IMG/VR virus record: IMGVR_UViG_3300037851_000037
Location: 1-50,990 of that record
Strand: one strand, 5' to 3'
Source: a virus
DNA length: 50,990 bases
Below the pieces are notes generated by a model. The model was not told where the DNA came from, did not search any database, and saw only the letters and a list, made by a program, of their open reading frames with translations. Positions 1-50,990 of this stretch are shown here, piece after piece. Numbering within the stretch: the first letter of the stretch is position 1; each line of letters starts with the position of its first letter. The position numbers were made by a program, and so were the translations under genes.

Positions 1-127
1 CGACCAGGGCGACCAGGGCGACCAGTCGCCGCCCGCGCCCGCGCCCGCGAAATCCCCGAAAAAGGGGAAAAGAAAAAGGGGTTAATCGATGATACAAACG
101 AAACAGGCGTTCGCCGTTCGGGATGAA
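1..127. repeat. Terminal direct repeat, identical to 50864..50990. Indicates closure of a circular or circularly permuted genome with a unique length of 50863 bp.
   Basis: Bases 1-127 (cgaccagggcgaccagggcgaccagtcgcc ... ggatgaa) recur base for base at 50864-50990. Bases 1-85 are the 3' end of the gene at 50625..50948. Confidence 0.95.
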
Positions 128-388
128 TCGACCGGGGGAGCGTTATCCCTGGTCCTGGATACCGGACAGTTTCCTAAAACTTCCCTGGAAATTTATGTCG
201 CGTCGTCCGACGGCGCGACGTTCGACATCCTGGGATCGATGGACGGCGTTACCTATCGAAAAACCGGCGAAATGATTTTAACCGTCGCCGGGGAAAAACA
301 TTCCGGTTTCGCGAACGCGTATCGTTACGTTAAAGTCGAAACCGACGCCGTAAACGATAACGTTATCGAAATCGTCGCCGGGGGTTAA
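89..388 (+). CDS. Small head-associated protein of unknown function, possibly a decoration or carbohydrate-binding-like beta protein
   Basis: 99-aa ORF with SD-like aaaagggg 8 nt upstream of the ATG. Codon bias matches the genome. It lies just downstream of the capsid gene on the circular map. Confidence 0.7.
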   Translation: MIQTKQAFAVRDESTGGALSLVLDTGQFPKTSLEIYVASSDGATFDILGSMDGVTYRKTGEMILTVAGEKHSGFANAYRYVKVETDAVNDNVIEIVAGG

Positions 389-389
389 T

Positions 390-1898
390 ATGCCGTATCC
401 AATAGGCGGGGGAAGTATTCAAGGAATTCGCGTTTCATCGACGCCGCCGGACGACGGACAGGCGTTAATTTACGATGGAATCGCGGACGAATATATCCCC
501 CAGGATGTCGCGACCGTCGGCGGGTTAAACATCCGGGGGGACTGGGACGCGAACGCGAACAGTCCTGACCTTACCATTCTGTCCCCGCCTGTCGGGGATT
601 ACTGGTATGTAAAGGTCGCCGGAACGACGAACCTAGGCGGGATTTCGTCCTGGTCCGTCGGCGATTACGCGGTTTCCCTGGGCGGGGGTTCCTGGTTAAA
701 GATTTCCAGTCCGGGCGGCGTTATAACGGTAAACGGACAAGCGGGAATCGTTGTCCTGGACGCCGACGACGTCGGCGCGGACCCGGCGGGAACGGCGTCG
801 GCGTCGATGTCCGCCCATACTTCCGCGTTCGTCCATTCCGACATCGCCTTGAATACCGCCGCCCGACATTCCCATACGAATAAAACGGAACTGGATAAAG
901 TAACCGACGGCGACCATGATGTCCGAACGGACAATCCCCATGCGACGACCGCCGTCCAGGTCGGCGCGGACCCGACCGGGACCGCCGCCGCCGCCGTCGC
1001 CGCCCATAATGCCGCGTTCGTTCATTCCGACATCGCGTTAAATACGGCGGCGCGACATTCCCATACGAACAAGGCGGAACTGGATAAGGTTACGGACGGC
1101 GACCACGATGTCCGAACCGATAACCCCCACGCGACGACCGCCGTCCAGGTCGGCGCGGACCCGACCGGGACCGCCGCCGCCGCCGTATCCGCCCACGATT
1201 CGGCGTATGTTCATACGGACATCGCGTTAAATTCCGCCGCCCGACATTCACAGGGGACGGACCAGGGACTAGATACCGGCGGACCGAACGCCGTAACCGC
1301 GTCCCAGGCGAAACAGGGTTACACTCATTCCGGGACGACCGGGAACCCTCATTCGACGACAAAGTCGGACATCGGACTGGGGAACGTAACGGACGACGCC
1401 CAGTTAAAACGCGCCGACGGCGACATCGCGTCGTTTACCGAAAAAATGTCCGTTGTCGGGGACGACCTGTTTTTAATCGAAGATTCCGCCGCGTCGAACG
1501 CGAAAAAGAAAGTCAAGGCGTCGACATTAAGCGTCGACGGAAAAAAGCGGGTCCTGTCCTTTTCCTGGGCGGGGTCCGGTCCATATATCGGCGTAACGAC
1601 GACAACATACGCGATTGTTTCGCGTTTCCAGTTCGACGGAACGGATTTACTGGGGACGATTAAAAAAATAACCGCCCTGGTCGCGCGGTCGGCGGGCGCG
1701 TCGATGGACATCCGAATTTATGACGGAACAAACGCGAAAGTTATCGCCGAATATATTGGGATAACGTCGACGTTATTTATTATCCAGGATTTAGGGACCG
1801 TCGGAAATGTCCCGACCGGACCGGCGATTTTCGAAGTCCATTTACGGGGAACCACCGGGACAGCCGCGCGGGTCGCCGGGGTTCAAATAGACCTGTAA
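390..1898 (+). CDS. Fibre protein (head or neck fibre by position) with 63-aa tandem repeats carrying HxH motifs
   Basis: 502-aa ORF whose start lies 1 nt after the upstream TAA. It has 2.5 repeats of GADPxGTAxxAxxAHxxAFVHSDIALNTAARHSHTNKxELDKVTDGDHDVRTDNPHATTAVQV, a pattern typical of phage fibre shafts. Confidence 0.75.
   Translation: MPYPIGGGSIQGIRVSSTPPDDGQALIYDGIADEYIPQDVATVGGLNIRGDWDANANSPDLTILSPPVGDYWYVKVAGTTNLGGISSWSVGDYAVSLGGGSWLKISSPGGVITVNGQAGIVVLDADDVGADPAGTASASMSAHTSAFVHSDIALNTAARHSHTNKTELDKVTDGDHDVRTDNPHATTAVQVGADPTGTAAAAVAAHNAAFVHSDIALNTAARHSHTNKAELDKVTDGDHDVRTDNPHATTAVQVGADPTGTAAAAVSAHDSAYVHTDIALNSAARHSQGTDQGLDTGGPNAVTASQAKQGYTHSGTTGNPHSTTKSDIGLGNVTDDAQLKRADGDIASFTEKMSVVGDDLFLIEDSAASNAKKKVKASTLSVDGKKRVLSFSWAGSGPYIGVTTTTYAIVSRFQFDGTDLLGTIKKITALVARSAGASMDIRIYDGTNAKVIAEYIGITSTLFIIQDLGTVGNVPTGPAIFEVHLRGTTGTAARVAGVQIDL
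774..1250 (+). repeat. 189-bp tandem repeat (about 2.5 copies starting at 774, 963 and 1152) inside the fibre gene
   Basis: ggcgcggacccg... recurs with an exact 189-bp period. Copies differ mostly at synonymous positions. Confidence 0.9.
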
Positions 1899-1908
1899 AG
1901 GGGAAAGT

Positions 1909-2082
1909 ATGTCGACAGAATACGATTGTCGAAAAGTATGCGAAACTGAAACCGGCGACGGTAAAGGTTTCCATTTTTACCGATGGACGGATGTCGATGT
2001 TACCGACGAATCGACCCCCTGTCCCGACCATCCGACGGCGGCGACCAGGGATTTCGTTATCGAAGAAAAACGGACGACGTAA
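1909..2082 (+). CDS. Small Cys-containing protein (57 aa) of unknown function
   Basis: Not in the ORF track because it is under 60 aa. ATG at 1909 is preceded by a strong SD (taaaggggaaagtATG). Genome-typical codons. Its stop overlaps the next start (TAATG). Confidence 0.5.
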   Translation: MSTEYDCRKVCETETGDGKGFHFYRWTDVDVTDESTPCPDHPTAATRDFVIEEKRTT

Positions 2083-2282
2083 TGGGCGGACTGTCGCAAG
2101 GCGCGAACCCTGTCGACGCGTTATTCCCGCGCGGGAATTTAACCTGTCCCGATTGCGGTAAACGTTACGACCGCGCGCCGCGCGTCGTCCTGGGGAAAGA
2201 CCCTGGACCGCGATGTACTTGCGGGGGTCGACTGAAAATCGGAAACGCCGCCCCGAAACCGGCGGCGAAAAAGGGTCGATAA
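2082..2282 (+). CDS. Small zinc-ribbon protein (66 aa)
   Basis: Internal ATG of the track ORF 1983..2282, coupled by TAATG to the upstream ORF. Contains CPDCG...CTCGG and a basic tail. Confidence 0.5.
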   Translation: MGGLSQGANPVDALFPRGNLTCPDCGKRYDRAPRVVLGKDPGPRCTCGGRLKIGNAAPKPAAKKGR

Positions 2283-3083
2283 ATGGGCGCGATAAAGGAA
2301 CGACTGGACATTACTTTACAGGACGTTCGTTCCTGGTTACGGATTTCCTGGTCCTTAACCGGCGACCTTGTCGTTACCGTCCTGTCCCCGGTCGTCGTCG
2401 GACAGGTTTTCACCTTGCGCGCGACATCGGCGGCGGTCGATTTCGACCGGACGTATTCCATAACGGCGGCGTCGACATCGGCGAACGACATCGCCGTCGC
2501 GATGGTCGCCGCGATTATATCCGACCATCCTGTCGGACAGTTTTCCGCCGTCGCCCTGGGGAACGGAAAGTACAAGTTAACCGCCGCGTCCCCGTTCGAT
2601 TTAATCTTTTCCCGGGGACAGAAAACCGACCCCCAGGTAAACCAGTCCGACCTTGTCCTGTCCGCCCTGTTATCCGCCGCCCTGGATATGGCGGACGAAT
2701 ACTGTAATAACGAATTCCTGGACGATTCCGGCGAACCGGAAACCATCCCCGACGCCGTCCGCCTGGGGGTTTTACAGATTGTCGACGCCCTTTATATGGA
2801 TTACGTTACCAGTTCGGCGGCGACATCCGGGTCCGGCGCGCCCGCCGGACCAGTCAAGTCGAAAAAGGCGGGCGATTTACAGGTTACATACGCGACCCCG
2901 TCGGAAATGTCCGCCGCCCTGGGCGCGCGCGGACTGTCCGATTTACCGTCGTTCGTTCAAACCATTTTAGCGATGTATCGGTTCCATCCGGGGAACGACG
3001 CGCCGCGCGCCGCGCGGACCGCGCCGCCGGGGTTATCGAATCAGCCGATTATGACCGATACAGGGGAAACGTCGGACGAATGA
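2283..3083 (+). CDS. Head-tail connector/adaptor (gp6-like) with an inserted domain
   Basis: 266 aa. The N-terminal DITLQDVRSWLRIS and the later ALDMADEYCNNEF...IPDAVRLGVLQIVDALY resemble the gp6-like head-tail connector pattern. Confidence 0.65.
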   Translation: MGAIKERLDITLQDVRSWLRISWSLTGDLVVTVLSPVVVGQVFTLRATSAAVDFDRTYSITAASTSANDIAVAMVAAIISDHPVGQFSAVALGNGKYKLTAASPFDLIFSRGQKTDPQVNQSDLVLSALLSAALDMADEYCNNEFLDDSGEPETIPDAVRLGVLQIVDALYMDYVTSSAATSGSGAPAGPVKSKKAGDLQVTYATPSEMSAALGARGLSDLPSFVQTILAMYRFHPGNDAPRAARTAPPGLSNQPIMTDTGETSDE

Positions 3084-3589
3084 AAAACGGCGAAACCATA
3101 GAGGTCGGCGAAGAATATAAAAAGTTCACCGACGAATTACGAAAAGAGGTTAAAGGGTCGTATGTCGACGTCGGCGTTTTCGGCGGGACGAACGAAAAAA
3201 CCGGCGACTCGATTTTACGATACGCGGTCGTTAACGAATTCGGATGGGAAATTCGGAACCCCAGGTCCGGCGGTTCGACCATCGTTATTCCGTCCCGTCC
3301 TTTTATGCGACGGACCGCCGACGATAACCTTGAAAAATATGCCGATATGTTAAAGGACGGACTGGAACGAATCGGCGCGGGGATTGAAAAAACCGCCGGG
3401 GTTTTAACGCGGGTCGGAATCAAGATTCGCGGGGACATTCAAGCGAACATCCGGGACGGTAACTGGGAACCGAACGCCTTGTCGACCATCGAACGGAAAC
3501 GCGGGTCGACCCGTCCGTTAATTGATACCGGGACGTTACGAAAATCGATTTCGTTTAAACTGGACAAGGGGACCGCGACGAAATGGTAA
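3080..3589 (+). CDS. HK97 gp10-like head-tail joining / tail completion protein
   Basis: 169 aa with an ATGA overlap to the upstream gene. The motif AVVNEFGW...IPSRPFMRRTAD matches the HK97-gp10 family signature (NEFG...RPF). Confidence 0.7.
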   Translation: MKNGETIEVGEEYKKFTDELRKEVKGSYVDVGVFGGTNEKTGDSILRYAVVNEFGWEIRNPRSGGSTIVIPSRPFMRRTADDNLEKYADMLKDGLERIGAGIEKTAGVLTRVGIKIRGDIQANIRDGNWEPNALSTIERKRGSTRPLIDTGTLRKSISFKLDKGTATKW

Positions 3590-3954
3590 ACGAGGCGTTA
3601 CCAGGATTTACCGAACCCGTCCAGGTTAAACGATGGACGACCCCGGTCGTCCGGGAAAAGGGTCGGGTTTTAATGCCGAACGACGGCGTCCCCGACGAAA
3701 CGTTTACCATTGACGCGTCCGTTCAACAAGCGCGCGCGGACGAAATCCAGGCGCGCCCGGACTTGAAACTGGAACGGACCGGGGAAGTTAAAAAACTATA
3801 TACGACGACCCGGTTAAAAACGGTCGACAATTCCGAACAAACGCCCGCCGATGTCGTCGTATGGAACGGGGACGAATGGCGGGTTATCGGGGTCGATTTT
3901 TACGGACAAGGGATTTTAGACCATTACCGGGTTTTTATTCAAAGGGCGGTATAA
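3583..3954 (+). CDS. Neck/tail-completion protein, assigned by position only
   Basis: 123-aa ORF overlapping the upstream gene by 7 nt. It sits in the structural operon between adaptor and sheath genes. Confidence 0.6.
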   Translation: MVNEALPGFTEPVQVKRWTTPVVREKGRVLMPNDGVPDETFTIDASVQQARADEIQARPDLKLERTGEVKKLYTTTRLKTVDNSEQTPADVVVWNGDEWRVIGVDFYGQGILDHYRVFIQRAV

Positions 3955-4229
3955 TGGACAAGGTCCGGGTTTTAAATAAAACTTGTGGGGGTTTCGCGTA
4001 TGGTCGGGACTTTATCATTCGACCGAACGCGGAATCGACCGTCGACCGGGCGACCTGGGAACGGTTTAAACAGTTCCCCCATATCGCCCCGAAAATCGCG
4101 TCCGGCGACCTTGTCGAACTGGTCCCGGTAACATTAAAGGTCGTCCCCGATGTCCAGGACCAGGAACCCCCGACGGACGACGACCAGGAACCCCCACGTA
4201 AACCGCGCCGGAAAAAGGTTCGAAAGTGA
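3954..4229 (+). CDS. Small structural-module protein (91 aa) with an acidic/Pro-rich region and a basic C-terminus
   Basis: In-frame ATG at 3954 coupled by TAATG to the upstream stop. The longer track ORF (3861) would overlap the upstream gene by 94 nt. Confidence 0.55.
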   Translation: MDKVRVLNKTCGGFAYGRDFIIRPNAESTVDRATWERFKQFPHIAPKIASGDLVELVPVTLKVVPDVQDQEPPTDDDQEPPRKPRRKKVRK

Positions 4230-5038
4230 AAATCGGCGATTTAAAGGACCGTTTATGGGACTGGATTAACGCGTCGACCGGACTGGACGCGTCCTGGTCG
4301 TATCAGCCCGCCCAGGACGGAACCGCGTCCGCGCCGCGTCCGGCGGGTTATCCGTTCGCGACCCTGGAATTACTGTCCCGTCGCCGGGTCGGGGAACGGG
4401 AAATAATCGGTCCCCCGCCGAACGGCGAATCGGAACTGTTCAAAGTCCGGCGACAGGTCGAATTTACCGTATCCCTGTCCATTTACGGCGACGACGCCGG
4501 GGATTATATTGACAAGGCGATTCGTTACCTTGATTCCCAGGGCGTAAACGGGGACCTGTCCCGCGCCCAGGTCGACCGGGTTCGGGTCGACGTCGTCGTC
4601 GATGATTCGGATTATTCATTAACCATTAACGGCGAACCCGTCCTGGTTCATTCGGGAACCCCCGCGTCCGCCGACGACATTCGGGACGCGTTCGTTACCG
4701 CGATAAATTTGACATTCCCGAACGTAACATCGAACGCGGCGGGGGACCCCGGCGAATTCGACGTAACGTCGAAATTACCGGGAATCGAATTCACCCTGGG
4801 ACTGGAAACCCGTTTAATCCTGGTCGAACATACGAACGCGGTTTCCCTGGTATACTTGCGGACGGACGCGGAAACGGACCTGTCCGCCCTGGTCGATACG
4901 ACCTGGGAAAACCGCGCGGTTTCTGATATAATATTCGGGACGGAATCGGTTTTCGACGATGAACCCGGCGTTATCGAATCGGTCGAAATAACGGACGGAA
5001 TAACCGACGAAACGTTTAACATTAACCTGGGAGATTAA
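4226..5038 (+). CDS. Structural protein upstream of the sheath (tail terminator or sheath-initiator position); function unknown
   Basis: 270-aa ORF with a GTG start overlapping the upstream TGA (GTGA). Genome-typical codons. Confidence 0.6.
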   Translation: MKIGDLKDRLWDWINASTGLDASWSYQPAQDGTASAPRPAGYPFATLELLSRRRVGEREIIGPPPNGESELFKVRRQVEFTVSLSIYGDDAGDYIDKAIRYLDSQGVNGDLSRAQVDRVRVDVVVDDSDYSLTINGEPVLVHSGTPASADDIRDAFVTAINLTFPNVTSNAAGDPGEFDVTSKLPGIEFTLGLETRLILVEHTNAVSLVYLRTDAETDLSALVDTTWENRAVSDIIFGTESVFDDEPGVIESVEITDGITDETFNINLGD

Positions 5039-5043
5039 AGAAA

Positions 5044-6438
5044 ATGGGCGACATTAACAATTTCGTAAAGGTCGTAATCCGGTTACAAACCGGGGGAGTT
5101 ACGCGCGTCGGGTTCGGGACCGCGTTAATCCTGGGCGAACATACCGCGTTCGCTGACCGAATCAAGTTTTATTCCGACCTGTCCGATATGTCCGACGATG
5201 GACTGGACGACAGCCACGGAACGAACGGCGGGTTAGTCTATAACGCCGCCGCCGCGATGTTTTCGCAACGTCCGCGACCGGACCGAATCGCCGTCGGGCG
5301 GGTCCAGGTTAACGGAATCAAGGCGACCGTCCTTAACGCGGTAGAGGGTCGGGAATATAAGGCGACTTTGGACGGGACGGATTACACTTACACCGCCGTA
5401 ACCGGGGACGACGCCGACGACATCGCCGCCGGAATCGCCGCCTTGTTAAACGCGGTTTCCGGGTTTACGTCGGCGGGCGTCGGGACCGGCGGGGAATATA
5501 CCCTGGTCCTGGATACGCCCGGAACGTTTTTCCAGTTCGCGGTCGACGACAATCAAACCGCCGCGCCCGCCGCGTCGGGGAACGAAGATTTCGACGACGC
5601 CCTGGTCGCCGTCCAGGATTCGTCCGACGACTGGTATGGACTGGTTATTACGTCGCGCGGCGGCACCGTCCAGGAAGCGGTCGCCGACGCGGTCGAGGCG
5701 ATGGAAAGTCCGAAATTTTTCCGCCTTGCGTCGAATGACGGGGACATTATAAATTCGACCCCGGCGGACGATACGACATCAATCGCGCGCCTGTTACAGT
5801 TAAAGGCGTTAAATCGGTCGTCCGTTATCTATCATTCGAAAGCGGACGGAACGATGGACGACGAATTTATCGACGCCGCCTGGACCGCGATGTCCCTGGG
5901 GTTCGACCCCGATGTCGAAACCGCGACGGACAAGTTTAAAACCCTGGTCGGGATTACACCGGACGACCTGTCCGCGACCCAAAGGGCGAACGCAATCGGA
6001 ACCGAGGAATCGCCGACGTCCGGGAAAAACGCGAACGTTTATACCACGGTCGCCGGAAAGAATATCACCCAGTCGGGGATGACCGCGTCCGGCGAATGGA
6101 ACGACATCATTTTCGGCGCGGACTGGTTAAAGGTCCGAATCGAGGAACGGATTTTTAACGCGTTCGTTCGGAACCCGAAGTTACCGTATACGAACGGCGG
6201 AATACTCGCAATCGTCGGCGAAATCCGCGCCCAGTTACAGATCGGACAGCGGACCCAGTTTTTAGCGTTCGACGAACAATGGGATAAAACGTTCGGGTTC
6301 CTGTTAACGTATCCCGACGTTTCCCAGGTCGATTCCATCGACAAGGCGAACCGTATCTTAAAGGGGATTTCGTTTACCGCGACGGTCGCGGGCGCAATCC
6401 ACGCCGCGAAACCCATCAACGGAACGTTAGTTCCGTAA
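5044..6438 (+). CDS. Contractile tail sheath protein (DUF3383-like)
   Basis: 464 aa. The N-terminus MGDINNFVKVVIRLQTGGVTRVGFGTALILGEH resembles DUF3383-type sheath proteins. It is followed by tube, chaperone and tape-measure genes and by a strong hairpin. Confidence 0.7.
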   Translation: MGDINNFVKVVIRLQTGGVTRVGFGTALILGEHTAFADRIKFYSDLSDMSDDGLDDSHGTNGGLVYNAAAAMFSQRPRPDRIAVGRVQVNGIKATVLNAVEGREYKATLDGTDYTYTAVTGDDADDIAAGIAALLNAVSGFTSAGVGTGGEYTLVLDTPGTFFQFAVDDNQTAAPAASGNEDFDDALVAVQDSSDDWYGLVITSRGGTVQEAVADAVEAMESPKFFRLASNDGDIINSTPADDTTSIARLLQLKALNRSSVIYHSKADGTMDDEFIDAAWTAMSLGFDPDVETATDKFKTLVGITPDDLSATQRANAIGTEESPTSGKNANVYTTVAGKNITQSGMTASGEWNDIIFGADWLKVRIEERIFNAFVRNPKLPYTNGGILAIVGEIRAQLQIGQRTQFLAFDEQWDKTFGFLLTYPDVSQVDSIDKANRILKGISFTATVAGAIHAAKPINGTLVP

Positions 6439-6468
6439 CCTGGGCGGCGTAGTCTACGGAAATAAATC

Positions 6469-6500
6469 GGGCGGGGGGACAAAGGTCGTTCCCCCCGCCC
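6469..6500 (+). terminator. Hairpin (probable intrinsic terminator or attenuator) after the sheath gene
   Basis: gggcgggggga (6469-6479) pairs with tccccccgccc (6490-6500) in an 11-bp GC stem with a 10-nt loop. Only TT follows. Confidence 0.55.
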
Positions 6501-6525
6501 TTAACGAAAAACAAGGGGTTTAAAA

Positions 6526-6936
6526 ATGCCGACCTATAATCCGAAAGACATCGTCGTTACGGTAAACGGAATTCCCGTTACCGGGTTCGCGGACGGAACC
6601 GACGTTATCCTGGTCGAATACGATACCGATTTCGTTTCCGACGCCGTCGGCGTTACGGGCGAATCGGCGTTTATCGAAAATAACGACCGGCGCGCGAACG
6701 TTACTTTGAAGTTAATGGCGACATCGTCGTTTAACGACGTCCTGTCCGCCCTGTCCGCCGGAAACGTCGAATTCGCGATGTCGTTAACCGACGCGCGCGG
6801 AACGACCATCGGCGCGTCCCCCGCCTGTCGCGTTAAAAAACTTCCGACCGTCCAGTTCGGTAACGAAATCGGGACAAGGGAATGGGAAATCCGCGCCCTG
6901 GATATGGTCCTGAATGTCGGCGGAAATATCAGTTAA
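6526..6936 (+). CDS. Tail tube protein (DUF3277-like)
   Basis: 136 aa. MPTYNPKDIVVTVNGIPVTGFADGTDV... is typical of the DUF3277 tube family. The position directly after the sheath gene and the SD caaggggtttaaaaATG support the call. Confidence 0.7.
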   Translation: MPTYNPKDIVVTVNGIPVTGFADGTDVILVEYDTDFVSDAVGVTGESAFIENNDRRANVTLKLMATSSFNDVLSALSAGNVEFAMSLTDARGTTIGASPACRVKKLPTVQFGNEIGTREWEIRALDMVLNVGGNIS

Positions 6937-6963
6937 CGCCCAGGCGCGTCGACGACAAAATGA

Positions 6964-6992
6964 ACGCGGGGGAACGGCGGTTTCCCCCGCGT
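6964..6992 (+). terminator. Hairpin followed by a T-run after the tube gene
   Basis: acgcgggggaa (6964-6974) pairs with ttcccccgcgt (6982-6992). A downstream ...aacttttttaa tract follows. Confidence 0.6.
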
Positions 6993-7020
6993 GAATAACT
7001 TTTTTAAAGGGGGAACGTAA

Positions 7021-7497
7021 ATGGATACCAGTCCATTATTTGAAAAGAAAACGCGCGTAATCGACGGAACCGAATATACCGTCGTCCTGTTTCCCGCCGG
7101 TCGGGGTTTCGAATTACTTTTCGATTTAAAAACTATCGCGGGCGATTCCATCGGGTCGTTATTCGGCGGGAACGTCGAATCGGCGATTACGAAAATCGGC
7201 GGCGGTATGGGGAAGTCCGAAATCCTGGAATTCGTTTTACGCCTTTTGGAATTTACGTTCCCCCCTGGACAAACGCAAGGGTTTAACCGACAGCGTTTCG
7301 ACGCCCATTTCGCGGGTCGTTACGGACATTTGTTAAAGGTCCTGGGGTTCGTAATCGAGGTTAACTTTACCGATTTTTTCGACGAATTGAGGACAGGATT
7401 AGTCGACTTAACCGGGAAGTTCGACAAAATGATGGAACAGGCGGGGGCGACGGTAACGGCGGCGGCGGGTTTATCATCCCTGAAACCGCCCGCGTAA
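7021..7497 (+). CDS. Tail assembly chaperone (gpG-like, zero-frame product)
   Basis: 158-aa ORF between the tube and tape-measure genes. SD aaagggggaacgtaaATG. A slippery heptamer lies 22 nt before its stop. Confidence 0.75.
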   Translation: MDTSPLFEKKTRVIDGTEYTVVLFPAGRGFELLFDLKTIAGDSIGSLFGGNVESAITKIGGGMGKSEILEFVLRLLEFTFPPGQTQGFNRQRFDAHFAGRYGHLLKVLGFVIEVNFTDFFDELRTGLVDLTGKFDKMMEQAGATVTAAAGLSSLKPPA

Positions 7498-7676
7498 AAT
7501 GGTTTATTTATCGAATCGCCCTGGAAAAAGGGTTCGATGTCGCGACCGTCGAACGGACCTGGACGATGGACCAAGTTTTGACAGTAAACGAAATCCTGGA
7601 CGCCCAGGACGACGCCGCGCGGAAACAGGCGGACGGGATTAAAAAGGAAATCGACAAAGGGAAAAGGCGGCGATAA
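7021..7676 (+). CDS. Tail assembly chaperone frameshift fusion (gpGT-like), join(7021..7473,7473..7676)
   Basis: The -1 frame encodes ...IIPETARVKWFIYRIALEKGFDVATVERTWTMDQVLTVNEILDAQDDAARKQADGIKKEIDKGKRRR* with genome-typical codons. Its stop overlaps the tape-measure start (TAATG). No good independent start exists in this frame. Confidence 0.6.
7467..7473 (+). promoter_or_regulatory. Programmed -1 ribosomal frameshift slippery heptamer G_GGT_TTA
   Basis: In the zero frame the sequence reads (GC)G GGT TTA, which is X_XXY_YYZ. The -1 frame stays open from here to the TAA at 7674-7676. Confidence 0.65.
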
Positions 7677-9727
7677 TGGCGACCATTCGCGAATTAGTAA
7701 CCCGATGGGGTTTCGATGTCGATATGTCCGGCCTGGAAAAAATGGAGGCTCGGACGGAAAAGTTACGCGCCGGATTTTTAAAGGTCGGCGCGGTCGCGAC
7801 CGCCGCCCTTGCGGGACTTGTCGTTCCCGCCGCCGCCCTGGACGAATCGTTACGTAAAGCCCTGTCCGCCGCCGGAAAACTGGGACCGGAATTCGACGCC
7901 GCATATAATAAAATGTCGAAAAAGGCGATGGACCTGTCCGAACAGTTAGGTATATCGGCGTCGGACATCGCGACCGGATTTTATGATGTTATTTCCGCCG
8001 GACTGGACCCGATGTCCCAGGGGTTCGACGATTTCGCCGAAGTCGGTTTAAAACTTGCGAAGATTACCGGCGGCGATGTCGGCGCGGCGGTCGACCGCCT
8101 GGGGACGACGTTAACCGCGTTTAGTATGGATACATCGGAAGCGATTACCGTCGCCGATAAATTCGTAAAGGGGAACGTCCTGGGACGAACGTCCATTGAA
8201 GAATTAGCCGCGTCGATGCGAATCGCCGGGTCGACCGCGTCGAAAGTCGCGGGCGCGGATTTAAATCAGACAATCGCCGCCCTGGTCGGACTTGCGGACG
8301 CCGGGTTCAAGGCGGAAAACGGCGGCGAAGCACTGAAACAAGTTTTATTATCTTTAACCGCGCCGGTCCCGCGCGCGGCGAAAATGTTAGAACGCCTGGG
8401 GATTGAAACCGTCGACAAGTCGACCGGGAAGTTCCGCGACTTTTCCGACATAATCGCCCAGTTCGAAAGACAAACGGCGGGACTTTCCGAAAGTCAAAGG
8501 GCGTTCGCCCTGGAACAGATTTTCGGACGGGAAACCGTTAACAAGTTCGTTTCAGTTATGGCGGTCGGGTCGGAAAAATTACGGTATTACGAACAGGAAT
8601 TGAAAAAGTCCGACGGGTCCCTGGAACAAACCATCCGGGATTTAGAGGGGTTTCTTGATGTCGGGCGAAAAGTATGGGCGGCGGTTAAAAACTTGGCGGC
8701 GACGTTCGGCGCGCCGTTAATTAAACCCCTAACAAATGTCGGAAAAATATTTTTGTTCCTGACATCGAACGCCCGGAAATGGTTAGAAGCGCGCCCAGGG
8801 TTTACCGATATGGCGTCGAAATTGGTCGGGGTCGGACTAGCGGCGACCGTTTTAGCGTCGGGACTAGCAATCGCGACGACGTCATTAAAACTTGCGCGAA
8901 TCGCGATAAAGAAAATCGGAACGGAAGCGGTTATCGCCCAGGCGAAAGCGTTCGCATTACCGTTCCTGTTCGTCGCAATCGGGACAGTCCTGTTCCTGTT
9001 ATTCGACGACATCGCCGCCGCGATTGCGGGGAATAATTCGTTACTGGGGGACCTGATTAAAAAATATTCCGAATGGTCCGGGACGATTAAAGTCCTGGTC
9101 GCCGGACTGGTCGTTTTAGCGGTCGCCCTGGGAATCGCCTTTTTCCCTGTAACCCTGTTAATTGTTTTACTCGCGGTTTTAGCTGCGACGATTTTACGAA
9201 ACCTTGACGCGTATAAAGAATTCTGGGAATATTTAAAAGCTCATTCCCTGGGCGAAATCTGGAAAGATTTAAAGGGATGGGTCGCCGAATGGACCGGGTT
9301 AGCCGACGCGATGGAACGCGTTAAACGCGTATGGGACGACATCCGTTCCGGGCGCGCGCCCGCCCAGGCGGGACGACAGCGGGACGTCGCGAACGAACAA
9401 GCGTATATGGGCGTCGGCGCGCGCGGGGAATATTTCCGACGGTTCGGAAGTATTCCGACGGACGACGAACTGGAACGGTATTTACGCGACCGGGCGGGAC
9501 GGAACCAGGGTCCGCCGACCAGCGCGCCGATTCCCGCGCCGCCGACCGTCGCGCCTTTACCGGGCGTCGTCGGCGGTCGACCGGGCGGAACAGCTACGAC
9601 CGCGCCCCAGGTAAACGTCGGCGGCGTTACGGTTAACGGCGTCGGACTTAACCGCGAACAGGTAATCGGCGAAATCAGGGACGCCCAGGGTCGACAGTTA
9701 CAGGACGCCGCCGCGCAACTAGAATAA
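7676..9727 (+). CDS. Tail tape measure protein
   Basis: 683 aa. Conserved TMP core (LSEQLGISASDIATGFYDVISAGL...), internal hydrophobic segments and position after the chaperone genes. Confidence 0.85.
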   Translation: MATIRELVTRWGFDVDMSGLEKMEARTEKLRAGFLKVGAVATAALAGLVVPAAALDESLRKALSAAGKLGPEFDAAYNKMSKKAMDLSEQLGISASDIATGFYDVISAGLDPMSQGFDDFAEVGLKLAKITGGDVGAAVDRLGTTLTAFSMDTSEAITVADKFVKGNVLGRTSIEELAASMRIAGSTASKVAGADLNQTIAALVGLADAGFKAENGGEALKQVLLSLTAPVPRAAKMLERLGIETVDKSTGKFRDFSDIIAQFERQTAGLSESQRAFALEQIFGRETVNKFVSVMAVGSEKLRYYEQELKKSDGSLEQTIRDLEGFLDVGRKVWAAVKNLAATFGAPLIKPLTNVGKIFLFLTSNARKWLEARPGFTDMASKLVGVGLAATVLASGLAIATTSLKLARIAIKKIGTEAVIAQAKAFALPFLFVAIGTVLFLLFDDIAAAIAGNNSLLGDLIKKYSEWSGTIKVLVAGLVVLAVALGIAFFPVTLLIVLLAVLAATILRNLDAYKEFWEYLKAHSLGEIWKDLKGWVAEWTGLADAMERVKRVWDDIRSGRAPAQAGRQRDVANEQAYMGVGARGEYFRRFGSIPTDDELERYLRDRAGRNQGPPTSAPIPAPPTVAPLPGVVGGRPGGTATTAPQVNVGGVTVNGVGLNREQVIGEIRDAQGRQLQDAAAQLE

Positions 9728-9740
9728 AAGGGGAACCGGA

Positions 9741-10370
9741 ATGTCCATCGCCTTTTTACTTTTAGGAAAAACGAACGTCGCCTTTTACGACGCGACGGCG
9801 GCGGAACGGATTTCCGACGAAACGCCCGCCGGGGGAGTAATCGGCGCGTTCGATGATTTAACCAGCGTCGTCGATACCGGCGGACCCCAGGCGGTTTTTA
9901 CGATGGACGTTTCGGTTTCCGAAAGTCATTCGTTACAGTCGGACATTACGGAACATCCGGTCGAAACCGGGTCGGATATTTCCGACCATATCAGGAACCG
10001 ACCCCGCGTCCTGTCGATCCAGGGCCTTGTTACCGATACGCCGTCGGGAATTCTTGCCCTTGCGATTGTTCCCGGTTTAATCGACAGGTTCGCGTCCATC
10101 CCCCGGTCGATTCAAATATTCCAGGAAATCGAACGGAACTGGGTTAACAAAAAAACATTTGACATCGTTACCGGGTTAAAGGTTTATAAAAATATGGGAC
10201 TGGTTTCGGTCGTAATTCCGCGAACCGCCGAACGCGGGCGCGGGTTACAGTTCGAATTCCAGTTAAAGGAAATCAATTTCGTATCGTCGGAAACCCGACA
10301 GGCGGGGACCCTGGACGGCGGCGACCCGGATACGAACCTGGGTTCGCGCGTTCCGTCGACGGTTCCGTAA
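9741..10370 (+). CDS. Baseplate-proximal tail protein (XkdP position)
   Basis: 209 aa. SD aaaaggggaaccggaATG. The motif ITEHPVETGSDISDHIRNRPRVLSIQG recalls conserved myophage tail proteins encoded after the TMP. The exact role is inferred from position. Confidence 0.6.
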   Translation: MSIAFLLLGKTNVAFYDATAAERISDETPAGGVIGAFDDLTSVVDTGGPQAVFTMDVSVSESHSLQSDITEHPVETGSDISDHIRNRPRVLSIQGLVTDTPSGILALAIVPGLIDRFASIPRSIQIFQEIERNWVNKKTFDIVTGLKVYKNMGLVSVVIPRTAERGRGLQFEFQLKEINFVSSETRQAGTLDGGDPDTNLGSRVPSTVP

Positions 10371-10380
10371 AGGGTCGATA

Positions 10381-10707
10381 ATGGCGACAGTCGAAATTCC
10401 AGTAAACGGAAATTTATCGTCCCAGGTAATGACGATTCCCCTGGACGGGGTCCGGTATAAATTGCGGATTTCGTATGTATTCCGGGAACAGTCCTGGACC
10501 CTGGACATTATGACGGATACCGGCGGCGACATCCTGGTCGGAATTAAACTGGTCCCGGACATCGGGTTAATTTCCCGGTTCCAGGTCCCGAACCGTCCGC
10601 CGGGGGAATTCGTCGCCGTCGATACGTCCGGCGCGGGACTTCCCGCCGGACGAAACGATTTCGGGCGCGGTCGCCGCGTCCGGTTACGGTATACGGAAGC
10701 GGAATAA
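10381..10707 (+). CDS. Small tail/baseplate protein
   Basis: 108-aa ORF with SD taaagggtcgataATG, lying between the TMP-proximal and hub genes. Confidence 0.6.
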   Translation: MATVEIPVNGNLSSQVMTIPLDGVRYKLRISYVFREQSWTLDIMTDTGGDILVGIKLVPDIGLISRFQVPNRPPGEFVAVDTSGAGLPAGRNDFGRGRRVRLRYTEAE

Positions 10708-11709
10708 ATGGACCCTGTTTTACTATTCGACCGCCGCGCGTCGATTACGTTACAGCCCGCCGAATGGGTCGGGAACGGGCGAACGCGTAAACTTGCGCGA
10801 CCCTGGTCCCAGGTCCCGCCGTACGAAATGTTCGACCAGTTATCCGGGTTACGGACGTCGTTTAGTATCGAAAAAACAATCGAACCGGAACCGAATCGCG
10901 CGACGGTCCGGGTTTATAATTTAAACGGCGATAATCGCGGGACCCCGAAAAAGGGCGATATGTTAACGGTCCGCGCCGGTTACGCGGGGAACATTTCCGG
11001 CGGGGAAGAATTACCAATTATTTTCCGGGGGACATTAACCCATATAACAAACAAAAAAGATTCGGTCGACTGGATTACCGAATTTCGTTCCGGCGACGGG
11101 GACGACCTGAAAAAATCCATAATGGACGAAATATTCCCGCCGGGGACGGACCCCGCCGCGATTATTGAACGCCTTAAAAATAAAATCCGCGAACTGGGCG
11201 TCGACCTGTTATCGGATTTCGACGGGTCGATTTTATACTGGATAACGGAACAGTTCCGGCGCGCGACAAACGACGCGACGAACCCCGGCGCGTCCATATC
11301 GGACCAGGTTACAGGCGCGACGAAAACTTTAATCGGGCGCGTCGACGACGTATTACGAACAGAAATGGACCGCGTCGGACTGTCGGTTTCGATACAAAAT
11401 AACGTCCTGATAGTTCGCCCCAAAGGGGGAAGCGACGGACAGGAAGCGGTTTACCTATCGCCGACGACCGGGTTAATCGGGTCGCCCGAAGTAACCGAAA
11501 AGGGCGTTTCGTTCAAGTCCCTGATTATCAAGGGGATGGACCCCGGACGACTGGTTCAAATTGACAGCCGGGTCGTTCGCGGGGAATACGTTTTAACCAG
11601 GGCGGCGATTAACGGCGATACATTCGGGAACGACTGGTATATCGACGGCGAATGTATGGTCGCCGGTTCCAAGATTGAACTAGGCGGCGGGACTGTCGAG
11701 GGGGAATAA
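10708..11709 (+). CDS. Baseplate hub protein (gpD / XkdQ-like)
   Basis: 333 aa. The size, the order before spike/gp25/J, and the motif TVRVYNLNGDNRGTPKKGDMLTVRAGY are typical of late-control-D-like hub proteins. Confidence 0.6.
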   Translation: MDPVLLFDRRASITLQPAEWVGNGRTRKLARPWSQVPPYEMFDQLSGLRTSFSIEKTIEPEPNRATVRVYNLNGDNRGTPKKGDMLTVRAGYAGNISGGEELPIIFRGTLTHITNKKDSVDWITEFRSGDGDDLKKSIMDEIFPPGTDPAAIIERLKNKIRELGVDLLSDFDGSILYWITEQFRRATNDATNPGASISDQVTGATKTLIGRVDDVLRTEMDRVGLSVSIQNNVLIVRPKGGSDGQEAVYLSPTTGLIGSPEVTEKGVSFKSLIIKGMDPGRLVQIDSRVVRGEYVLTRAAINGDTFGNDWYIDGECMVAGSKIELGGGTVEGE

Positions 11710-12573
11710 ATGTCGCCGGAAACTAAAATCGACACGAACGAAAACCGGACGCCGTCGTTCGCGAACATCGTTCGTCGAATCGCGGAACGCGAAATCGGAA
11801 AAATTTATACGATGGTCCCCGGACGGGTCGAATCATACGACCCCGCGAAACAAACCGCGACCATTAAACCGTTAATCCGTGTTCCGATTCCATCGACCGC
11901 CCTGGACCCCGACGCCGGGTCGGACGACCAGTTCACCCAGGAATTACCGTCGTTACCGGAAATCCCGGTTATGTTCCCGCGCGCAAAGGGCGCGACGATT
12001 TATTTTCCGATTTACGCCGGGTCCCTGGTTATGCTTATTTTTTCGACGTTTTCCCTGGACAAGTTCCATGTTACCGAACTGTCCGGCGGCGGAACCGTCG
12101 ACCCCCAGGACATCCGGCGACATCATTTTTCGGACGCCGTCGCGGTCCCTGGATTTTATCCCATCGCCGAACCGATTCCCGACCTGGACGACGACGACGT
12201 TCGGATTATCCTGGAATCGCAACATAACAAACGGGTCGAATTCGGACTGGGCGGGGATACGGGCGACATTTTCCTGATTCCGAACGACGGGTCGTTCGTC
12301 CAGTCCGGGAAAAAAGAGGCGGACGAATTCGGGATTATGGGGGAAACCCTTAAACAATACATCGATGAAAAAATCGTCCAGGCGGTAAACGAAACATACG
12401 TTAAAATTAAAGCGGTATGGACGGCGTTAAAGGGACATACCCATCCGTACGTCGATACGCCGGTCGGACCGTCGACGACATCGCCGTCGGCGGACTTTGT
12501 ATCGATAGAGGACCCGACGGACCTGGAATCGCCGACGGACGACATCCTAACCGAAATAACAAAGGTTTCATAA
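11710..12573 (+). CDS. Baseplate central spike protein (gpV / Gp138-N-like OB fold)
   Basis: 287 aa. The N-terminal GKIYTMVPGRVESYDPAKQTATIKPLIRVP matches the spike OB-fold signature. Position supports the call. Confidence 0.65.
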   Translation: MSPETKIDTNENRTPSFANIVRRIAEREIGKIYTMVPGRVESYDPAKQTATIKPLIRVPIPSTALDPDAGSDDQFTQELPSLPEIPVMFPRAKGATIYFPIYAGSLVMLIFSTFSLDKFHVTELSGGGTVDPQDIRRHHFSDAVAVPGFYPIAEPIPDLDDDDVRIILESQHNKRVEFGLGGDTGDIFLIPNDGSFVQSGKKEADEFGIMGETLKQYIDEKIVQAVNETYVKIKAVWTALKGHTHPYVDTPVGPSTTSPSADFVSIEDPTDLESPTDDILTEITKVS

Positions 12574-12939
12574 ATGGACCTGTTAATAAACGATGAAATC
12601 GACGACATCGAAATTTCCGGCGGCGACCTGTCGTTAACGTCCGACCAGGACGCAATCCGACAGGCGTTATCGTTACAGTTACGAATGGTCCGGGGGGAAT
12701 GGTTCCTGGATAATACACTGGGGACCGATTATTACGGACAGATTTTCGGGTTTAAAAACTTCATTCAAGCGGACGCGGAATTCATCCGGTCGATTTTATC
12801 GGTCCCCGGCGTCGTTTCAATTTTAGAACCTTTAGCGTATAATCTGGACAAGGTTAACCGGGTCCTGTCGGTTTCGTTCAAGGTTCAAACCGATACGGGC
12901 GTAATCGAACAAACGGAAACGATTTCGGTTCCGGCGTAA
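12574..12939 (+). CDS. Baseplate wedge protein (gp25/gpW / XkdS-like)
   Basis: 121 aa. IRQALSLQLRMVRGEWFLDNTLGTDY resembles the gp25-like pattern. It lies immediately upstream of the J-like gene. Confidence 0.65.
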   Translation: MDLLINDEIDDIEISGGDLSLTSDQDAIRQALSLQLRMVRGEWFLDNTLGTDYYGQIFGFKNFIQADAEFIRSILSVPGVVSILEPLAYNLDKVNRVLSVSFKVQTDTGVIEQTETISVPA

Positions 12940-12949
12940 AGGGGCGAAA

Positions 12950-14509
12950 ATGAATTTCGGACTATCGGAACAAGGGTTACGGATTAAACGCCTTGCGGAC
13001 ATTCGCGCCGAACTGGAAATCGCGTTCCGCGCGTCGTTCGGCGAAGAAACGAACACCGACCCGGCGACGTCCGTAATCGGACAGATAATCGGAATCGTCG
13101 CGGAACGGGAAGCGTTATTATGGGAACTGTCGAAATCGGTTTATGACGCGTTTTATCCGTCGTCCGCCGACGGGGTCCAGTTAGATAACATCGCCGATTT
13201 AACGTCCATCGCCCGTTTATCGGCGACGAAGTCGACCGCCGTTTGTAAATGCGGCGGCGTTCCTGGGACCGCAATCGACCCCGGAAAAATAATTTCGGTC
13301 GTTAATACCGGCGCGCGGTTCGTTTCCCTTTTGAACGACGACGGGTCGACGCCGACCATCGGGTTATCCGGTTACGGTTATGTTCGATTCGAATCGCAAG
13401 TCGTCGGAACAGTCGTCGCCCCGGCGGGGTCCCTGGTCGTTATCGAAACCCCGGTTACAGGATGGAACACCGTAATAAATGAAACCGACGCCCTGGTCGG
13501 ACGCGATGTCGAAACGGATACCGAATTACGGGTCCGTCGGCGCGCGTCGTTACAGGTCGTCGGCGCGGCGGCGGTCGACGCGATTCGCGCCCGTATCCTG
13601 GACGATGTCGCGAATGTAACCGACGCGTTCGTTTATGAAAACGACAGCGATACGACGGACGGTTTCGGACGACCGCCCCATTCGGTCCAGGTCGTCGTCG
13701 CGGGCGGCGAAAATCAAGAAATCGCGGAAAAAATATGGGAAGTTAAGGCGGCGGGAATCGCGACATTCGGGACGGACGTAACCGCGACCGTTTACGATTC
13801 GATGGGTTATCCTCATACAATCAAGTTCGACCGCGCCCAGGTTTTACGTTCCTGGTTACATATCGTTATCCAGGTCGGAACCGCGTTCGACCAGGGGGTC
13901 GCCCAGGTCGATAAAGTAACCGTCGCGGTAAATACGGCGGCGGAAACGGTTTCCGTTATCATTAACGGGCGCAAATTTACGGCGACGACCGGCGCGACAA
14001 AGGCGGACACCGCGTCCGCCCTTGCGACGGCGATAAACAATAACGCGAACGGATGGGTCCCCGCGACGGCGATATGGTCGACCGGGAATGACTATTTCGA
14101 ACTGGTCGCCGATTTCCCCGGATGTCCCCTGGTTACATCCTGGGCGAATGAAACCATCGACGGCGAAACTGTCCTGGACTTGGATACCGAAGTCGAAAAC
14201 GCCGGGGACCAGTTATCCATTATCGAACAGGTCGTCGCGTTCGCCGCCGGTTCCCTGGGTTACGAACAGGAACAAAAAATCGGGAACGACCTTTATCGGT
14301 CGCGTTATTTCGGTCCGATTAACGTCGTCCCGGATATTAGGACGATTCGGATTATTACCGCGTCGGGACTGGAATCGGGGGACTATTATCCGACGAACCC
14401 GCCGGACGAACCGCCGTCCGGGTCCTGGGCGGACGCCGATATTACTACCGAAGCGAATGAAGTCGCCGCCCTGGATACCGGGCGCGTAACTGTCGAAATC
14501 ATACCGTAA
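12950..14509 (+). CDS. Baseplate J-like protein (gp6/gpJ family)
   Basis: 519 aa. The N-terminus LRIKRLADIRAELEIAFRASFGEETNTDPATSVIGQIIGIVAEREALLWE is typical of Baseplate_J. Synteny supports the call. Confidence 0.75.
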   Translation: MNFGLSEQGLRIKRLADIRAELEIAFRASFGEETNTDPATSVIGQIIGIVAEREALLWELSKSVYDAFYPSSADGVQLDNIADLTSIARLSATKSTAVCKCGGVPGTAIDPGKIISVVNTGARFVSLLNDDGSTPTIGLSGYGYVRFESQVVGTVVAPAGSLVVIETPVTGWNTVINETDALVGRDVETDTELRVRRRASLQVVGAAAVDAIRARILDDVANVTDAFVYENDSDTTDGFGRPPHSVQVVVAGGENQEIAEKIWEVKAAGIATFGTDVTATVYDSMGYPHTIKFDRAQVLRSWLHIVIQVGTAFDQGVAQVDKVTVAVNTAAETVSVIINGRKFTATTGATKADTASALATAINNNANGWVPATAIWSTGNDYFELVADFPGCPLVTSWANETIDGETVLDLDTEVENAGDQLSIIEQVVAFAAGSLGYEQEQKIGNDLYRSRYFGPINVVPDIRTIRIITASGLESGDYYPTNPPDEPPSGSWADADITTEANEVAALDTGRVTVEIIP

Positions 14510-14519
14510 CGGGGGGACG

Positions 14520-17500
14520 ATGTCGGAACCGATAAAAATAACAGGACATTCGGACGACGCGGTCCGTCGTCTAATTTCCTGGGCGCAAGGGAAACCGAAC
14601 ATCGAAGCGTTATTACGGAATAACAGTTCCGCGCGCGTCGATGTCCTGGGGGAAATAAACGACGGGGACGAATTTACCGTCGCTGTAAACGGTTGTCGGA
14701 TTTCTTATACCGCGACCCGTTACGATACACCCGCGACGGTCGCCGCCGCCCTGGTCGAATTGATTAACCTGGGCGCGGGGTCTATTGAATACGACCATTT
14801 CGAAACGTATCCCCTGGGGAATTTAAAGGACGTCGACGGACCCCTGGGGACCTGGTCTTATTTTGAATATTTCGGACCCCCCGAACCAGGACAACCCCCC
14901 GCGAAACCTTTGAGCGTAAATAACGAAATTTCGCGGTCGGGAAAACAATCGGTTCGAACGACTTTCGACCAGGGGGTTTATATTACCGGGTCGCCGTCGT
15001 TTCAAAATAACGCGATAATTTCCGGTTATTCGGGGGTTTCGGACGATGTCCAGGCGTTCGAATGGTATTTTCGTTTCGCCGATGGATTTCCAGGGGTTTC
15101 GAACGCCCTGTTAATTGTTAACGGATTTATATGGTATGGACTGGGACCGATTGTCCTGGGATGGTTGTCCATTAACTGCGCGACCGGCGAATATATGATG
15201 ACAGTTTTCGTTCCAGGCGGACCCGCCCCGACAACGTTCGGACCCTTTTCCCTTGCGGATTTATTGGACGGGAAGTTCCATAAATATTCCGGGACCATTA
15301 ACCAGTCGACGGGCGACTGGACCCTTTATATCGATGATTTTATCGGGGGGTCCGGGTCGTTATCCGCCGCCGTCCCTGGAAATTCGTTCGGGTTATTGTT
15401 CGGTAATGAGGGCGGAATACCTGGGACGATTATTCGCGGGGTTAAAAACGTTTACATCGACGACTTTAAAATCGGGTCGGCGTTACCTTGCGGCGAATAC
15501 GCGGGGGCGGTAATACCGAACCCCGACGAATCGGTCGAACTGTTCACCCCTGGGAATGCGTTTAACGGGACCGGCGAATGGGCGAACTGGACCGAAACGC
15601 CGCCCGGTTCCCCGCCGGGTCCGCCCTGGGACCCGCCGTATTTAGGCGGGTTTATTATCGATGATTCCGACGCCCGGTCGGGCGTTAATTCGTTTCGGAC
15701 TAATTTAGGCGGCGGCGTCGGACCATCAATTCCGGGGGAAATGTTAAACCTGTTAAATATCGCGATGGCGACGTCGTATCCTGGAAACGACCTGGATTAT
15801 CAAGAGGCGTCGGTATGGGTTAAATTTCCGTCGGTTGCGACATTCCCCGGCGATGATTTCGCCGCCGAATTAAACGCGACGTTATCCGTTACCTTGATAT
15901 TTATCGACTTTTCATCCGGGGGACTGTTATGGGCGTCGATTACTTTCGCCCCGTCGTTAGGTTCGGATTGTACAATCGGCGCGACGATTCCCGGTTCCGG
16001 CGCGGGACCGACGACGACTGTTCCCCGAAGTTATATCCAGGACGGCGAATGGCACAAATTAACCTGTCGATTTTATCGTTCCGGCGCGGGACCAGTCCTG
16101 GTCGACCTGGATAACGAAACGTATTCCGCGCCGCCTTTGTCGTTTCCATCCGGTTTTACTTTGGGTCCGTCGGCGTTCGCTTGTCTTGTAAATTTTAACG
16201 AAATCGCGGGAACGGTTTATACCATCCCGGATGTACATTTCGACGACGTCGTCGTCGGCGGGGAACAGTTACGAACCGTTCCATATAAATCGGAACAGTT
16301 AAACGCGGACGACCCCCATTTTTACGTTTTACCGAAACTGTCCCCTGGGTTACTTTTGGAGGTCGTCCCCCAGGATGTTAACTTGAAAGTTAACCGCCTG
16401 GGCGTCGTCGACCAGTTACAGGAATTGGAAAACGCCCTGTTCGACATTTTGAACAATCGCGCCCTGGACAATTCGGTCGGCGTCCAGTTAGACGGAATCG
16501 GCGAAATCCTGGGCGAATCGCGGTCGGGCGGAATGTCCGACGACGATTATCGGCAGTTACTTTCGATTCGAATTGTTCGGAATATTTCATCCGGCGAACC
16601 GGAACGTTTAATCCAGGTCGCCGCCGCGTTAACCGGGTCGTCGACTGTCCAGTTACAGGAAATTTTCCCCGGACTGGTAAACATAACCCTGTCCGGCGAC
16701 CCCGGTAACATTTCCCTGTTATATTCATTACTGGACGGAATCGCCGCCGGGGGAGTTCGGTTTATTCTTACTCAGGAACCGGATTACCCGTTCGTTTTCG
16801 GCGGCGACCCGGCGGGCGGCGGTTTCGACGACGGGGAATTTTCACGGGTTATCGGCGGAACTGTCGGGTCGTTCCCAGGCGGGGAACAAATTGAGGAACT
16901 AATTAGTTTCCCCCTGGATACAAGGGTCCAGTCTAACGGCGTCCTGGGGGTTTACCATCCTATCGTCGACCCTGTCGCCCTGGATAGTTTCCCGTTATGG
17001 GTCCGTTACGGTTCCCCGTCGTATAATAACGGGTTAGCCGACGATATGCTAAACAAGTCCGTTTCCGCCGGGGAACAATATTCGGCGGGGTTCGCGATTA
17101 AATCTATTTCGAACCCGGCGTTTTCCCTTGCGGCGTCGAAAAGTTTTACTTTATCGGGCGCGTTCGGACTTTTCCCGTCGACGCCGCCGTCCGCCGGAAC
17201 GGTCGTCGAATATTTACTGGGATACGCGCGGGAATATAACTGGGAAACGGGGGTCGCGACCTGGACGCGCGGCGTTCGGATTACTGTAAATCCGACCGGA
17301 AACGCCCTGGTCGAATTGTTACAGGGGGACGGAACGCCGAACGGATGGACAGTTTTAAAATCAGCAACCGCGCCGGTAACGATGTTAATATTACGAACGA
17401 TTACTTTAACCAGTCAAAGGGGAATCGGCGCGTCCCCGTATCTTTCCATCGCAATCGCGGGAACGTCGTTTATATTAACGGCGTTAACGTCGGATGGACT

Positions 17501-17627
17501 GGTCGCCGATACGGATTATATCGACGCCGTCGTTTATATGGTAACATATAAAGGCGTTTCCGGCGGTCCGACAGCGTTAACGTCGACCCCGATCGCGCGG
17601 CGATTCGCGATTAAACAAACCTTGTAA
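14520..17627 (+). CDS. Large baseplate/tail-fibre-attachment protein with two LamG-like lectin-fold regions and a DUF2612-like segment
   Basis: 1035 aa. Two segments with the pattern ...KFHKYSGTINQSTGDWTLYIDDF... and ...EWHKLTCRFYRSG...LVDLDNE... look like LamG jelly rolls. The segment LQELENALFDILNNRALDNSVGVQLDGIGEILGE... looks like DUF2612 (gpI position). Confidence 0.6.
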   Translation: MSEPIKITGHSDDAVRRLISWAQGKPNIEALLRNNSSARVDVLGEINDGDEFTVAVNGCRISYTATRYDTPATVAAALVELINLGAGSIEYDHFETYPLGNLKDVDGPLGTWSYFEYFGPPEPGQPPAKPLSVNNEISRSGKQSVRTTFDQGVYITGSPSFQNNAIISGYSGVSDDVQAFEWYFRFADGFPGVSNALLIVNGFIWYGLGPIVLGWLSINCATGEYMMTVFVPGGPAPTTFGPFSLADLLDGKFHKYSGTINQSTGDWTLYIDDFIGGSGSLSAAVPGNSFGLLFGNEGGIPGTIIRGVKNVYIDDFKIGSALPCGEYAGAVIPNPDESVELFTPGNAFNGTGEWANWTETPPGSPPGPPWDPPYLGGFIIDDSDARSGVNSFRTNLGGGVGPSIPGEMLNLLNIAMATSYPGNDLDYQEASVWVKFPSVATFPGDDFAAELNATLSVTLIFIDFSSGGLLWASITFAPSLGSDCTIGATIPGSGAGPTTTVPRSYIQDGEWHKLTCRFYRSGAGPVLVDLDNETYSAPPLSFPSGFTLGPSAFACLVNFNEIAGTVYTIPDVHFDDVVVGGEQLRTVPYKSEQLNADDPHFYVLPKLSPGLLLEVVPQDVNLKVNRLGVVDQLQELENALFDILNNRALDNSVGVQLDGIGEILGESRSGGMSDDDYRQLLSIRIVRNISSGEPERLIQVAAALTGSSTVQLQEIFPGLVNITLSGDPGNISLLYSLLDGIAAGGVRFILTQEPDYPFVFGGDPAGGGFDDGEFSRVIGGTVGSFPGGEQIEELISFPLDTRVQSNGVLGVYHPIVDPVALDSFPLWVRYGSPSYNNGLADDMLNKSVSAGEQYSAGFAIKSISNPAFSLAASKSFTLSGAFGLFPSTPPSAGTVVEYLLGYAREYNWETGVATWTRGVRITVNPTGNALVELLQGDGTPNGWTVLKSATAPVTMLILRTITLTSQRGIGASPYLSIAIAGTSFILTALTSDGLVADTDYIDAVVYMVTYKGVSGGPTALTSTPIARRFAIKQTL

Positions 17628-17641
17628 AAGGAAAAATAACA

Positions 17642-19657
17642 ATGTCTAAACCGGACAAGTTACCACGTTGGGCGGATACCGGCGGCGCGTCGATTAGTGA
17701 ACCGGCGGAATCGAAAAAGGATGTCGGATGGGCTTACCTGGAAAAACCCGCCCATAATTATTTTAACTGGTTACTGTTAAAGGCGTACCAGTGGATAAAG
17801 TTCGTTTATGAGGAAGTTATATCCATCGGACATAACGATAACGGAACCCATAAAGACAATTCCATCGACGCCGCCGCCCTTGCGTCGGACCCGACGGTCG
17901 ACGCGTATCGCGCGGTTACGACGGACCATATTCGAAACGACGCCGTAACCCAGGATAAAATCGCGGACGACGCCGTCGGAACGGACCAGTTAATCGACGA
18001 CGCCGTAACCCAGGATAAAATCGCGGACGACGCCGTCGGAACGGACCAGTTAATCGACGACGCCGTAACCGACGCGAAACTGTCGGACGCGACCGCCCTG
18101 TCCGTAAAGGGGAACCCGACGAACGCGTCGGCGAACCCGACGGACATCGTCGCCGCGAACGACGGGGAAGTTTTACGCCGGTCCGGGACGACGGTCGGGT
18201 TCGGGACTATCATCGCCGACGGAATCGCCGACGATACGATTACGGACGACAAGTTAGCGGAAGCGACCGCCCTGTCCGTAAAGGGAAACCCGACGAACGC
18301 GTCGGCGAACCCGACGGACATCGTCGCCGGTTCGGATGGTTATGTTTTACGTCGGTCCGGGACGGCGGTCGGGTTCGGGGAAGTCGCGACCGCCGGAATC
18401 GCGAACGACGCCGTAACCGCCGATAAGTTACGCGACGACCCGACGGTCGACGCGAACCGGGCGGTAACGACGGACCATATTCGGGACGGCGCGATTGTTT
18501 ACGAAAAAATCGGGGCGGACGCCGTTAATTACGATAACATTTACGACCAGGCGATTATCCGAGATCATACGTATCAAACATCGAATCAGGTTTTAAACCC
18601 GACAGGGAACATCGGCGGAAGCGAAAACGGGAACGTCGGTTATCCTTACTGGTATGGCGAGGGCATATCCGATTACAACGGAAGCCCGAATTTTATTGCT
18701 TTATGTACGGAATGGGGGGAAGCCGACGACCCCTGTTTTATGATTAACAGTTCCGTCCCGGCGGGGGGTTCAAAGGGGGACGTAAGCGAAATAATTCGAC
18801 AGGTCGGCGGGCGATATTTGACCCTTTCTGTTAGGGCGGTTTTTCTTGCCGGACATAGCCCCAGTATAATATCAAAGGTCGGCGTTATCTGTTACAATAA
18901 TGTTTTAGCGCGACCGTCGGACGTAATCGCCGAACATACTGTAACGATTGATAGCGGACTTCCCGATTATTTACGACAAATTGCTTTTCAGACCGACGTC
19001 GGGACAGCCGCCGTTCGCGTTATACGCCGCGTCGAAAATCCGACAGGTTCACCATTAAACGCCGTATGGCGGGCGTATAATTTTCAATTAAACGTTTCCG
19101 ATTTCGCGGGCGTTTATAATACCGAGGCGGACAAATACCGGAACGGGTTCCACGCGGTTTTAGCGGCGGACCAGTCCTGGTTATCAACGGACATCGTTAA
19201 ACAAGTCGCATTTACTACCGTCGACGCGTCCCGAAATCGGTTTAACCATGGATTACCTTTTAACGACGCCGGTAATAAATTCATCGCGCCGCGTAAAGGA
19301 CTGTATCATTTTTCCGCCGGGGTTATCTTTCGGACAGATACAGTAGATGTACTGTCCCCGCCGCCGGTTTACAACGTCGCAATCGCCCGGAAACGGTCGG
19401 GGGACGGAATACTGGATACGGACCTGTTTACGATTGCGGTTATCCCTGGTGCGAAATTACTTAACAGTTATTACTATTTCGGCGCGGCGGGTTCCGTTGG
19501 AATCTACTGCGAAAAAGGCGACGAAGTTTATATACTGTTAGGTTTCCGGGAACAATCTCAAGATTGTACGGTATTAAAGGAGGCGTTATTCCATTCCAAC
19601 ATAGTCGGGGACGATTATGTTCATCGTTCCCATTTCAGCGGACACCTTGTTTATTAA
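17642..19657 (+). CDS. Tail fibre with repeat shaft and a C-terminal C1q/TNF-like receptor-binding domain
   Basis: 671 aa. Repeated D(A/D)AVTxDKIAD and ATALSVKGNPTNASANPTDIVA modules. The C-terminus carries GLYHFSAGV...GDEVYILL...SHFSGHLVY, matching C1q-domain hallmarks. Confidence 0.75.
   Translation: MSKPDKLPRWADTGGASISEPAESKKDVGWAYLEKPAHNYFNWLLLKAYQWIKFVYEEVISIGHNDNGTHKDNSIDAAALASDPTVDAYRAVTTDHIRNDAVTQDKIADDAVGTDQLIDDAVTQDKIADDAVGTDQLIDDAVTDAKLSDATALSVKGNPTNASANPTDIVAANDGEVLRRSGTTVGFGTIIADGIADDTITDDKLAEATALSVKGNPTNASANPTDIVAGSDGYVLRRSGTAVGFGEVATAGIANDAVTADKLRDDPTVDANRAVTTDHIRDGAIVYEKIGADAVNYDNIYDQAIIRDHTYQTSNQVLNPTGNIGGSENGNVGYPYWYGEGISDYNGSPNFIALCTEWGEADDPCFMINSSVPAGGSKGDVSEIIRQVGGRYLTLSVRAVFLAGHSPSIISKVGVICYNNVLARPSDVIAEHTVTIDSGLPDYLRQIAFQTDVGTAAVRVIRRVENPTGSPLNAVWRAYNFQLNVSDFAGVYNTEADKYRNGFHAVLAADQSWLSTDIVKQVAFTTVDASRNRFNHGLPFNDAGNKFIAPRKGLYHFSAGVIFRTDTVDVLSPPPVYNVAIARKRSGDGILDTDLFTIAVIPGAKLLNSYYYFGAAGSVGIYCEKGDEVYILLGFREQSQDCTVLKEALFHSNIVGDDYVHRSHFSGHLVY
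17941..18070 (+). repeat. Perfect 60-bp tandem duplication (17941-18000 = 18001-18060) plus 10 nt of a third copy
   Basis: Two consecutive 60-nt sequence lines are identical (cgccgtaacccaggataaaatcgcggacgacgccgtcggaacggaccagttaatcgacga). They encode DAVTQDKIADDAVGTDQLID twice. Confidence 0.97.
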
Positions 19658-19666
19658 GGGTTAGTT

Positions 19667-19969
19667 ATGGACGCGAAATTCGTTGTCGATGTAATCGCTC
19701 AGGTCGGGTTCCCGATTGTTCTAATCCTGGGGTCGGTTTATTTCCTGGGAAAATATGGGGTCCCGAAAGTTGTCACGATGATAGAGGGAATAAACACCGG
19801 GTTCCGGGATGAAATGAAACTGGAACGGGACGCCCATTCGCGCGCAATCGAACGACTGTTCGACGTCCATAACCAGGACCGAATCGAGTTAAAATCCTGT
19901 ATAACCGACGCGCGCGACGATGTAATGGACGCGATAAAGGAAAATTGTAAAAAGGCGGCGACAGGATGA
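19667..19969 (+). CDS. Lysis-cassette membrane protein (holin or i-spanin-like: N-terminal TM helix plus coiled coil)
   Basis: 100 aa. The hydrophobic segment VIAQVGFPIVLILGSVYFLG is followed by a charged helical region. The gene lies directly upstream of the endolysin with an ATGA overlap. Confidence 0.6.
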   Translation: MDAKFVVDVIAQVGFPIVLILGSVYFLGKYGVPKVVTMIEGINTGFRDEMKLERDAHSRAIERLFDVHNQDRIELKSCITDARDDVMDAIKENCKKAATG

Positions 19970-20742
19970 ACGCAAAGGAAACCGAATCGCGCTTACGCAG
20001 TTATTTAACCGCCCGCGAAATCCCTGTCCTGGATTTTCGCGGGTCGTTACCAGTCCATCCGGCGTTAAAATATGGGCGGGTCCCGATGGAAAAACGGCGC
20101 GGGATATGTTTTCACCACGCCGCCGCCTGGGGGACCATCGTCGGCGCGGCACAGTCGCATATTAAGGAACGCGGGTTCCCCGGACTAGCGTATGGAATGA
20201 TCGTCGACGCCGACGGCGCGGTCGGGATTACCTGGGACCTGGACGTTAAAACGTATTCCCAGGGGGACGCCGACAAACCGGGCGATGAAAACGAACAGTA
20301 TATCGGCGTCCTGGTTAACGGGTTTTTCCGGTCCCCTGGTTACGATACCGCGAACGGCGCGGGGGAACCGACTGTTCCCCAGTTACGAACCGTCCTGTCG
20401 TTAATCGAATTCGCGCGGGCGAACGATTTACCGGACATCCGGGGACATTATCATTTCGGGAAGCCCGCCTGTCCAGGGGCGACAATCCAGGCGATTATCG
20501 AATCGGTTCGTTATCATCGTCCAGTTATTGAAAATTACGACTTTAACACCGTCCAGGGGCGACAGGCGGCGTTAAAGGACCTGGGACTTTATCAAGGGGA
20601 CATCGACGGGATATGGGGTTTCGATTCCCGTAACGCCCTTTTATCGTTCCAGAAAAAGGCGGGGATTACTGTCGACGGTTACTGGGGTCCCCAAAGTCAA
20701 ACCGCCGTCGCGACGGCGTTATTAAAAAGGGGAAAATTATGA
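19966..20742 (+). CDS. Endolysin: N-acetylmuramoyl-L-alanine amidase (amidase_2/PGRP-like) with a C-terminal PG_binding_1 domain
   Basis: 258 aa. Contains ICFHHAA...HYHFGKPACPG (zinc amidase pattern) and LKDLGLYQGDIDGIWGFDSRNALLSFQKKAGITVDGYWGPQS (peptidoglycan-binding repeat). Confidence 0.8.
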   Translation: MNAKETESRLRSYLTAREIPVLDFRGSLPVHPALKYGRVPMEKRRGICFHHAAAWGTIVGAAQSHIKERGFPGLAYGMIVDADGAVGITWDLDVKTYSQGDADKPGDENEQYIGVLVNGFFRSPGYDTANGAGEPTVPQLRTVLSLIEFARANDLPDIRGHYHFGKPACPGATIQAIIESVRYHRPVIENYDFNTVQGRQAALKDLGLYQGDIDGIWGFDSRNALLSFQKKAGITVDGYWGPQSQTAVATALLKRGKL

Positions 20743-21053
20743 CCGGATTAGAATGGATAACGTTAGGGGTTATCGCGGTTAATTTTGTCGTCGGAACCAT
20801 CGGCGGCGCGATATGGAAAACCCAAAGGGACAAGGTAAAGGACGAAAAGGTCCGGTCCGTTATCGACGCCGCCGTTCGCGCCGCCGAAGAATTGAAACTG
20901 TCGAAACAGTTATCGACATCGAAAGCGGACTTTGTATGGAAAGTCGTCGAAAAGGAATTCCCCGCCCTTGCGAAAGATAAACCGGCGGTCGAAATGTTAA
21001 TAAACGCGGCGGTCCAGGCGGCGGGGTTAGGCGCGACCGGGAAACAGGGTTAA
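20739..21053 (+). CDS. Lysis-cassette membrane protein (holin/spanin candidate)
   Basis: 104 aa. N-terminal TM helix WITLGVIAVNFVVGTIGGAIW. ATGA overlap with the endolysin. It is the last gene of the + unit. Confidence 0.6.
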   Translation: MTGLEWITLGVIAVNFVVGTIGGAIWKTQRDKVKDEKVRSVIDAAVRAAEELKLSKQLSTSKADFVWKVVEKEFPALAKDKPAVEMLINAAVQAAGLGATGKQG

Positions 21054-21559
21054 AGACGATAATCATCGTCGAAACCAATAATGATCGGTTCCCCCGACTG
21101 TTTCCCTTTTCCGCGTCCCCGGCGTCCGCCGACGCCGGGGACTTTCATTTTTAAGGCGTCGGCGAACCTGTCCCAGTCGATACCAGACTGGAAATGGACC
21201 CCGGCGCGAATCAGGTCCGCGCGGGTCCAGTCGTCGACCAGGGGGACATTATACCAGGGGACCAGGATATGTTCCCGGCGTCCGACCCGTAACAGGAAAA
21301 AACAGTAACCGCCCGCGCGCCCGCGCGCGCGTAAAAACATCCTTTGTTCCCTGGTAAAATGGTCGATTCGAACCGGCGTCGATTCCCGTTTCGGGAACGC
21401 CGGAATAACTTTCAATTCAATCCATCCGTTAATCCCGTCCATCCCGAACGAAACATCCGGGACCCCCGCGCGGGCGACGTCCGTATGTCGGGACGCGTCC
21501 CATCGACCGGACATCCCGGACCGAACGTAATTCCATAATGATTTTTCCAGGGTCGACAT
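21050..21559 (-). CDS. VRR-NUC / PD-(D/E)xK nuclease
   Basis: Start taken at the internal ATG (MSTLEKSLWNYV...), which is coupled by TAATG to the upstream gene. The motif VPDVSFGMDGINGWIELKV (D...E-x-K) fits this fold. The longer track ORF (to 21736) would overlap the upstream gene by 178 nt and is Arg/Pro-rich. Confidence 0.65.
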   Translation of the reverse strand: MSTLEKSLWNYVRSGMSGRWDASRHTDVARAGVPDVSFGMDGINGWIELKVIPAFPKRESTPVRIDHFTREQRMFLRARGRAGGYCFFLLRVGRREHILVPWYNVPLVDDWTRADLIRAGVHFQSGIDWDRFADALKMKVPGVGGRRGRGKGKQSGEPIIIGFDDDYRL

Positions 21560-22119
21560 TACCGTTCCCCCTGGGGATGGTCGTTCCGACAGGTAACGAA
21601 CCCCGGAAACGCCGGGTCCAGGTTTTCGCGGTATTCCAGGACCCCGCCGCAAGTCGGACAGGTTCGCCGGACGTAACCGGAATAACGCCCCGACTGGACC
21701 CGTTCCAGGACCCCGGCGGCGCGTAATTCGCGACATCGGCGGGCGGCGGACGGGAACAGGGGGTCCAGTTCCGGGACGAATACGCGGTCCCCCAGGGCGT
21801 TTAAATGGGTTAAAACCCGCCGATGGGACCCGTTCATTCGTAACGGTTTCTGGTTCCTGAATTTAACCCCCTGTCGCCCGACCATCCTGGACAGGGTCCG
21901 AATGTCGGAATCGCTTAAACTTCCCGCGCGCAAGGCGTCCAGGATACGCCCCAGGCGCCGAACGTCCCCGGCGCGGGCGCGACATCGCGCCGAACAGTAA
22001 TGTTTCCCTGGACGGGCGGGGAATTCGTTTTTACAGCCGGGTCCGTCGCAAGTTACCGGCGGGCGTTTTTTTCCGTAGTCTACGCCTTTAACGGCGTTTT
22101 CGACCTTGATTTCGACCAT
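21559..22119 (-). CDS. Zinc-finger protein, probably DNA-binding
   Basis: About 186 aa. Contains CDGPGCKN...HYCSARCR and CPTCGG...CRNDH. The ATG at 22119 has better SD spacing (gggggtcggatATG) than the one at 22143, so the start is uncertain. Confidence 0.55.
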   Translation of the reverse strand: MVEIKVENAVKGVDYGKKRPPVTCDGPGCKNEFPARPGKHYCSARCRARAGDVRRLGRILDALRAGSLSDSDIRTLSRMVGRQGVKFRNQKPLRMNGSHRRVLTHLNALGDRVFVPELDPLFPSAARRCRELRAAGVLERVQSGRYSGYVRRTCPTCGGVLEYRENLDPAFPGFVTCRNDHPQGER

Positions 22120-22133
22120 ATCCGACCCCCAGG

Positions 22134-24053
22134 TTACGAACATTTTCCCCAGTCCCGACCGATTTTCGATTCGACCAGGACGGGGACCCGTAAAGGAATT
22201 GCGGTTTCCATAATCCGAACCATTTCCGCGAACGCCTGTTTCCCGACCTTTGTCCGGGGAACCGACGCGTCGATTTCGTCGTGAACCGTTAACAGGGGCG
22301 CGATTTCGCGGAATATACCGGCGTCGTAACAGTCGACCATCGCCTTTTTTAACAGGTCGGCGGCGGACCCCTGGATTAACGAATTTAACGCCTTATACGT
22401 TCCCGCCCGCCGGACCCCCGCGCGCGGGATTTTCGTCCCGGCGGCGCGGGCGGCGTCGATTTTTTTCTGGACCCATTCCGACATCGCCTGTCGGTTTTCC
22501 ATCGGGTCCGCCTTTTTCGACAGTTCAAAGTCCGCCGGTTCCCAGGTATTAAACCGGCGGCGGCGTCCCAGGATGGTTTTAATCCATCCCCGGTCGTCGG
22601 CGCGACGGGACGCGATTCGGGCGGTCCCCTTAATGAACGGTAATTCCGTATGATACGATTCCAGGAACGCCCGCGCCTGTTCCCGGTCGACGCCGCCTAG
22701 CATAACGGCGGTTTTATCGACGCCCGCCCCGTATACGACCGCGAAATTTAAGTTTTTCGCCTGTCCCCTTTTTATCCCGGCGCGGTCGGCGCAAATTTGA
22801 TGAAAGTCGACGTCGGGGTTTTTCCGATACATTTCCCGAACGTAATCCGACCCCGGTCCGGTTCCATAATGCGCGAGTAACCTGTATTCAATTTGACTGT
22901 AATCGGTTCGTCCCCAGTCCTGTCCAGGTTCGGGAATGAAAATCGAACGGACCAGGGGTCCCAGTTCGTCGTCGCGTTTCGGGACCTGCTGTAAATTCGG
23001 ATGGGACGACGACAGGCGACCGGAAACTGTTCCGTAATCGTCGGACCGTAACTGGTTAAACTCACAATGTATCCGCCCGCCGATATGATTTCCTAAAATC
23101 ATCCCGTCGATAAACGTCCCGATAAACTTATCCAGGCGGCGACATTCGGCGATAATATTCGCAAGGCGCGACGGATGTCGTTCTAACCATTCTTTTTTAA
23201 ACGACGGCGCGTCGGTTTTACTGGTTCGCGGATATTCAATTCCGGCGCGGTCGAACGCCTGGGCGATGGACGCCGCCGCCCATATATCGACATCCTGTCC
23301 GGCGGCGGTTTCCAGTTCGACCAGGGCGACGTCCAGTCGTTCCCGTAACTTGAACCCGACCTGTTTCGCGCGCCGGATATTTACGCGGACCCCCGTTTGT
23401 CGCATTTGTAAAAGTAACGGAATCAATTTCGATTCCAGGATGAACAGGTCCTTTAATCCCTGTTCGTCCATTATTCCCGATTGTAGTTTTAAAATACGTA
23501 ATGGTAAATCGACGTCCTTTTCGGCGTATGGTCCGACGAATTCCGGGGGGACTTCCCATATATGGGACTGGACATTCCCGCGTAATCCGCGCCGCCGGAC
23601 TTCCGTTTCCAGTAACGAAACGTCCTTTTTTTCGCCCAGGTATTTTTCGCCCAGGGCGTCCAGGTTATAGCGTCCGGCGTTTTCGTCGATTAACGGTTCG
23701 GCGATTTGGACATCGTAAAAGGGACCCGTTACCGGGACCCCGGCGGCGGTTAGGAAATCCAGGTCGTAAAGTAAATTCGCCCCGACTTTCGCCTGTCCCG
23801 GACGGCAAAGTTCGACGCGCGCCCAGTCCAGGACTTTTTCGCGGGGGAACTGGACGCCGGTCGAATGTCCGAACGGTAAATACCAGCGGCGACCGCCGGG
23901 GACGCCGACGGCGATTCCGACGATATATCCGCCGCGCCGGACCCCTGGTCCCTTGTCTGTTAACTCCGGGTCGAAAGTTTCGATGTCCAGGGAAATCAGG
24001 GGCGCGCCGGACAGGTCGGGAAGTTCCGCCGGTAATGTCCAGGGGATTAACAT
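22134..24053 (-). CDS. Family A DNA polymerase with a 3'-5' exonuclease domain
   Basis: 639 aa. Exo motifs SLDIETFD, NLLYDLDFL and YAEKDVDL. Polymerase motif A DYSQIEYRLLAH, motif B RGQAKNLNFAVVYG and motif C TVHDEI. Confidence 0.92.
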   Translation of the reverse strand: MLIPWTLPAELPDLSGAPLISLDIETFDPELTDKGPGVRRGGYIVGIAVGVPGGRRWYLPFGHSTGVQFPREKVLDWARVELCRPGQAKVGANLLYDLDFLTAAGVPVTGPFYDVQIAEPLIDENAGRYNLDALGEKYLGEKKDVSLLETEVRRRGLRGNVQSHIWEVPPEFVGPYAEKDVDLPLRILKLQSGIMDEQGLKDLFILESKLIPLLLQMRQTGVRVNIRRAKQVGFKLRERLDVALVELETAAGQDVDIWAAASIAQAFDRAGIEYPRTSKTDAPSFKKEWLERHPSRLANIIAECRRLDKFIGTFIDGMILGNHIGGRIHCEFNQLRSDDYGTVSGRLSSSHPNLQQVPKRDDELGPLVRSIFIPEPGQDWGRTDYSQIEYRLLAHYGTGPGSDYVREMYRKNPDVDFHQICADRAGIKRGQAKNLNFAVVYGAGVDKTAVMLGGVDREQARAFLESYHTELPFIKGTARIASRRADDRGWIKTILGRRRRFNTWEPADFELSKKADPMENRQAMSEWVQKKIDAARAAGTKIPRAGVRRAGTYKALNSLIQGSAADLLKKAMVDCYDAGIFREIAPLLTVHDEIDASVPRTKVGKQAFAEMVRIMETAIPLRVPVLVESKIGRDWGKCS

Positions 24054-24241
24054 TCGTAACCTTCAATTCCCTTTTCGACTGCTAGCCATTCGGGACAGGA
24101 CAGTTCCCGCCGGACGATGTCGAAATCGACCTGGGATTTCGGGAACCATATTTCGTCGTCGCCGAATCGTAAACAAACGCCCTTGTCGGTTTCCCGGACG
24201 ACCGCGTCGAACGCGTAGTAATTTTTATCGTTTCGCGACAT
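24047..24241 (-). CDS. Small hypothetical protein (64 aa)
   Basis: SD cagggggacggaaaaATG. Overlaps the polymerase start by 7 nt. Confidence 0.6.
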   Translation of the reverse strand: MSRNDKNYYAFDAVVRETDKGVCLRFGDDEIWFPKSQVDFDIVRRELSCPEWLAVEKGIEGYEC

Positions 24242-24782
24242 TTTTCCGTCCCCCTGGGATGATTCGTTCGACGACGATATATTCGTCCGGCGACCCAGCG
24301 GTTCGAACGACGCGGGACAGGATAACCGTCGACGATTTCGCGGGGTCCTTTAACGTCGACAGGGCGACCCCCAGGTTCATCCGGTCGAACCCCGTAACCG
24401 ACATAACCTGTTCGACGGTTAACCGGCGGCGGTAAAGTAACAGTTCGCGTAATTTTCCGATTTTCGATTTCGGGTTTTTCGGGCGACCAGTCCGGGCGAT
24501 TGCCTGGGCGCGGACGCGGTTCCATACCGCGACGACCATTTTTTCCGGCGACCTGGACAGGGCGATGGGCGTTCCCGGTTCATCGGTTAACGCCCGGTAA
24601 ACGACCTTTAAAATTTCCTGTCCCAGTTCGGCGACATCGGTCGGCGTCGAAAAAACCCAGGACCCGCCGTAATCGTTAAGGTCGGCGGCGTTCCGTTTAA
24701 AATCGGTCGCCGCCTGTTTCGACCGGAACCGATAAACGGTCCCCTGTCCCTTGTCGTTTATGGTTAGAACATACGCGGACAT
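24225..24782 (-). CDS. Hypothetical protein with a C-terminal winged-helix-like (DUF3489-like) segment
   Basis: 185 aa. SD aaaaagggggaacgaaaATG. KIGKLRELLLYRRRLTVEQVMSVTGFDRMNLGVALSTLK resembles a wHTH. Confidence 0.6.
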   Translation of the reverse strand: MSAYVLTINDKGQGTVYRFRSKQAATDFKRNAADLNDYGGSWVFSTPTDVAELGQEILKVVYRALTDEPGTPIALSRSPEKMVVAVWNRVRAQAIARTGRPKNPKSKIGKLRELLLYRRRLTVEQVMSVTGFDRMNLGVALSTLKDPAKSSTVILSRVVRTAGSPDEYIVVERIIPGGRKNVAKR

Positions 24783-24804
24783 TTTCGTTCCCCCTTTTTT
24801 GAAA

Positions 24805-24891
24805 TGGTCCCGGAACCGGGAATCGAACCCGGACGCCCATACGGGCGAGGGATTTTAAGTCCCTTGCGTCTACCAGTTCCGCCATTCCGGG
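24805..24891 (-). tRNA. tRNA-Leu, anticodon UAA (reads UUA/UUG), class II long variable arm, CCA encoded
   Basis: The reverse complement folds manually as follows. Acceptor CCCGGAA/TTCCGGG. D arm GCG-GAACTGGTAGA-CGC. Anticodon stem AGGGA/TCCCT with loop CT-TAA-AA. Variable arm CGCCCGTATGGGCGT. T arm CCGGG-TTCGATT-CCCGG. Discriminator A plus CCA. Total 87 nt. Confidence 0.9.
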
Positions 24892-24895
24892 ACGC

Positions 24896-24923
24896 GGGGA
24901 CCCCGTCCGCCGACGGGGTCCCC
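24896..24923 (-). other. Perfect 12-bp hairpin between the helicase stop and the tRNA 5' end (terminator/attenuator or RNA-processing structure)
   Basis: ggggaccccgtc (24896-24907) pairs with gacggggtcccc (24912-24923) around a 4-nt loop. No U-tract follows. Confidence 0.5.
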
Positions 24924-24933
24924 TGGGTTTATA

Positions 24934-26517
24934 TTACTTTTTCCGGGCGGGCGCGTCGATGTAATAAAGTTCGCGTTTCGCCCGCGTAATCGCGACGTAA
25001 ATTAAATTCGTTTCCTGGTCGACTTGCCAGTCCTTTTTCGCCCAGGGGGACGGCATTAACTGAAACCGCCCCAGGATAAAAACGCGGTCGAATTCAAGTC
25101 CCTTTGATTTATGGACCGTCGCAAGGGTTAACCGGCGACCGCCGTTATCGTCGAACATTTTTTCCAGGTCGGCGATTAACGCGGGGACAGTCCGCCGGGT
25201 TTCCGGTAAATTTCCGATTACGGTTAAAATACAGTCGACGCGGTCGGCGACCTGTTCCGCCTTGTCGTCCCGACCTTTGGAAACATATTTCGCGATTTCG
25301 CGGTCCCGATACGCACCCAGTTTTTCGACCAGGGCGTCGACGCCGCGCGCGTTCATTTTCCGAATCAGGGCGACCAGTCCGGTTCCGATTTCGCGTCCCA
25401 GGATACGACAGCCGACGCCCGCGCGAATCAGGGAATACGCAAGGTCGACCAGGGGCGCGGTATTCCGACAAATAATCGCGTCGTCCTGGTTAAACGACTG
25501 GGGACCGAACGCGTCCCCCAGGTCGCGGACGACGCCGTCCGGCGCGCCGTCGAACGATTCCATCGTCGGGACGAATTCCTGGGCGGCGGCGACGACGGCG
25601 CGCGGACAGCGATACGAAACCGACAGGGGGAACGATTGCGCGCCGAATTCGTCCTTTATCCGTTTCATCGCGTTACTGTCCGCGCCCCGGAACCCGTAAA
25701 TCGCTTGTCGCGAATCGCCGACCGCGACCAGTCGTCCGGTTCCCGGTTTTAACATCCGGGGGAGTAACGCAAGTTGAACGCCGTTCGTATCTTGCGATTC
25801 GTCGACGAAAACGTAATCGTTCGTCCAGAAACGGACATTACGAATCAAGGGCATAAAAAGCATATCGTCGAAATCGATTACCTTGTCGGCGGTTTCGATG
25901 GACCGTTTAAGGACCCGGCGGCAAAGGTCGAACGCGCGGGTTTCGTCGGCGTCGTCCGATTCCAGGTAAACGTCGAAATGGTCCGCAAGGGCGAACCAGG
26001 ACGCGGGGTCGTCGGCGATTAGATAACCCATCCCCGCGCCCTTTGACAGGGATACCATTTTCAAAACGAACGCCTGATACATCGCGCGGTCGTCCTGGAC
26101 CAGTTCGTCGGTTTCCCGTTCCTGGATACCGGGTTCCGCCGACCGTATCGACGGGAACCCCGAATCGTCGCCGAATTCCGCGCGTAAAACGTCGTCCAGG
26201 ATACCGCGACATTTATTCGCGTCGACCTGGATTTTAACGCCGCGCCCGACGAAATTCGTCCAGGCGGAAAACCCCTGGGAATGGAACGTCGCCGCGCGAC
26301 AGTTTTTCGGGACGCGGGTTTTCAGTTCGTCGGCGATGGACTTGTTAAAGGCCAAAAAAGTAACCGACTTGTCGGACGGGATACGTTCCAGGGCGGCGAC
26401 GATGGTTGATGTTTTCCCGGACCCGGCGACGGCTTCAATAACGGCGGAACCGCGACCGGCGTCGATAAAGTCGAAAATCGCGACCTGATACGGGGACGGT
26501 TTAAAATTCTTTTCCAT
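24934..26517 (-). CDS. UvrD/Rep-like SF1 DNA helicase (copy 1)
   Basis: Motifs AVAGSGKTST, FVDESQDTN, GDSRQAIYGFRGA, TVHKSKGLEFDRVF and YVAITRAKREL. Start set at the ATG at 26517 (MEKNFKPSPYQ) with SD aaaaggacaggaaATG. The 13 upstream track codons translate a conserved UTR box. Confidence 0.88.
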   Translation of the reverse strand: MEKNFKPSPYQVAIFDFIDAGRGSAVIEAVAGSGKTSTIVAALERIPSDKSVTFLAFNKSIADELKTRVPKNCRAATFHSQGFSAWTNFVGRGVKIQVDANKCRGILDDVLRAEFGDDSGFPSIRSAEPGIQERETDELVQDDRAMYQAFVLKMVSLSKGAGMGYLIADDPASWFALADHFDVYLESDDADETRAFDLCRRVLKRSIETADKVIDFDDMLFMPLIRNVRFWTNDYVFVDESQDTNGVQLALLPRMLKPGTGRLVAVGDSRQAIYGFRGADSNAMKRIKDEFGAQSFPLSVSYRCPRAVVAAAQEFVPTMESFDGAPDGVVRDLGDAFGPQSFNQDDAIICRNTAPLVDLAYSLIRAGVGCRILGREIGTGLVALIRKMNARGVDALVEKLGAYRDREIAKYVSKGRDDKAEQVADRVDCILTVIGNLPETRRTVPALIADLEKMFDDNGGRRLTLATVHKSKGLEFDRVFILGRFQLMPSPWAKKDWQVDQETNLIYVAITRAKRELYYIDAPARKK

Positions 26518-26530
26518 TTCCTGTCCTTTT

Positions 26531-26546
26531 CTTTCTATCTTTCTAG
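26531..26546 (-). promoter_or_regulatory. Conserved 5'-UTR box, copy 3 (minus strand TAGAAAGATAGAAAG)
   Basis: The same box lies 10-13 nt upstream of the start codons at 26517, 37469 and 41511. Confidence 0.6.
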
Positions 26547-26552
26547 GGATTT

Positions 26553-26834
26553 TCAATCGCCGAATTTTTCGGCGACCAGCTTGTCGATGTCGCGCCGGAC
26601 GGCGCGCGCCGCCCGGACGATTTCCTGGACGACGCGGGCGTCGATGTCGTCGCCCTTGCGCGCCGCCTGTTTATTAAGGCGGTAACGTAACCGGACCAGT
26701 TCGGCGCGGAATTTCGCGACGGCGCGCCGGTCCGCCGCCCGGAACAGGCGCGCGAATTTACCGCGAACGACGACGCGGGTCGCGTTCATCGCGCCGTTAA
26801 TTTCGTTCCGCCCTTTGTCGACCAGTCGTTCCAT
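26553..26834 (-). CDS. Small basic helical protein; start ambiguous (26834, 26864 or 26870)
   Basis: ORF MERLVDKGRNEINGAMNATRVV... The upstream in-frame codons (MSPDFSKIAN) coincide with promoter copy P2, which is why the shorter form is preferred. Confidence 0.55.
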   Translation of the reverse strand: MERLVDKGRNEINGAMNATRVVVRGKFARLFRAADRRAVAKFRAELVRLRYRLNKQAARKGDDIDARVVQEIVRAARAVRRDIDKLVAEKFGD

Positions 26835-26841
26835 ATTCGCG

Positions 26842-26870
26842 ATTTTACTAAAATCGGGGGACATTGTCAA
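26842..26870 (-). promoter_or_regulatory. Sigma70-like promoter P2: TTGACA-N17-TAAAAT
   Basis: Minus strand TTGACAatgtcccccgattttagTAAAAT. -35 at 26870-26865 and -10 at 26847-26842. The spacer core GTCCCCCGATTTTAG is shared with P1 and P3. Confidence 0.65.
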
Positions 26871-27157
26871 GCCCTATTTTTTAACCATTCGCCGAACGGT
26901 AAACCCGAATCGGCGCGTAAATATTCCAGGTAACGTCGACGGGACCGGGGGACTTTTCGCGGGACGCCGATGTCCAGGTATTCGACGCCGTCCGTCGGAT
27001 GATATGGTCCGTCGCGTCCGGGCGGGTCGTCGTCCAGGTTAACGCGGATATGGGGACCGGACGCCCCGACGATTATTCCCGGTTTCCCGTAAACGATAAC
27101 CCGGCGGTTAATTTCCGCCGGAACCCCGTAATATTCCAGGATGTATTCCAGTCCCAT
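26867..27157 (-). CDS. Hypothetical protein (96 aa)
   Basis: ORF starting 1 nt after the upstream stop. Genome-typical codons. Confidence 0.6.
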   Translation of the reverse strand: MGLEYILEYYGVPAEINRRVIVYGKPGIIVGASGPHIRVNLDDDPPGRDGPYHPTDGVEYLDIGVPRKVPRSRRRYLEYLRADSGLPFGEWLKNRA

Positions 27158-27158
27158 T

Positions 27159-28658
27159 TTATACCTGATAAAATTTCGACGTTTGAGGTAACAGGACGAA
27201 CAGATTTTCCCGCGCCCTGGTCGCGCCGACGTAAAAGGTTCTATGTTCGTCCGCCGGGTCCGCGTAATATCCGGCGAACGTCCGCCGGGTTAGGTCCGTA
27301 AACATCGCGACGTTATCCGATTCGCCGCCTTTAACCGCGTGAATTGTATCGATTACGACGCGCGGCGGGCGTAACAGGTTTTCCCCGCGCCTTAAAACCG
27401 ATATATAAAATTCCCGTTTCCGTAATGAAATCCCTTGTAAAACTTTGTGCCATATCCCCAGGTCCCCTAGTTTCAGTTCCCCCGGCGAATACGTCCTTTT
27501 CGGGTCGATGTCGTCCGACGACCGTCCGGGGATACGGTCCAGGACGGCGACCGCGTCCGCGCCGGAAATTGATTTCCCCGCCCGGATTTTCTTTTCGTAA
27601 GCGACAATCGCGCGGGCGTCGTCGGGGTCGACGGACTGGTTCCCCCGATGAACGTATGTAACCCCCTGGGTTTCCGCAAGGCGGACGAACCTGGACAGGA
27701 AATGGGAATTCCGCGCGAGTAAATACCAGGACCCCGACGACAGGTCCAGGAAATCGAATTCGCGGGCGAACTGGACGGAACCGTCGGCGTCCCTGGGCGA
27801 CCAGGATTTCGGATAACGCCTGTCCAGGCGTTCGATAATTTCGCGGGCGAATTCGAAAACCGTCCGGGGAAGTCGATACGATTTCGGTAAAACTTCCCGC
27901 GTCGTCGCGGGGATGGATAAAAACTGTTCGATGTCCGCGCCCGCCCATTTATAAATCGACTGGTCGTCGTCCCCGGCGATATGGACCGTCGTCGCGTTCG
28001 CGAACGCCTGGGCGACTACCGCCCATTGTAACGGGTTCAAGTCCTGGGATTCGTCGATAATCGCGACATCGACCGGGACGGCGGAACAGTCGGACAGGAA
28101 CAGGGTTAACATATCGGTAAAGTCGACCAGGGACAGGTCCCGTTTATACAGTTCCAGGGCGTCGGCGAACTGTTTAAGGCGGAACCATTCCATATCGTCG
28201 CCGCCGTATAAATAATAAATCGTCGCAAGGGGACAACGGACCGCGCGGGCGTATGATTCCAGGAAAACCATTCGGTCCCCCAGGGGAATCGTAAACGGTC
28301 CATCGTCCCCGGCGGACAAGTCCCCTTTGATTTCGACGCCTAACAGTTCCCCCAGTTCGCGGAAATTTTTCGGGGACATAACGGTCGACCGGGACAGTCC
28401 CAGTTCGCGGAAACAAAGGGAATGAATCGTCCGAAAATACGGGAAGTCGTCGCGGACCAGTTTAAACTTTTCCGTCGCGCGGTCGATTGCTTCCCGGACC
28501 GCCTTGCGCGTAAACGATACGAACGCGATTCGGTCCGGCGGCGTCCCGCGCGAAAGTTCCGCGTCCAGGATTTCCAGTAACCGGGTCGTTTTCCCGGACC
28601 CTGGTCCGCCCAGGACAAGGTTTAAATTATATGGTAATCCCGACGCCGGATTAAACAT
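27159..28658 (-). CDS. UvrD-like SF1 DNA helicase (copy 2)
   Basis: 499 aa. Motifs LGGPGSGKTT, IIDESQDLN, GDDDQSIYKWAGA, TIHAVKGGESDNV and YVGATRARENL. Confidence 0.85.
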   Translation of the reverse strand: MFNPASGLPYNLNLVLGGPGSGKTTRLLEILDAELSRGTPPDRIAFVSFTRKAVREAIDRATEKFKLVRDDFPYFRTIHSLCFRELGLSRSTVMSPKNFRELGELLGVEIKGDLSAGDDGPFTIPLGDRMVFLESYARAVRCPLATIYYLYGGDDMEWFRLKQFADALELYKRDLSLVDFTDMLTLFLSDCSAVPVDVAIIDESQDLNPLQWAVVAQAFANATTVHIAGDDDQSIYKWAGADIEQFLSIPATTREVLPKSYRLPRTVFEFAREIIERLDRRYPKSWSPRDADGSVQFAREFDFLDLSSGSWYLLARNSHFLSRFVRLAETQGVTYVHRGNQSVDPDDARAIVAYEKKIRAGKSISGADAVAVLDRIPGRSSDDIDPKRTYSPGELKLGDLGIWHKVLQGISLRKREFYISVLRRGENLLRPPRVVIDTIHAVKGGESDNVAMFTDLTRRTFAGYYADPADEHRTFYVGATRARENLFVLLPQTSKFYQV

Positions 28659-28864
28659 TCCCAGTTCCCCAGGGTCCCGACATAAAACCCGATTCCGTCG
28701 ACCATCCGGTCGGACAGGTTTTCGAAAACGATTTCCTGTTTATCCGGTCGGACGAAAACGACCAGGACCCGCGCCGGTCGGATTTCGACGACGCGGTAAC
28801 GCCGGACCCCCAGGTCCGTTAACGACTGTTCCAGGTCGTCGCGGGTTATGATTTCGCCGTCCAT
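28622..28864 (-). CDS. Hypothetical protein (80 aa)
   Basis: ORF coupled by TAATG to the upstream gene. Overlaps the helicase start by 37 nt. Confidence 0.5.
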   Translation of the reverse strand: MDGEIITRDDLEQSLTDLGVRRYRVVEIRPARVLVVFVRPDKQEIVFENLSDRMVDGIGFYVGTLGNWECLIRRRDYHII

Positions 28865-29115
28865 TACGACAAGGTCGCGATATTTGTCCGAACCATTTCG
28901 TTAACCAGGGCGACGGCGCGTTCCGCGTCGGGTCCCGCCGGAACATTAAGCGTAACGCCCAGGACGACGTCGGCGACATCGGCGACGAACCAGTCGACGA
29001 ACTGGTCGAATGTCCTGTTTTTTTGATAATAACCGAACAGTTTCATCCCCTGGGCGATGTCCAGTTCGGTCGCCCCGCGAAAAATTTTCCCGTCCGTCAA
29101 AGTTAACTGTTTCAT
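28864..29115 (-). CDS. Hypothetical protein (83 aa)
   Basis: ORF with TAATG coupling at both ends. Confidence 0.6.
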   Translation of the reverse strand: MKQLTLTDGKIFRGATELDIAQGMKLFGYYQKNRTFDQFVDWFVADVADVVLGVTLNVPAGPDAERAVALVNEMVRTNIATLS

Positions 29116-29462
29116 TATTCGGCGTCCTTTTCGTTAAGGTTTCCGGGGATGGTAATCGTAATCCCCCGGCGATTTAACAGGGATATTATAACCGAAATCA
29201 AGTCGCGTTTTTCAGCGTCCCAGAAAATCGCGAAATTAAAACCTGGTCCCTGTCTGGTTCCGATTCGGGACGCGACCAGGGTCCCGTCCAGGTAAAGGTT
29301 TAGGGGCGGGCTATCATAAAATATAAACGAAATTTGTTTCGACCAGGATACCGCCACGTCGGAACCGACGTTGAATTCCCGACCATTTATCAGGGCGTCG
29401 ACGGCGGCGGCGACGTTCCGGCGTAACATCATATCGTCCCAGTTTACGTCCGCGCCGCCCAT
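29115..29462 (-). CDS. Hypothetical protein (115 aa)
   Basis: ORF abutting the exonuclease gene. Genome-typical codons. Confidence 0.6.
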   Translation of the reverse strand: MGGADVNWDDMMLRRNVAAAVDALINGREFNVGSDVAVSWSKQISFIFYDSPPLNLYLDGTLVASRIGTRQGPGFNFAIFWDAEKRDLISVIISLLNRRGITITIPGNLNEKDAE

Positions 29463-30062
29463 TTAAAAATCCCCGCCGGTTAATTTCGCCTTTGTTTTTT
29501 CCAGGGCGACCAGGATGTCGACAGTCGCCCGGACATCGACAAGGGCGTTATGCGCGCCCGACAGCGGCGCGCCTTTAAAATACGAATACGTTTCGCCCAG
29601 GGTCGGAAACTTGTAACCGTAACGACCCGGTAATTTTAGGATGTCCGTCGACGTTTTCATCGTACAAACGCGGGGGATTTTCCCGCGCCGAAGTAATACC
29701 GGGTCCAGGATTTCGCGCCGGTATTCGGACAGCATAACCAGGATGTCGAAATCGATGTTATGTCCGACAATCCGGTCCGCCCGTTTTAAAAGGTTATTGA
29801 AAATTGATACAGCGACTTTCGTCGACATCCCGAACGCCTTAACATCGGCGTCGAAAATTTTATGGACTTTAGACGCGTCCGGCGGAATCGGAACGCCGGG
29901 GTCTACCAGGATGTTAATTTCTGATTTTATTTCGGCGACTTTTTCGGTCGTTTGAACCAGGACCGCCGCGAGTTGTACAAGGCGCGGTTGATTGTCGACC
30001 TTGTCGGGGTTTTTAAAATCTGCTTTCCCCGTCGTTTCCGTATCGAATACAAGCGTTTTCAT
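29463..30062 (-). CDS. DnaQ-like DEDDh 3'-5' exonuclease
   Basis: 199 aa. Exo I VFDTETTG, Exo II VGHNIDFDI and Exo III GAHNALVDV. Confidence 0.85.
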   Translation of the reverse strand: MKTLVFDTETTGKADFKNPDKVDNQPRLVQLAAVLVQTTEKVAEIKSEINILVDPGVPIPPDASKVHKIFDADVKAFGMSTKVAVSIFNNLLKRADRIVGHNIDFDILVMLSEYRREILDPVLLRRGKIPRVCTMKTSTDILKLPGRYGYKFPTLGETYSYFKGAPLSGAHNALVDVRATVDILVALEKTKAKLTGGDF

Positions 30063-30463
30063 TGTTCACCCTTTGCTAGTTTCGGGTTATCCGTTCGCCG
30101 GACGACCGTCCGGTCGATTTCGATTACATATTTAATTCCCGCCCGGTCCAGTAATTCCCGGAAATGTTCCTGTTTCGGTCCATAAATCATAACGTCGGCG
30201 GTTTCCAGAAGTTTCGCGACCTGGGAAACCTGTAACGTCGATTTACCGATGGTCCGCCCCGACAGGTTTATTTGGGCGGGCGGCGTCGGCGGTTCCGGTT
30301 CGCGCGGGCGCGGCGGCGACCAGTCCGGTTTCCGGCGGCGTTCCCTGTCCGCAAGGTCGCGACCCATTGCGAAAAACATCCGTTTATATTTCCTGTCCTG
30401 GGACCAGTTCCGTAACAGGACCAGGACGACGCCGACCAGTAAACCGATTCCGAATTTAACCAT
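30059..30463 (-). CDS. Membrane-anchored hypothetical protein
   Basis: 134 aa. N-terminal TM helix FGIGLLVGVVLVLL. SD ccagggggaacggtaATG. ATGA overlap downstream. Confidence 0.6.
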   Translation of the reverse strand: MVKFGIGLLVGVVLVLLRNWSQDRKYKRMFFAMGRDLADRERRRKPDWSPPRPREPEPPTPPAQINLSGRTIGKSTLQVSQVAKLLETADVMIYGPKQEHFRELLDRAGIKYVIEIDRTVVRRTDNPKLAKGEQ

Positions 30464-30478
30464 TACCGTTCCCCCTGG

Positions 30479-30670
30479 TTATATTGTTAAAAGGATAATC
30501 CCGATAAATATTATTCCGCCGACAGCTAATATAAAGAACGAAACCCCGTTGATTAAATCCTGTCTTTTCCCCCAGGTTCGTAACTTGTTAAATGCTTCCG
30601 CCCGTTCCTGGTCGGACATTCGTTCCCATTCCTGTCGACTTATTAATCTTGGACCGATAAGCGCGCCCAT
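30479..30670 (-). CDS. Small membrane protein (63 aa, C-terminal TM helix)
   Basis: SD taaaggggaataataATG. Hydrophobic tail VSFFILAVGGIIFIGIILL. Confidence 0.55.
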   Translation of the reverse strand: MGALIGPRLISRQEWERMSDQERAEAFNKLRTWGKRQDLINGVSFFILAVGGIIFIGIILLTI

Positions 30671-30682
30671 TATTATTCCCCT

Positions 30683-32194
30683 TTAAAAGTCGTCCCCCCG
30701 TTCATCGACGCGCGGCGGGTCCAGGTCGCCGTCGATTTTTTTCGGTTCGGGAATGTTCCATACGCGAACGCACTTCCCTTTAATATTAAACTGGGAATGT
30801 CCGGCGTTTAAGGCGCGCAGTATTCGCCACGCATCCCGCGCCGTTTTTATTTGATAAAATCTGTTTTGGTCCAGGAATTTTAACAGGTCGCCCGCCCGGA
30901 AATAAACGCGCCCGTCGTCGACCCATGGTTTCCCCAGGATGATTTCGTCGCGGGACCGGGCGACCCCCCGGTCCGTCGCGAACTGGTCGACCAGGGTTAA
31001 AAACTGTCCGTCGATTCCGGCGTCCAGGGGCGCGTCGATGGTTTCGACCCTTTGTAATAACCTTTGAATAATCCCGTCCCATACTTTCGGACGGACTTTC
31101 GATGGTAATATGTTCATCCGTTCGATAATCAGGACGCGGAACCGTTCCTGGGATAACAGGTCGACCGTCGACGGAAGTTCGACCCGGACCCCATCGACAT
31201 CGATAATCCAGGTCGGCGGCGTCGTTTCAATTTTTACCAGTCCGCCGAAAGTAACGCCGGGGTCGTCGTCGTTTCCGGCGATACCGAATTCCCGCGTTAA
31301 ACATATCGTCCGGTTACAAACGCCGGAAATCGGATGGTCGTTACATTTATACGAATACGACTTTCGGCGTAACGATTTTATTATCGTTTGAATTTCCCGC
31401 GACTGTAACGGCGGGTCCATAAAACGCGAATTCATTTCGTCGACTTTGGTTTCCCAGTCGTCGCCGTATTTTTTCCGGGCGAAAACGCCCAGGTTAAAAA
31501 GTCCGTTATTGCGGGTCCCGTCCGGGAACCCGGCGGTCGACAGCGTTTGTAAACAGGGCGGCGCGCCGTCCAGGAAAACGTCCCCCGGCGTTTTTATCGC
31601 GACCAGGGCGGCGACCGATACCTGGACCGCGTCGGCGTAATCTAGGAACGCGGACAGGGACAGGCGCGCGCCGTCGCGAATCGCGTATCTGTCCGTTTTA
31701 TCGCCGCCGAAATATGGAATGTTTATCCAGTTCCCGACGTCGTCGTCGGACGCTAACTGGACTTGTTTCGGGAAAATTTCGACTTTTCCGAACCCCAGGG
31801 TTATCGCCCATTCCATCAATTTTTCGCGGACCAGTTTCGCGGGCGTCGGTTCGGATGTAAAAAGGTATAGATGTATTCCGCCGGATTTCGTCCGACAAAT
31901 AACCAGGGGGAAACCGAAACCCTTTATCCTGGTTTCGATTTCCCCCATATTTAAACCGTCGTATATGTCGACATCAATCGCGCCGAAACGACAGGTCGCG
32001 TCGTCGTCGATGGGAACGATTCCAAGTCCCGCCGCGCCTTTGATATGGGCGGCGTAAAGGTCCCGCGTAACCGGACCCTGGACTGTCCGCGCGCGTCCCT
32101 GGACTTTATTTTTCGCGATGTCCTTTTTCCCGATGGTATAAATTCCATACGCGCGGGACAATCCGCGAAACCTGTCGGCGAATCGTTCGACCAT
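30683..32194 (-). CDS. Archaeo-eukaryotic-type primase-polymerase (PrimPol) with a C-terminal extension
   Basis: 503 aa. Contains LGIVPIDDDATCRFGAIDVDIYD (DxD) and RTKSGGIHLYLF (sGGxH). No Walker A motif, so no fused helicase. Confidence 0.75.
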   Translation of the reverse strand: MVERFADRFRGLSRAYGIYTIGKKDIAKNKVQGRARTVQGPVTRDLYAAHIKGAAGLGIVPIDDDATCRFGAIDVDIYDGLNMGEIETRIKGFGFPLVICRTKSGGIHLYLFTSEPTPAKLVREKLMEWAITLGFGKVEIFPKQVQLASDDDVGNWINIPYFGGDKTDRYAIRDGARLSLSAFLDYADAVQVSVAALVAIKTPGDVFLDGAPPCLQTLSTAGFPDGTRNNGLFNLGVFARKKYGDDWETKVDEMNSRFMDPPLQSREIQTIIKSLRRKSYSYKCNDHPISGVCNRTICLTREFGIAGNDDDPGVTFGGLVKIETTPPTWIIDVDGVRVELPSTVDLLSQERFRVLIIERMNILPSKVRPKVWDGIIQRLLQRVETIDAPLDAGIDGQFLTLVDQFATDRGVARSRDEIILGKPWVDDGRVYFRAGDLLKFLDQNRFYQIKTARDAWRILRALNAGHSQFNIKGKCVRVWNIPEPKKIDGDLDPPRVDERGDDF

Positions 32195-32205
32195 CGGCGA
32201 CCCCC

Positions 32206-33048
32206 TTACATTTCGGGAATGTCGTCGTTATCGTTCCTCGACCCGGCGTCCGGCGGCGGTTCGTTCGGGATGGTCGCCGACCCCGCCTTTACGCGTTCGC
32301 GGAAGTCTTTCGCCGCAAGGTAAAGGTCCAGCTCGCCGTCGCCGATGGGATGGTCGATTTCGACCTTGTAACCTTTCCAGGTCCCCAGGTCGTTTGATTC
32401 GGTAACGGTCGACAGGCGGTAAACGTGAGAGAACAGGGGCGGCGTAAACAGGCGATTGTCTTTCGACCGGAATTTAATCCCGTCGGCGATGGATAACCAC
32501 GCCCGCGACTTTTTAATTTGCGTCGACGTAAAGGCGATTAACACCGGGACGAACGCGCCGCCGTCGCGAATCATTAACGCGAAATGGTAACGCGTATCCA
32601 TCAATTCGTTACCGTTCGATAACAGGAATTTCCCCCGGTCGTTCCTGGTCGCCTTGCGGACGATGTCGTCGTCGGGTTTATGGGACCCCCGGAACCCGCC
32701 GCCCTGGTCGCGCGGAACCCATTCGACGAACAGGCGGACGAAATGGGCGGGGACGACCTGGACCGTATCGCCGTAAACTTCCCCGGTTACGGAATTGAAA
32801 AAGTCGCCCGGTTTCGCGCCCTTGATATACGCGCCGGAATCGGGGTCGCATTGCGGCGACATTTTTTGCAGGATGGACAGGAACGGAACCGCGAACGAAT
32901 CGGCGTCCGTATTTTCGAAACCCATCCCCGCGTCGGCGGCGAAATCAATTCCCTTTGCCGGTAACGCGGACCCCGCGCCCGCCTTTACCATCGCCGTCGA
33001 TTTTTCGTCGGGCGTCGGCGCGCCGCCCTTTTTCTTACTTGTTCCCAT
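32206..33048 (-). CDS. Replication-module protein of unknown function (possible ssDNA-binding or annealing role, guessed from position only)
   Basis: 280 aa. SD gaaaagggaaacgttaATG. I could not confidently assign a family signature. Confidence 0.6.
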   Translation of the reverse strand: MGTSKKKGGAPTPDEKSTAMVKAGAGSALPAKGIDFAADAGMGFENTDADSFAVPFLSILQKMSPQCDPDSGAYIKGAKPGDFFNSVTGEVYGDTVQVVPAHFVRLFVEWVPRDQGGGFRGSHKPDDDIVRKATRNDRGKFLLSNGNELMDTRYHFALMIRDGGAFVPVLIAFTSTQIKKSRAWLSIADGIKFRSKDNRLFTPPLFSHVYRLSTVTESNDLGTWKGYKVEIDHPIGDGELDLYLAAKDFRERVKAGSATIPNEPPPDAGSRNDNDDIPEM

Positions 33049-33096
33049 TAACGTTTCCCTTTTCTGGTTAGATGGTCCCGTTATACCAGGACCCGG

Positions 33097-33672
33097 TTAC
33101 TTTTTCGACGACGATTTCGGGGACGAAATTTTCGTCGACTTGAATTCGTAAACGCCCAGGATGTCGTCGGGCGTCGGTAATCCCTGTTCCCGGCGTTCCT
33201 TAACGACGGCGGTTAACGTATTCCAGGGGACCGATATATCCTGTTCGACGTTCCGCCCGTCCTTTTTCAGTTCATCAACCAGGGCGGTCGCCGCCGAATC
33301 TTCCCCGCGACCGAACATCGCGACGACCTTGTTCTTTATGATGGACCCCAGGTTATTGTCGCGTAACCATTTGAACGCCGCGTCCCGATATTTTTCGGGG
33401 ATGGACGCCCGGACGCCGGACTTGATTTCGACCCGCTCGCCCGTATCCAGGCGGAAGTCCGTCAAACCGATTTCGGACATCGCCGTCGGGATGTCGATTT
33501 CGGATAACTGTTTTTCGGCGTCCTTTTGGGTTTTCAACTGGGTTTCCAGGTTCGCGATTGTCGCCTGGACGTTCAAAAGGTCGCGCGCAAGTTTCCGAAC
33601 GCGCCCCAGGTCGTCGTCGGTTACGTCGACCCGCGCGTCGGCGTCGAACATATCCTTTAATTCATCGGACAT
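33097..33672 (-). CDS. Replication-module protein with an N-terminal coiled coil; function unknown
   Basis: 191 aa. SD agaaaaggggaaccgaaaATG. Confidence 0.6.
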   Translation of the reverse strand: MSDELKDMFDADARVDVTDDDLGRVRKLARDLLNVQATIANLETQLKTQKDAEKQLSEIDIPTAMSEIGLTDFRLDTGERVEIKSGVRASIPEKYRDAAFKWLRDNNLGSIIKNKVVAMFGRGEDSAATALVDELKKDGRNVEQDISVPWNTLTAVVKERREQGLPTPDDILGVYEFKSTKISSPKSSSKK

Positions 33673-33698
33673 TTTCGGTTCCCCTTTTCTGTTCCTGG

Positions 33699-34037
33699 TT
33701 ATTGAATATTAAACGCGACCCGAATATACGACCGCGTTTCCCTGTCCCATTTTAACATCGCGACCCGACCGTCGTTCGTTCGGGCGGCGACCGCGACGAC
33801 GATTCCGATAACGACCGGGTCCCCGACTGCTAGTATCGAATCAGCGTCGGAAAAATTTTTCAGTTTCGACCGGATGTCGGCGACCAGGGGACCCGGCGAC
33901 AAGGGCGAACGATTCGACCCCAGTAACGGGGTTAATTCGCCGTATACCGCCGCCGGACTGAAATCGAAAACCGGGACCCGCGCGCCGGTTTCCTGGTCGC
34001 GTTTTAAAGGTTCCTGGACGATGTAAACTTTTCCCAT
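33699..34037 (-). CDS. Hypothetical protein (112 aa)
   Basis: SD aaaaagggctttcaaaaATG. Genome-typical codons. Confidence 0.6.
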   Translation of the reverse strand: MGKVYIVQEPLKRDQETGARVPVFDFSPAAVYGELTPLLGSNRSPLSPGPLVADIRSKLKNFSDADSILAVGDPVVIGIVVAVAARTNDGRVAMLKWDRETRSYIRVAFNIQ

Positions 34038-34052
34038 TTTTGAAAGCCCTTT

Positions 34053-34616
34053 TTAAATGTAAGCGAACATCCGACCGTCGGCGATTCGTTCGACCGTATC
34101 GACGGGAACCCCGAATCGTCCGGCGACGGCGGCGAAATCCTGTCCCAGTTCCAGGGCGCGTTTAATCCAGTAAGCGTCGTTTTCCATCGCGTCCGGCGTC
34201 CGACCGGGAAAAAACTGTAACCAGTTCGATAAGTCCTGGTTTCGGTCCCAGGTAACAAGGCGCAAGTTCCCGAATCGATTGTCCGCCCGGTCGCCGTTTA
34301 TATGATGGATAACGAATTCATCGGGAACGAAAAACCCGGCGACGATACGGAAAACAAGGGAATGGGCGGCGATGGAAAATTTCGCCTTTGTCCCGTTCGT
34401 AAATGTCAAGTCGACGCGGCGATAACCGTTCGACGACAAATGTTTGTCCGCAAGTTTCGCCGGACCGGGGACGACGACCCGACCCCATCGATTCGCGTAT
34501 GGAAATTTAACGCGGTAAATTCGACCCGCGCCGTCGACGGCGAAAATCCCCTGGGCGATATGCCAGTCGATAACCTGTCGACGTTTCCATTCGACGACTT
34601 TGGATTTACCGTCCAT
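34053..34616 (-). CDS. HNH endonuclease (free-standing, homing-type)
   Basis: 187 aa. Contains HSLVFRIV...VIHHINGDRADNRFGNLRLVTWDRNQ (H-N-H). Its start overlaps the SNF2 3' end by 11 nt. Confidence 0.8.
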   Translation of the reverse strand: MDGKSKVVEWKRRQVIDWHIAQGIFAVDGAGRIYRVKFPYANRWGRVVVPGPAKLADKHLSSNGYRRVDLTFTNGTKAKFSIAAHSLVFRIVAGFFVPDEFVIHHINGDRADNRFGNLRLVTWDRNQDLSNWLQFFPGRTPDAMENDAYWIKRALELGQDFAAVAGRFGVPVDTVERIADGRMFAYI

Positions 34617-36534
34617 CCCGCGCGACCCCCTGTCCCGTCATTATTCGCCGGATGTTATCCCGGTTTATAAATTCGGCGATGTCCTGTTTTTTCCGCAAGG
34701 CGGCGACGACATCCTGGTCGATGGTCCCGACCATTTCCAGGTCGATATAATGGACGTTTTTCGTTTGTCCGATTCGATGGGACCTATCTTCGGATTGTAA
34801 ACGCGTTTGTAACGAATAGTCGTTTGAAAAATAAACGACGGTCCCGGCGGCGGTTAGGGTTATCCCCATTCCTCCGGCGCGCGGCGTCCCGACGAAAAAC
34901 CGCGCCGGATGGTTCGGGTCCTGGAACCGGACAATATTCGCCGCCCGCGTATCGTTATCGACGCCGCCCCAGTATTCGACGACCGATTCGCGCCCGAACC
35001 TGTCGCGCAAGGCGCGCGCGATTTCCTTAATTTCGGGAATGAATCGCGCCCATATAATCGTTTTTCCCTGGACCGATTCGGCGATTTCGACCAGGGCGTC
35101 GACTTTCGGGTTCCCGCCCGGAATCACGGTTACATCGTTTTCATCCGACCCGATAAACCCGCCGGTAATTTGCGACAGGCGTAACAGTTTCGTTAAGACA
35201 ATCGGCGCGACGATGGTCCGGTCGTTTATTTCGACCATCAATTCGTCGGACATCCGTTTGTAAAGTCGCGCCTGTTCGTCCGTCGGTTCAACGGGTCGGA
35301 TGGAATACGATTTCGGCGGTAAATCGATACATTCGTCCTTTGTAATCCGAAACGAATGGGGCGCGACCAGGGCGACCAGTTCGTCCAAATGAACATAATT
35401 TATCAATTCTTCATAGTCGACGCCCTGGGCGGCGTTCCGTCGTTTTTCCCATACCGCGAAATAATGCTTAAAGGCGTAAAAGGAAGTAAACCCCAGGATT
35501 TCCGGGTCCAGGAACGCAAGGGGCGCGAACAGGTCGAACGGTCCCTGGGTTATCGGCGTCCCGGTTAGGATACGGCGATACGGCGCAATCGAACGACAGC
35601 GGATAACCGATTTCGTTCGTTTCGCGCCGGGGGTTTTAATCGTCGTCGATTCGTCGACGACCATCATTCGCCGACCGGCGGACAGGAACCGCCGCGCGAC
35701 GGCGACCCCGCGTTCCGTCGAAAAACTTTCGACGTTCATTGATAAAACCGCAAGGCGCGCGCCTTGCGGTTTTATCAATAGTTCGATTTCCCGTTCCGCC
35801 GTTTTCGTTTTCGCGCCGGTCCAGATATGGGCGACGTAACTGGTCCAGGTCGGGAAATGGACCGGGAATTCGTTCGTTATCCAGTTACGATGTATTCCGT
35901 TCGGCGCGACGACCAGGACGCCGTCGATTTTTCCGGCGGCGAAAAGGAACGCGGCGTTATCGATTACGACTTTCGATTTCCCGGTTCCCATTTCCATAAA
36001 CAGGGCGAACGACGACAAGTCGCGGGACCGTTCGAAAACGTCCCTTTGATGTTTATAGGGGGTCGTCCGAAATTTGTAATTGGTCGCCTGGACGACGCGC
36101 GCGGGCGCGGACGCGCGGGCGGTCGGACGCGGGCGTGACTTGTTTATGTATTCCTGGGGAACGCCTAACCCCGAACAAATATCAGTTTCGTTCTTTTTTA
36201 CCGCGTCGATAAAGCCCTGTTCTTTTTCATTTATGGTTAACGGTTTCCATTCGCCGTCCAGATAACGGACCATCGCGCGAATGTCGGCGTCGGAATCATA
36301 CGACAGCGGGGAACAAAACGGCGGGTTAAAACTGATTACCGGACATCGCGTATATTGCGGGGACAGCGGCGCGCCGGTCCCCCGGTCCATCGGCGCGACC
36401 TGGACATCCGGGAACAGGCGCGCAAGTAACCGCGTCCGGTCGTCGCGATGGTCGACGATGTAAACGTCGCCGACGCGGGCGCGGAACGCCCGGACCGCGT
36501 CCCCGATGGATTTAACGCGCGCCGCCGGGTTCAT
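34606..36534 (-). CDS. SNF2-family (SF2) helicase/translocase with a ~165-aa N-terminal extension
   Basis: 642 aa. Motifs MEMGTGKSKV, VVDESTTIK, LTGTPI and LQSEDRSHRIGQTKNV. Confidence 0.88.
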   Translation of the reverse strand: MNPAARVKSIGDAVRAFRARVGDVYIVDHRDDRTRLLARLFPDVQVAPMDRGTGAPLSPQYTRCPVISFNPPFCSPLSYDSDADIRAMVRYLDGEWKPLTINEKEQGFIDAVKKNETDICSGLGVPQEYINKSRPRPTARASAPARVVQATNYKFRTTPYKHQRDVFERSRDLSSFALFMEMGTGKSKVVIDNAAFLFAAGKIDGVLVVAPNGIHRNWITNEFPVHFPTWTSYVAHIWTGAKTKTAEREIELLIKPQGARLAVLSMNVESFSTERGVAVARRFLSAGRRMMVVDESTTIKTPGAKRTKSVIRCRSIAPYRRILTGTPITQGPFDLFAPLAFLDPEILGFTSFYAFKHYFAVWEKRRNAAQGVDYEELINYVHLDELVALVAPHSFRITKDECIDLPPKSYSIRPVEPTDEQARLYKRMSDELMVEINDRTIVAPIVLTKLLRLSQITGGFIGSDENDVTVIPGGNPKVDALVEIAESVQGKTIIWARFIPEIKEIARALRDRFGRESVVEYWGGVDNDTRAANIVRFQDPNHPARFFVGTPRAGGMGITLTAAGTVVYFSNDYSLQTRLQSEDRSHRIGQTKNVHYIDLEMVGTIDQDVVAALRKKQDIAEFINRDNIRRIMTGQGVARDGR

Positions 36535-36923
36535 TACCGGACCGCCTGGAAAACGGTTTTACAGTTCGGACAGGACAGGCGACAATCCTTTACGCGACCC
36601 ATAACGGAAACCGCCGCGCCCGGTTCGACCCGGACGGACTTGTCCAGGTCGACGGATACGGCGTCCAGTTCCATCGCGATAATTTCCTGGACGATACGGT
36701 CGGACAAACAATTCGGACAAATGTCCCCGGCGCGGACGGCGCGCCCGACCAGGACGGAAACGAACCGCGCGCAATTCGTACAAACAATTCGCGCGACCAG
36801 TCCGCCGGGGACGACGACGAAACCGATTTTCGTTCCCAGGTAAATATCCCGCGAATTACATTCGAGACATTCCAGTTCCAGTCCCGACGCGACGTTTATT
36901 GCGAACCCCTGTTTAATTTCCAT
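36534..36923 (-). CDS. Double zinc-ribbon protein (129 aa)
   Basis: Start at the internal ATG (MEIKQGF...) with SD aaagggattaacgATG. Four CxxC pairs (CLEC, CTNC, CPNC, CPNC). The upstream part of the track ORF overlaps the next gene. Confidence 0.6.
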   Translation of the reverse strand: MEIKQGFAINVASGLELECLECNSRDIYLGTKIGFVVVPGGLVARIVCTNCARFVSVLVGRAVRAGDICPNCLSDRIVQEIIAMELDAVSVDLDKSVRVEPGAAVSVMGRVKDCRLSCPNCKTVFQAVR

Positions 36924-36925
36924 CG

Positions 36926-37228
36926 TTAATCCCTTTTCGGTTCCAGTAACGGAATGTTCGGAAACGTTAGCGGGGGACATTTCGGACAGGCGTAAATAAA
37001 AATGTTCCCCAGGAAAAACCCGGACCAGTCGAACGGGACCATCGGTCCGACCGCGAAATCGCCCTGGATAATCGACCGGACCGCGCGGTCGCCGGAACGA
37101 CAAAGGAAACAAACGCGTTCGGCGATTGTTTCCCCGATGGTCCAGGTCGGCGGTTCATACGACAGGACATCATCGACCGCCCAGGTCGTCCCGCAAGATA
37201 AACAAGGTCGTTCGTCATTCGTCGACAT
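36926..37228 (-). CDS. Zinc-ribbon protein (about 100 aa); start uncertain (37228 or 37267)
   Basis: CLSCG, CFLC and CPKC motifs. The ATG at 37228 minimises overlap with the upstream gene. Confidence 0.5.
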   Translation of the reverse strand: MSTNDERPCLSCGTTWAVDDVLSYEPPTWTIGETIAERVCFLCRSGDRAVRSIIQGDFAVGPMVPFDWSGFFLGNIFIYACPKCPPLTFPNIPLLEPKRD

Positions 37229-37469
37229 CGTCGAAAACGTCCCGTTCAAGGCGGCGGACTGGTTCATCGATTGTTACCCGGTCGCCGACGGAATACCCAA
37301 TAGAAATGTGTTCGCGTTTTATTAAAAGGCGGCGGACATCGGGGTCGGTTATCCGGGCGGTTACGACGAACCCCTGGTCCGTTTGATGGACCCCCAGGAC
37401 TTGTCCGACCTGTTTCGATTGTCGTTTCGCGGGCGAACGGCGGAATAATTTCCATAACCAGTTAAACAT
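37215..37469 (-). CDS. Hypothetical protein (84 aa); first gene after promoter P3
   Basis: SD gatagaaaaggacaatcgATG. Preceded by the UTR box and P3. Confidence 0.6.
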   Translation of the reverse strand: MFNWLWKLFRRSPAKRQSKQVGQVLGVHQTDQGFVVTARITDPDVRRLLIKREHISIGYSVGDRVTIDEPVRRLERDVFDDVDE

Positions 37470-37477
37470 CGATTGTC

Positions 37478-37499
37478 CTTTTCTATCGTTCTAAAATTC
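37478..37499 (-). promoter_or_regulatory. Conserved 5'-UTR box, copy 2 (minus strand GAATTTTAGAACGATAGAAAAG)
   Basis: Aligns with copy 1 (GAATTTTAGAAAGATAGAAAGC) and copy 3. Confidence 0.6.
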
Positions 37500-37510
37500 T
37501 ATCCGTTACC

Positions 37511-37539
37511 GTTATACTAAAAACGGGGGACGATGTCAA
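37511..37539 (-). promoter_or_regulatory. Sigma70-like promoter P3: TTGACA-N17-TATAAC
   Basis: Minus strand TTGACAtcgtcccccgtttttagTATAAC. -35 at 37539-37534 and -10 at 37516-37511. Confidence 0.6.
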
Positions 37540-37705
37540 GTCGAAAATCGTCCCGGTCGTTTTCCCCGTATCCGGGGGTCGACGCCCGCCGTCCCTGTAA
37601 AGTTTTTACGAACGGACGACCGTCGGGTTTCCATCGGAACAGGCGACCGGGACGACCGGGATATTATACATCGTCCGAAAAAATGGTCCCCGACATCGTA
37701 CAAGG

Positions 37706-38113
37706 CTAACGACATCGGGAACCTAAAACATCGTCGTAAAGTCGTCGCAAGGTTTCGACGGCGTCTAAACCTTGCGGCGCGGCGGGGTTCCAGTAAATAA
37801 CCGGGACCCCGATTTCCTGGGCGATTGCGATTTCCGCCTGGACGCCGCGCGACTGGTTCCATCCGGGAATAATCATTACGATCAGGGCGCGACAAACGGA
37901 CAGGAACGCGCGGTCGACCCGTTCCCAGGTCGCCCAGTCCCCGCCGAACCCGTATTCCATCAAAGGGACCGAATGGGTTAACGGGGAATAAACGACGAAC
38001 CCGGCGGCGATTAACCGCGCCGCCGCCGTATTCGCCGCGTTATGTCGCGCCGCCTGGACGACCGGGTCCGGGTCCGTAAATGGACAGGCGAGATAAATAT
38101 CAACCGCGTTCAT
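37706..38113 (-). CDS. DUF1937 / nucleoside 2-deoxyribosyltransferase-like protein
   Basis: 135 aa. IYLACPFT...VYSPLTHS...GWNQSRGVQAEIAIAQEIGVPV resembles the NDT-like Rossmann pattern. Confidence 0.55.
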   Translation of the reverse strand: MNAVDIYLACPFTDPDPVVQAARHNAANTAAARLIAAGFVVYSPLTHSVPLMEYGFGGDWATWERVDRAFLSVCRALIVMIIPGWNQSRGVQAEIAIAQEIGVPVIYWNPAAPQGLDAVETLRRLYDDVLGSRCR

Positions 38114-38325
38114 ATTTTACACCGACAATTATAATGAACCGGCGGCGGCGTATGTCGTTCTTTCTTTCCGCAAATTTTACAAGTCCGTTCGACCTGTCCA
38201 GTCGGAACCTTTACGACTTTACCGTCGAAGGCGGTCCATACTACCAGGGGAACGGGTTCCCCCCATTTATGGTCGAACCATATACAAACGGTTAATCGTA
38301 TTTTTTCAATTAACCCCTTGCTCAT
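38110..38325 (-). CDS. Small zinc-binding protein (71 aa)
   Basis: Contains CKICG...HYNCRC. ATGA overlap downstream. Confidence 0.6.
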   Translation of the reverse strand: MSKGLIEKIRLTVCIWFDHKWGEPVPLVVWTAFDGKVVKVPTGQVERTCKICGKKERHTPPPVHYNCRCKI

Positions 38326-38365
38326 AATCCCTCGGATTCGTCGACGATGATATAATCCCCGACAT

Positions 38366-38515
38366 TCATTTCGACCCCCTGGTTACGCGGCGCGCCTTGC
38401 GCGCGACCTTGTTCGCCGCCCGACGGCGGGCGATTCTTTTCTGGTCCCGGCGTTTCAACTGGGACGATTCCGACGGCGACCGTTTTTTCGGCGGTTTCCT
38501 GAAAAAAATTTTCAT
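38366..38515 (-). CDS. Very basic 49-aa protein (possible nucleic-acid binder)
   Basis: Below the ORF-track cutoff. ATG at 38515 with SD aaaggggttaaacaATG. Encodes MKIFFRKPPKKRSPSESSQLKRRDQKRIARRRAANKVARKARRVTRGSK. Confidence 0.4.
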   Translation of the reverse strand: MKIFFRKPPKKRSPSESSQLKRRDQKRIARRRAANKVARKARRVTRGSK

Positions 38516-38601
38516 TGTTTAACCCCTTTGGTTTATCCCGCCCAGGGCGTCCAGTCGCCCCAGGGCGGGGTTATTGATGTCGTTCCCTTGTCCCTGGTCG
38601 T

Positions 38602-38622
38602 AAAGGCGTAGTCTACGCCTTT
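38602..38622. repeat. 21-bp palindrome aaaggcgtagtctacgccttt overlapping the stop of the 38621..38908 gene. The core CGTAGTCTACG also occurs at 6448 and 22074.
   Basis: Read directly: 10-bp arms around a central T. A second imperfect GC hairpin at 38541-38576 follows on the transcript. Confidence 0.8.
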
Positions 38623-38908
38623 ACGGGCGAAACTGGAACGGTTCCGGGGTCGGATAACAGGTCCCCGGAACGATGTTATAACCCAGGATGTAAACCGCAC
38701 CGCGCGCCCCGAACGAAATCAGGGCGTCCGGGCGGTTATTGTTCGGGTCCGCCGGACGATAAAAATACGCCCGTCCGTTACGGAACAGTAACGAATTACC
38801 GTCCCGGTCCGAATAGACGCGAAAAATTCCTAACATCCGGCGACCCGTCCGGCGCGACGTATACATGTACGCGACGAACTGTTTTTTCGGTTCGGTTAAC
38901 GGTTCCAT
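38621..38908 (-). CDS. Hypothetical protein (95 aa)
   Basis: ORF abutting the upstream stop. Confidence 0.6.
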   Translation of the reverse strand: MEPLTEPKKQFVAYMYTSRRTGRRMLGIFRVYSDRDGNSLLFRNGRAYFYRPADPNNNRPDALISFGARGAVYILGYNIVPGTCYPTPEPFQFRP

Positions 38909-39244
38909 TTAAAAGTCCCCCCGTTTCAAGGCGGCGCGCGCCGATTCGGAAATATGGAACCCGACGACGGGCGGTCGATTGTCCGGTAACGCCGACAGTA
39001 ACCGGGCGGTCGCCTTGTCCGCGACGGGTTTCGTCCGGCGGTTAATCGATTCGGCGATGTCCTGGGGGATACGGACCGGACCGATTTCCGACCGGACGAA
39101 TTCCGGGATTTCATCCCAGGCGAACGCCCCGTAATAACATCCCTGGGCGTTCGATTTCCCGGCGGCGTAACAAACCGCCGCCCGTTCGTCGCGGGTCATT
39201 CGACCCCAAAGGTTCGACAGCTTAACCAGGTTTTTCGTTTTCAA
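38909..39244 (-). CDS. Hypothetical protein (111 aa) with an apparent TTG start
   Basis: The start codon is TTG, overlapping the upstream TGA (TTGA). The next in-frame ATG is 15 codons downstream. Confidence 0.5.
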   Translation of the reverse strand: MKTKNLVKLSNLWGRMTRDERAAVCYAAGKSNAQGCYYGAFAWDEIPEFVRSEIGPVRIPQDIAESINRRTKPVADKATARLLSALPDNRPPVVGFHISESARAALKRGDF

Positions 39245-39468
39245 TTCGGTTCCCCTTTTTCGGAAACGTCCATCCCAATTCCGTCCTGGTCCTGGAAAAA
39301 GGTAATATCGAACGCCGCCGGGTCGAAACCGTTCTTTTCCAGGGCGGCGGCGACAGCGGCGACCATTGCCTTTAATTCCGGTTCGCCGACAGGTTTATTC
39401 GCGAACGGCGCGACGGCGCGCGTTACGATTTTCGCGATTCGCTTGTCCCGGTTCGTCGGTTTTTTCAT
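39241..39468 (-). CDS. Hypothetical protein (75 aa)
   Basis: ATGA overlap with the upstream gene. Confidence 0.6.
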   Translation of the reverse strand: MKKPTNRDKRIAKIVTRAVAPFANKPVGEPELKAMVAAVAAALEKNGFDPAAFDITFFQDQDGIGMDVSEKGEPN

Positions 39469-40169
39469 CGGTTCCCCTTTTCAATATGATGTCGTTCGAC
39501 AGCGGCGACCAGTTCGGCGCGGGTTATCGGTTCGTCGTTCCACTGGTCGCCGAATACCAGGGCGGCGACGATGTCCATTTTTTCCCGACATATCCATTCG
39601 CCGCCGACCTGGACCCGTTCGTCACAGGAACAAACCGGACAGGTCCATTCGGGTTTCGGTTTCGCGTACATCCTGGTCGCGCCCCAGTATGTTAACGATT
39701 CGGAATAATGCCGCGACAGGACGACCGGCGACCCGTCCAGGCGCGCGATTGTTTCGGCGACCTTGCGGACTGGTTCGGATTTCGACGTATCGTAACCCAG
39801 GCGGTCCAGGTATTCGTCGAACTGTTTACAGGCGGGGTCCCAGGTTACGCGCGGCGTATCGAAAACTTTTTCCGCAAGGCGCGCGATGTTGGCGTTCGTT
39901 AACCGGGGTCGGGGATGGTCCTTTGCCGGAACGCGACAGGCGTCGACGACGATGTCGAAATCCTGGACCAGTTTCGGGAACCGGCGTTCGTTCGCCGCCG
40001 TCGTTAGGAACGCGCGCGGGTTTCCCAGGTCCCAGGCGGCGCGGACTAGCAGTTCGCCGAACGTTTCCGGTTCCATCGAATCGACGATTAACAGGGAATG
40101 ATTACCGGCGACCGCGACCTGTATCGCGCGTTTAATATGGTCCTGTCCGGGAATGTTTTTAAGGTCCAT
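39465..40169 (-). CDS. ComM/Mg-chelatase-like protein lacking the P-loop, with a C-terminal Cys cluster
   Basis: 234 aa. The N-terminus IPGQDHIKRAIQVAVAGNHSLLIV and the later VAETIARLDGSPVVLSRHYSESLTYW resemble the ends of ComM/YifB AAA+ proteins. No GxxGxGKT motif is present. Contains CPVCSC...C. Confidence 0.5.
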   Translation of the reverse strand: MDLKNIPGQDHIKRAIQVAVAGNHSLLIVDSMEPETFGELLVRAAWDLGNPRAFLTTAANERRFPKLVQDFDIVVDACRVPAKDHPRPRLTNANIARLAEKVFDTPRVTWDPACKQFDEYLDRLGYDTSKSEPVRKVAETIARLDGSPVVLSRHYSESLTYWGATRMYAKPKPEWTCPVCSCDERVQVGGEWICREKMDIVAALVFGDQWNDEPITRAELVAAVERHHIEKGNR

Positions 40170-40171
40170 CG

Positions 40172-40447
40172 TTATTTCCCCCCGACGTTTTTAACGACGA
40201 TGTAATCGTCCCCGCCGACGACGACCAGGGCGTCCGGCGGGATGTCGTCGCGCATTACGACGCGGACGCCGCCCCAGGAATCGCGTTCCGCAAGGTCGAC
40301 CATTTCGCGACAAAGGGCGACCATCCGGTAAAAGGCGCGGCGTTCGTCGCCGGACAGTTTCCCGATTCCCTTTTCGACCAGGGCGTCCCGACAGTCGCGT
40401 AAATCGCGTTCGGTATTTTCGAACCGACAGTAATCCATATTTCCCAT
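40172..40447 (-). CDS. Hypothetical protein (91 aa) with an MDYCRFENT-type N-terminus
   Basis: ORF abutting the upstream stop. Genome-typical codons. Confidence 0.6.
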   Translation of the reverse strand: MGNMDYCRFENTERDLRDCRDALVEKGIGKLSGDERRAFYRMVALCREMVDLAERDSWGGVRVVMRDDIPPDALVVVGGDDYIVVKNVGGK

Positions 40448-41236
40448 TTACTTGTCCCCCCTGGGAAGTCCATTCCAAAGGTCGACGGCGCGGGATTTCA
40501 GGTCGGAAACCGGACCGGACATTTCGCAAGTCAGACATTTAACCGACCATTTATTCGTTACGTTTCCCAGGTCGATGATTTCGAAATCATGGTCCATCCC
40601 GCAATTCGGACAGGCGACGAACCGGGGTTTCGCGTTCCATTCGCGGACCGCGCCCTGGACGGACGACGCCCAGTCGCCGGTCGTCCCGCAATCTGGACAA
40701 TGGACGCGGAACTGTTTAAACGACCGGAACGTTTCGTCGTCCATCAAAAGGTCGAAACCCTTTTCCCGGCGACAGGACGGACAGGGCGATTTTTTGAAAC
40801 GGTTAAACGACCGGACGGCGTCCTTTGCCTTTTCCGCCGTCGACTGTTCCGACGCGACGGACAAGGTAACATCACCCTGTAATTCGGCGTAATGTTCCGC
40901 GCGGTAATTTTCGGCGATTCGTTTCGCGGTTTCCAGGTCGACGCCCGACGCGATGGTCGCGATTATTCCGGCGTCCGAACAAAGGATAACCGAATACGGC
41001 CGCGGATAAACGAACGACGCGACGACCGCGTCCAGGTCGCCGCCGTTATACTGTCCCAGTTTCAGGAACGGACATTCGCGAACTGATTCGACGAACGCCG
41101 CCCAGGACGGCGCGTTAACGCCGACGCGGTCGGACTGGTCCTGGACGCGCGAATACAGGTCGCCCAGGGTTATCGATTCCGCGCGGTCGGCCATTAAACC
41201 GACCGTCGCCGCCTTGATTAACTCTTGATTGTTCAT
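40448..41236 (-). CDS. Protein with two tandem Lar-like (restriction alleviation) zinc-ribbon domains
   Basis: 262 aa. CPSC...VHCPDCGTTGDWASSVQGAVREWNAKP and ACPNCG...VKCLTCEMSGPVSDLKSRAVDLWNGLP match the Lar pattern CPxCG...C..C...A...WN. Confidence 0.6.
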   Translation of the reverse strand: MNNQELIKAATVGLMADRAESITLGDLYSRVQDQSDRVGVNAPSWAAFVESVRECPFLKLGQYNGGDLDAVVASFVYPRPYSVILCSDAGIIATIASGVDLETAKRIAENYRAEHYAELQGDVTLSVASEQSTAEKAKDAVRSFNRFKKSPCPSCRREKGFDLLMDDETFRSFKQFRVHCPDCGTTGDWASSVQGAVREWNAKPRFVACPNCGMDHDFEIIDLGNVTNKWSVKCLTCEMSGPVSDLKSRAVDLWNGLPRGDK

Positions 41237-41511
41237 TATTCGACCCCCAGTTCGACGCGGAAACCATTAACGGTCGAAACGGACGCGGACGTATGGTCGC
41301 CCAGGTCGATGATACCGATTACCTGGATACCGTGATTTTCCGCCTGGGACCCGGCGGAACGCGCAAGGTCGACGGAATGATGGAACGACCGAACCCGAAT
41401 ACTGTCCGGGTTATTCCGGTCGCGGACGACCAGGGCGGCGCGATAATGATGGAACGACTTGCGCGTAAACAGGACGCCGTTAATCCGAACCTTGTAAGTT
41501 ACCTTTTTCAT
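41236..41511 (-). CDS. First early gene product (91 aa, hypothetical)
   Basis: Start set at the ATG at 41511 (MKKVTYKV) with SD aaaggggaaacgATG. The 28 upstream track codons translate promoter P1 and the UTR box. Confidence 0.6.
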   Translation of the reverse strand: MKKVTYKVRINGVLFTRKSFHHYRAALVVRDRNNPDSIRVRSFHHSVDLARSAGSQAENHGIQVIGIIDLGDHTSASVSTVNGFRVELGVE

Positions 41512-41524
41512 CGTTTCCCCTTTG

Positions 41525-41545
41525 CTTTCTATCTTTCTAAAATTC
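41525..41545 (-). promoter_or_regulatory. Conserved 5'-UTR box, copy 1 (minus strand GAATTTTAGAAAGATAGAAAG)
   Basis: Lies between P1 and the SD of the first early gene. Confidence 0.6.
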
Positions 41546-41572
41546 TTTCGACGGTAAAATCCCGTAATTATG

Positions 41573-41601
41573 ATTTTACTAAAATCGGGGGACACAAGTC
41601 A
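41573..41601 (-). promoter_or_regulatory. Sigma70-like early promoter P1: TTGACT-N17-TAAAAT
   Basis: Minus strand TTGACTtgtgtcccccgatttagTAAAAT. -35 at 41601-41596 and -10 at 41578-41573. It sits at the head of the whole leftward operon. Confidence 0.65.
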
Positions 41602-41633
41602 AGCGAAAAAATGACGCCCCACGAAAAATATTT

Positions 41634-41675
41634 TAGCGGCAAAGTCACGGCAAGTTAGCGGCAAAAATTACGGCG
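41634..41675. repeat. Four helically phased (A/C)(G/A)CGGC(A/G) repeats upstream of P1
   Basis: agcggcaa 41634, cacggcaa 41645, agcggcaa 41656 and tacggcgc 41668, with spacings of 11, 11 and 12 bp. Confidence 0.6.
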
Positions 41676-41886
41676 CGCCCTGGAAATCCCCAGGTCGACG
41701 AACCAGTGTCCGCCGGGGATGAACAACCAGGTTGCGCGGACGACGTCTGGACCCCGCGCCGGGTTACTTCCTGGACCCCTGGGGGAACAGGGGGTCGGGG
41801 ACCAGGGCGCGCCGCCCTTTACGCGTATACAGGGGGACCAGGAAACACCGCGAAAAACCGTTCCCCTGGTCTATGGTTAGACGTAT

Positions 41887-42103
41887 CTTGACATATCAGG
41901 TTCGTATCAGGTTTAAAATCCCGTAACATCCCGTTATCGTTAACGTATATCAGTGAATCACTAATATCAAAACATTATGGTAATGAAAGAAAAAATTTTT
42001 CCCCCGCGTATACGCGTAAAAAGGGCGTTTGTCTGATATACTTGAATTATTCCAACTGGTTACAAGTGATATGGACCTGATATAACCTGATATACCTGAT
42101 ATT
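41887..42103. repeat. Iteron-like arrays in the AT-rich control region: 4x ATATCA(GG), then a 12-bp palindrome, then 5x (CC)TGATAT in the opposite orientation
   Basis: ATATCA-type sites at 41892, 41904, 41946 and 41963. Palindrome cgcgtatacgcg at 42004-42015. TGATAT sites at 42033, 42066, 42077, 42087 and 42096, the last three as CCTGATATA at 9-10 bp spacing. Confidence 0.75.
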
Positions 42104-42223
42104 TTAAATTCGGGGGTCAAAGGCGGGACAAAGTATTCGGGGGGAGTATATAAAAAGGCGGCGGGGAAGTCAATAAAAAAGCGATTGACTTTAAAGAAAA
42201 AACCGCCGACAATATAACACAAG

Positions 42224-42271
42224 TCCGTCGGGGGTCCCGCCCTGGTTCCTAAAGGTCGGGGACCCCCGGCG
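42224..42271 (+). other. 14-bp-stem hairpin in the terS leader
   Basis: ccgtcgggggtccc (42224-42237) pairs with gggacccccggcgg (42258-42271), including one G-T pair, around a 20-nt loop. It ends 28 nt before the terS ATG. Confidence 0.6.
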
Positions 42272-42298
42272 GAATAACATAACTGGACGGATTACCCG

Positions 42299-42730
42299 AT
42301 GGATAAAAAAGAACAATGTCGAATTAAATTACTGGAATATTTAGGCGACCCCGAAAATGAACCCCTGTCCCGCGCCGGACTTGCGTCCCGCGTCCTGGGG
42401 TTACGAAACCGAACCGGCCTTTATCGAGTATTCACAGTCCAGGAATTGTCCGACATCGAATCGGAAGCGTTAAAGGTCCGGCGTGAACGATGCGCGCGAC
42501 ATTCGTTTTCCGTCGACCGGGCGTTACTGAAAAAGGCGACGGCGGGGGATGTCAAGGCGGCGGAACTGTATTACAAGCGGATAGAGGGATGGAACGAAAA
42601 ACAGGTCGTTTCCATCGCCCCGTCCCTGGACGAAATCCGCGCCCTTGCGGTCGCCCAGGGTTACGACCCCGACGAATTCGTCGCCGTTTACCTGGGCGTT
42701 AAATCAAAGGGTCGGGGAATTGTCGAATAA
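42299..42730 (+). CDS. terS: Terminase small subunit (HTH DNA-binding)
   Basis: 143 aa. It is the first gene of the rightward unit and lies directly upstream of terL. KATAGDVKAAELYYKRIEGWNEKQ resembles the conserved TerS motif. Confidence 0.65.
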   Translation: MDKKEQCRIKLLEYLGDPENEPLSRAGLASRVLGLRNRTGLYRVFTVQELSDIESEALKVRRERCARHSFSVDRALLKKATAGDVKAAELYYKRIEGWNEKQVVSIAPSLDEIRALAVAQGYDPDEFVAVYLGVKSKGRGIVE

Positions 42731-44066
42731 CAGTAACGCCGCCGACCTGATTCCGACGACCGGGGAACCCGACATCGCCCTGGTCGAAACCCTTTACATA
42801 ATGCGACGAAAACGCGCGGAAAGAACCCGCGCCGCGTTACTGGACCATCAAAAGGTCCCGACCGGACCCTGGTCGACCTGGGTTATTATGGCGGGTCGCG
42901 GGTCCGGGAAAACATACGCGGGCGTTAACGCGGTCGTCGAACATTTACGGGAATTCGGTCCAGACGCCTGGGTTATGATTATCGCCCCGACCGGCGACGA
43001 CGCGCGGGACGTTATTTTAGAGGGTCCGTCCGGGTTATGGACCCTGTTCCGAAACGAATTCGTTTCCTATCATCGAACCCTTTTAAAATTGAAACATATC
43101 GGCGGCGGACAGGTAAAGGTTTTTTCCGGCGACGAACCGAACCGATTACGCGGTCCCCAGTCGACCCTTTTATGGATTGATGAAATCGCAATCCAGGACG
43201 ACGAAACAATCGATAACGCCCGGTTCGGAAACCGCCTGGGACCCGACCCGAAGTTTATCGCGACGACGACCCCGAAAAAACGGGCGTCGTTAAAGTCGTT
43301 ACTAAACGAACCCGGCGTCGTCGTTACCAGGGCGACGACGGACGACAATCCCCATTTGTCCGAAAAGGCGCGCGTTCGCCTTTATGATAAATACGGCGGG
43401 ACCCGCCTGGGACGACAGGAATTAAAGGGCGAACTGATAGAGGACATCGACGGCGCGATGTTTAAATCCGCCTGGATAGACGACGCCCGCGTTTCTGTCG
43501 CGCCGGAACTGGAACGGGTCGTCGTCGCAATCGACCCGGCGGCGTCGACCCCGGCGTCGAACGGCGCGGGGAAAAAGGCGCGCCGGAAAAAGGGCGCGGA
43601 AACCGGACAGGTCGTCGCCGGTCGCGGGGTCGACGGGGATTATTACGTCCTGTTCGGCGACGGATACCGCGTAACCCCTGGGACCTGGGCGCGCAAGGCG
43701 ATTGAATTATACGACCAGTTCGGCGCGGACCATATCATCGGCGAAAAGAATAATGGCGGCGATATGGTCGAACATACCATCCGACAGGAATGGGACGACG
43801 CGCCTTTTTCGACGGTATGGGCGTCCAGGGGGAAGTCGACCAGGGCGGAACCTGTCGCGTTACTTTGCGAACAGGGTCGCGTACATTTCGTCGGCGTATT
43901 CCCCGAACTGGAAAACCAGTTATACGCGTTTCCGGTAGAGGACGAATTAAAGGACATACTGGACGCGTTCGTATGGGCGATAACGTTTTTAATGGACGAC
44001 GACGGAAACGAAACCCTTTTAATGTCAAGGTTAGGCGATGGGAAATTTAGCAATTCGGCGAACTGA
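42720..44066 (+). CDS. terL: Terminase large subunit (ATPase plus nuclease)
   Basis: Walker A IMAGRGSGKTYAG, Walker B TLLWIDEIA and nuclease Asp VVAIDPAAS. The start is proposed at TTG 42720 (SD aaagggtcgggg). The track start at 42645 would overlap terS by 86 nt, so the start is uncertain. Confidence 0.85.
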   Translation: MSNNSNAADLIPTTGEPDIALVETLYIMRRKRAERTRAALLDHQKVPTGPWSTWVIMAGRGSGKTYAGVNAVVEHLREFGPDAWVMIIAPTGDDARDVILEGPSGLWTLFRNEFVSYHRTLLKLKHIGGGQVKVFSGDEPNRLRGPQSTLLWIDEIAIQDDETIDNARFGNRLGPDPKFIATTTPKKRASLKSLLNEPGVVVTRATTDDNPHLSEKARVRLYDKYGGTRLGRQELKGELIEDIDGAMFKSAWIDDARVSVAPELERVVVAIDPAASTPASNGAGKKARRKKGAETGQVVAGRGVDGDYYVLFGDGYRVTPGTWARKAIELYDQFGADHIIGEKNNGGDMVEHTIRQEWDDAPFSTVWASRGKSTRAEPVALLCEQGRVHFVGVFPELENQLYAFPVEDELKDILDAFVWAITFLMDDDGNETLLMSRLGDGKFSNSAN

Positions 44067-45411
44067 TAAACGACCGGCGGTTCCAGGGACCGTGATAATG
44101 GGTCCGGTAAACCGCGCGTCGAACGTTATCCCGTTCCAGGAAAAGTCCGTTCCATCGTATAAACTGATTCCGTCGACCATCGCCGACCGTCCGATATATA
44201 CATCCTGGTCGACGGATGTCGCGGTCCAGTTCGGTTATAAGGCGGCGACCTGGGTTTACGCCTGTATCACGAAACGAATGAAGGCGGCGGCGTCGGTTCC
44301 CTTGAAAACCCAGGTCCAGGTCGACGGCGTATGGGTCGACCGTTACGTCCCCGGATTGTCCGATTTAATCACCCGCCCGAACAATAAATATTCGTTCCAG
44401 GATTTAACCGAAACGGTCGTTTCCCATTTAGATTTAGGGGGGAACGCCCTGTTATCGAAAGTCCGGGTCCGGGGGAAACCCGCCGAATTATGGGTTTTAC
44501 GCCCGGACAAAATTCGCCCGGTTCCGTCGACAAAGGATTACATCGGTTATTACGAATACACCGTCGACGGGAAAAAGATAAAACTGGACCCGCGCGACAT
44601 TATCCATTTTCGTTTCATCGACCCGGCGAACGAATACTGGGGGATTTCGCCGTTAATGGCGGCGGGGAAAACCGTCGATATGGAAGTCGCCGCCGTAAAC
44701 TGGAATTATTCTTCGATGAATAACCGCGCCGTCCCCGATGGTATGGTAACGTTAAAAAAGGAACTGTCGCCGAAACAGTTCGCGGAAGCGAACGCGATGT
44801 TAGAAAATCAGTTAATGGGACCGGCGAACGTCCATCGCCCGTTTGTTATGGGTTACGATGCCGATTATCGTCGGTTCGCCTTAACCCCGGCGGAAATGGA
44901 TTTCGTAAAGTCCCGCGTTTTAACCCGCGAAGAAATTTGCGCGGCGTTCGCGGTCCCGCCGCCCCTGGTCGGGATTTACGACAAGGCGACATTAACGAAC
45001 ATTGAAACCGCCCGCGTTATTTTTTGGGCGGATACGATGGTCCCGTTACTGGACGACATCCTGGACGTTTATAACTTTTGCCTGTCCCCCGAATTCGGCG
45101 CGAACGTCCGAATCGTTTACGATACGTCCGGCGTCCAGGCGTTACAAGTCCTGTTCCAGCGCAAGGTCGAAACTGGGACGAAACTGTTCGGTATGGGCGT
45201 CCCGTTCAATACAATAAACAAACGCCTGGGACTAGGGTTCGACGACATCCCCGGCGGCGATGTCGGTTACATCCCGTCGTCGATGGAACCGTCGACCGGC
45301 GGCGGCGACCTGGGGGACATCCCCGGCGGGTCCCCGCCCGGTATGGACGACGAACCCGAACCGGACGAAATCGACGAACCGGACCCCGACGACCTGGATA
45401 CCGAAGAATAA
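44038..45411 (+). CDS. Portal protein (HK97-family type)
   Basis: 457 aa. Position after terL, motifs WVYACITKRMKAAASVPL and GNALLSK...WGISPL, and an acidic C-terminus. An alternative start is at 44098. Confidence 0.8.
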   Translation: MGNLAIRRTDKRPAVPGTVIMGPVNRASNVIPFQEKSVPSYKLIPSTIADRPIYTSWSTDVAVQFGYKAATWVYACITKRMKAAASVPLKTQVQVDGVWVDRYVPGLSDLITRPNNKYSFQDLTETVVSHLDLGGNALLSKVRVRGKPAELWVLRPDKIRPVPSTKDYIGYYEYTVDGKKIKLDPRDIIHFRFIDPANEYWGISPLMAAGKTVDMEVAAVNWNYSSMNNRAVPDGMVTLKKELSPKQFAEANAMLENQLMGPANVHRPFVMGYDADYRRFALTPAEMDFVKSRVLTREEICAAFAVPPPLVGIYDKATLTNIETARVIFWADTMVPLLDDILDVYNFCLSPEFGANVRIVYDTSGVQALQVLFQRKVETGTKLFGMGVPFNTINKRLGLGFDDIPGGDVGYIPSSMEPSTGGGDLGDIPGGSPPGMDDEPEPDEIDEPDPDDLDTEE

Positions 45412-45418
45412 ATAACGG

Positions 45419-47677
45419 ATGAAACCGCGCCGTAAATTGATAACGCCGATTCCCCGCGTTTACGCGGCGGGACCGGCGGTCGTCGCCCGACGACCCGGAC
45501 TGTTCGTCGTAAAGGCGGCGGGCGATATTTACGGCGCGGGGATTACGTCCCCCCTTGCGCGCCCGACCGGAACCGGCGCGCCCCGACCGGCGCGACAGTT
45601 TCCCCAGGGTCCGTTCCCCTGGGAAAAACCCATCCCGATAAATTCCCGCGACATCGAAGTCGAATTACGGCGTTATATGGACCCGGCGGAAAAACGGGTC
45701 GCCCGCGTTTTATATTCGACCTGGAACGCCGAACGGGACGCGATTAAATACCAGGAATTACGGAACGCGGTCCGCGACGGCGACCTGGACCCCGCCTGGA
45801 TTGCGCGATGGAAAAGGGATTACGCGAATTATGTAAATACGACCCTGGACCCGGAATGGCGAAACGGATGGGTCCAGGGCGGCGACTATACCGCGAAAAA
45901 TGTCGCCCGCGCCCTGGGCGTTTCGTATGATTTTCCGAAAGTCGGAAAACGGATGGATAACTGGGTTTCCGCGCGCGGCGCGGAATTAACCGTTGATCTA
46001 TACCAGGAACAGGTCCGCGCCGTCCGTAACATCGTCCGACATTACGCCGTCGACCAGGGCGTCGGACCGAAAGTCCTGGACAAGTATATCCGTCCGGTTA
46101 TCGGTTTAACCGAACGGGAAGCGGCGGCGGTCGCGCGCCGTCGGGACCTGTTAACCATCGCCGGGTTATCCGAAAAGGAAATAACCCATCGGACGGAACA
46201 GTATTCGGGGTTCCTGTTACGGCGGCGCGCGGAACGAATCGCCCGGACGGAAACCGCGTTCGCGTATGAATACGGAACATTCGACGGAATTAAAACCGCC
46301 CAGGAACAGGGATTATTTAACGATTACATCGTAATCAAAAAATATTCGACATCGGCGGACGAACGGACCTGTCCATTTTGTTCGGAACTGGACGAACAAA
46401 CCATCGGAATCGATGAAACGTTCCCCGGCGTAACCGACAAATTACCGAACGTCCTGGTCCCGCCGGTTCATCCGAATTGTCGATGTACTGTAATTTACGA
46501 AGTCGTCCCGATGTCCCAGGTCGCGCGGAACAATGTCAAACCGGCGAAACCCCATCCGGGCGCGCCCGCGTCCCCGCCGACGACCGATGTCCCGCCGTCC
46601 GTCGACGACATCCCGCCGAATGTTACCGCGCCGCCGATTCCGACATCGACGAACCCGACGCCGAAACCGCCGACGCCCGCGCCGAAACCGATTCCCGCGC
46701 CGCCGGTAACGATTACGGTTCCGCCCGCGCCGCCGACGCCGGGGATTACGACGACCCCGCCGGAACCGATTCCACCGAAACCCAGGAAACCGCGCGCGCC
46801 GAAACCCGCCGCGCCGCCGACGGATGTCCCGCCGTCGAACGTCGTCCCGGAAAAGGGATGGTTCCCGGCGGAATCGATACCGGAAGCGCGCGCCCGCCTG
46901 GAACGACATATCGCCGACGGCGGTACGGGATACATTGGACCGTATGGAAAACCTTTTCCATATTCCCCTGGAAAGTCGTCGGTTACGTTCGAAAAGGAAA
47001 TGTCGGACGTTCGCCGCCTGGAAATGTTAAATACTATCGACGCCGAAATTACGCGATGTCGTTCCATCGGGGACGCCTGCCCGAATATTTTACAGGTTAA
47101 ATCATTGGACAATAGGGGCGCGGCGGGGATGTATTCGCCGCCGAGATTGAAATATAAAAAAGGAAAAGGGTTCGTCGTCGAAAGTCCGATAATTTCGACG
47201 AACCGCCGGTTAACCGGCGCGCCTTTGGGGACCGGCGAAAATTACGCGGCGATGTTAACGAAACGGTCGTCGATAGATGGGACCGTTCGTGACTGGGCGG
47301 CGTTACGCGTTTATGAGGAAACAAAGTTATCGACAGATTTAATCGGGTTAACAATCCGCCACGAATGGGGACATTTATATCATAGACATTGCGGTTATGA
47401 CGCCGCCGACAAGGTCGGACAGGCGTTAACGAAAGAATGGTTCGACTTTTACATTAAGCATAAAAAAGCGGGGACGTTACGTAATTACGTTTCTGAATAT
47501 GCGCGGGATACTGAGGGGGAAGCGTTCGCCGAAATGTTTACCATTTATTCGTCGCCGAAGTTCGTCCCCGGTTCCATCGATGCTGTTTTCGGACAGGGGT
47601 CGGAAAACCTAATGTCCCAGATTATTAAAAAGGGGACGGAAATCGCCCGTAAACAAATAGGGGTCCCGAAAGCATAA
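45419..47677 (+). CDS. MuF / SPP1 gp7-like head morphogenesis protein fused by a ~100-aa Pro-rich linker to a C-terminal HExxH zinc-metalloprotease-like domain
   Basis: 752 aa. MuF signature ARTETAFAYEYG...ERTCPFCSELDEQ...VPPVHPNCRCTVIY. Linker PKPPTPAPKPIPAPP.... C-terminal HEWGH (47360-47374) and, about 55 aa later, EGEAFAEMF. Confidence 0.75.
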   Translation: MKPRRKLITPIPRVYAAGPAVVARRPGLFVVKAAGDIYGAGITSPLARPTGTGAPRPARQFPQGPFPWEKPIPINSRDIEVELRRYMDPAEKRVARVLYSTWNAERDAIKYQELRNAVRDGDLDPAWIARWKRDYANYVNTTLDPEWRNGWVQGGDYTAKNVARALGVSYDFPKVGKRMDNWVSARGAELTVDLYQEQVRAVRNIVRHYAVDQGVGPKVLDKYIRPVIGLTEREAAAVARRRDLLTIAGLSEKEITHRTEQYSGFLLRRRAERIARTETAFAYEYGTFDGIKTAQEQGLFNDYIVIKKYSTSADERTCPFCSELDEQTIGIDETFPGVTDKLPNVLVPPVHPNCRCTVIYEVVPMSQVARNNVKPAKPHPGAPASPPTTDVPPSVDDIPPNVTAPPIPTSTNPTPKPPTPAPKPIPAPPVTITVPPAPPTPGITTTPPEPIPPKPRKPRAPKPAAPPTDVPPSNVVPEKGWFPAESIPEARARLERHIADGGTGYIGPYGKPFPYSPGKSSVTFEKEMSDVRRLEMLNTIDAEITRCRSIGDACPNILQVKSLDNRGAAGMYSPPRLKYKKGKGFVVESPIISTNRRLTGAPLGTGENYAAMLTKRSSIDGTVRDWAALRVYEETKLSTDLIGLTIRHEWGHLYHRHCGYDAADKVGQALTKEWFDFYIKHKKAGTLRNYVSEYARDTEGEAFAEMFTIYSSPKFVPGSIDAVFGQGSENLMSQIIKKGTEIARKQIGVPKA

Positions 47678-47901
47678 TGGAACCGTTATCGACAAAATGT
47701 CGGCGATGTAACTGGTTCATCCGGTCGCGATGGGACGACCGCCTGGAACGGTTCGTCAATTCCTGTCAAGCGTATCCCGAAACCGCCGGTAAAGAAATCC
47801 CGTATACGATTTTCCTGGAACGCGAAACCCATAACCTTGTCCGCGACGGACAGGTCGGTATTTTTACCTTTACACCGTTTATCGAATCAGGTAACATTTA
47901 A
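47677..47901 (+). CDS. Small hypothetical protein (74 aa, CxxC)
   Basis: ORF coupled by TAATG to the upstream gene. Confidence 0.55.
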   Translation: MEPLSTKCRRCNWFIRSRWDDRLERFVNSCQAYPETAGKEIPYTIFLERETHNLVRDGQVGIFTFTPFIESGNI

Positions 47902-47912
47902 CAGGGGATAAA

Positions 47913-49133
47913 ATGATGGACTTTAAAACCTTTGCCTGTCAATTCGACGTTAAGGCGGACGGCGACGGTCGGACGATAACCGGATACGCGTCGACATTCG
48001 GTCCGCCCGCCGACGCCGTCGGCGATGTCGTCGATACCGGCGCGTTCAAGAAAACGATAAAAGAGGGGGGACCCCCGAAGTCGCGTCGGATTAAACTGTT
48101 ATGGTTACATCGCGACCCCCTGGGACTTCCGACCGTTCTTAAAGAGGACGACCGGGGTTTATATTTCGAGGCGCGCGTTACGAAAACCCAGTTCGGTAAC
48201 GACTGCCTGGAATACATCCGGGACGGCGTCGTCGATAAAATGTCCATCGGATACAATACAATCCGCGCGACGAAAAACCCGGAAACGGGTTACAACCATT
48301 TAAAAGAAATCGCCCTGTTCGAAATTTCGCCGGTTCCGTTTCCGGCGAACCTTGCGACGGACATCCTGGGCGTAAAGTCGTTAATCCAGTCCGGCGCGGT
48401 TACGCCCCAGGCGTTCATTAACGCCCTGGTTTCCGCGTTCGGATTGAAACAGGACGCGGCGGGATTGTTCGTTCCCGAATCGGAAAAGGGCGCGACCCGG
48501 TTCCGCGATTTACCTTTGACGCCCCGGGACCGCGCCTGGGACGCGACCGCCGCCGACCGTCGGGTCCGCGAATGGGCGGACGCCGCCGACGGTCCGAACG
48601 AAAATTATTCCCGCGCGTTTTTCTGGTTCGATAACGAAAATCCTGAAAATTTCGGGTCGTATAAACTGGGGTTCGCCGACATCGTTAACGACGAACTGGT
48701 CGCCGTCCCCCAGGGAATCATCGCCGCCGCCGCCGCGTTACAAGGCGCGCGCGGCGGGGTCGACATCCCGGACGACGATGTCGCCGGGGTCCGCGCCCAT
48801 ATCGCCCGGTATTATGAAAAAATGTCCCGCGAATTCGACAATCCAAATATAATCCCGCCCTGGGACCGTTCCGACCCGACGGTCGCCGACCTTGCGGAAA
48901 AGGTCGACGCCCTGTCGTTACGACTGGACGCCCTGGGCGGTTCGTCGGTTTCACCTGTCCCCCAGGGCGCGCCGTCCGACCAGGACACCCGCCCGACGGA
49001 TACGCCGAAATCCGACCCGACCCCCGGCGACCCGGTCCCCGACCAGTCGCCCGAAACCGCGACAGGCGACCAGTTAAAGTCCCTGTCGGAATCAATCGAA
49101 CAATCCCTTAACCTTTTGAGAAAAGGAAACTAA
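47913..49133 (+). CDS. Prohead protease (HK97/S78 family) with a C-terminal scaffold-like extension
   Basis: 406 aa. Contains ITGYASTFGPPADAVGDVVDTGAFKKTI, LLWLHRDPLGLP and FEISPVPFPAN. The C-terminal half is acidic and helical. Confidence 0.8.
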   Translation: MMDFKTFACQFDVKADGDGRTITGYASTFGPPADAVGDVVDTGAFKKTIKEGGPPKSRRIKLLWLHRDPLGLPTVLKEDDRGLYFEARVTKTQFGNDCLEYIRDGVVDKMSIGYNTIRATKNPETGYNHLKEIALFEISPVPFPANLATDILGVKSLIQSGAVTPQAFINALVSAFGLKQDAAGLFVPESEKGATRFRDLPLTPRDRAWDATAADRRVREWADAADGPNENYSRAFFWFDNENPENFGSYKLGFADIVNDELVAVPQGIIAAAAALQGARGGVDIPDDDVAGVRAHIARYYEKMSREFDNPNIIPPWDRSDPTVADLAEKVDALSLRLDALGGSSVSPVPQGAPSDQDTRPTDTPKSDPTPGDPVPDQSPETATGDQLKSLSESIEQSLNLLRKGN

Positions 49134-49136
49134 CGT

Positions 49137-50555
49137 ATGGAACTGAAACAAGTTGTCGACCAGTTACAGGCGCAAGTCGCCGAAATGTTAAAACTGGTCC
49201 AGGACAGGGACGCCCAGTTAAAGGAAATCGGCGCGGTTCGTTCCGACCTTGCGAAGCGTATCGACGCCCAGGACGCCCGGATTATGGAACTGGTCGAACA
49301 GGCGAAAGCCGCGACCGCCCGCGCCGACGAATTAGAGAAAAAGGCGGGTCGCGTTCCGTTCGGCGGCGACGACGCCCCGAAGTCGTTCGGCGAACAGTTC
49401 ATCGGGTCCGAACAGTACAAGGAAATGGTCGCCCGTAAATCCCTGTCGTCCCATCCGTTCGAAATCAAGGGGTCGATGTTAAAGGCGATTACGTCCGACC
49501 CACTGTCGGCGGGCGCGATGGTTATCCCGATGCGCGTCCCCGAAATCATCGTTCCGCCGACCCGCGCGTTACGGTTACGCGACCTGTTAACCGTCGATTC
49601 GACCGGGTCGAACGCGGTCGAATATGTCCAGGAAATCGGGTTTTCGAACCTGTATACCATCCTGACAGCCGATGCGCTCGCCGCCGCGACGGACATCGTC
49701 GTCGAATCGGTCGCCGGACTTTATGTCGGACAGACCATTAACATCGGCGGGGAAAACCGCGTTATCGCCGCCGACGGAATCGACGAAGATACGAACACCG
49801 TAATCATCACCGTCGGGTTAACCGCCGGTAAAACCGCCGGGGACCCGGTTACGTCGAAATTCTTCGCCCCGACCGCCGAAGGGAAAACGAAACCCGAAGG
49901 GAACATCGCGTACGAACTGAAATCCGTTCCGGTTCGGACCATCGCGCACCTGATTCCGGTTTCCCGTCAAATTTTGGCGGACGCGTCCCAGTTACGGGGA
50001 CAGATTGATTCCCGTCTGATTTACGGACTGTCCCTGGTCGAGGAGGAACAAGTCCTTTACGGCGACGGGACCGGCGAAAACATCCTGGGGATTATGGCGA
50101 ACATCGCCTGTCAATCTTACAACTGGTCCCAGGGGAAAGTCGGGGATACCGTTATCGACGCGATTCGGCGCGCGATGACCCTTGCGCGTATCGCCGAATA
50201 TCCGGTCGACGGCGTCGTCGTTCATCCGACGGACTGGGAAGAAATCGAACTGACAAAGGATTCCGAATCCCGGTATATCTGGATTTCGGTTAACGACGGC
50301 GGACAGCCCCGGTTATGGCGGGTCCCGGTCGTCGATACGACCGCGATTCGGGTCGGCGAATTCCTGGTCGGCGCGTTCAAAATGGGCGCGACCCTTTACG
50401 ACCGCGAACAATCGATGATTCGGGTTTCCGATTCTCATAAAGACTTTTTCGGGAAAAACCTGCTCGCTCTGCTCGCCGAGGAACGCGCCGCCCTTGCGAC
50501 GTTCCGCCCGGAAGCGTTTGTTAAGGGCGCGTTCGACGAAGCCCCGTCCGTATAA
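49137..50555 (+). CDS. Major capsid protein (HK97 fold) with an N-terminal delta-like coiled coil
   Basis: 472 aa. N-terminal coiled coil MELKQVVDQLQAQVAEMLKLVQ..., then LRLRDLLTVDSTGSNAVEYVQE, which is typical of HK97-type MCPs. It follows the protease gene and is followed by a strong hairpin. Confidence 0.85.
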   Translation: MELKQVVDQLQAQVAEMLKLVQDRDAQLKEIGAVRSDLAKRIDAQDARIMELVEQAKAATARADELEKKAGRVPFGGDDAPKSFGEQFIGSEQYKEMVARKSLSSHPFEIKGSMLKAITSDPLSAGAMVIPMRVPEIIVPPTRALRLRDLLTVDSTGSNAVEYVQEIGFSNLYTILTADALAAATDIVVESVAGLYVGQTINIGGENRVIAADGIDEDTNTVIITVGLTAGKTAGDPVTSKFFAPTAEGKTKPEGNIAYELKSVPVRTIAHLIPVSRQILADASQLRGQIDSRLIYGLSLVEEEQVLYGDGTGENILGIMANIACQSYNWSQGKVGDTVIDAIRRAMTLARIAEYPVDGVVVHPTDWEEIELTKDSESRYIWISVNDGGQPRLWRVPVVDTTAIRVGEFLVGAFKMGATLYDREQSMIRVSDSHKDFFGKNLLALLAEERAALATFRPEAFVKGAFDEAPSV

Positions 50556-50574
50556 CATCGGTCCGCGCAATCCA

Positions 50575-50602
50575 GGCGCGGGGGGACTGTTCCCCCCGCG
50601 CC
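50575..50602 (+). terminator. Hairpin (probable terminator/attenuator) after the capsid gene
   Basis: ggcgcgggggg (50575-50585) pairs with ccccccgcgcc (50592-50602) around a 6-nt loop. It has the same G6/C6 architecture as the post-sheath hairpin. Confidence 0.55.
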
Positions 50603-50624
50603 TTAACCATAACAGGGGGACAGG

Positions 50625-50948
50625 ATGATTCGGTCAAAACAAACCAGGACATCGGCGGTCGCCGTCCGGTCGTTTACCGGAAAAGAAGGGCGATTACGTC
50701 CTGGACAGCGATTCGAAACGACCGTCGCGCGCCTGGACGAATTACGGCGCGCCGGACTTGCGCGCGCCGTAAACGAAAAAGCGGTTGCCGCGCCGTCGAA
50801 TAAAATGGTTTCGCCGCCGAAAAACAAGGCGGCGTTTTCCGTTTCGCCCGCGCCCGCGTCGTCCGACCAGGGCGACCAGGGCGACCAGTCGCCGCCCGCG
50901 CCCGCGCCCGCGAAATCCCCGAAAAAGGGGAAAAGAAAAAGGGGTTAA
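50625..50948 (+). CDS. Small basic / low-complexity protein (107 aa) downstream of the capsid gene
   Basis: SD acagggggacaggATG. The C-terminus is SSDQGDQGDQSPPAPAPAKSPKKGKRKRG. Its 3' end lies in the terminal repeat. Confidence 0.6.
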   Translation: MIRSKQTRTSAVAVRSFTGKEGRLRPGQRFETTVARLDELRRAGLARAVNEKAVAAPSNKMVSPPKNKAAFSVSPAPASSDQGDQGDQSPPAPAPAKSPKKGKRKRG

Positions 50949-50990
50949 TCGATGATACAAACGAAACAGGCGTTCGCCGTTCGGGATGAA

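What the first reader, a model, noticed from the sequence alone, without database searches (positions are those of the whole stretch)
1..50990. Extreme dinucleotide/codon regime: CpG about 2x enriched, CA/TG and AG/CT suppressed except inside CCWGG
I hand-counted dinucleotides in 5041-5340 (300 nt):
- 45 CG, about 2x what base composition predicts;
- 8 TG and ~10 CA, about 0.5x;
- 7 AG and 6 CT, about 0.35x;
- TA is not depleted.

The codons actually used are almost exactly those that lack CA, TG, AG and CT:
- Leu TTA;
- Ser TCG/TCC;
- Ala GCG/GCC;
- Pro CCG/CCC;
- Thr ACG/ACC;
- Val GTC/GTT/GTA;
- Glu GAA;
- Lys AAA;
- Arg CGN;
- stop almost always TAA.

The main exception is CTG/CAG, which largely appears embedded in CCTGG/CCAGG (for example tccctggtcctggat at 146-160). 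As a result CCWGG is several-fold over-represented. The AT-rich control region (41880-42230) does not follow the rule, so the signal is tied to coding sequence. I do not know of a described mechanism that produces this combination in a phage. It points to an unusual host translational or mutational environment, or to a DNA-level selection such as modification or defence evasion.
Basis: seen in the sequence. Interest (0 to 1): 0.7.

Follow-up and report, generated by a model that had tools for sequence, protein, structure and literature searches.

The report
Phage genome purged of short words
This is the complete genome of an uncultured tailed phage that has lost a defined set of 3- to 6-base DNA words on both strands, most likely to escape DNA-cutting host defences, and this one process explains its odd dinucleotides, codon usage, high CpG and its own tRNA.

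Summary
The core observation is real and holds genome-wide: AG/CT 0.37, CA/TG 0.48, CG 1.79, AA/TT 1.57. No 500-nt window escapes it, and 164 related phage loci never go below AG 0.59.

It is not a codon regime. It is avoidance of short words in double-stranded DNA:
- Six trinucleotide pairs sit at 0.05-0.16 of expectation: GAG/CTC, GTG/CAC, AGC/GCT, GCA/TGC, TAG/CTA, AGA/TCT.
- 45 of 64 six-base palindromes are absent or nearly so.
- 47% of 594 REBASE specificities are at no more than 10% of expectation, against 1-4% in controls.

The avoidance is equally strong in intergenic DNA, at codon junctions and on both strands. Ribosome-binding sites read AAGGGG rather than GGAGG, and Glu-[G/V/A/D/E] dipeptides are depleted.

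CpG excess is an arithmetic by-product. CCWGG is not special: 486 sites against 455 expected by Markov model.

Two metagenomic relatives use an almost AG/CT-free code but avoid different palindromes. That is the signature of restriction pressure.

Best explanation: selection against nuclease target words, pushed as far as the genetic code allows, with tRNA-Leu(UAA) compensating for forced TTA use. The agent behind the trinucleotide core is unidentified and the host is unknown.

The parts
1..50990 (.). Complete phage genome, 50,863 bp unique (positions 1-127 repeat 50864-50990). The whole genome carries the word-avoidance regime.
   Evidence: Dinucleotide, trinucleotide and palindrome statistics. 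Terminal identity. An independent Logan contig is 100% identical across the junction. Structural and replication genes of a tailed phage.
24805..24891 (-). Phage-encoded tRNA-Leu, anticodon UAA. It reads TTA, the only Leu codon free of CT and TG. TTA supplies 38% of Leu.
   Evidence: ARAGORN. Rfam RF00005, 56.9 bits. TTA 389 of 1015 Leu codons. That it compensates for forced TTA use is an inference.
40448..41236 (-). Protein with a Lar-like restriction-alleviation zinc-finger domain. Candidate active anti-restriction gene.
   Evidence: Pfam PF14354, 8e-08. PHROG 599, 4.8e-11. Function not tested.
34053..34616 (-). HNH_3 endonuclease conserved in synteny with relative L008. Candidate for the speculative self-nuclease reading only.
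   Evidence: Pfam PF13392, 1e-11. 44% identity to L008:2704-3237, with neighbouring genes at 54-61%. No specificity known.
41600..42650 (.). AT-rich divergent intergenic and regulatory region. It has the weakest bias in the genome but still follows the regime. It contains ACCTGATATA repeats.
   Evidence: AG 0.56, CA 0.72, CG 1.62. Repeats.
19200..19700 (+). 3' end of the 671-aa ORF 17642-19657 in the tail module (presumed tail fibre; no family match). GC is about 47%. It has the densest residual avoided words and may be recently acquired, less purged DNA.
42645..50555 (+). Head module: large terminase, portal, MuF-like protein, S78 protease, HK97-type capsid protein. Used to find relatives.
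   Evidence: Pfam. Relatives found.
21050..37112 (-). Replication module: PolA, two UvrD-like helicases, AEP primase, RNase T-like exonuclease, Pam3 gp32/33/34-like proteins, SNF2 helicase. No methyltransferase is present. Relative L008 has one between its gp32- and gp33-like genes.

Best explanation
**What it is.** The window is the whole genome of an uncultured tailed phage with a contractile-tail gene set. No integrase was detected.

**What has happened to it.** Its double-stranded DNA has been purged of a defined vocabulary of short words:
- six trinucleotide pairs: GAG/CTC, GTG/CAC, AGC/GCT, GCA/TGC, TAG/CTA, AGA/TCT;
- at least 16 palindromes of four or six bases: GGCC, GATC, CATG, GTAC, TGCA, AGCT, CTAG, ACCGGT, GCCGGC, TCCGGA, CCCGGG, CCGCGG, GGCGCC, GATATC, CATATG, ATTAAT;
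- a few asymmetric words.

**Most likely cause (inferred).** Long-term selection to escape sequence-specific DNA nucleases. These would be restriction-modification enzymes of a host population rich in such systems, and possibly nickases with very short recognition sites. It is passive anti-restriction by site elimination, pushed almost to the limit the genetic code allows.

**What follows from it.**
- The AG/CT and CA/TG depletion is the projection of this word avoidance onto dinucleotides.
- Apart from CG and TA, these are the dinucleotide classes that can be removed most cheaply by synonymous recoding.
- Codon usage is the means, not the cause.
- The CpG excess and part of the AA/TT excess are arithmetic consequences.
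- CCWGG merely survives in this lineage.
- The phage's tRNA-Leu(UAA) offsets the forced use of TTA (inferred).

**Shown:** the word-level, strand-symmetric, frame-independent avoidance and its lineage-specific palindrome sets.

**Inferred:** that nucleases are the selective agent, and what acts on the trinucleotide core.
For: **Word level**
- GAG/CTC and GTG/CAC are at 0.05 of expectation. They remain at 0.10-0.11 after allowing for dinucleotide content.

**Palindromes**
- Site counts: TGCA 1, GGCC 6, CATG 7, AGCT 7, GATC 9, each against 194-308 expected.
- 32 of 64 six-base palindromes are absent.
- Avoidance goes well beyond a Markov-4 expectation: ACCGGT 0 vs 31, GCCGGC 0 vs 31, TCCGGA 0 vs 39, CCGCGG 1 vs 55, GGCGCC 1 vs 45.
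- Others are abundant: GTCGAC 124, CGCGCG 133.

**REBASE specificities**
- 47% of 594 are at O/E 0.1 or less and 25% have no site. Four control phages give 1-4%.

**Acts on double-stranded DNA**
- Each word and its reverse complement are both depleted in all three frames of the sense strand.
- Non-coding DNA is equally biased.
- Synonymous-codon shuffles give 3800+-41 junction occurrences vs 1315 observed, 1134+-23 vs 153 for GAG/CTC/GTG/CAC, and 728+-19 vs 61 for seven palindromes.

**Strong enough to alter function-bearing sequence**
- Ribosome-binding sites are AAGG/AGGG/GGGG in 44 of 61 ORFs and GGAG/GAGG in 2 of 61.
- Dipeptides EG 0.19, ED 0.16, EV 0.36, EA 0.40, EE 0.46. In 117 terminase homologues the same five range 0.69-1.18.

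**Relatives**
- L008 and L011 (terminase 56-57% and capsid protein 62-63% identical) have AG/CT at 0.18-0.29.
- L008 uses an almost AG/CT-free code: Leu CTN 25 of 354, Ser AGY 9 of 247, CAG 7 of 135, GAG 7 of 305. L011 shows the same pattern.
- Their palindrome sets are the opposite of the window's: GGCC 2-3.7x, GATC 2.2-2.3x, CCWGG 0.0, GTAC 0.0, and TTCGAA 0 vs 13 (both-strand count) in L011.
- L008 carries an N6-adenine methyltransferase closest to M.MboIIA and DpnA and keeps GATC. The window lacks that gene and has purged GATC.

**By-product test**
- Fixing only AG/CT and CA/TG predicts CG 1.74, GC 0.79, CC 1.17. Observed values are 1.79, 0.73, 1.13.

**Genetic-code logic**
- The lowest O/E reachable with the same proteins is CG 0.0, AG/CT 0.10, TA 0.19, CA/TG 0.20, and 0.36 or more for every other class.

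**Other support**
- No modification gene was found.
- Site avoidance is a documented strategy of non-temperate dsDNA phages (PMC6286503).
Against: - No known restriction enzyme recognises a bare trinucleotide such as GAG, GTG or GCW in every flanking context. All 4-mers containing GAG are depleted, so the trinucleotide core needs either very many specificities or an undescribed short-specificity agent.
- REBASE recognition sequences are not enriched in AG/CT or CA/TG: odds 1.11 and 0.99, and 404 of 613 contain one obligatorily against 444+-12 by chance. Restriction in general therefore does not single out these dinucleotides.
- The host is unknown, so avoided words could not be matched to a host's restriction repertoire.
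- A context-dependent mutational process could produce part of the dinucleotide pattern.
- I could not test whether the native DNA is modified.
Confidence: 0.6

Rival explanations
1. Context-dependent mutational bias. A deaminase or a polymerase error signature would act on A or C next to particular neighbours and drive AG/CT and CA/TG towards AA/TT, CG and GG/CC. Restriction avoidance would then explain only the palindromes.
For: - All four depleted dinucleotides turn into the enriched ones (CG, GG/CC, AA/TT) by single transitions.
- The bias is present in non-coding DNA.
- It is graded across relatives: L014 is mild, with AG 0.77 and CG 1.40.
- CA/TG and AG/CT depletion occur separately in different lineages. 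L213 has CA 0.53 with AG 1.07.
Against: - Depletion is set by trinucleotide identity, not by one neighbour. In the window GAG is 0.05 but AAG 0.58 and CAG 0.70. CAG is 0.70 in the window but 0.10 in relatives, and GTG 0.05 against 0.5-0.57.
- The expected products are not consistently enriched: TA is 0.89 against 1.30 predicted, and GGG is only 1.14.
- GC3 stays at 65%.
- There is no marked strand asymmetry.
- No deaminase gene was found.
Confidence: 0.15
2. Self-immunity by avoidance. The phage lineage itself encodes a frequent-cutting nuclease, for example the conserved HNH_3 protein, that shreds host DNA at very short sites. The phage protects its own genome by not containing those sites, rather than by modifying them.
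For: - An HNH_3 endonuclease is conserved in synteny in the two extreme genomes that cover that region, at 44% identity with neighbours at 54-61%.
- It is absent from the same position in compositionally normal Pam3.
- Chloroviruses encode nickases with 2-3-nt specificity (Nt.CviQII R^AG, Nt.CviPII CCD; PMC3017599). This shows that such specificities exist. That they serve to degrade host DNA is from my own knowledge, not checked here.
Against: - HNH_3 proteins of this size are usually homing endonucleases.
- The correlation rests on two genomes.
- The recognition specificity is unknown.
- No example of self-protection by avoidance alone is known to me.
- It does not explain why the palindrome sets differ between lineages.
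Confidence: 0.08
3. Host mimicry or translational adaptation. The phage simply copies the oligonucleotide signature and codon usage of an unusual host.
For: - Phages often resemble their hosts in k-mer composition (general knowledge).
- The host is unknown, so a direct comparison was impossible.
Against: - The avoidance goes far beyond what codon usage gives.
- It is symmetric on both strands and present in non-coding DNA.
- The phage carries its own tRNA for its most unusual codon, which suggests the host supplies little of it (inference).
- Relative L008 carries the cyanobacterial HIP1 octamer at 22x expectation. To my knowledge no cyanobacterial or other bacterial genome has AG/CT odds near 0.2-0.4.
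- Cultured cyanophages Pam3, Pan1, Me-ZS1 and Nsp-JY10 are normal.
Confidence: 0.05
4. Modification-coupled design. The DNA carries a CpG-directed or other short-context modification that shields overlapping sites. CpG would then be enriched adaptively, and only the words that cannot be shielded would be purged.
For: - Nearly all tolerated palindromes either contain CG or are pure A/T: TCGA, CGCG, CCGG, GCGC, GTCGAC, TCGCGA, TTAA, AATT.
- GC survives almost only as CGC/GCG.
Against: - No methyltransferase or modification gene was found in the window.
- Several CG-containing palindromes are strongly avoided: CCGCGG, ACCGGT, GCCGGC, TCCGGA, CCCGGG, GGCGCC, CGGCCG, CGATCG.
- The CpG excess is quantitatively predicted as a by-product.
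Confidence: 0.07

Closest known systems
Restriction-site avoidance in virulent dsDNA phages (surveyed by Rusinov et al. 2018, PMC6286503)
   Same: - Short palindromic Type II sites are under-represented or absent on both strands.
- Avoidance is stronger in non-temperate phages.
- Sites are retained where the phage carries a methyltransferase (L008 keeps GATC).
- The avoided sets differ between related phages.
   Different: - Scale and word length. In the survey, complete or near-complete elimination of the sites examined was seen in about a tenth of viral genomes (abstract). The examples I know of involve one or a few sites (own knowledge).
- Here 47% of 594 known specificities are at 10% of expectation or less, and 45 of 64 six-base palindromes are gone.
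- Six trinucleotide pairs are depleted 6-20-fold whatever their flanks.
- Ribosome-binding sites and dipeptide usage are reshaped.
Chlorovirus frequent-cutter systems: Nt.CviQII (R^AG) with M.CviQII (methylates AG), Nt.CviPII (^CCD); CviJI (RGCY) from my own knowledge (PMC3017599)
   Same: - They show that nucleases with 2-3-nt specificity exist, including one aimed at AG.
- All RGCY words are avoided in the window: AGCT 0.04, GGCC 0.02, AGCC/GGCT 0.06.
- GAG is at 0.05.
   Different: - Those enzymes come from viruses of eukaryotic algae and are paired with protective methylation.
- No homologue, methyltransferase or host enzyme was identified here.
- AAG, which is also an RAG word, is only mildly depleted in the window (0.58).
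- CCD is not avoided.
- This is an analogy, not membership.
Cultured freshwater cyanophages sharing replication genes (Pseudanabaena phage Pam3 gp32-34 families; Pan1, Me-ZS1, Nsp-JY10)
   Same: - The Pam3 gp32-, gp33- and gp34-like replication-module proteins are shared.
- The DNA polymerase (Pan1, Me-ZS1) and the capsid protein (Nsp-JY10) are related at 41-46% identity.
- Relative L008 carries the cyanobacterial HIP1 motif.
   Different: All four have ordinary dinucleotide odds, AG 0.85-1.04. None is a close relative: there was no megablast hit for the first 25 kb of the window, and proteins are at most 46% identical.
CpG or UpA dinucleotide biases in viruses of eukaryotes
   Same: A genome-wide dinucleotide bias achieved mainly through synonymous codon choice and codon-junction choice.
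   Different: - The direction is opposite: CpG is enriched here.
- The level is different: double-stranded DNA symmetry, not RNA.
- The CpG excess is a by-product.

Membership tests
Anti-restriction by recognition-site avoidance | Short palindromic words under-represented relative to a model that accounts for lower-order composition | tested here: met
   Markov-corrected O/E: GGCC 0.02, GATC 0.04, CATG 0.07, GTAC 0.19. ACCGGT 0 vs 31, GCCGGC 0 vs 31, TCCGGA 0 vs 39, CCGCGG 1 vs 55, GGCGCC 1 vs 45.
Anti-restriction by recognition-site avoidance | Avoidance acts on double-stranded DNA: strand-symmetric, independent of reading frame, present in non-coding DNA | tested here: met
Anti-restriction by recognition-site avoidance | Avoided words correspond to the restriction specificities of the host | not testable with these tools
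   The host is unknown. The one genome-collection scan found only distant prophage terminases. Sample accessions are not in the literature library.
Anti-restriction by recognition-site avoidance | Avoided sets differ between related phages, and sites are kept where a cognate methyltransferase is carried | tested here: met
   GGCC, GATC, CCWGG and GTG flip between the window and L008/L011. L008 has a DpnA/MboIIA-like N6 methyltransferase and GATC at 2.3x. The window has neither. The methyltransferase's specificity is inferred only.
Anti-restriction by recognition-site avoidance | Non-temperate lifestyle | tested here: inconclusive
   No integrase or repressor domain appeared in the 41 ORFs scanned. 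Small ORFs were not all scanned.
Short-specificity nicking/modification systems of the chlorovirus type (Nt.CviQII/M.CviQII, CviJI) | A nuclease and cognate methyltransferase with 2-4-nt specificity encoded by the virus or host | tested here: not met
   No methyltransferase is present in the window. The only nuclease domains are an HNH_3 of unknown specificity, a terminase and an RNase T-like exonuclease. The host side is not testable.
Phages with modified or hypermodified DNA | Genes for base modification: methyltransferase, DpdA/Que, hydroxymethylase, glycosyl- or aminotransferases, PurZ | tested here: not met
   None was detected by Pfam or PHROGs in 41 ORFs. A DUF1937/DUF4406 nucleoside 2-deoxyribosyltransferase-like protein at 37706-38113 is the only nucleotide-metabolism oddity. 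The native DNA could not be examined.
Host-matched genome signature or translational codon adaptation | The bias is explained by codon usage and equals the host background | tested here: not met
   The first half fails: shuffles that preserve codon usage differ from the real genome by more than 35 SD on each measure. The second half is not testable because the host is unknown.

The most novel reading that the evidence does not exclude
A group of phages, probably infecting cyanobacteria, is confronted with a nuclease activity that recognises only two or three bases. It would be of the AG/CT type, with a second, separable CA/TG type. The activity could belong to the host or be deployed by the phages themselves.

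The phages' answer has been to rewrite the whole genome in an almost AG/CT-free dialect of the genetic code. This includes ribosome-binding sites, dipeptide content and a dedicated tRNA.

If so, this would reveal an undescribed class of prokaryotic ultra-short-specificity DNA defence (or offence), and the first case of immune evasion by recoding at the dinucleotide level.
Probability: 0.25. Interest if true: 0.85.

Novelty: new variant of a known kind. Interest (0 to 1): 0.68.

Why it matters
Restriction-site avoidance is usually treated as a minor and limited counter-defence. This genome and its two relatives show how far it can go.
- About half of all known restriction specificities would find almost nothing to cut.
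- The cost is paid in codon choice, ribosome-binding sites, protein dipeptides and an extra tRNA.

**What it offers**
- A natural example of genome-wide recoding under a DNA-level constraint.
- A quantitative view of which words the genetic code allows to be erased: AG/CT, CA/TG, CG and TA.
- A testable pointer to nucleases with very short recognition sites in an uncultured host.

**A practical consequence.** k-mer-based host prediction and gene callers that rely on GGAGG-type ribosome-binding sites will probably mis-handle such phages (my inference).

Tried and rejected
**Searches for relatives, host or precedent**
- Megablast of the first 25 kb against 50,697 phage records: no hit.
- tblastn with PolA, capsid, sheath and the gp32- and gp34-like proteins: only distant relatives, at most 46% identical.
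- IMG/VR scans with the capsid protein and a terminase alignment: no member of the extreme group.
- JGI metagenome scan with a capsid alignment: 29 relatives, all of ordinary composition.
- Genome-collection scan: only distant prophage terminases, so no host.
- Literature search for the sample accessions: nothing.
- Literature searches for a described AG/CT or CpG regime in phages: nothing specific.

**Ideas rejected**
- CCWGG as a selected motif. It fits its Markov expectation and is absent from relatives.
- CpG enrichment as primary. The proportional-fitting test accounts for it.
- RNA-level explanations such as toxin endoribonuclease sites or avoidance of Shine-Dalgarno-like sequences. Reverse complements are equally depleted.
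- UV-dimer avoidance. TT is enriched.
- DarT (TNTC) avoidance. TTTC is 3x enriched.
- PAM avoidance for the common CRISPR types. GTH, TTC, CC/GG and TTTV are all abundant.
- REBASE sites being intrinsically rich in AG/CT or CA/TG. They are not.
- Amino-acid composition as the main lever. The shifts are only modest: C, Q and W lower, K, F and D higher, about 2 SD each.

Full report
**1. What the window is**

Positions 1-127 are identical to 50864-50990. A Logan contig from run SRR12687606 is 100% identical across that junction. The window is therefore a complete phage genome of 50,863 bp, circular or terminally redundant.

It encodes:
- a T4-type large terminase, portal, MuF-like protein, S78 protease and HK97-fold capsid protein;
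- a contractile-tail set: DUF3383 sheath, tape-measure protein, baseplate J;
- an endolysin;
- a replication module with PolA, two UvrD-like helicases, an AEP primase, an SNF2 helicase, an RNase T-like exonuclease, an HNH_3 endonuclease and Pam3 gp32/33/34-like proteins;
- a Lar-like restriction-alleviation protein.

No integrase, methyltransferase or base-modification gene was detected. One tRNA is present, tRNA-Leu(UAA), at 24805-24891 on the minus strand.

There is no close cultured relative. Megablast of the first 25 kb found nothing, and the best protein identities are 40-46%.

**2. Checking the observation**

The hand counts are accurate: in 5041-5340 I find CG 46, TG 8, CA 10, AG 7, CT 6.

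Genome-wide symmetrised odds are AG/CT 0.37, CA/TG 0.48, GC 0.73, TA 0.89, AA/TT 1.57 and CG 1.79. In sliding 500-nt windows AG never exceeds 0.64, CA never exceeds 0.75 and CG never drops below 1.26. Among 164 phage and prophage loci with a related terminase the lowest AG is 0.59 and the median 0.92. The genome is a gross outlier.

Codon usage is as described:
- GAA 628, GAG 37;
- GTG 3 of 1050 Val;
- CAT 146, CAC 16;
- Ser AGY 47 of 798;
- Arg AGR 56 of 850;
- stops TAA 49, TGA 10, TAG 2;
- Leu split evenly between TTA (389) and CTG (390).

**3. The signal is a DNA word signal, not a codon signal**

*Non-coding DNA.* The 2.9 kb not covered by ORFs of 60 aa or more has AG 0.44, CA 0.52, CG 1.53 and GAG 0.05. 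These values are essentially the coding values.

*Codon junctions.* At the boundary between position 3 and the next position 1, the odds are AG 0.28, CT 0.25, CA 0.35, TG 0.37.

*Shuffle test.* I made 200 shuffles of synonymous codons that keep every protein and the overall codon usage.

| Measure | Shuffles | Observed |
|---|---|---|
| Junction AG/CT/CA/TG | 3800 +- 41 | 1315 |
| GAG/CTC/GTG/CAC | 1134 +- 23 | 153 |
| Seven 4-base palindromes | 728 +- 19 | 61 |

*Strands.* Each avoided word and its reverse complement are both rare in every frame of the sense strand. This excludes RNA-level explanations.

**4. The real units**

Six trinucleotide pairs carry most of the effect.

| Trinucleotide pair | O/E |
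|---|---|
| GAG/CTC | 0.05 |
| GTG/CAC | 0.05 |
| AGC/GCT | 0.09 |
| GCA/TGC | 0.12 |
| CTA/TAG | 0.14 |
| AGA/TCT | 0.16 |

GAG and GTG remain about ten-fold depleted after correcting for dinucleotides. CAG/CTG is about four-fold enriched on the same basis. All flanking contexts of GAG, TAG, AGA/AGC, CAC and GCA are depleted. AG survives mainly as M-AG-K.

On top of this there is clear palindrome avoidance:
- Site counts are TGCA 1, GGCC 6, CATG 7, AGCT 7, GATC 9, CTAG 16, GTAC 21, against 194-308 expected.
- 32 of 64 six-base palindromes are absent and 13 more nearly so.
- Several are missing even though their 5-mers are common: ACCGGT 0 vs 31, GCCGGC 0 vs 31, TCCGGA 0 vs 39, CCCGGG 2 vs 42, CCGCGG 1 vs 55, GGCGCC 1 vs 45, GATATC 0 vs 12, CATATG 0 vs 9, ATTAAT 1 vs 13.
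- Others are abundant: GTCGAC 124, CGCGCG 133, GCGCGC 101, TCGCGA 55, GTTAAC 49, TTTAAA 44, GAATTC 40.

Using the REBASE list shipped with Biopython, I took the 594 distinct specificities with at least 5 expected sites.

| Sequence | O/E 0.1 or less | No site |
|---|---|---|
| Window | 47% | 25% |
| Four control phage sequences | 1-4% | 0-4% |
| Mono-shuffle of the window | 0% | 0% |

**5. CCWGG and CpG**

CCWGG has 486 sites. That is 3.6 times the base-composition expectation but only 1.07 times the Markov-3 expectation of 455. Of all CAG/CTG, 86% lie in M-CWG-K and 40% in CCWGG. CCWGG is simply what remains once GCW, WGC, AGM and KAG are removed.

I fitted a maximum-entropy dinucleotide table that fixes only AG/CT and CA/TG at their observed values and keeps base composition.

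| Dinucleotide | Predicted | Observed |
|---|---|---|
| CG | 1.74 | 1.79 |
| GC | 0.79 | 0.73 |
| CC/GG | 1.17 | 1.13 |
| AA/TT | 1.34 | 1.57 |

The CpG excess is therefore a by-product, and about half of the AA/TT excess is too.

**6. The constraint reaches functional sequence**
- Ribosome-binding sites are AAGG/AGGG/GGGG in 44 of 61 ORFs. Canonical GGAG/GAGG occurs in 2 of 61.
- Glu codons followed by a G-initial codon necessarily create AG. The dipeptides EG, ED, EV, EA and EE stand at 0.19, 0.16, 0.36, 0.40 and 0.46 of expectation. In 117 terminase homologues the same five range 0.69-1.18.
- Overall amino-acid shifts are modest and in the expected direction: C, Q and W lower, K, F and D higher.
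- TTA is the only Leu codon free of CT and TG. It supplies 38% of Leu, and the phage carries the matching tRNA. That the tRNA compensates is an inference.

**7. Relatives**

The nearest terminases (56-57% identity; capsid protein 62-63%) lie on ENA and Logan contigs L008-L010 and JGI contig L011.

They share:
- the core regime: AG/CT 0.15-0.29, CG 1.7, AA/TT 1.55-1.59, GAG 0.07-0.09, AGC 0.10-0.16, GCA 0.14-0.21, CTA 0.06-0.20;
- an almost AG/CT-free code. L008 has Leu CTN 25 of 354, Ser AGY 9 of 247, Arg AGR 13 of 334, CAG 7 of 135, GAG 7 of 305;
- depletion of all [E/K/Q][G/V/A/D/E] dipeptides, at 0.21-0.67;
- the same AAGG/AGGG ribosome-binding sites.

They differ sharply in specifics.

| Word | Window | L008 / L011 |
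|---|---|---|
| GGCC | 0.02 | 3.7 / 2.1 |
| GATC | 0.05 | 2.3 / 2.2 |
| CCWGG | 3.6 | 0.02 / 0.00 |
| CAG/CTG | 0.70 | 0.10 / 0.12 |
| GTG/CAC | 0.05 | 0.57 / 0.50 |

The relatives also avoid other palindromes: GTAC, GCGC, GGATCC and GTCGAC in L008, and TTCGAA in L011.

L008 carries an N6-adenine methyltransferase closest to M.MboIIA and DpnA, inserted between its gp32- and gp33-like genes. The window has no gene there.

L008 also holds the cyanobacterial HIP1 octamer GCGATCGC at 22 times expectation. This is the only host clue, and it applies to the relative, not directly to the window.

Other sequences:
- A more distant relative from the same sample, L014, is mildly biased: AG 0.77, CG 1.40.
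- L213 (terminase 52% identical, only 3.3 kb) has CA/TG 0.53 with AG 1.07, so the two depletions are separable.
- Other terminase and capsid relatives are ordinary, as are the cultured cyanophages Pam3, Pan1, Me-ZS1 and Nsp-JY10.

**8. Why these dinucleotides**

I used dynamic programming over synonymous codons for the window's own proteins. The lowest reachable O/E is 0.0 for CG, 0.10 for AG/CT, 0.19 for TA and 0.20 for CA/TG. It is 0.36 or more for every other class.

AG/CT is the only non-self-complementary class that can be removed from within codons without changing any amino acid: Ser, Arg and Leu have alternative boxes, and NAG and NCT have synonyms. The genome stands at 0.36 for AG/CT and 0.48 for CA/TG. 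L008 stands at 0.17 for AG/CT against a floor of 0.07.

CG cannot be lowered at the same time, because Arg, Ser and the NCN third positions must go somewhere. Any strong pressure to lose many different DNA words will therefore collect in exactly these dinucleotides.

The pressure itself is not biased towards them. REBASE sites are not enriched in AG/CT or CA/TG.

**9. Mechanism**

The palindrome component is classic recognition-site avoidance, a documented strategy of non-temperate dsDNA phages (PMC6286503). Three features are what restriction pressure predicts:
- the avoided sets differ between lineages;
- GATC is present where a methyltransferase is present and purged where it is absent;
- the genome has no modification genes.

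The trinucleotide core is not explained by any known restriction specificity. GAG, TAG, AGC, GCA and AGA are shared by all three lineages, GTG is specific to the window, and CAG is specific to the relatives.

The nearest precedents for such short specificity are chlorovirus enzymes: Nt.CviQII (R^AG, with M.CviQII methylating AG) and Nt.CviPII (CCD), both cited in PMC3017599, and CviJI (RGCY) from my own knowledge. All RGCY words are indeed avoided here. This is an analogy only.

I therefore commit to selection against nuclease target words as the cause, at about 0.6 overall. Confidence is high for the palindromes and moderate for the trinucleotides. The rivals are:
- a context-dependent mutational bias (0.15);
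- self-immunity to a phage-encoded frequent cutter such as the conserved HNH_3 protein (0.08);
- a modification-coupled design (0.07);
- host mimicry (0.05).

**10. Novelty and limits**

Site avoidance is known. The following, as far as I can find in the literature searched, are not described:
- avoidance at trinucleotide or dinucleotide resolution;
- near-invisibility to half of all known specificities;
- an almost AG/CT-free coding dialect;
- rewritten ribosome-binding sites and dipeptide-level distortion.

I rate it a new variant of a known kind.

Limits: the host is unknown, the state of the native DNA is unknown, the extreme group has only three lineages (two of them partial contigs), L213 is short, and my ORF set is mechanical.

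Noticed in passing
window 1-127 and 50864-50990: The two ends are identical, so the window is a complete genome of 50,863 bp, circular or terminally redundant. Logan contig L007 (SRR12687606) spans the junction at 100% identity.
   Followed up: yes
window, 20 nt upstream of 61 ORF starts; also L008: Ribosome-binding sites are AAGGGG-like in 44 of 61 ORFs. Canonical GGAG/GAGG occurs in 2 of 61. Relative L008 shows the same pattern (21 of 28 against 2). The Shine-Dalgarno sequence appears rewritten to avoid GAG, presumably pairing through a G-U wobble.
   Followed up: partly
window 41600-42700: AT-rich divergent region between the early (minus-strand) and head (plus-strand) modules. It has three tandem ACCTGATATA copies at 42075-42103, inverted copies at 41884-41916, and GGGGACCAGG repeats at 41797-41851. 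It could be an origin or an operator region.
   Followed up: partly
window 19200-19700 and 8000-10000: The 3' end of the presumed tail-fibre gene (ORF 17642-19657, GC about 47%) and the tape-measure gene carry the highest density of residual avoided words. The fibre end may be recently exchanged DNA that is not yet purged.
   Followed up: no
L213 (JGI 3300027865, 3.3 kb, terminase 52% identical): CA/TG is depleted (0.53; GTG 0.25, GCA 0.27) while AG/CT is normal (1.07; GAG 1.85). The two depletions combined in the window occur separately elsewhere.
   Followed up: partly
L008 1336-2067 (-): An N6-adenine methyltransferase closest to M.MboIIA and DpnA sits between the gp32- and gp33-like genes. 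L008 keeps GATC at 2.3x and GGCC at 3.7x, and carries HIP1 (GCGATCGC) at 22x. The window lacks the gene and has purged GATC and GGCC.
   Followed up: partly
window 34053-34616 (-): An HNH_3 endonuclease is conserved in synteny with L008 at 44% identity, with neighbouring genes at 54-61%. It is absent from the equivalent position in compositionally normal phage Pam3. Its specificity is unknown.
   Followed up: partly
window 761-971 and 950-1160, inside ORF 390-1898: An imperfect internal repeat of about 190 nt (85% identity) lies in a 502-aa protein with weak PHROG matches to tail and virion structural proteins. It probably reflects repeated domains.
   Followed up: no
window 24934-26556 (-) and 27159-28658 (-): Two separate UvrD/Rep-type helicase genes lie 600 bp apart in the replication module.
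   Followed up: no
window 37706-38113 (-): A DUF1937/DUF4406 protein resembling a nucleoside 2-deoxyribosyltransferase. It is the only gene hinting at unusual nucleotide metabolism.
   Followed up: no

Follow-up and report, generated by a model that had tools for sequence, protein, structure and literature searches.

In a complete phage genome, the gap between the divergent early and late genes carries nine copies of a short word with a TGATA core, which are arranged in two opposed arrays around a central palindrome. The arrays are real, conserved and polar. We tentatively read the region as the recognition site of the small terminase subunit (TerS), i.e., as a packaging-initiation region of the pac/cosB type directly upstream of terS; judged from gene order and sequence comparison, this reading comes near to an even chance and stays somewhat below it, and the same region may have an additional role as an operator. 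We favour it because the arrays, in a subset of lineages, travel with the neighbouring terS gene. The position upstream of terS, the apparent co-inheritance across different types of the large terminase subunit (TerL), the spacing of about one helical turn and the placement of two sets of sites on either side of a central segment all argue in the same direction.

Opposed arrays in the gap between the early and late arms

The window, by which we mean the whole stretch of DNA analysed (50,990 bp), has ends that are identical over 127 bp, thus indicating a circular assembly and a complete phage genome. The phage is a myovirus and virulent by appearance. Its late arm runs rightward from terS through TerL (Terminase_6N/6C), portal, a MuF-like protein, protease and capsid, continues across the wrap point with the tail, baseplate and lysis genes (the lysis cassette lies at 19.7–21 kb), and ends at 21053. 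The early arm extends leftward over 41595 to 21050, with products that include a family-A DNA polymerase, two UvrD-type helicases, an AEP/PriCT primase, an SNF2 helicase and an exonuclease. The arrays lie in the 700-bp gap that separates the early arm from terS-TerL-portal. This gap holds the largest and most AT-rich non-coding island of the window, which has no other large AT-rich gap. A sequence-only reading of this DNA had described the region as AT-rich, and this was borne out by a GC content of 30–42% over 41850–42200 vs. 56% genome-wide. The same reading had held that the genome-wide dinucleotide rules lapse here, which is true in part (TG/CA observed/expected 0.94 here vs. 0.48 genome-wide, CT/AG 0.57 vs. 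0.37).

The nine TGATA-core sites fall within 41894–42102, four of them pointing leftward and five rightward around the palindrome CGCGTATACGCG (Table 1). Their order, <<<< >>>>>, is strictly outward from the palindrome, and the chance of such a perfect sorting for nine sites is ~0.016. On the left, ATATCAGG at 41893–41900 and GTATCAGG at 41904–41911 read CCTGATAT/CCTGATAC on the minus strand; further along, the plus strand reads ATATCAG at 41947–41953 and ATATCA at 41964–41969. On the right, GTGATAT at 42066–42072 precedes three copies of CCTGATAT (at 42076, 42086 and 42095), each contained in a ACCTGATATA repeat (at 42075, 42085 and 42094; spacings of 10 and 9 bp). The spacing of 9–11 bp within the right array corresponds to about one site per helical turn.

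All the elements listed in the sequence-only reading were found, with coordinates that differed from ours by 1–2 bp. The four leftward sites, given there as ATATCA(GG), stood within 1–2 bp of their positions, the one at 41904 being GTATCA rather than ATATCA, and the five TGATAT sites in the inverse orientation were recovered, the last three of them as the 9–10 bp periodic array that had been described. The perfect 12-bp palindrome between the two sets (hereafter P_R) is present at 42005–42016, not at 42004–42015, and its partial copy reads ACGCGTATAC at 41821–41830, not at 41819; this is the core of a longer left palindrome, P_L. P_R is located where the orientation of the sites switches. Perfect 12-bp palindromes are common in the window (36 vs. 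13 expected), so that P_R is notable only for its conservation in relatives. The palindrome was also considered as a hairpin or terminator and rejected as such (DNA fold z-score of −1.1, no terminators called), and a search for known RNAs gave a single sub-threshold match (RT-2, E 0.13).

Table 1. Features of the early/late gap and of terS, with positions in the window.
Feature	Position	Strand	Remarks
Candidate early promoter, sigma-70-type, TTGACT-18-TAAAAT	41573..41602	−	promoter scan, 10/12 matches
Left palindrome P_L, TTTACGCGTATACAGGGGG, with core ACGCGTATAC	41818..41836	.	inverted copy of P_R
C-rich block GTTCCCC..GTCT..GG.TA	41860..41882	.	invariant columns in the three-phage alignment A3
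Two leftward-pointing sites, ATATCAGG and GTATCAGG	41893..41911	−	11 bp apart
Three ATCA(G/C/A) sites: ATATCAG, ATCAC, ATATCA	41947..41970	−	8–9 bp spacing; ATCA columns invariant in alignment A3
A6T5 tract followed by a C run	41990..42004	.	counterpart in relatives: T15–T20 run and CCC
Right palindrome P_R, CGCGTATACGCG	42005..42016	.	conserved: CACGTATACGCG in L191, ACGTATGCGCG in L190
First rightward-pointing site, CTGATAT	42033..42039	+	TGATAT invariant in three phages
B box TTGAATTATTCCA, near-palindromic	42042..42054	+	TTGAATAATTCCA in L191, TTCAATAATTCCA in L190
Four rightward-pointing sites, GTGATAT and then CCTGATAT x3	42066..42102	+	spacing 11, 10 and 9 bp
Second leftward promoter-like site, TTGACT-17-TATACT	42145..42173	−	scan 10/12; consensus match only
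Candidate late (terS) promoter, TTGACT-17-GACAAT	42185..42213	+	promoter scan
Strong hairpin, presumed terS 5′ leader	42224..42273	+	RNA fold −40.4 kcal/mol, z −2.7
terS, 143 aa, proposed cognate binding protein	42299..42730	+	PHROG terminase small subunit, E 4e-6

To evaluate the clustering, 5000 dinucleotide-preserving shuffles were made of 41887–42103 itself (35% GC). The results clearly showed that chance or AT-richness can be ruled out as the cause: TGATAT occurs 8 times vs. a shuffle mean of 0.36 and a maximum of 5, and CTGATA occurs 7 times vs. 0.09 expected, with 0/5000 shuffles reaching the observed count in either case. Thus, the possibility raised by the sequence-only reading, that shuffled sequences might yield as many sites in such an AT-rich segment, did not materialize. 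Within the window as a whole, 8 of the 22 copies of TGATAT fall within 210 bp, and CCTGATA is found 11 times vs. 1.3 expected, 5/11 being in the array region. The motif contains CT and TG, the very dinucleotides that are suppressed genome-wide to 0.37 and 0.48 of expectation. An interpretation of the sites as arrays of extended −10 elements (TGnTATAAT) was rejected, the conserved part being C-TGATA-T instead; a T at the −7-equivalent position is found in 2/9 sites of the window and in 13/29 sites overall. None of the consensus sequences of DnaA, IHF, Fur, PhoB and CRP, which were compared by eye, fits both the word and the spacing. Taken together, the data support the conclusion that the cluster is a non-random array of protein-binding-type repeats in a divergent early/late control region.

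As to the promoters, the early candidate adjoins, on the upstream side, the first leftward gene (41236–41511), and from the second leftward promoter-like site, if it is active, transcription would cross the arrays. At the position equivalent to that of the late candidate, both relatives described below (L190 and L191) have better sigma-70 promoters with an extended −10. P_R is separated from the late −35 by ~170 bp in the window vs. ~40 bp in L190 and L191, and P_L from the early −35 by ~215 bp in the window. A rightward promoter within the array region, TTGACA-N18-TTTAAA, had been put forward from the sequence; the letters are there, with the TTGACA at 41888, and the −10 is poor and was not called by the promoter scan.

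Conservation in relatives, and other functions considered

A search of INPHARED in near and distant modes gave no similar DNA. In a large protein database, one contig (L189) proved identical to the window, and two true relatives were found, L190 (JGI) and L191–L193 (ENA/Logan). When L190 and L191 are compared with the window, TerL is 56–57% and TerS 46–48% identical, and both have the same divergent layout. The intergenic region of L190 bears 11 TGATA cores in 624 bp vs. 8 in the remaining 7.8 kb, and that of L191 bears 9 in 484 bp vs. 8 in 12.8 kb. The site consensus for the three phages is C-TGATA-T.

Moreover, a collinear module of ~230–260 bp aligns in the window, L190 and L191. It comprises, in this order, P_L, the C-rich block, sites, three ATCA(G/C) sites spaced by 8–9 bp, a T-run, CCC, P_R and TGATAT. 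The comparison with related phages, which the sequence-only reading had proposed, thus found the sites conserved both as a motif and as part of a collinear module. The cluster of ATCA sites at 41947–41970 is positionally conserved in L190 and L191, and P_R is followed by a TGATAT site in all three phages. P_L aligns with TTTACGCGTATAC in L191 and TTTACACGCGCAC in L190; together with P_R it makes up an inverted repeat of 19 nt with 89% complementarity. The B box is placed directly after a CTGATA site in every case. A second unit, which consists of the CTGATAT array and the box TTGAATWATTCCA, has a constant orientation in the three phages; L190 and L191 have it on the left side of the module, the window on the right side. 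We considered whether this change of position could stem from an inversion between P_L and P_R and discarded the idea, the internal segment having the same orientation in 3/3 phages.

Between the window and L191, the genes terS, TerL and portal are homologous, and the adjacent early genes have no detectable homology. A Zn-ribbon ORF at 36926–37267, distant from the region, is also conserved with L191, and it is the sole conserved small protein found besides terS. The motif is absent from the more distant TerL relatives L194, L197, L200, L355 and L356. Scans of viral, metagenome and genome collections with double-site, B-box and triple-site patterns gave no TerS homologue among the matches listed, and patterns back-translated from the terS alignment A2 had no match in viral or genome contigs. 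Contigs L189, L191 and L192 read straight through the site; the ends of other contigs at the T-run (L193) or inside terS (L356, L357) are not interpretable as physical termini.

The conserved elements could also form an operator complex that serves a transcription factor distinct from TerS. The CTGATAT words would be occupied by a phage or host protein and P_L and P_R by a dimer, possibly looping the 165–230 bp between them, so as to switch the divergent early and late promoters. We consider this unlikely, though it has several points in its favour: the region falls precisely where the two units diverge and has promoter-like sites on either side, two left sites are found between TTGACA and an A/T-rich −10-like box, the dyad element is present in two inverted copies, and in L190 and L191 P_R and one site occupy roughly −66 to −84 relative to a good terS promoter. 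The Zn-ribbon protein, being conserved, could serve as the regulator. However, the distances from the module to the promoters vary, as seen above for P_R and the late −35, and this lack of conservation disfavours an operator or activator that depends on geometry. Further points against it are that the side of the module on which the array lies varies between phages, that the adjacent early genes are not conserved, and that the words do not behave as −10 elements, only 2/9 having the T at the −7-equivalent position. No repressor-like protein, be it Cro-, CI- or Arc-like, was detected among the ORFs scanned. Finally, the arrays recur beside terS homologues in phages with an unrelated TerL and no other common neighbour.

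A replication origin, with the CTGATAT words as iterons, the A/T tract as an unwinding element and the dyad as a loading or priming site, appears distinctly improbable to us. One possible initiator would be the AEP/PriCT primase (gene at 30683–32194), through its C-terminal part. The proposal draws on the position of the region in the largest and most AT-rich non-coding island of the genome, on the resemblance of opposed short repeats, an A/T tract (A6T5; T15–20 in relatives) and a dyad to origin architecture, and on the finding of no better iteron cluster near the replication genes and of no better candidate elsewhere in the genome. In addition, the cumulative GC skew, which the sequence-only reading had suggested as a check, has its minimum at 41–42 kb, in the region, and its maximum at ~21 kb. 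The flip of the skew coincides exactly with the flip of gene orientation, so that GC skew is unable to tell replication from transcription and provides no independent evidence of an origin. The replication genes are 5–20 kb away and no initiator gene is adjacent; the leftward neighbours are unrelated between lineages, and in three lineages described below (L375, L360 and L403) the arrays track terS and not the replication genes. No DnaA-box matches were seen on comparison by eye.

We also considered a site of the attP type, with arm-type repeats and an integrase core, or of the centromere type (parS/parC), with iterons and a partition adaptor. The layout does resemble that of lambda attP, where arm sites in tandem are combined with a bend site and a dyad core, and that of the R1 parC centromere, with its two sets of ~11-bp iterons. 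Pfam and PHROG scans of the ORFs tested found no integrase, recombinase, ParA/ParB, ParM/ParR or repressor, and the absence of the required enzymes disfavours both types, as does the virulent-looking genome with its divergent early and late arms and lysis cassette. Either type is very improbable. The sequence-only reading, in its turn, had envisaged a replication origin or a looping repressor/activator operator; what stands of it is a non-random, conserved array of the binding type in a control region, and neither of the two functions is the best supported one.

The terS gene next to the arrays and its family

The favoured reading, that of a TerS recognition site, points to the gene next to the arrays. 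terS lies directly upstream of TerL, and the order terS, TerL (Terminase_6), portal, MuF is that of an SPP1-type packaging module. TerS gave a weak match to HTH_Tnp_1_2. Its AlphaFold model has three N-terminal helices (pLDDT 85–90 over residues 1–60) followed by long helices, and the N-terminus is predicted to be a helix-turn-helix (HTH). In a fold search, no solved TerS matched the model significantly; the top match was 2ao9, a phage protein (E 0.67). The TGATA-core sites are 202–405 bp upstream of the terS start (42299) and none is found within the terS coding sequence; the placement upstream of terS also holds in L190, L191, L375, L403 and L360. The sequence-only reading had found no identifiable cognate binding protein among the annotated genes. 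We disagree on this point: the adjacent terS encodes a protein with a predicted N-terminal HTH, and it is the sole neighbouring gene that is common to all five lineages with clear TGATA-core arrays.

The N-terminal ~105 residues of TerS are conserved in a family of 335 clusters at 50% identity, whose members precede unrelated large terminases. In L375, TerS is 47% identical over the N-terminal domain, TerL is of the gpA type, and no other gene is common with the window. Upstream of its terS there are 10 TGATA-core sites in 500 bp, in the order <<<<<<>>>> and with the word TTTGATACAC; TTGATAC is observed 6 times vs. 0.64 expected (0/200 shuffles). L403 bears five TGATA-core sites in the order >>> <<, where three copies of TTGATAAT/CTGATAAT face two of ATCAG. 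In L360, whose TerL is unrelated to that of the window, all five copies of TGATAT in the 3.5-kb contig are upstream of terS, and one of the five immediately follows a palindrome; this is weak evidence (p ~0.045).

At least five TGATA cores within 200 bp were found at 7/47 loci of the TerS family vs. 1/73 control loci chosen by TerL similarity; some of the family clusters sit in coding DNA and appear incidental. At 43 distant IMG/VR loci of the family there was no overall enrichment of TGATAT upstream of terS (1.37 vs. 1.08 per kb). Altogether, arrays and terS co-occur in 5–6 lineages, some with an unrelated TerL, as judged from short comparison contigs, and the leftward neighbours of the arrays are unrelated between lineages. 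These comparisons suggest that the link between the arrays and terS is real for a subset of lineages, not for the whole TerS family, in which most of the distant members are without the motif. The contigs of L375, L360 and L403 are only 3.5–6 kb long, and a common regulator or initiator may be encoded elsewhere in those genomes.

The observed variants of the word are CTGATAT, TTGATAC and TTGATAA. A broader proposal, which we regard as possible and rather doubtful, is that in the TerS family of 335 clusters the N-terminal HTH reads a 7-bp word, TGATA with lineage-specific flanks, which is helically repeated in opposed arrays, and that the domain and its sites would move as a cassette between phages with unrelated TerL and into satellite-like islands. 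If this were so, small terminases would have a sequence-specific, polar docking code, which would also offer a natural system for retargeting packaging.

For the region itself, we infer TerS binding, the position of a cut and a regulatory effect in the following way. Each HTH of a TerS oligomer would read one 7-bp word, C-TGATA-T. With words every 9–11 bp, i.e., about a helical turn, successive subunits of a ring or filament could bind along the same face of the DNA; in TerS rings, neighbouring HTH motifs are separated by about one DNA turn (PMC4737164). The opposed sets of words flank the A/T tract and the CGCGTATACGCG dyad, so the DNA would be bent or wrapped, and the central segment may thereby be presented to the large subunit for the first cut. 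The sites have the divergent early and late promoters on their two sides, and their occupancy by TerS would probably feed back on transcription, as with G1P of SPP1. The SPP1 pac overlaps the terS promoters and SPP1 TerS represses its own synthesis (PMC6316719), which makes a combined packaging and regulatory role plausible here.

Besides the missing family-wide enrichment, the short comparison contigs, the contigs that read through the site and the fold search, further observations count against the TerS reading. The DNA-binding domain of SF6/SPP1 TerS, the best-studied one of the pac type, has little sequence specificity and binds almost non-specifically (PMC4737164), so that recognition of a crisp 7-bp word would be unusual. 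The dyad is present twice, 165–230 bp apart, and such a pair looks more like looping operators than like one cleavage site. The region is also the most AT-rich locus and the minimum of the GC skew.

There is as yet no agreed account of how ring-shaped small terminases find the viral genome. If the TerS reading holds true, the region would count among the pac/cosB-type sites, not as a new category of element; what sets it apart would be a 7-bp code that is unusually explicit, polar and helically phased and goes with an uncharacterised TerS family. Pac sites would become predictable in uncultured phages, and the redirection of packaging by satellites that carry a terS homologue would be in part explained. 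A crisp word linked to one TerS domain across TerL types makes TerS-DNA recognition directly testable. Should the region be an origin or an operator instead, the result would amount to no more than routine annotation, namely of one uncultured phage's control region.

Comparison with known origin, partition and packaging sites

Short repeats with roughly helical periodicity, in direct and inverted orientation and beside an A/T-rich tract and dyads, are known from lambda ori, P4 ori (with its TGTTCACC octamers) and R1 parC, and the region resembles them in its helically spaced direct and inverted repeats near an A/T-rich tract and dyads. Unlike iteron origins and R1 parC, it has no adjacent initiator or partition gene, and its arrays co-occur with terS across lineages.

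Among packaging sites, lambda cosB consists of the sites R3-I1-R2-R1 next to cosN, where the R sites are bound by the winged helix-turn-helix of gpNu1. There, the repeats bound by TerS occupy the stretch from the cleavage site to the terS start, a bend brings oppositely oriented sites together, and the nicking site has dyad symmetry; the region may be likened to cosB in each of these respects, and the array-bearing relative L375 has a TerL of the gpA type. Lambda differs in having three 16-bp R sites on one side only. Cohesive ends are not indicated here, and the TerL of the window is of the Terminase_6 type, not of the gpA type.

In P1 pac, four and three TGATCA/G hexamers (HEX4 and HEX3) flank an IHF site and the cut (PMC10028697). 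Just as in P1, there are two clusters (4 + 3 in P1, 4 + 5 here) within ~160–210 bp, with a central segment between them that holds a bend site and the presumed cut, and the hexamers themselves are similar, TGATCA in P1 and TGATAT here (PMC10028697). Unlike those of the window, the P1 hexamers are palindromic Dam sites through which methylation controls cleavage; GATC is strongly avoided in the window genome (9 copies vs. 194 expected). Moreover, P1 pac is inside pacA, and PacA and PacB are unrelated to the proteins here.

In the SPP1 pac, which comprises sets of direct repeats, the cut site pacC lies between pacL and pacR (PMC6316719). Just as in SPP1/SF6, the proposed site is located directly upstream of the terS that heads a terS-TerL-portal-MuF module. 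In SPP1/SF6, pac and the terS promoters overlap, short direct repeats occur in several sets, and the TerS-bound regions flank the cut and are associated with A/T tracts and bendable DNA (PMC6316719, PMC4737164); the region may be likened to this pac in these features as well, going by genes and sequence. Unlike SPP1, the TerS of the window is without detectable sequence similarity to G1P, the sites stop short of the terS coding sequence, the cut being presumed only, and one sharply defined 7-bp word is present in nine copies with opposite polarity on the two sides.

Genome completeness and composition

The first 127 bp of the window (1-127) are identical to the last 127 bp (50864-50990). This identity is the k-mer overlap that remains when a sequence assembles as a circle; the genome in the window is therefore complete, at 50,863 bp. 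At the circular junction, we found a tandem repeat comprising 2.8 units of CGACCAGGG.

Extreme dinucleotide rules govern the composition of the whole window, with observed/expected ratios of 0.37 for CT/AG, 0.48 for TG/CA and 1.79 for CG. The tetranucleotide TGCA occurs once, as against 194 copies expected, and other 4-bp palindromes are nearly missing as well (GGCC, 6 copies; AGCT, 7; CATG, 7; GATC, 9; CTAG, 16; GTAC, 21), while many 6-bp palindromes are not represented by a single copy. Such a composition suggests either that restriction sites are very heavily avoided or that the genome mutates under a modified or unusual regime.

Further elements of the early/late intergenic region and a candidate regulator

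Besides the TGATA-core repeats, the intergenic region bears a second repeat family, TAAAATCCCGTAA, represented by two perfect copies and one copy at 85% identity. One copy is located at the early promoter, and two are arranged in tandem immediately after the left CTGATAT pair. This family could provide a site for a second binding protein.

Within the otherwise AT-rich intergenic region lies a GC-rich island (61-70% GC), which is absent from two relatives of the phage, L190 and L191 (TerL 56-57% identical). It comprises numerous GGACC/GGTCC motifs and a perfect 13-nt inverted repeat, and for each of its strands the predicted folding is unusually good (z -3.1 and -3.0). Either an inserted structured element or a small RNA could account for the island. 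The presumed terS leader comprises a strong hairpin, with a folding energy of -40 kcal/mol (z -2.7), and a comparable hairpin is situated in L190 between its promoter and terS. This leader hairpin may serve as an attenuator or an RNA-stability element of the late operon.

An ORF overlooked by the gene caller on the public contig encodes a Zn-ribbon protein of 113 aa (two CxxC pairs), which we consider a candidate regulator. Its homologue in L191 shows 41% identity (E 6e-17).

Coordinates of the features in the window and in related loci
Feature	Locus	Coordinates
TAAAATCCCGTAA, copy	window	41555-41567
TAAAATCCCGTAA, copy	window	41914-41926
TAAAATCCCGTAA, copy	window	41924-41936
GC-rich island	window	41650-41880
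13-nt inverted repeat in the island	window	41671-83 with 41802-14
terS leader hairpin	window	42224-42273
Zn-ribbon protein	window	36926-37267 (-)
Hairpin between promoter and terS	L190	~535-575
~35-bp repeats	L197	2935-3430
Satellite-like island	L358	1182-7445
CGATCGCC upstream of terS	L360	960-1030

Repeats and contig ends in relatives

The more distant relative L197 carries, in its own divergent intergenic region, five ~35-bp repeats (CCGTCGGACGCGGCCAAGCGATATAT..GCTAAG) spaced ~60-80 bp apart, and the Logan contigs L198 and L199, independent of each other, both terminate exactly in this region. These repeats may constitute a different iteron or terminus system. Two assemblies of another relative (L356 and L357; TerL 53% identical) share the same first base, ~80 nt inside terS, and a Logan contig of the L191 phage (L193) has its position 1 at the T20 run beside the right dyad. 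These starts could reflect physical ends or assembly artefacts.

Loci of TerS-family homologues

Microcystis and Pseudanabaena phages are among the best named matches to the window's TerL. One TerS-family gene (L358) comes from a Desulfobacteraceae MAG, in which it resides within a satellite-like island whose gene order is HTH regulator, Toprim/D5 primase, HTH_17 protein, TerS homologue, 190-aa protein and reverse transcriptase; this island lacks a TerL, and TGATATCA lies there at -172. At another locus (L360), CGATCGCC is present twice upstream of terS. When compared with the cyanobacterial HIP1 repeat GCGATCGC, CGATCGCC overlaps it in 7/8 HIP1 bases, and this HIP1-like sequence hints at a cyanobacterial host for the L360 lineage.

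Follow-up and report, generated by a model that had tools for sequence, protein, structure and literature searches.

The window analyzed here is the whole 50,990-nucleotide stretch of IMG/VR virus record IMGVR_UViG_3300037851_000037, a myovirus genome that forms a 50.9-kb circle when closed. Its head module encodes a 752-amino acid (aa) protein in which a MuF module is joined through a proline-rich linker to a C-terminal domain that appears to be related to the zinc metallopeptidase anthrax lethal factor (LF). The genes run in the order TerL (42645-44066), portal (44038-45411), the fusion (45419-47677), a 74-aa open reading frame (ORF), an S78 prohead protease (47913-49133), and an HK97-type capsid protein (49137-50555). 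The fusion gene thus adjoins those of the terminase and portal, the position typical of a MuF protein, and the synteny of the head module is also kept in the orthologous locus L243 and in L364. The features of the locus are as follows.

45419-47677, + strand: whole gene of the MuF–proline-rich linker–LF-like zinc metallopeptidase fusion, 752 aa (from the ORF list)
45644-46528, + strand: MuF / SPP1 gp7-type minor head protein module, about aa 76-370 (Pfam, TIGR, and PHROG matches)
46469-46486, + strand: HPNCRC motif closing the MuF module, aa 351-356 (read in the sequence)
46526-46858, + strand: proline-rich linker, aa 370-480, 111 aa (computed composition: 38% Pro, 13% Thr)
46850-47674, + strand: C-terminal LF-like (ATLF / MtfA-type) gluzincin domain, aa 478-752, with a conserved catalytic core at about aa 640-740 (assigned by family homology)
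47357-47374, + strand: R647-H648-E649-W-G-H652, predicted zinc-binding His pair and general-base Glu (invariant in both family alignments)
47492-47533, + strand: S692-x-Y694 ... E701-x-F703-x-E705, predicted catalytic Tyr and third zinc ligand Glu (invariant columns)
47677-47901, + strand: 74-aa ORF of an unnamed small-protein family, overlapping the stop codon of the fusion gene (TAATG; HMM match)

Genome context and the MuF module

The phage looks virulent. It encodes its own PolA, an AEP primase, two UvrD helicases, and an SNF2 helicase, and no integrase was found among the scanned ORFs, which include all those of at least 300 aa. A small recombinase could still be encoded by one of a few ORFs of 190-260 aa that lie outside the scan. 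A blastn search with the head module gave as its sole match a 220-bp stretch of the capsid gene of Paraburkholderia phage IPK, and thus identified no close cultured relative or host. The fusion protein itself is 100% identical to a 752-aa fusion called on Logan contig SRR12687606_66069.

The initial annotation described an N-terminal MuF/SPP1 gp7 signature ending in HPNCRC, followed by a proline-rich linker of about 100 aa, and both descriptions hold. Pfam PF04233 matches aa 248-359 (E=2.6e-16, 60.8 bits against a cut-off of 29.6), TIGR01641 (phageSPP1_gp7) scores 41.9 bits, above its 39.65 cut-off, and PHROG head-morphogenesis families span aa 76-371 with E-values down to 5e-33. The linker is likewise proline-rich in the homologues P0002, P0014, and P0019. 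Physical presence in the capsid, bound to the portal, is known for SPP1 gp7 only (PMC5576092).

The C-terminal domain carries an invariant set of catalytic residues

The span from 46850 to 47677 corresponds to aa 478-752 plus the stop codon. The annotation placed HEWGH at nucleotides 47360-47374 and EGEAFAEMF about 55 residues further on, and this is borne out: HEWGH (aa 648-652) is the sole HExxH in the protein, EGEAFAEMF occupies aa 699-707 (47513-47539), and Glu701 lies 53 residues past His648. An exhaustive phmmer search with the domain found 20 relatives, with the window protein as the self-hit P0001. Across 15 aligned family members, the motifs R-H-E-x-x-H, S-x-Y, and E-x-F-x-E are invariant. 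Non-conservation of the His and Glu residues, named by the annotation as a ground for rejecting a metallopeptidase, is not what we see; His, Glu, and Tyr are the same in every aligned homologue. These members are otherwise only 20-35% identical, yet every catalytic residue, including the general-base Glu and the Tyr, is retained, which, to judge from the alignment, is the signature of selection for catalysis.

Several other searches were empty. A word-indexed homologue search returned no match, not even to the protein itself, whether the query was the C-terminal domain or the 15-sequence alignment; among GenBank phages, tblastn with the domain produced a single, spurious match; and a search for related loci using the single domain sequence gave none. 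Related loci were instead gathered by back-translated motif scans. In 240 IMG/VR loci, 135 LF-like ORFs were counted, and a MuF module is also present in at least 52 of these. MuF–LF-like fusions are common in viral metagenomes. The relatives include giant proteins of 1.3-5 kaa with 2-8 copies of the domain among other domains, and some are found beside ADP-ribosyltransferase and HINT domains.

Kinship with lethal factor is seen through the family

The Pfam ATLF family (PF07737; MEROPS M34) has a gathering score of 27.4 bits and does not match the window protein at E<=1. Nine of the 15 aligned family domains, by contrast, match ATLF at E<0.01 (best 4.4e-7), and three homologues exceed the gathering score: P0018 (44.6 bits), P0010 (39.7 bits), and P0019 (27.8 bits). 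When the family profile is searched against the PDB, the top seven matches are all LF (E=4.6e-5 to 1.2e-2), with LF at 26.9 bits versus 15.9 bits for 9urd_A. A PDB search with the single domain sequence gives LF a best E-value of 1.1.

The profile alignment pairs H648/E649/H652, Y694, and E701 with LF His686/Glu687/His690, Tyr728, and Glu735, and E705 with Glu739, the pairings of Tyr728, Glu735, and Glu739 being counted back from the end coordinate 742 of 1j7n_A. The roles of the LF residues, including Glu735 as a zinc ligand, are described in PMC5668564, whose reference list cites Tonello et al. for Tyr728 and Glu735. The same paper describes the active site of MtfA as closely related to that of LF.

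Two sister families of the LF-like type give the window sequence slightly higher scores than ATLF does: Peptidase_Mx1 (PF15890; 18.2 bits, E=1.7e-3, below the 25.6 cut-off) and TIGR04549 (26.1 bits, E=4.6e-6, below the cut-off of 75). We nevertheless reject membership in these two families: both scores are below cut-off, a 70-residue core alone aligns, and there is no signal peptide, the domain being the C-terminal part of a phage head protein. Peptidase_M90/MtfA is matched by some family members, and Pfam MPTase-PolyVal by neither the window protein nor any aligned member.

These results support placing the C-terminal domain in the LF-like gluzincin family, as judged from homology. It is a divergent member whose own sequence reaches no curated threshold. 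The proposed ATLF-type gluzincin assignment therefore stands at the level of the family, through its ATLF matches and the PDB ranking, and fails for the window sequence taken alone, which misses the ATLF model. Because this divergent LF-like subfamily is missed at Pfam and PHROG thresholds, such fusions are under-counted.

The fold search is at most weakly supportive

An alignment-based AlphaFold model of the domain reached a pLDDT of 67.8 and a pTM of 0.69, against a pLDDT of 40.6 for a single-sequence model; confidence is good only past the linker. Domain residues 160-270 have a pLDDT of 82-96, and the catalytic half is helical as expected. The helices bearing the motifs are confidently modelled, but the sheet region falls below 50, and the N-terminal half is poorly modelled.

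Foldseek of the alignment-based model against solved structures gave no significant match; the best was LF, at E about 2-5. All LF matches, at these non-significant E-values, superpose with an rmsd of 3.7-5 Å over about 105-113 columns. The only low-rmsd matches are LF (105-107 columns, 3.7-3.9 Å) and a phage protein in BFVD that UniProt names "Lethal factor" (E=0.22, probability 0.95). The fold search may thus be taken as weakly supportive of an LF-like reading.

A small Cys3His family recurs behind LF-like protease genes

The 74-aa ORF is translationally coupled to the fusion gene through the TAATG overlap read in the sequence. Its family has the invariant columns C8, C11, C30, A32, I41, P42, and H52. 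An HMM built without the window copy recovers it with 31.6 bits (E=2.7e-9), as the sole match among 328 ORFs of the window, and the locus of the closest orthologue (L243) has a family member in the same slot (5855-6061). The profile has no relative in Pfam, NCBIfam, or the PDB and matches only phrog_33375, a PHROG of unknown function.

The family directly follows 34 of 110 LF-like genes but only 2 of 1626 other ORFs (Fisher p=5e-41). Counted from the small genes, eight of nine follow an LF-like gene. The association holds with or without a MuF module, and the same small neighbour also accompanies LF-like proteins of 250-400 aa that stand alone. The small gene is present after about 31% of LF-like genes and absent after about 69%, and in some genomes it forms tandem arrays. 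This small Cys3His family, recurring behind LF-like protease genes, is the new element reported here.

An exclusive link of the small ORF to the protease was set aside, since a genome scan placed the wider family also behind ADP-ribosyltransferase fusions, behind a domain with an HxHP..S..D motif, and in ordinary chromosomal contexts. A JAMM-like identity for the latter domain was likewise dropped; it came from a regular expression alone, and neither Pfam nor the PDB confirmed it.

The likeliest role of the 74-aa protein is that of an accessory to the protease, acting as an inhibitor or immunity-like partner, or as a helper in folding, metal handling, or packaging. More tentatively, the small proteins could form an undescribed, widespread zinc-binding family in which one subfamily is the dedicated partner of virion-delivered LF-like proteases. 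Such a partner, a stoichiometric inhibitor or a metal or folding chaperone, would keep the protease silent or packaging-competent until ejection. Other subfamilies would work with different effectors packaged in the head, in which an ADP-ribosyltransferase is fused to MuF, minor-capsid-2, or portal. We regard this wider scheme as possible rather than probable. If it is true, phages, apparently virulent ones included, carry a two-gene module consisting of a packaged effector and its keeper.

Proposed role and alternatives

We propose that the fusion is a virion-packaged effector, in which a MuF handle and a tether carry an LF-like protease that is ejected to cleave proteins of the host or of rival elements; we give this reading a probability of roughly 55%. 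By analogy, the MuF/gp7 module would act as the packaging handle, and the fusion would be built into the procapsid beside the portal that is encoded just upstream. The linker would tether the zinc endopeptidase domain of about 270 aa. In this domain, H648 and H652 on the active-site helix and E701 on a later helix are predicted to bind zinc, E649 is the predicted general base, and Y694 probably corresponds to the catalytic Tyr of LF. A few copies would travel out of the head together with the DNA, passing the portal and tail channel while extended or partly unfolded, in a state similar to that in which LF crosses the anthrax pore. The ejected copies would then refold, rebind zinc, and cleave proteins of the host or of competing elements at the start of infection. 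Against this reading, the S78 prohead protease of the same phage might cut the fusion.

The enzyme might instead work on the phage itself, as a self-processing or maturation protease that cuts its own linker, the MuF module, or head-internal proteins in the infected cell or procapsid, rather than host targets. Exactly this has been proposed for zincin-like peptidases in polyvalent proteins, as in the processing of P1 DdrB (PMC5512222). Cleavage could plausibly take place in the linker, which is long, exposed, and rich in Pro, Thr, and Lys, and the giant relatives with 2-8 interspersed copies fit a release of modules. In the window, however, the fusion holds no second effector domain to be set free, a dedicated prohead protease is encoded next door, and self-processing has no obvious purpose in the stand-alone LF-like proteins with the same neighbour. 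We consider this unlikely. Distinctly unlikely, in our judgment, is a polymorphic toxin in the strict sense, with a growth-inhibiting protease aimed at attacked bacteria and the 74-aa protein as the immunity protein or inhibitor that guards the producer cell. The published model of MuF polymorphic toxins does include downstream immunity genes (PMC5576092), and an LF-like toxin domain is listed elsewhere (PMC3482391); the coupling of the small ORF, its enrichment after LF-like genes from either side and irrespective of MuF, and its tandem arrays, a frequent trait of immunity genes, all point the same way. Against this, the genome looks virulent, with no integrase found, so that protection of a lysogen has no obvious place; the neighbour follows only the minority of LF-like genes given above; its wider family also sits behind ADP-ribosyltransferase fusions and other domains, and in ordinary chromosomal settings; and the published immunity family for LF-like toxins is SuFu-like (PMC3482391), to which the 74-aa protein is unrelated.

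A non-proteolytic function, in which the retained zincin scaffold serves binding or structure in the head or at the portal vertex, or titrates another protein as MtfA does Mlc, has a precedent in that MtfA, a relative of LF, works largely through binding a regulator. The invariance of all catalytic residues despite 20-35% identity makes it very improbable. The probability that HEWGH is a chance motif, in a C-terminal extension not homologous to proteases, is negligible. The window sequence alone is sub-threshold, and the word-indexed search was empty, but this reading is refuted by the relatives from the exhaustive search, by the conserved columns, by the Pfam matches reached through homologues, and by the LF profile matches. 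Given the length and composition of the protein, chance alone would yield about 0.008 HExxH motifs, and chance occurrence is in any case irrelevant where the motif residues are invariant across 15 homologous family members.

Proteins injected with phage DNA act ahead of any phage gene expression, which makes them prime candidates for first-strike counter-defence or host takeover. A packaged LF-like protease would belong to this group. To our knowledge, only the ADP-ribosyltransferase and (p)ppApp-synthetase types of MuF-effector fusion have been studied experimentally, and we know of no MuF-linked protease with a known substrate. A literature search for virion proteomics of MuF-metalloproteases returned nothing relevant. 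The window adds a clean two-module example in a complete, virulent-looking 50.9-kb myovirus genome.

Comparison with known systems

MuF-toxin fusions were correctly cited from the start as a known class (PMC5576092, PMC5512222, PMC3482391), and the fusion is a fresh example of the already described MuF-metallopeptidase class (Jamet 2017; Iyer 2017). A survey of 191 MuF toxins found a metallopeptidase domain in 20% and hypothesised delivery with the DNA (PMC5576092). The window protein shares with the MuF polymorphic toxins (Jamet et al. 2017, Zhang et al. 2012) the N-terminal MuF encoded beside terminase and portal, a C-terminal enzyme, and a small gene downstream. Its toxin-type domain also occurs in other polymorphic-toxin families, an anthrax-LF-like metallopeptidase being listed among the toxin domains in polymorphic toxins of the PVC and T2SS types (PMC3482391). 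The published set, however, comes mostly from temperate Firmicutes phages, and in virulent phages no MuF protein carried a known toxin domain (PMC5576092). The window genome, that of a myovirus which encodes its own replication module and shows no integrase among the scanned ORFs, does not fit the temperate-phage pattern underlying the MuF toxin model. Its C-terminal domain would be scored as "unknown" at Pfam thresholds, and the downstream gene lies outside the described immunity families.

Phage polyvalent proteins, in which zincin-like peptidases are the commonest domain and one group is linked by HHpred to LF (4dv8), share the HExxH helix, the downstream Glu helix, and the fusion to MuF or other virion-delivered modules (PMC5512222). 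Their giants carry the domain in multiple copies, as do relatives of the window domain, whereas the window protein is a simple two-module fusion. The catalytic domain of LF, the best solved relative by family profile, shares the HExxH, a Tyr 38-42 residues past the second His, and an E-x-F-A-E helix 7 residues further. Identity is very low, and the window protein has no PA-binding or substrate-docking domains. LF enters through a toxin pore, while the window protein would enter by way of a phage particle, and its substrate would necessarily be prokaryotic. MtfA (Peptidase_M90) and Peptidase_Mx1/TIGR04549 are LF-like gluzincins that align with the window domain over the same 70-residue HExxH...E core. 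They are cellular, MtfA being a cytoplasmic regulator-binding peptidase and Peptidase_Mx1/TIGR04549 ([quoted passage not shown]) comprising Bacteroidota lipoproteins, and the window sequence scores far below their cut-offs.

The cultivated myovirus Flavobacterium phage vB_FspM_lotta8-1 (NC_048829) has the same arrangement in its head module: gp28 combines MuF with HEFGH...EFIAEAF and is followed by gp29, a Cys3His protein. Their annotations read only "structural protein" and "hypothetical protein". Compared with the window, gp28 has a shorter linker, and the relationship in sequence is distant. The conserved small partner gene, together with lotta8-1 gp28/gp29 as a cultivable system, is now pointed out.

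The fusion gene lies in the head module of a complete phage genome

The gene for the putative protease sits within a canonical head module.

Head module and the single tRNA gene of the window
42645-44066, large terminase
44038-45411, portal (PF04860, E=2e-60)
45419-47677, + strand, fusion gene (MuF + domain like anthrax lethal factor, LF)
47677-47901, + strand, 74-aa ORF (partner)
47913-49133, S78 prohead protease
49137-50555, HK97-type capsid protein
24805-24891, - strand, tRNA-Leu (anticodon TAA), between polymerase and helicase genes

Positions 1-127 and 50864-50990 form an exact 127-bp terminal duplication; therefore, the assembly is circularly closed and represents a complete phage genome of ~50,863 bp. 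It encodes a contractile tail (sheath, tape measure, baseplate hub and wedge, and fibres) and replication proteins (family A polymerase, two UvrD-type helicases, AEP primase, SNF2 helicase, and exonuclease). No integrase was detected among the scanned window ORFs, which included all those of at least 300 aa, and the genome looks virulent.

Several other features are apparent. In the 406-aa prohead-protease ORF (47913-49133), the S78 domain is limited to residues 11-152; the long extension C-terminal to it may be scaffold-like. The HK97 capsid domain of the 472-aa capsid protein (49137-50555) follows a ~240-aa N-terminal region, which may be a delta domain because it has weak coiled-coil-type matches. 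ORF 390-1898 encodes a 502-aa protein with tail-protein PHROG matches and contains three tandem 189-bp repeats (761-1275; 72-81% identity), whose 63-aa units probably represent repeats of an Ig-like or decoration domain. The tail-fibre ORF 17642-19657 has several direct repeat families (periods of 60 nt and 174 nt) at 17888-18525. An exact 30-bp direct repeat, CGACCGTATCGACGGGAACCCCGAATCGTC, occurs in the minus-strand replication region at 26140-26169 and again 7.9 kb away at 34091-34120, inside or near the helicase and a small ORF. Also on the minus strand are a primase (30683-32194), the best Pfam model for whose AEP domain is one from the TOTE conflict system, and a 262-aa protein (40448-41236) with a zinc-finger region resembling Lar (restriction alleviation).

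The fusion protein joins a MuF module to an LF-like domain

In the window ORF list, the fusion gene is a 752-aa ORF. Its sole HExxH is HEWGH (residues 648-652; nt 47360-47374), and EGEAFAEMF lies at residues 699-707 (nt 47513-47539). HPNCRC occupies residues 351-356, and proline accounts for 38% of residues 370-480 by computed composition. All coordinates in the initial annotation were correct. Its MuF/SPP1 gp7 assignment also holds: Pfam Phage_Mu_F matches residues 248-359 (E=2.6e-16), NCBIfam phageSPP1_gp7 is matched above its cut-off, and PHROG head-morphogenesis families cover residues 76-371. The N-terminal module is securely MuF.

The C-terminal domain (residues 478-752) alone is nearly invisible to curated libraries. 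It has no match in PHROGs; Pfam gives only Peptidase_Mx1 (18 bits versus a cut-off of 25.6), NCBIfam gives TIGR04549 (26 bits versus 75), and phmmer against the PDB gives a SusD-associated metallohydrolase and lethal factor, each with E of about 1. All of these weak matches are confined to one 70-residue stretch that runs from HExxH to E-x-FAE. A word-indexed protein search with the protease domain (46850-47674) returned nothing, missing even its own protein, and its negative result is uninformative for the family; that protein is present in the contig index and was retrieved by exhaustive search.

Run exhaustively against 1.84 billion representatives, HMMER recovered the 752-aa protein itself and 20 relatives. 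A clear orthologue, P0002 (658 aa), is 38% identical across the domain and has the same layout of MuF, proline-rich linker, and domain. The remaining relatives have the catalytic core in common; among them are six MuF fusions and several proteins with two copies. Seven relatives are 1.3-5 kaa long and contain as many as eight domain copies. A 15-sequence alignment has R647, H648, E649, H652, S692, Y694, E701, F703, E705, and P713 invariant, among them the His/Glu residues (H648, E649, H652, and E701) whose conservation in homologues the initial annotation had made a test of its reading. One polyvalent-type relative is a 1631-aa viral protein (locus L206, 304-5196, - strand) with intein/HINT, ADP-ribosyltransferase (ADPrib_exo_Tox), and two LF-like domains; a small Cys3His gene comes after its gene.

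Homologues match ATLF, the Pfam family of the LF catalytic domain, directly: 9 of the 15 aligned domains do so at E<0.01, and three homologues exceed the gathering score. When the alignment profile was compared with all PDB sequences, the top seven matches were lethal factor (E=4.6e-5 to 0.012) and the eighth was the SusD-associated hydrolase (E=0.11). The family HExxH aligns with HEFGH of LF; with LF numbered backwards from 742, where the 1j7n_A alignment ends, the conserved Tyr lies opposite Tyr728 and the leading Glu of E-x-F-A-E opposite Glu735. The LF zinc ligands are His686, His690, and Glu735, and the general base is Glu687 (PMC5668564); work cited in that paper found Tyr728 and Glu735 essential. 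Other family members also match Peptidase_M90/MtfA, and the MtfA active site is closely related to that of LF (PMC5668564).

An AlphaFold2 model built with the 15-sequence alignment has pLDDT 67.8 and pTM 0.69. Within it, pLDDT rises to 82-96 over domain residues 160-270, the catalytic half, whose helical structure agrees with expectation; the expected sheet region is poorly modelled. The initial annotation had named profile and structure searches as checks; the family profile reaches LF, but Foldseek finds no significant PDB match. The only compact PDB superpositions are with LF (105-107 columns, rmsd 3.7-3.9 A, E 3.5-5.5). In the viral library, Foldseek matches an uncharacterised protein from Caudovirales at E=8.8e-4 and, at E=0.22 (probability 0.95), a phage protein named 'Lethal factor' in UniProt. 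The structural evidence is compatible with an LF-like gluzincin, not independent proof. At the sequence level, profile matches to LF/ATLF and the invariant catalytic residues establish the domain as an LF-like gluzincin, as the ATLF-type reading had proposed.

A small Cys3His protein accompanies the LF-like domain

The 74-aa ORF begins on the last base of the fusion gene's stop codon (TAATG) and, as a single sequence, has no Pfam or PHROGs match. In one IMG/VR locus, too, the MuF-LF-like gene has a similar small ORF after it, and an iterated HMM across viral loci found 56 members among the loci listed. The family has 55-90 aa, the pattern C-x2-C...C-x-A-[FY]-P-x-G-I-P...H, and invariant C8, C11, C30, A32, I41, P42, and H52. 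With an HMM made without the window's copy, the 74-aa ORF scores 31.6 bits (E=2.7e-9) and is the sole match among 328 window ORFs.

Members of the small-protein family
47677-47901, + strand, window
5855-6061, locus L243
5944-6144, locus L242
3920-4141, locus L002

We counted family members starting -40 to +150 nt downstream of non-redundant ORFs of the listed viral loci, a count biased by the choice of these loci by protease motif. A partner directly follows 34 of 110 LF-like ORFs (16/45 with MuF; 18/65 without), none of 10 MuF ORFs without the LF-like domain, and 2 of 1626 other ORFs of at least 150 aa (Fisher p=5e-41 versus LF-like ORFs). At the orthologous locus L243, the partner has the same position and was missed by gene calling owing to its GTG start. 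From the partner side, 8 of 9 top homologues, chosen solely for long contigs and biased in being found by a profile made from protease-linked members, lie directly 3' of a gene that encodes an LF-like domain. Among these is a marine phage that shares the window's order, TerL-portal-MuF/protease-partner-S78-capsid, on 22 contigs. A large protein collection holds 493 clusters of the family; those with a name are all 'hypothetical protein', and the sole Pfam domain among the clusters belongs to an HTH fusion. Neither NCBIfam nor the PDB contains a relative, and the only PHROG match of the family is phrog_33375, of unknown function.

When one genome of each prokaryotic species was scanned with a motif, members of the small-protein family turned up across a very wide range of bacteria and archaea, with an LF-like gene upstream of only a minority of copies. 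Other recurrent upstream neighbours are MuF proteins extended at the C terminus by other long domains, minor-capsid-2 + ADP-ribosyltransferase fusions, and portal + ADP-ribosyltransferase fusions. Upstream MuFs with a recognisable motif have extensions of at least 229 aa in 8/8 cases; plain MuF accounts for 0/8. Since these MuFs are all extended, and ADP-ribosyltransferase fusions occur too, the small protein tracks effector domains, not MuF itself. The tie to the LF-like protease is restricted to one subfamily. One upstream MuF type carries an HxHP..S..D motif in its C-terminal domain; a JAMM reading of this motif was not confirmed.

Chromosomal copies exist, for example in a Rhodothermales group. 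Bacterial MAG contigs L361, L312, L250, L341, L278, and L246 have tandem arrays of two to four small Cys3His paralogues (four in L361, ~2935 to 4103, - strand), an arrangement reminiscent of immunity-gene arrays. The related head module of locus L370 comprises a 1131-aa MuF, a stand-alone LF-like protein of 271 aa, the partner, and an S78_2 protease. Between this protease and the capsid gene, a gene at 4785-4994 carries Pfam Acb2_Tad1_hairpin, a domain known from anti-CBASS and anti-Thoeris sponges.

The partner might be an inhibitor or immunity-like protein, a metal or folding helper, or a packaging adaptor. This undescribed family is the most novel lead.

Possible function

Our account of packaging, ejection, activity, and substrate is a proposal only. 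The proline-rich tether would allow the protease domain to be threaded out together with the DNA; LF itself crosses a narrow pore partly unfolded and is then active again (PMC5668564). Early in infection, the refolded zinc endopeptidase could then cut proteins of the host or of a competitor, in keeping with the injected effector suggested initially.

Other explanations differ in probability. For the zincin-like peptidases of phage polyvalent proteins, autoprocessing or post-injection roles have been proposed (PMC5512222), and a self-processing or maturation protease is an unlikely but serious reading of our domain. Somewhat less probable is a polymorphic toxin for which the small protein provides immunity. 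A non-catalytic scaffold is improbable. That HExxH is a chance motif, with ~0.008 expected in the 752-aa protein, is refuted and has next to no probability.

Comparison with known systems

Scanning IMG/VR with the back-translated motifs EFFAExFxxY and EAFAExFxxY yielded at least 240 loci, in which at least 135 ORFs match the core HMM and at least 52 of those also have MuF. A cultivated example is gp28 of Flavobacterium phage vB_FspM_lotta8-1, a MuF protein with HEFGH...EFIAEAF annotated only as 'structural protein'; gp29 is the partner in the same position.

The initial description of MuF-toxin fusions as a known class agrees with the literature. Polymorphic toxins use MuF as a delivery module (PMC3482391), a metallopeptidase domain occurs in 20% of 191 MuF toxins, and head loading with delivery alongside DNA has been hypothesised for them (PMC5576092). 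Zincin-like peptidases are the commonest domain of phage polyvalent proteins, and one group was tied to LF (4dv8) by HHpred (PMC5512222). As the class is already in the literature, the fusion gene is a divergent new example of it. The 2017 survey found a known toxin domain on MuF in no virulent phage (PMC5576092); compared with the MuF toxins of that survey, the window genome is atypical in that it looks virulent.
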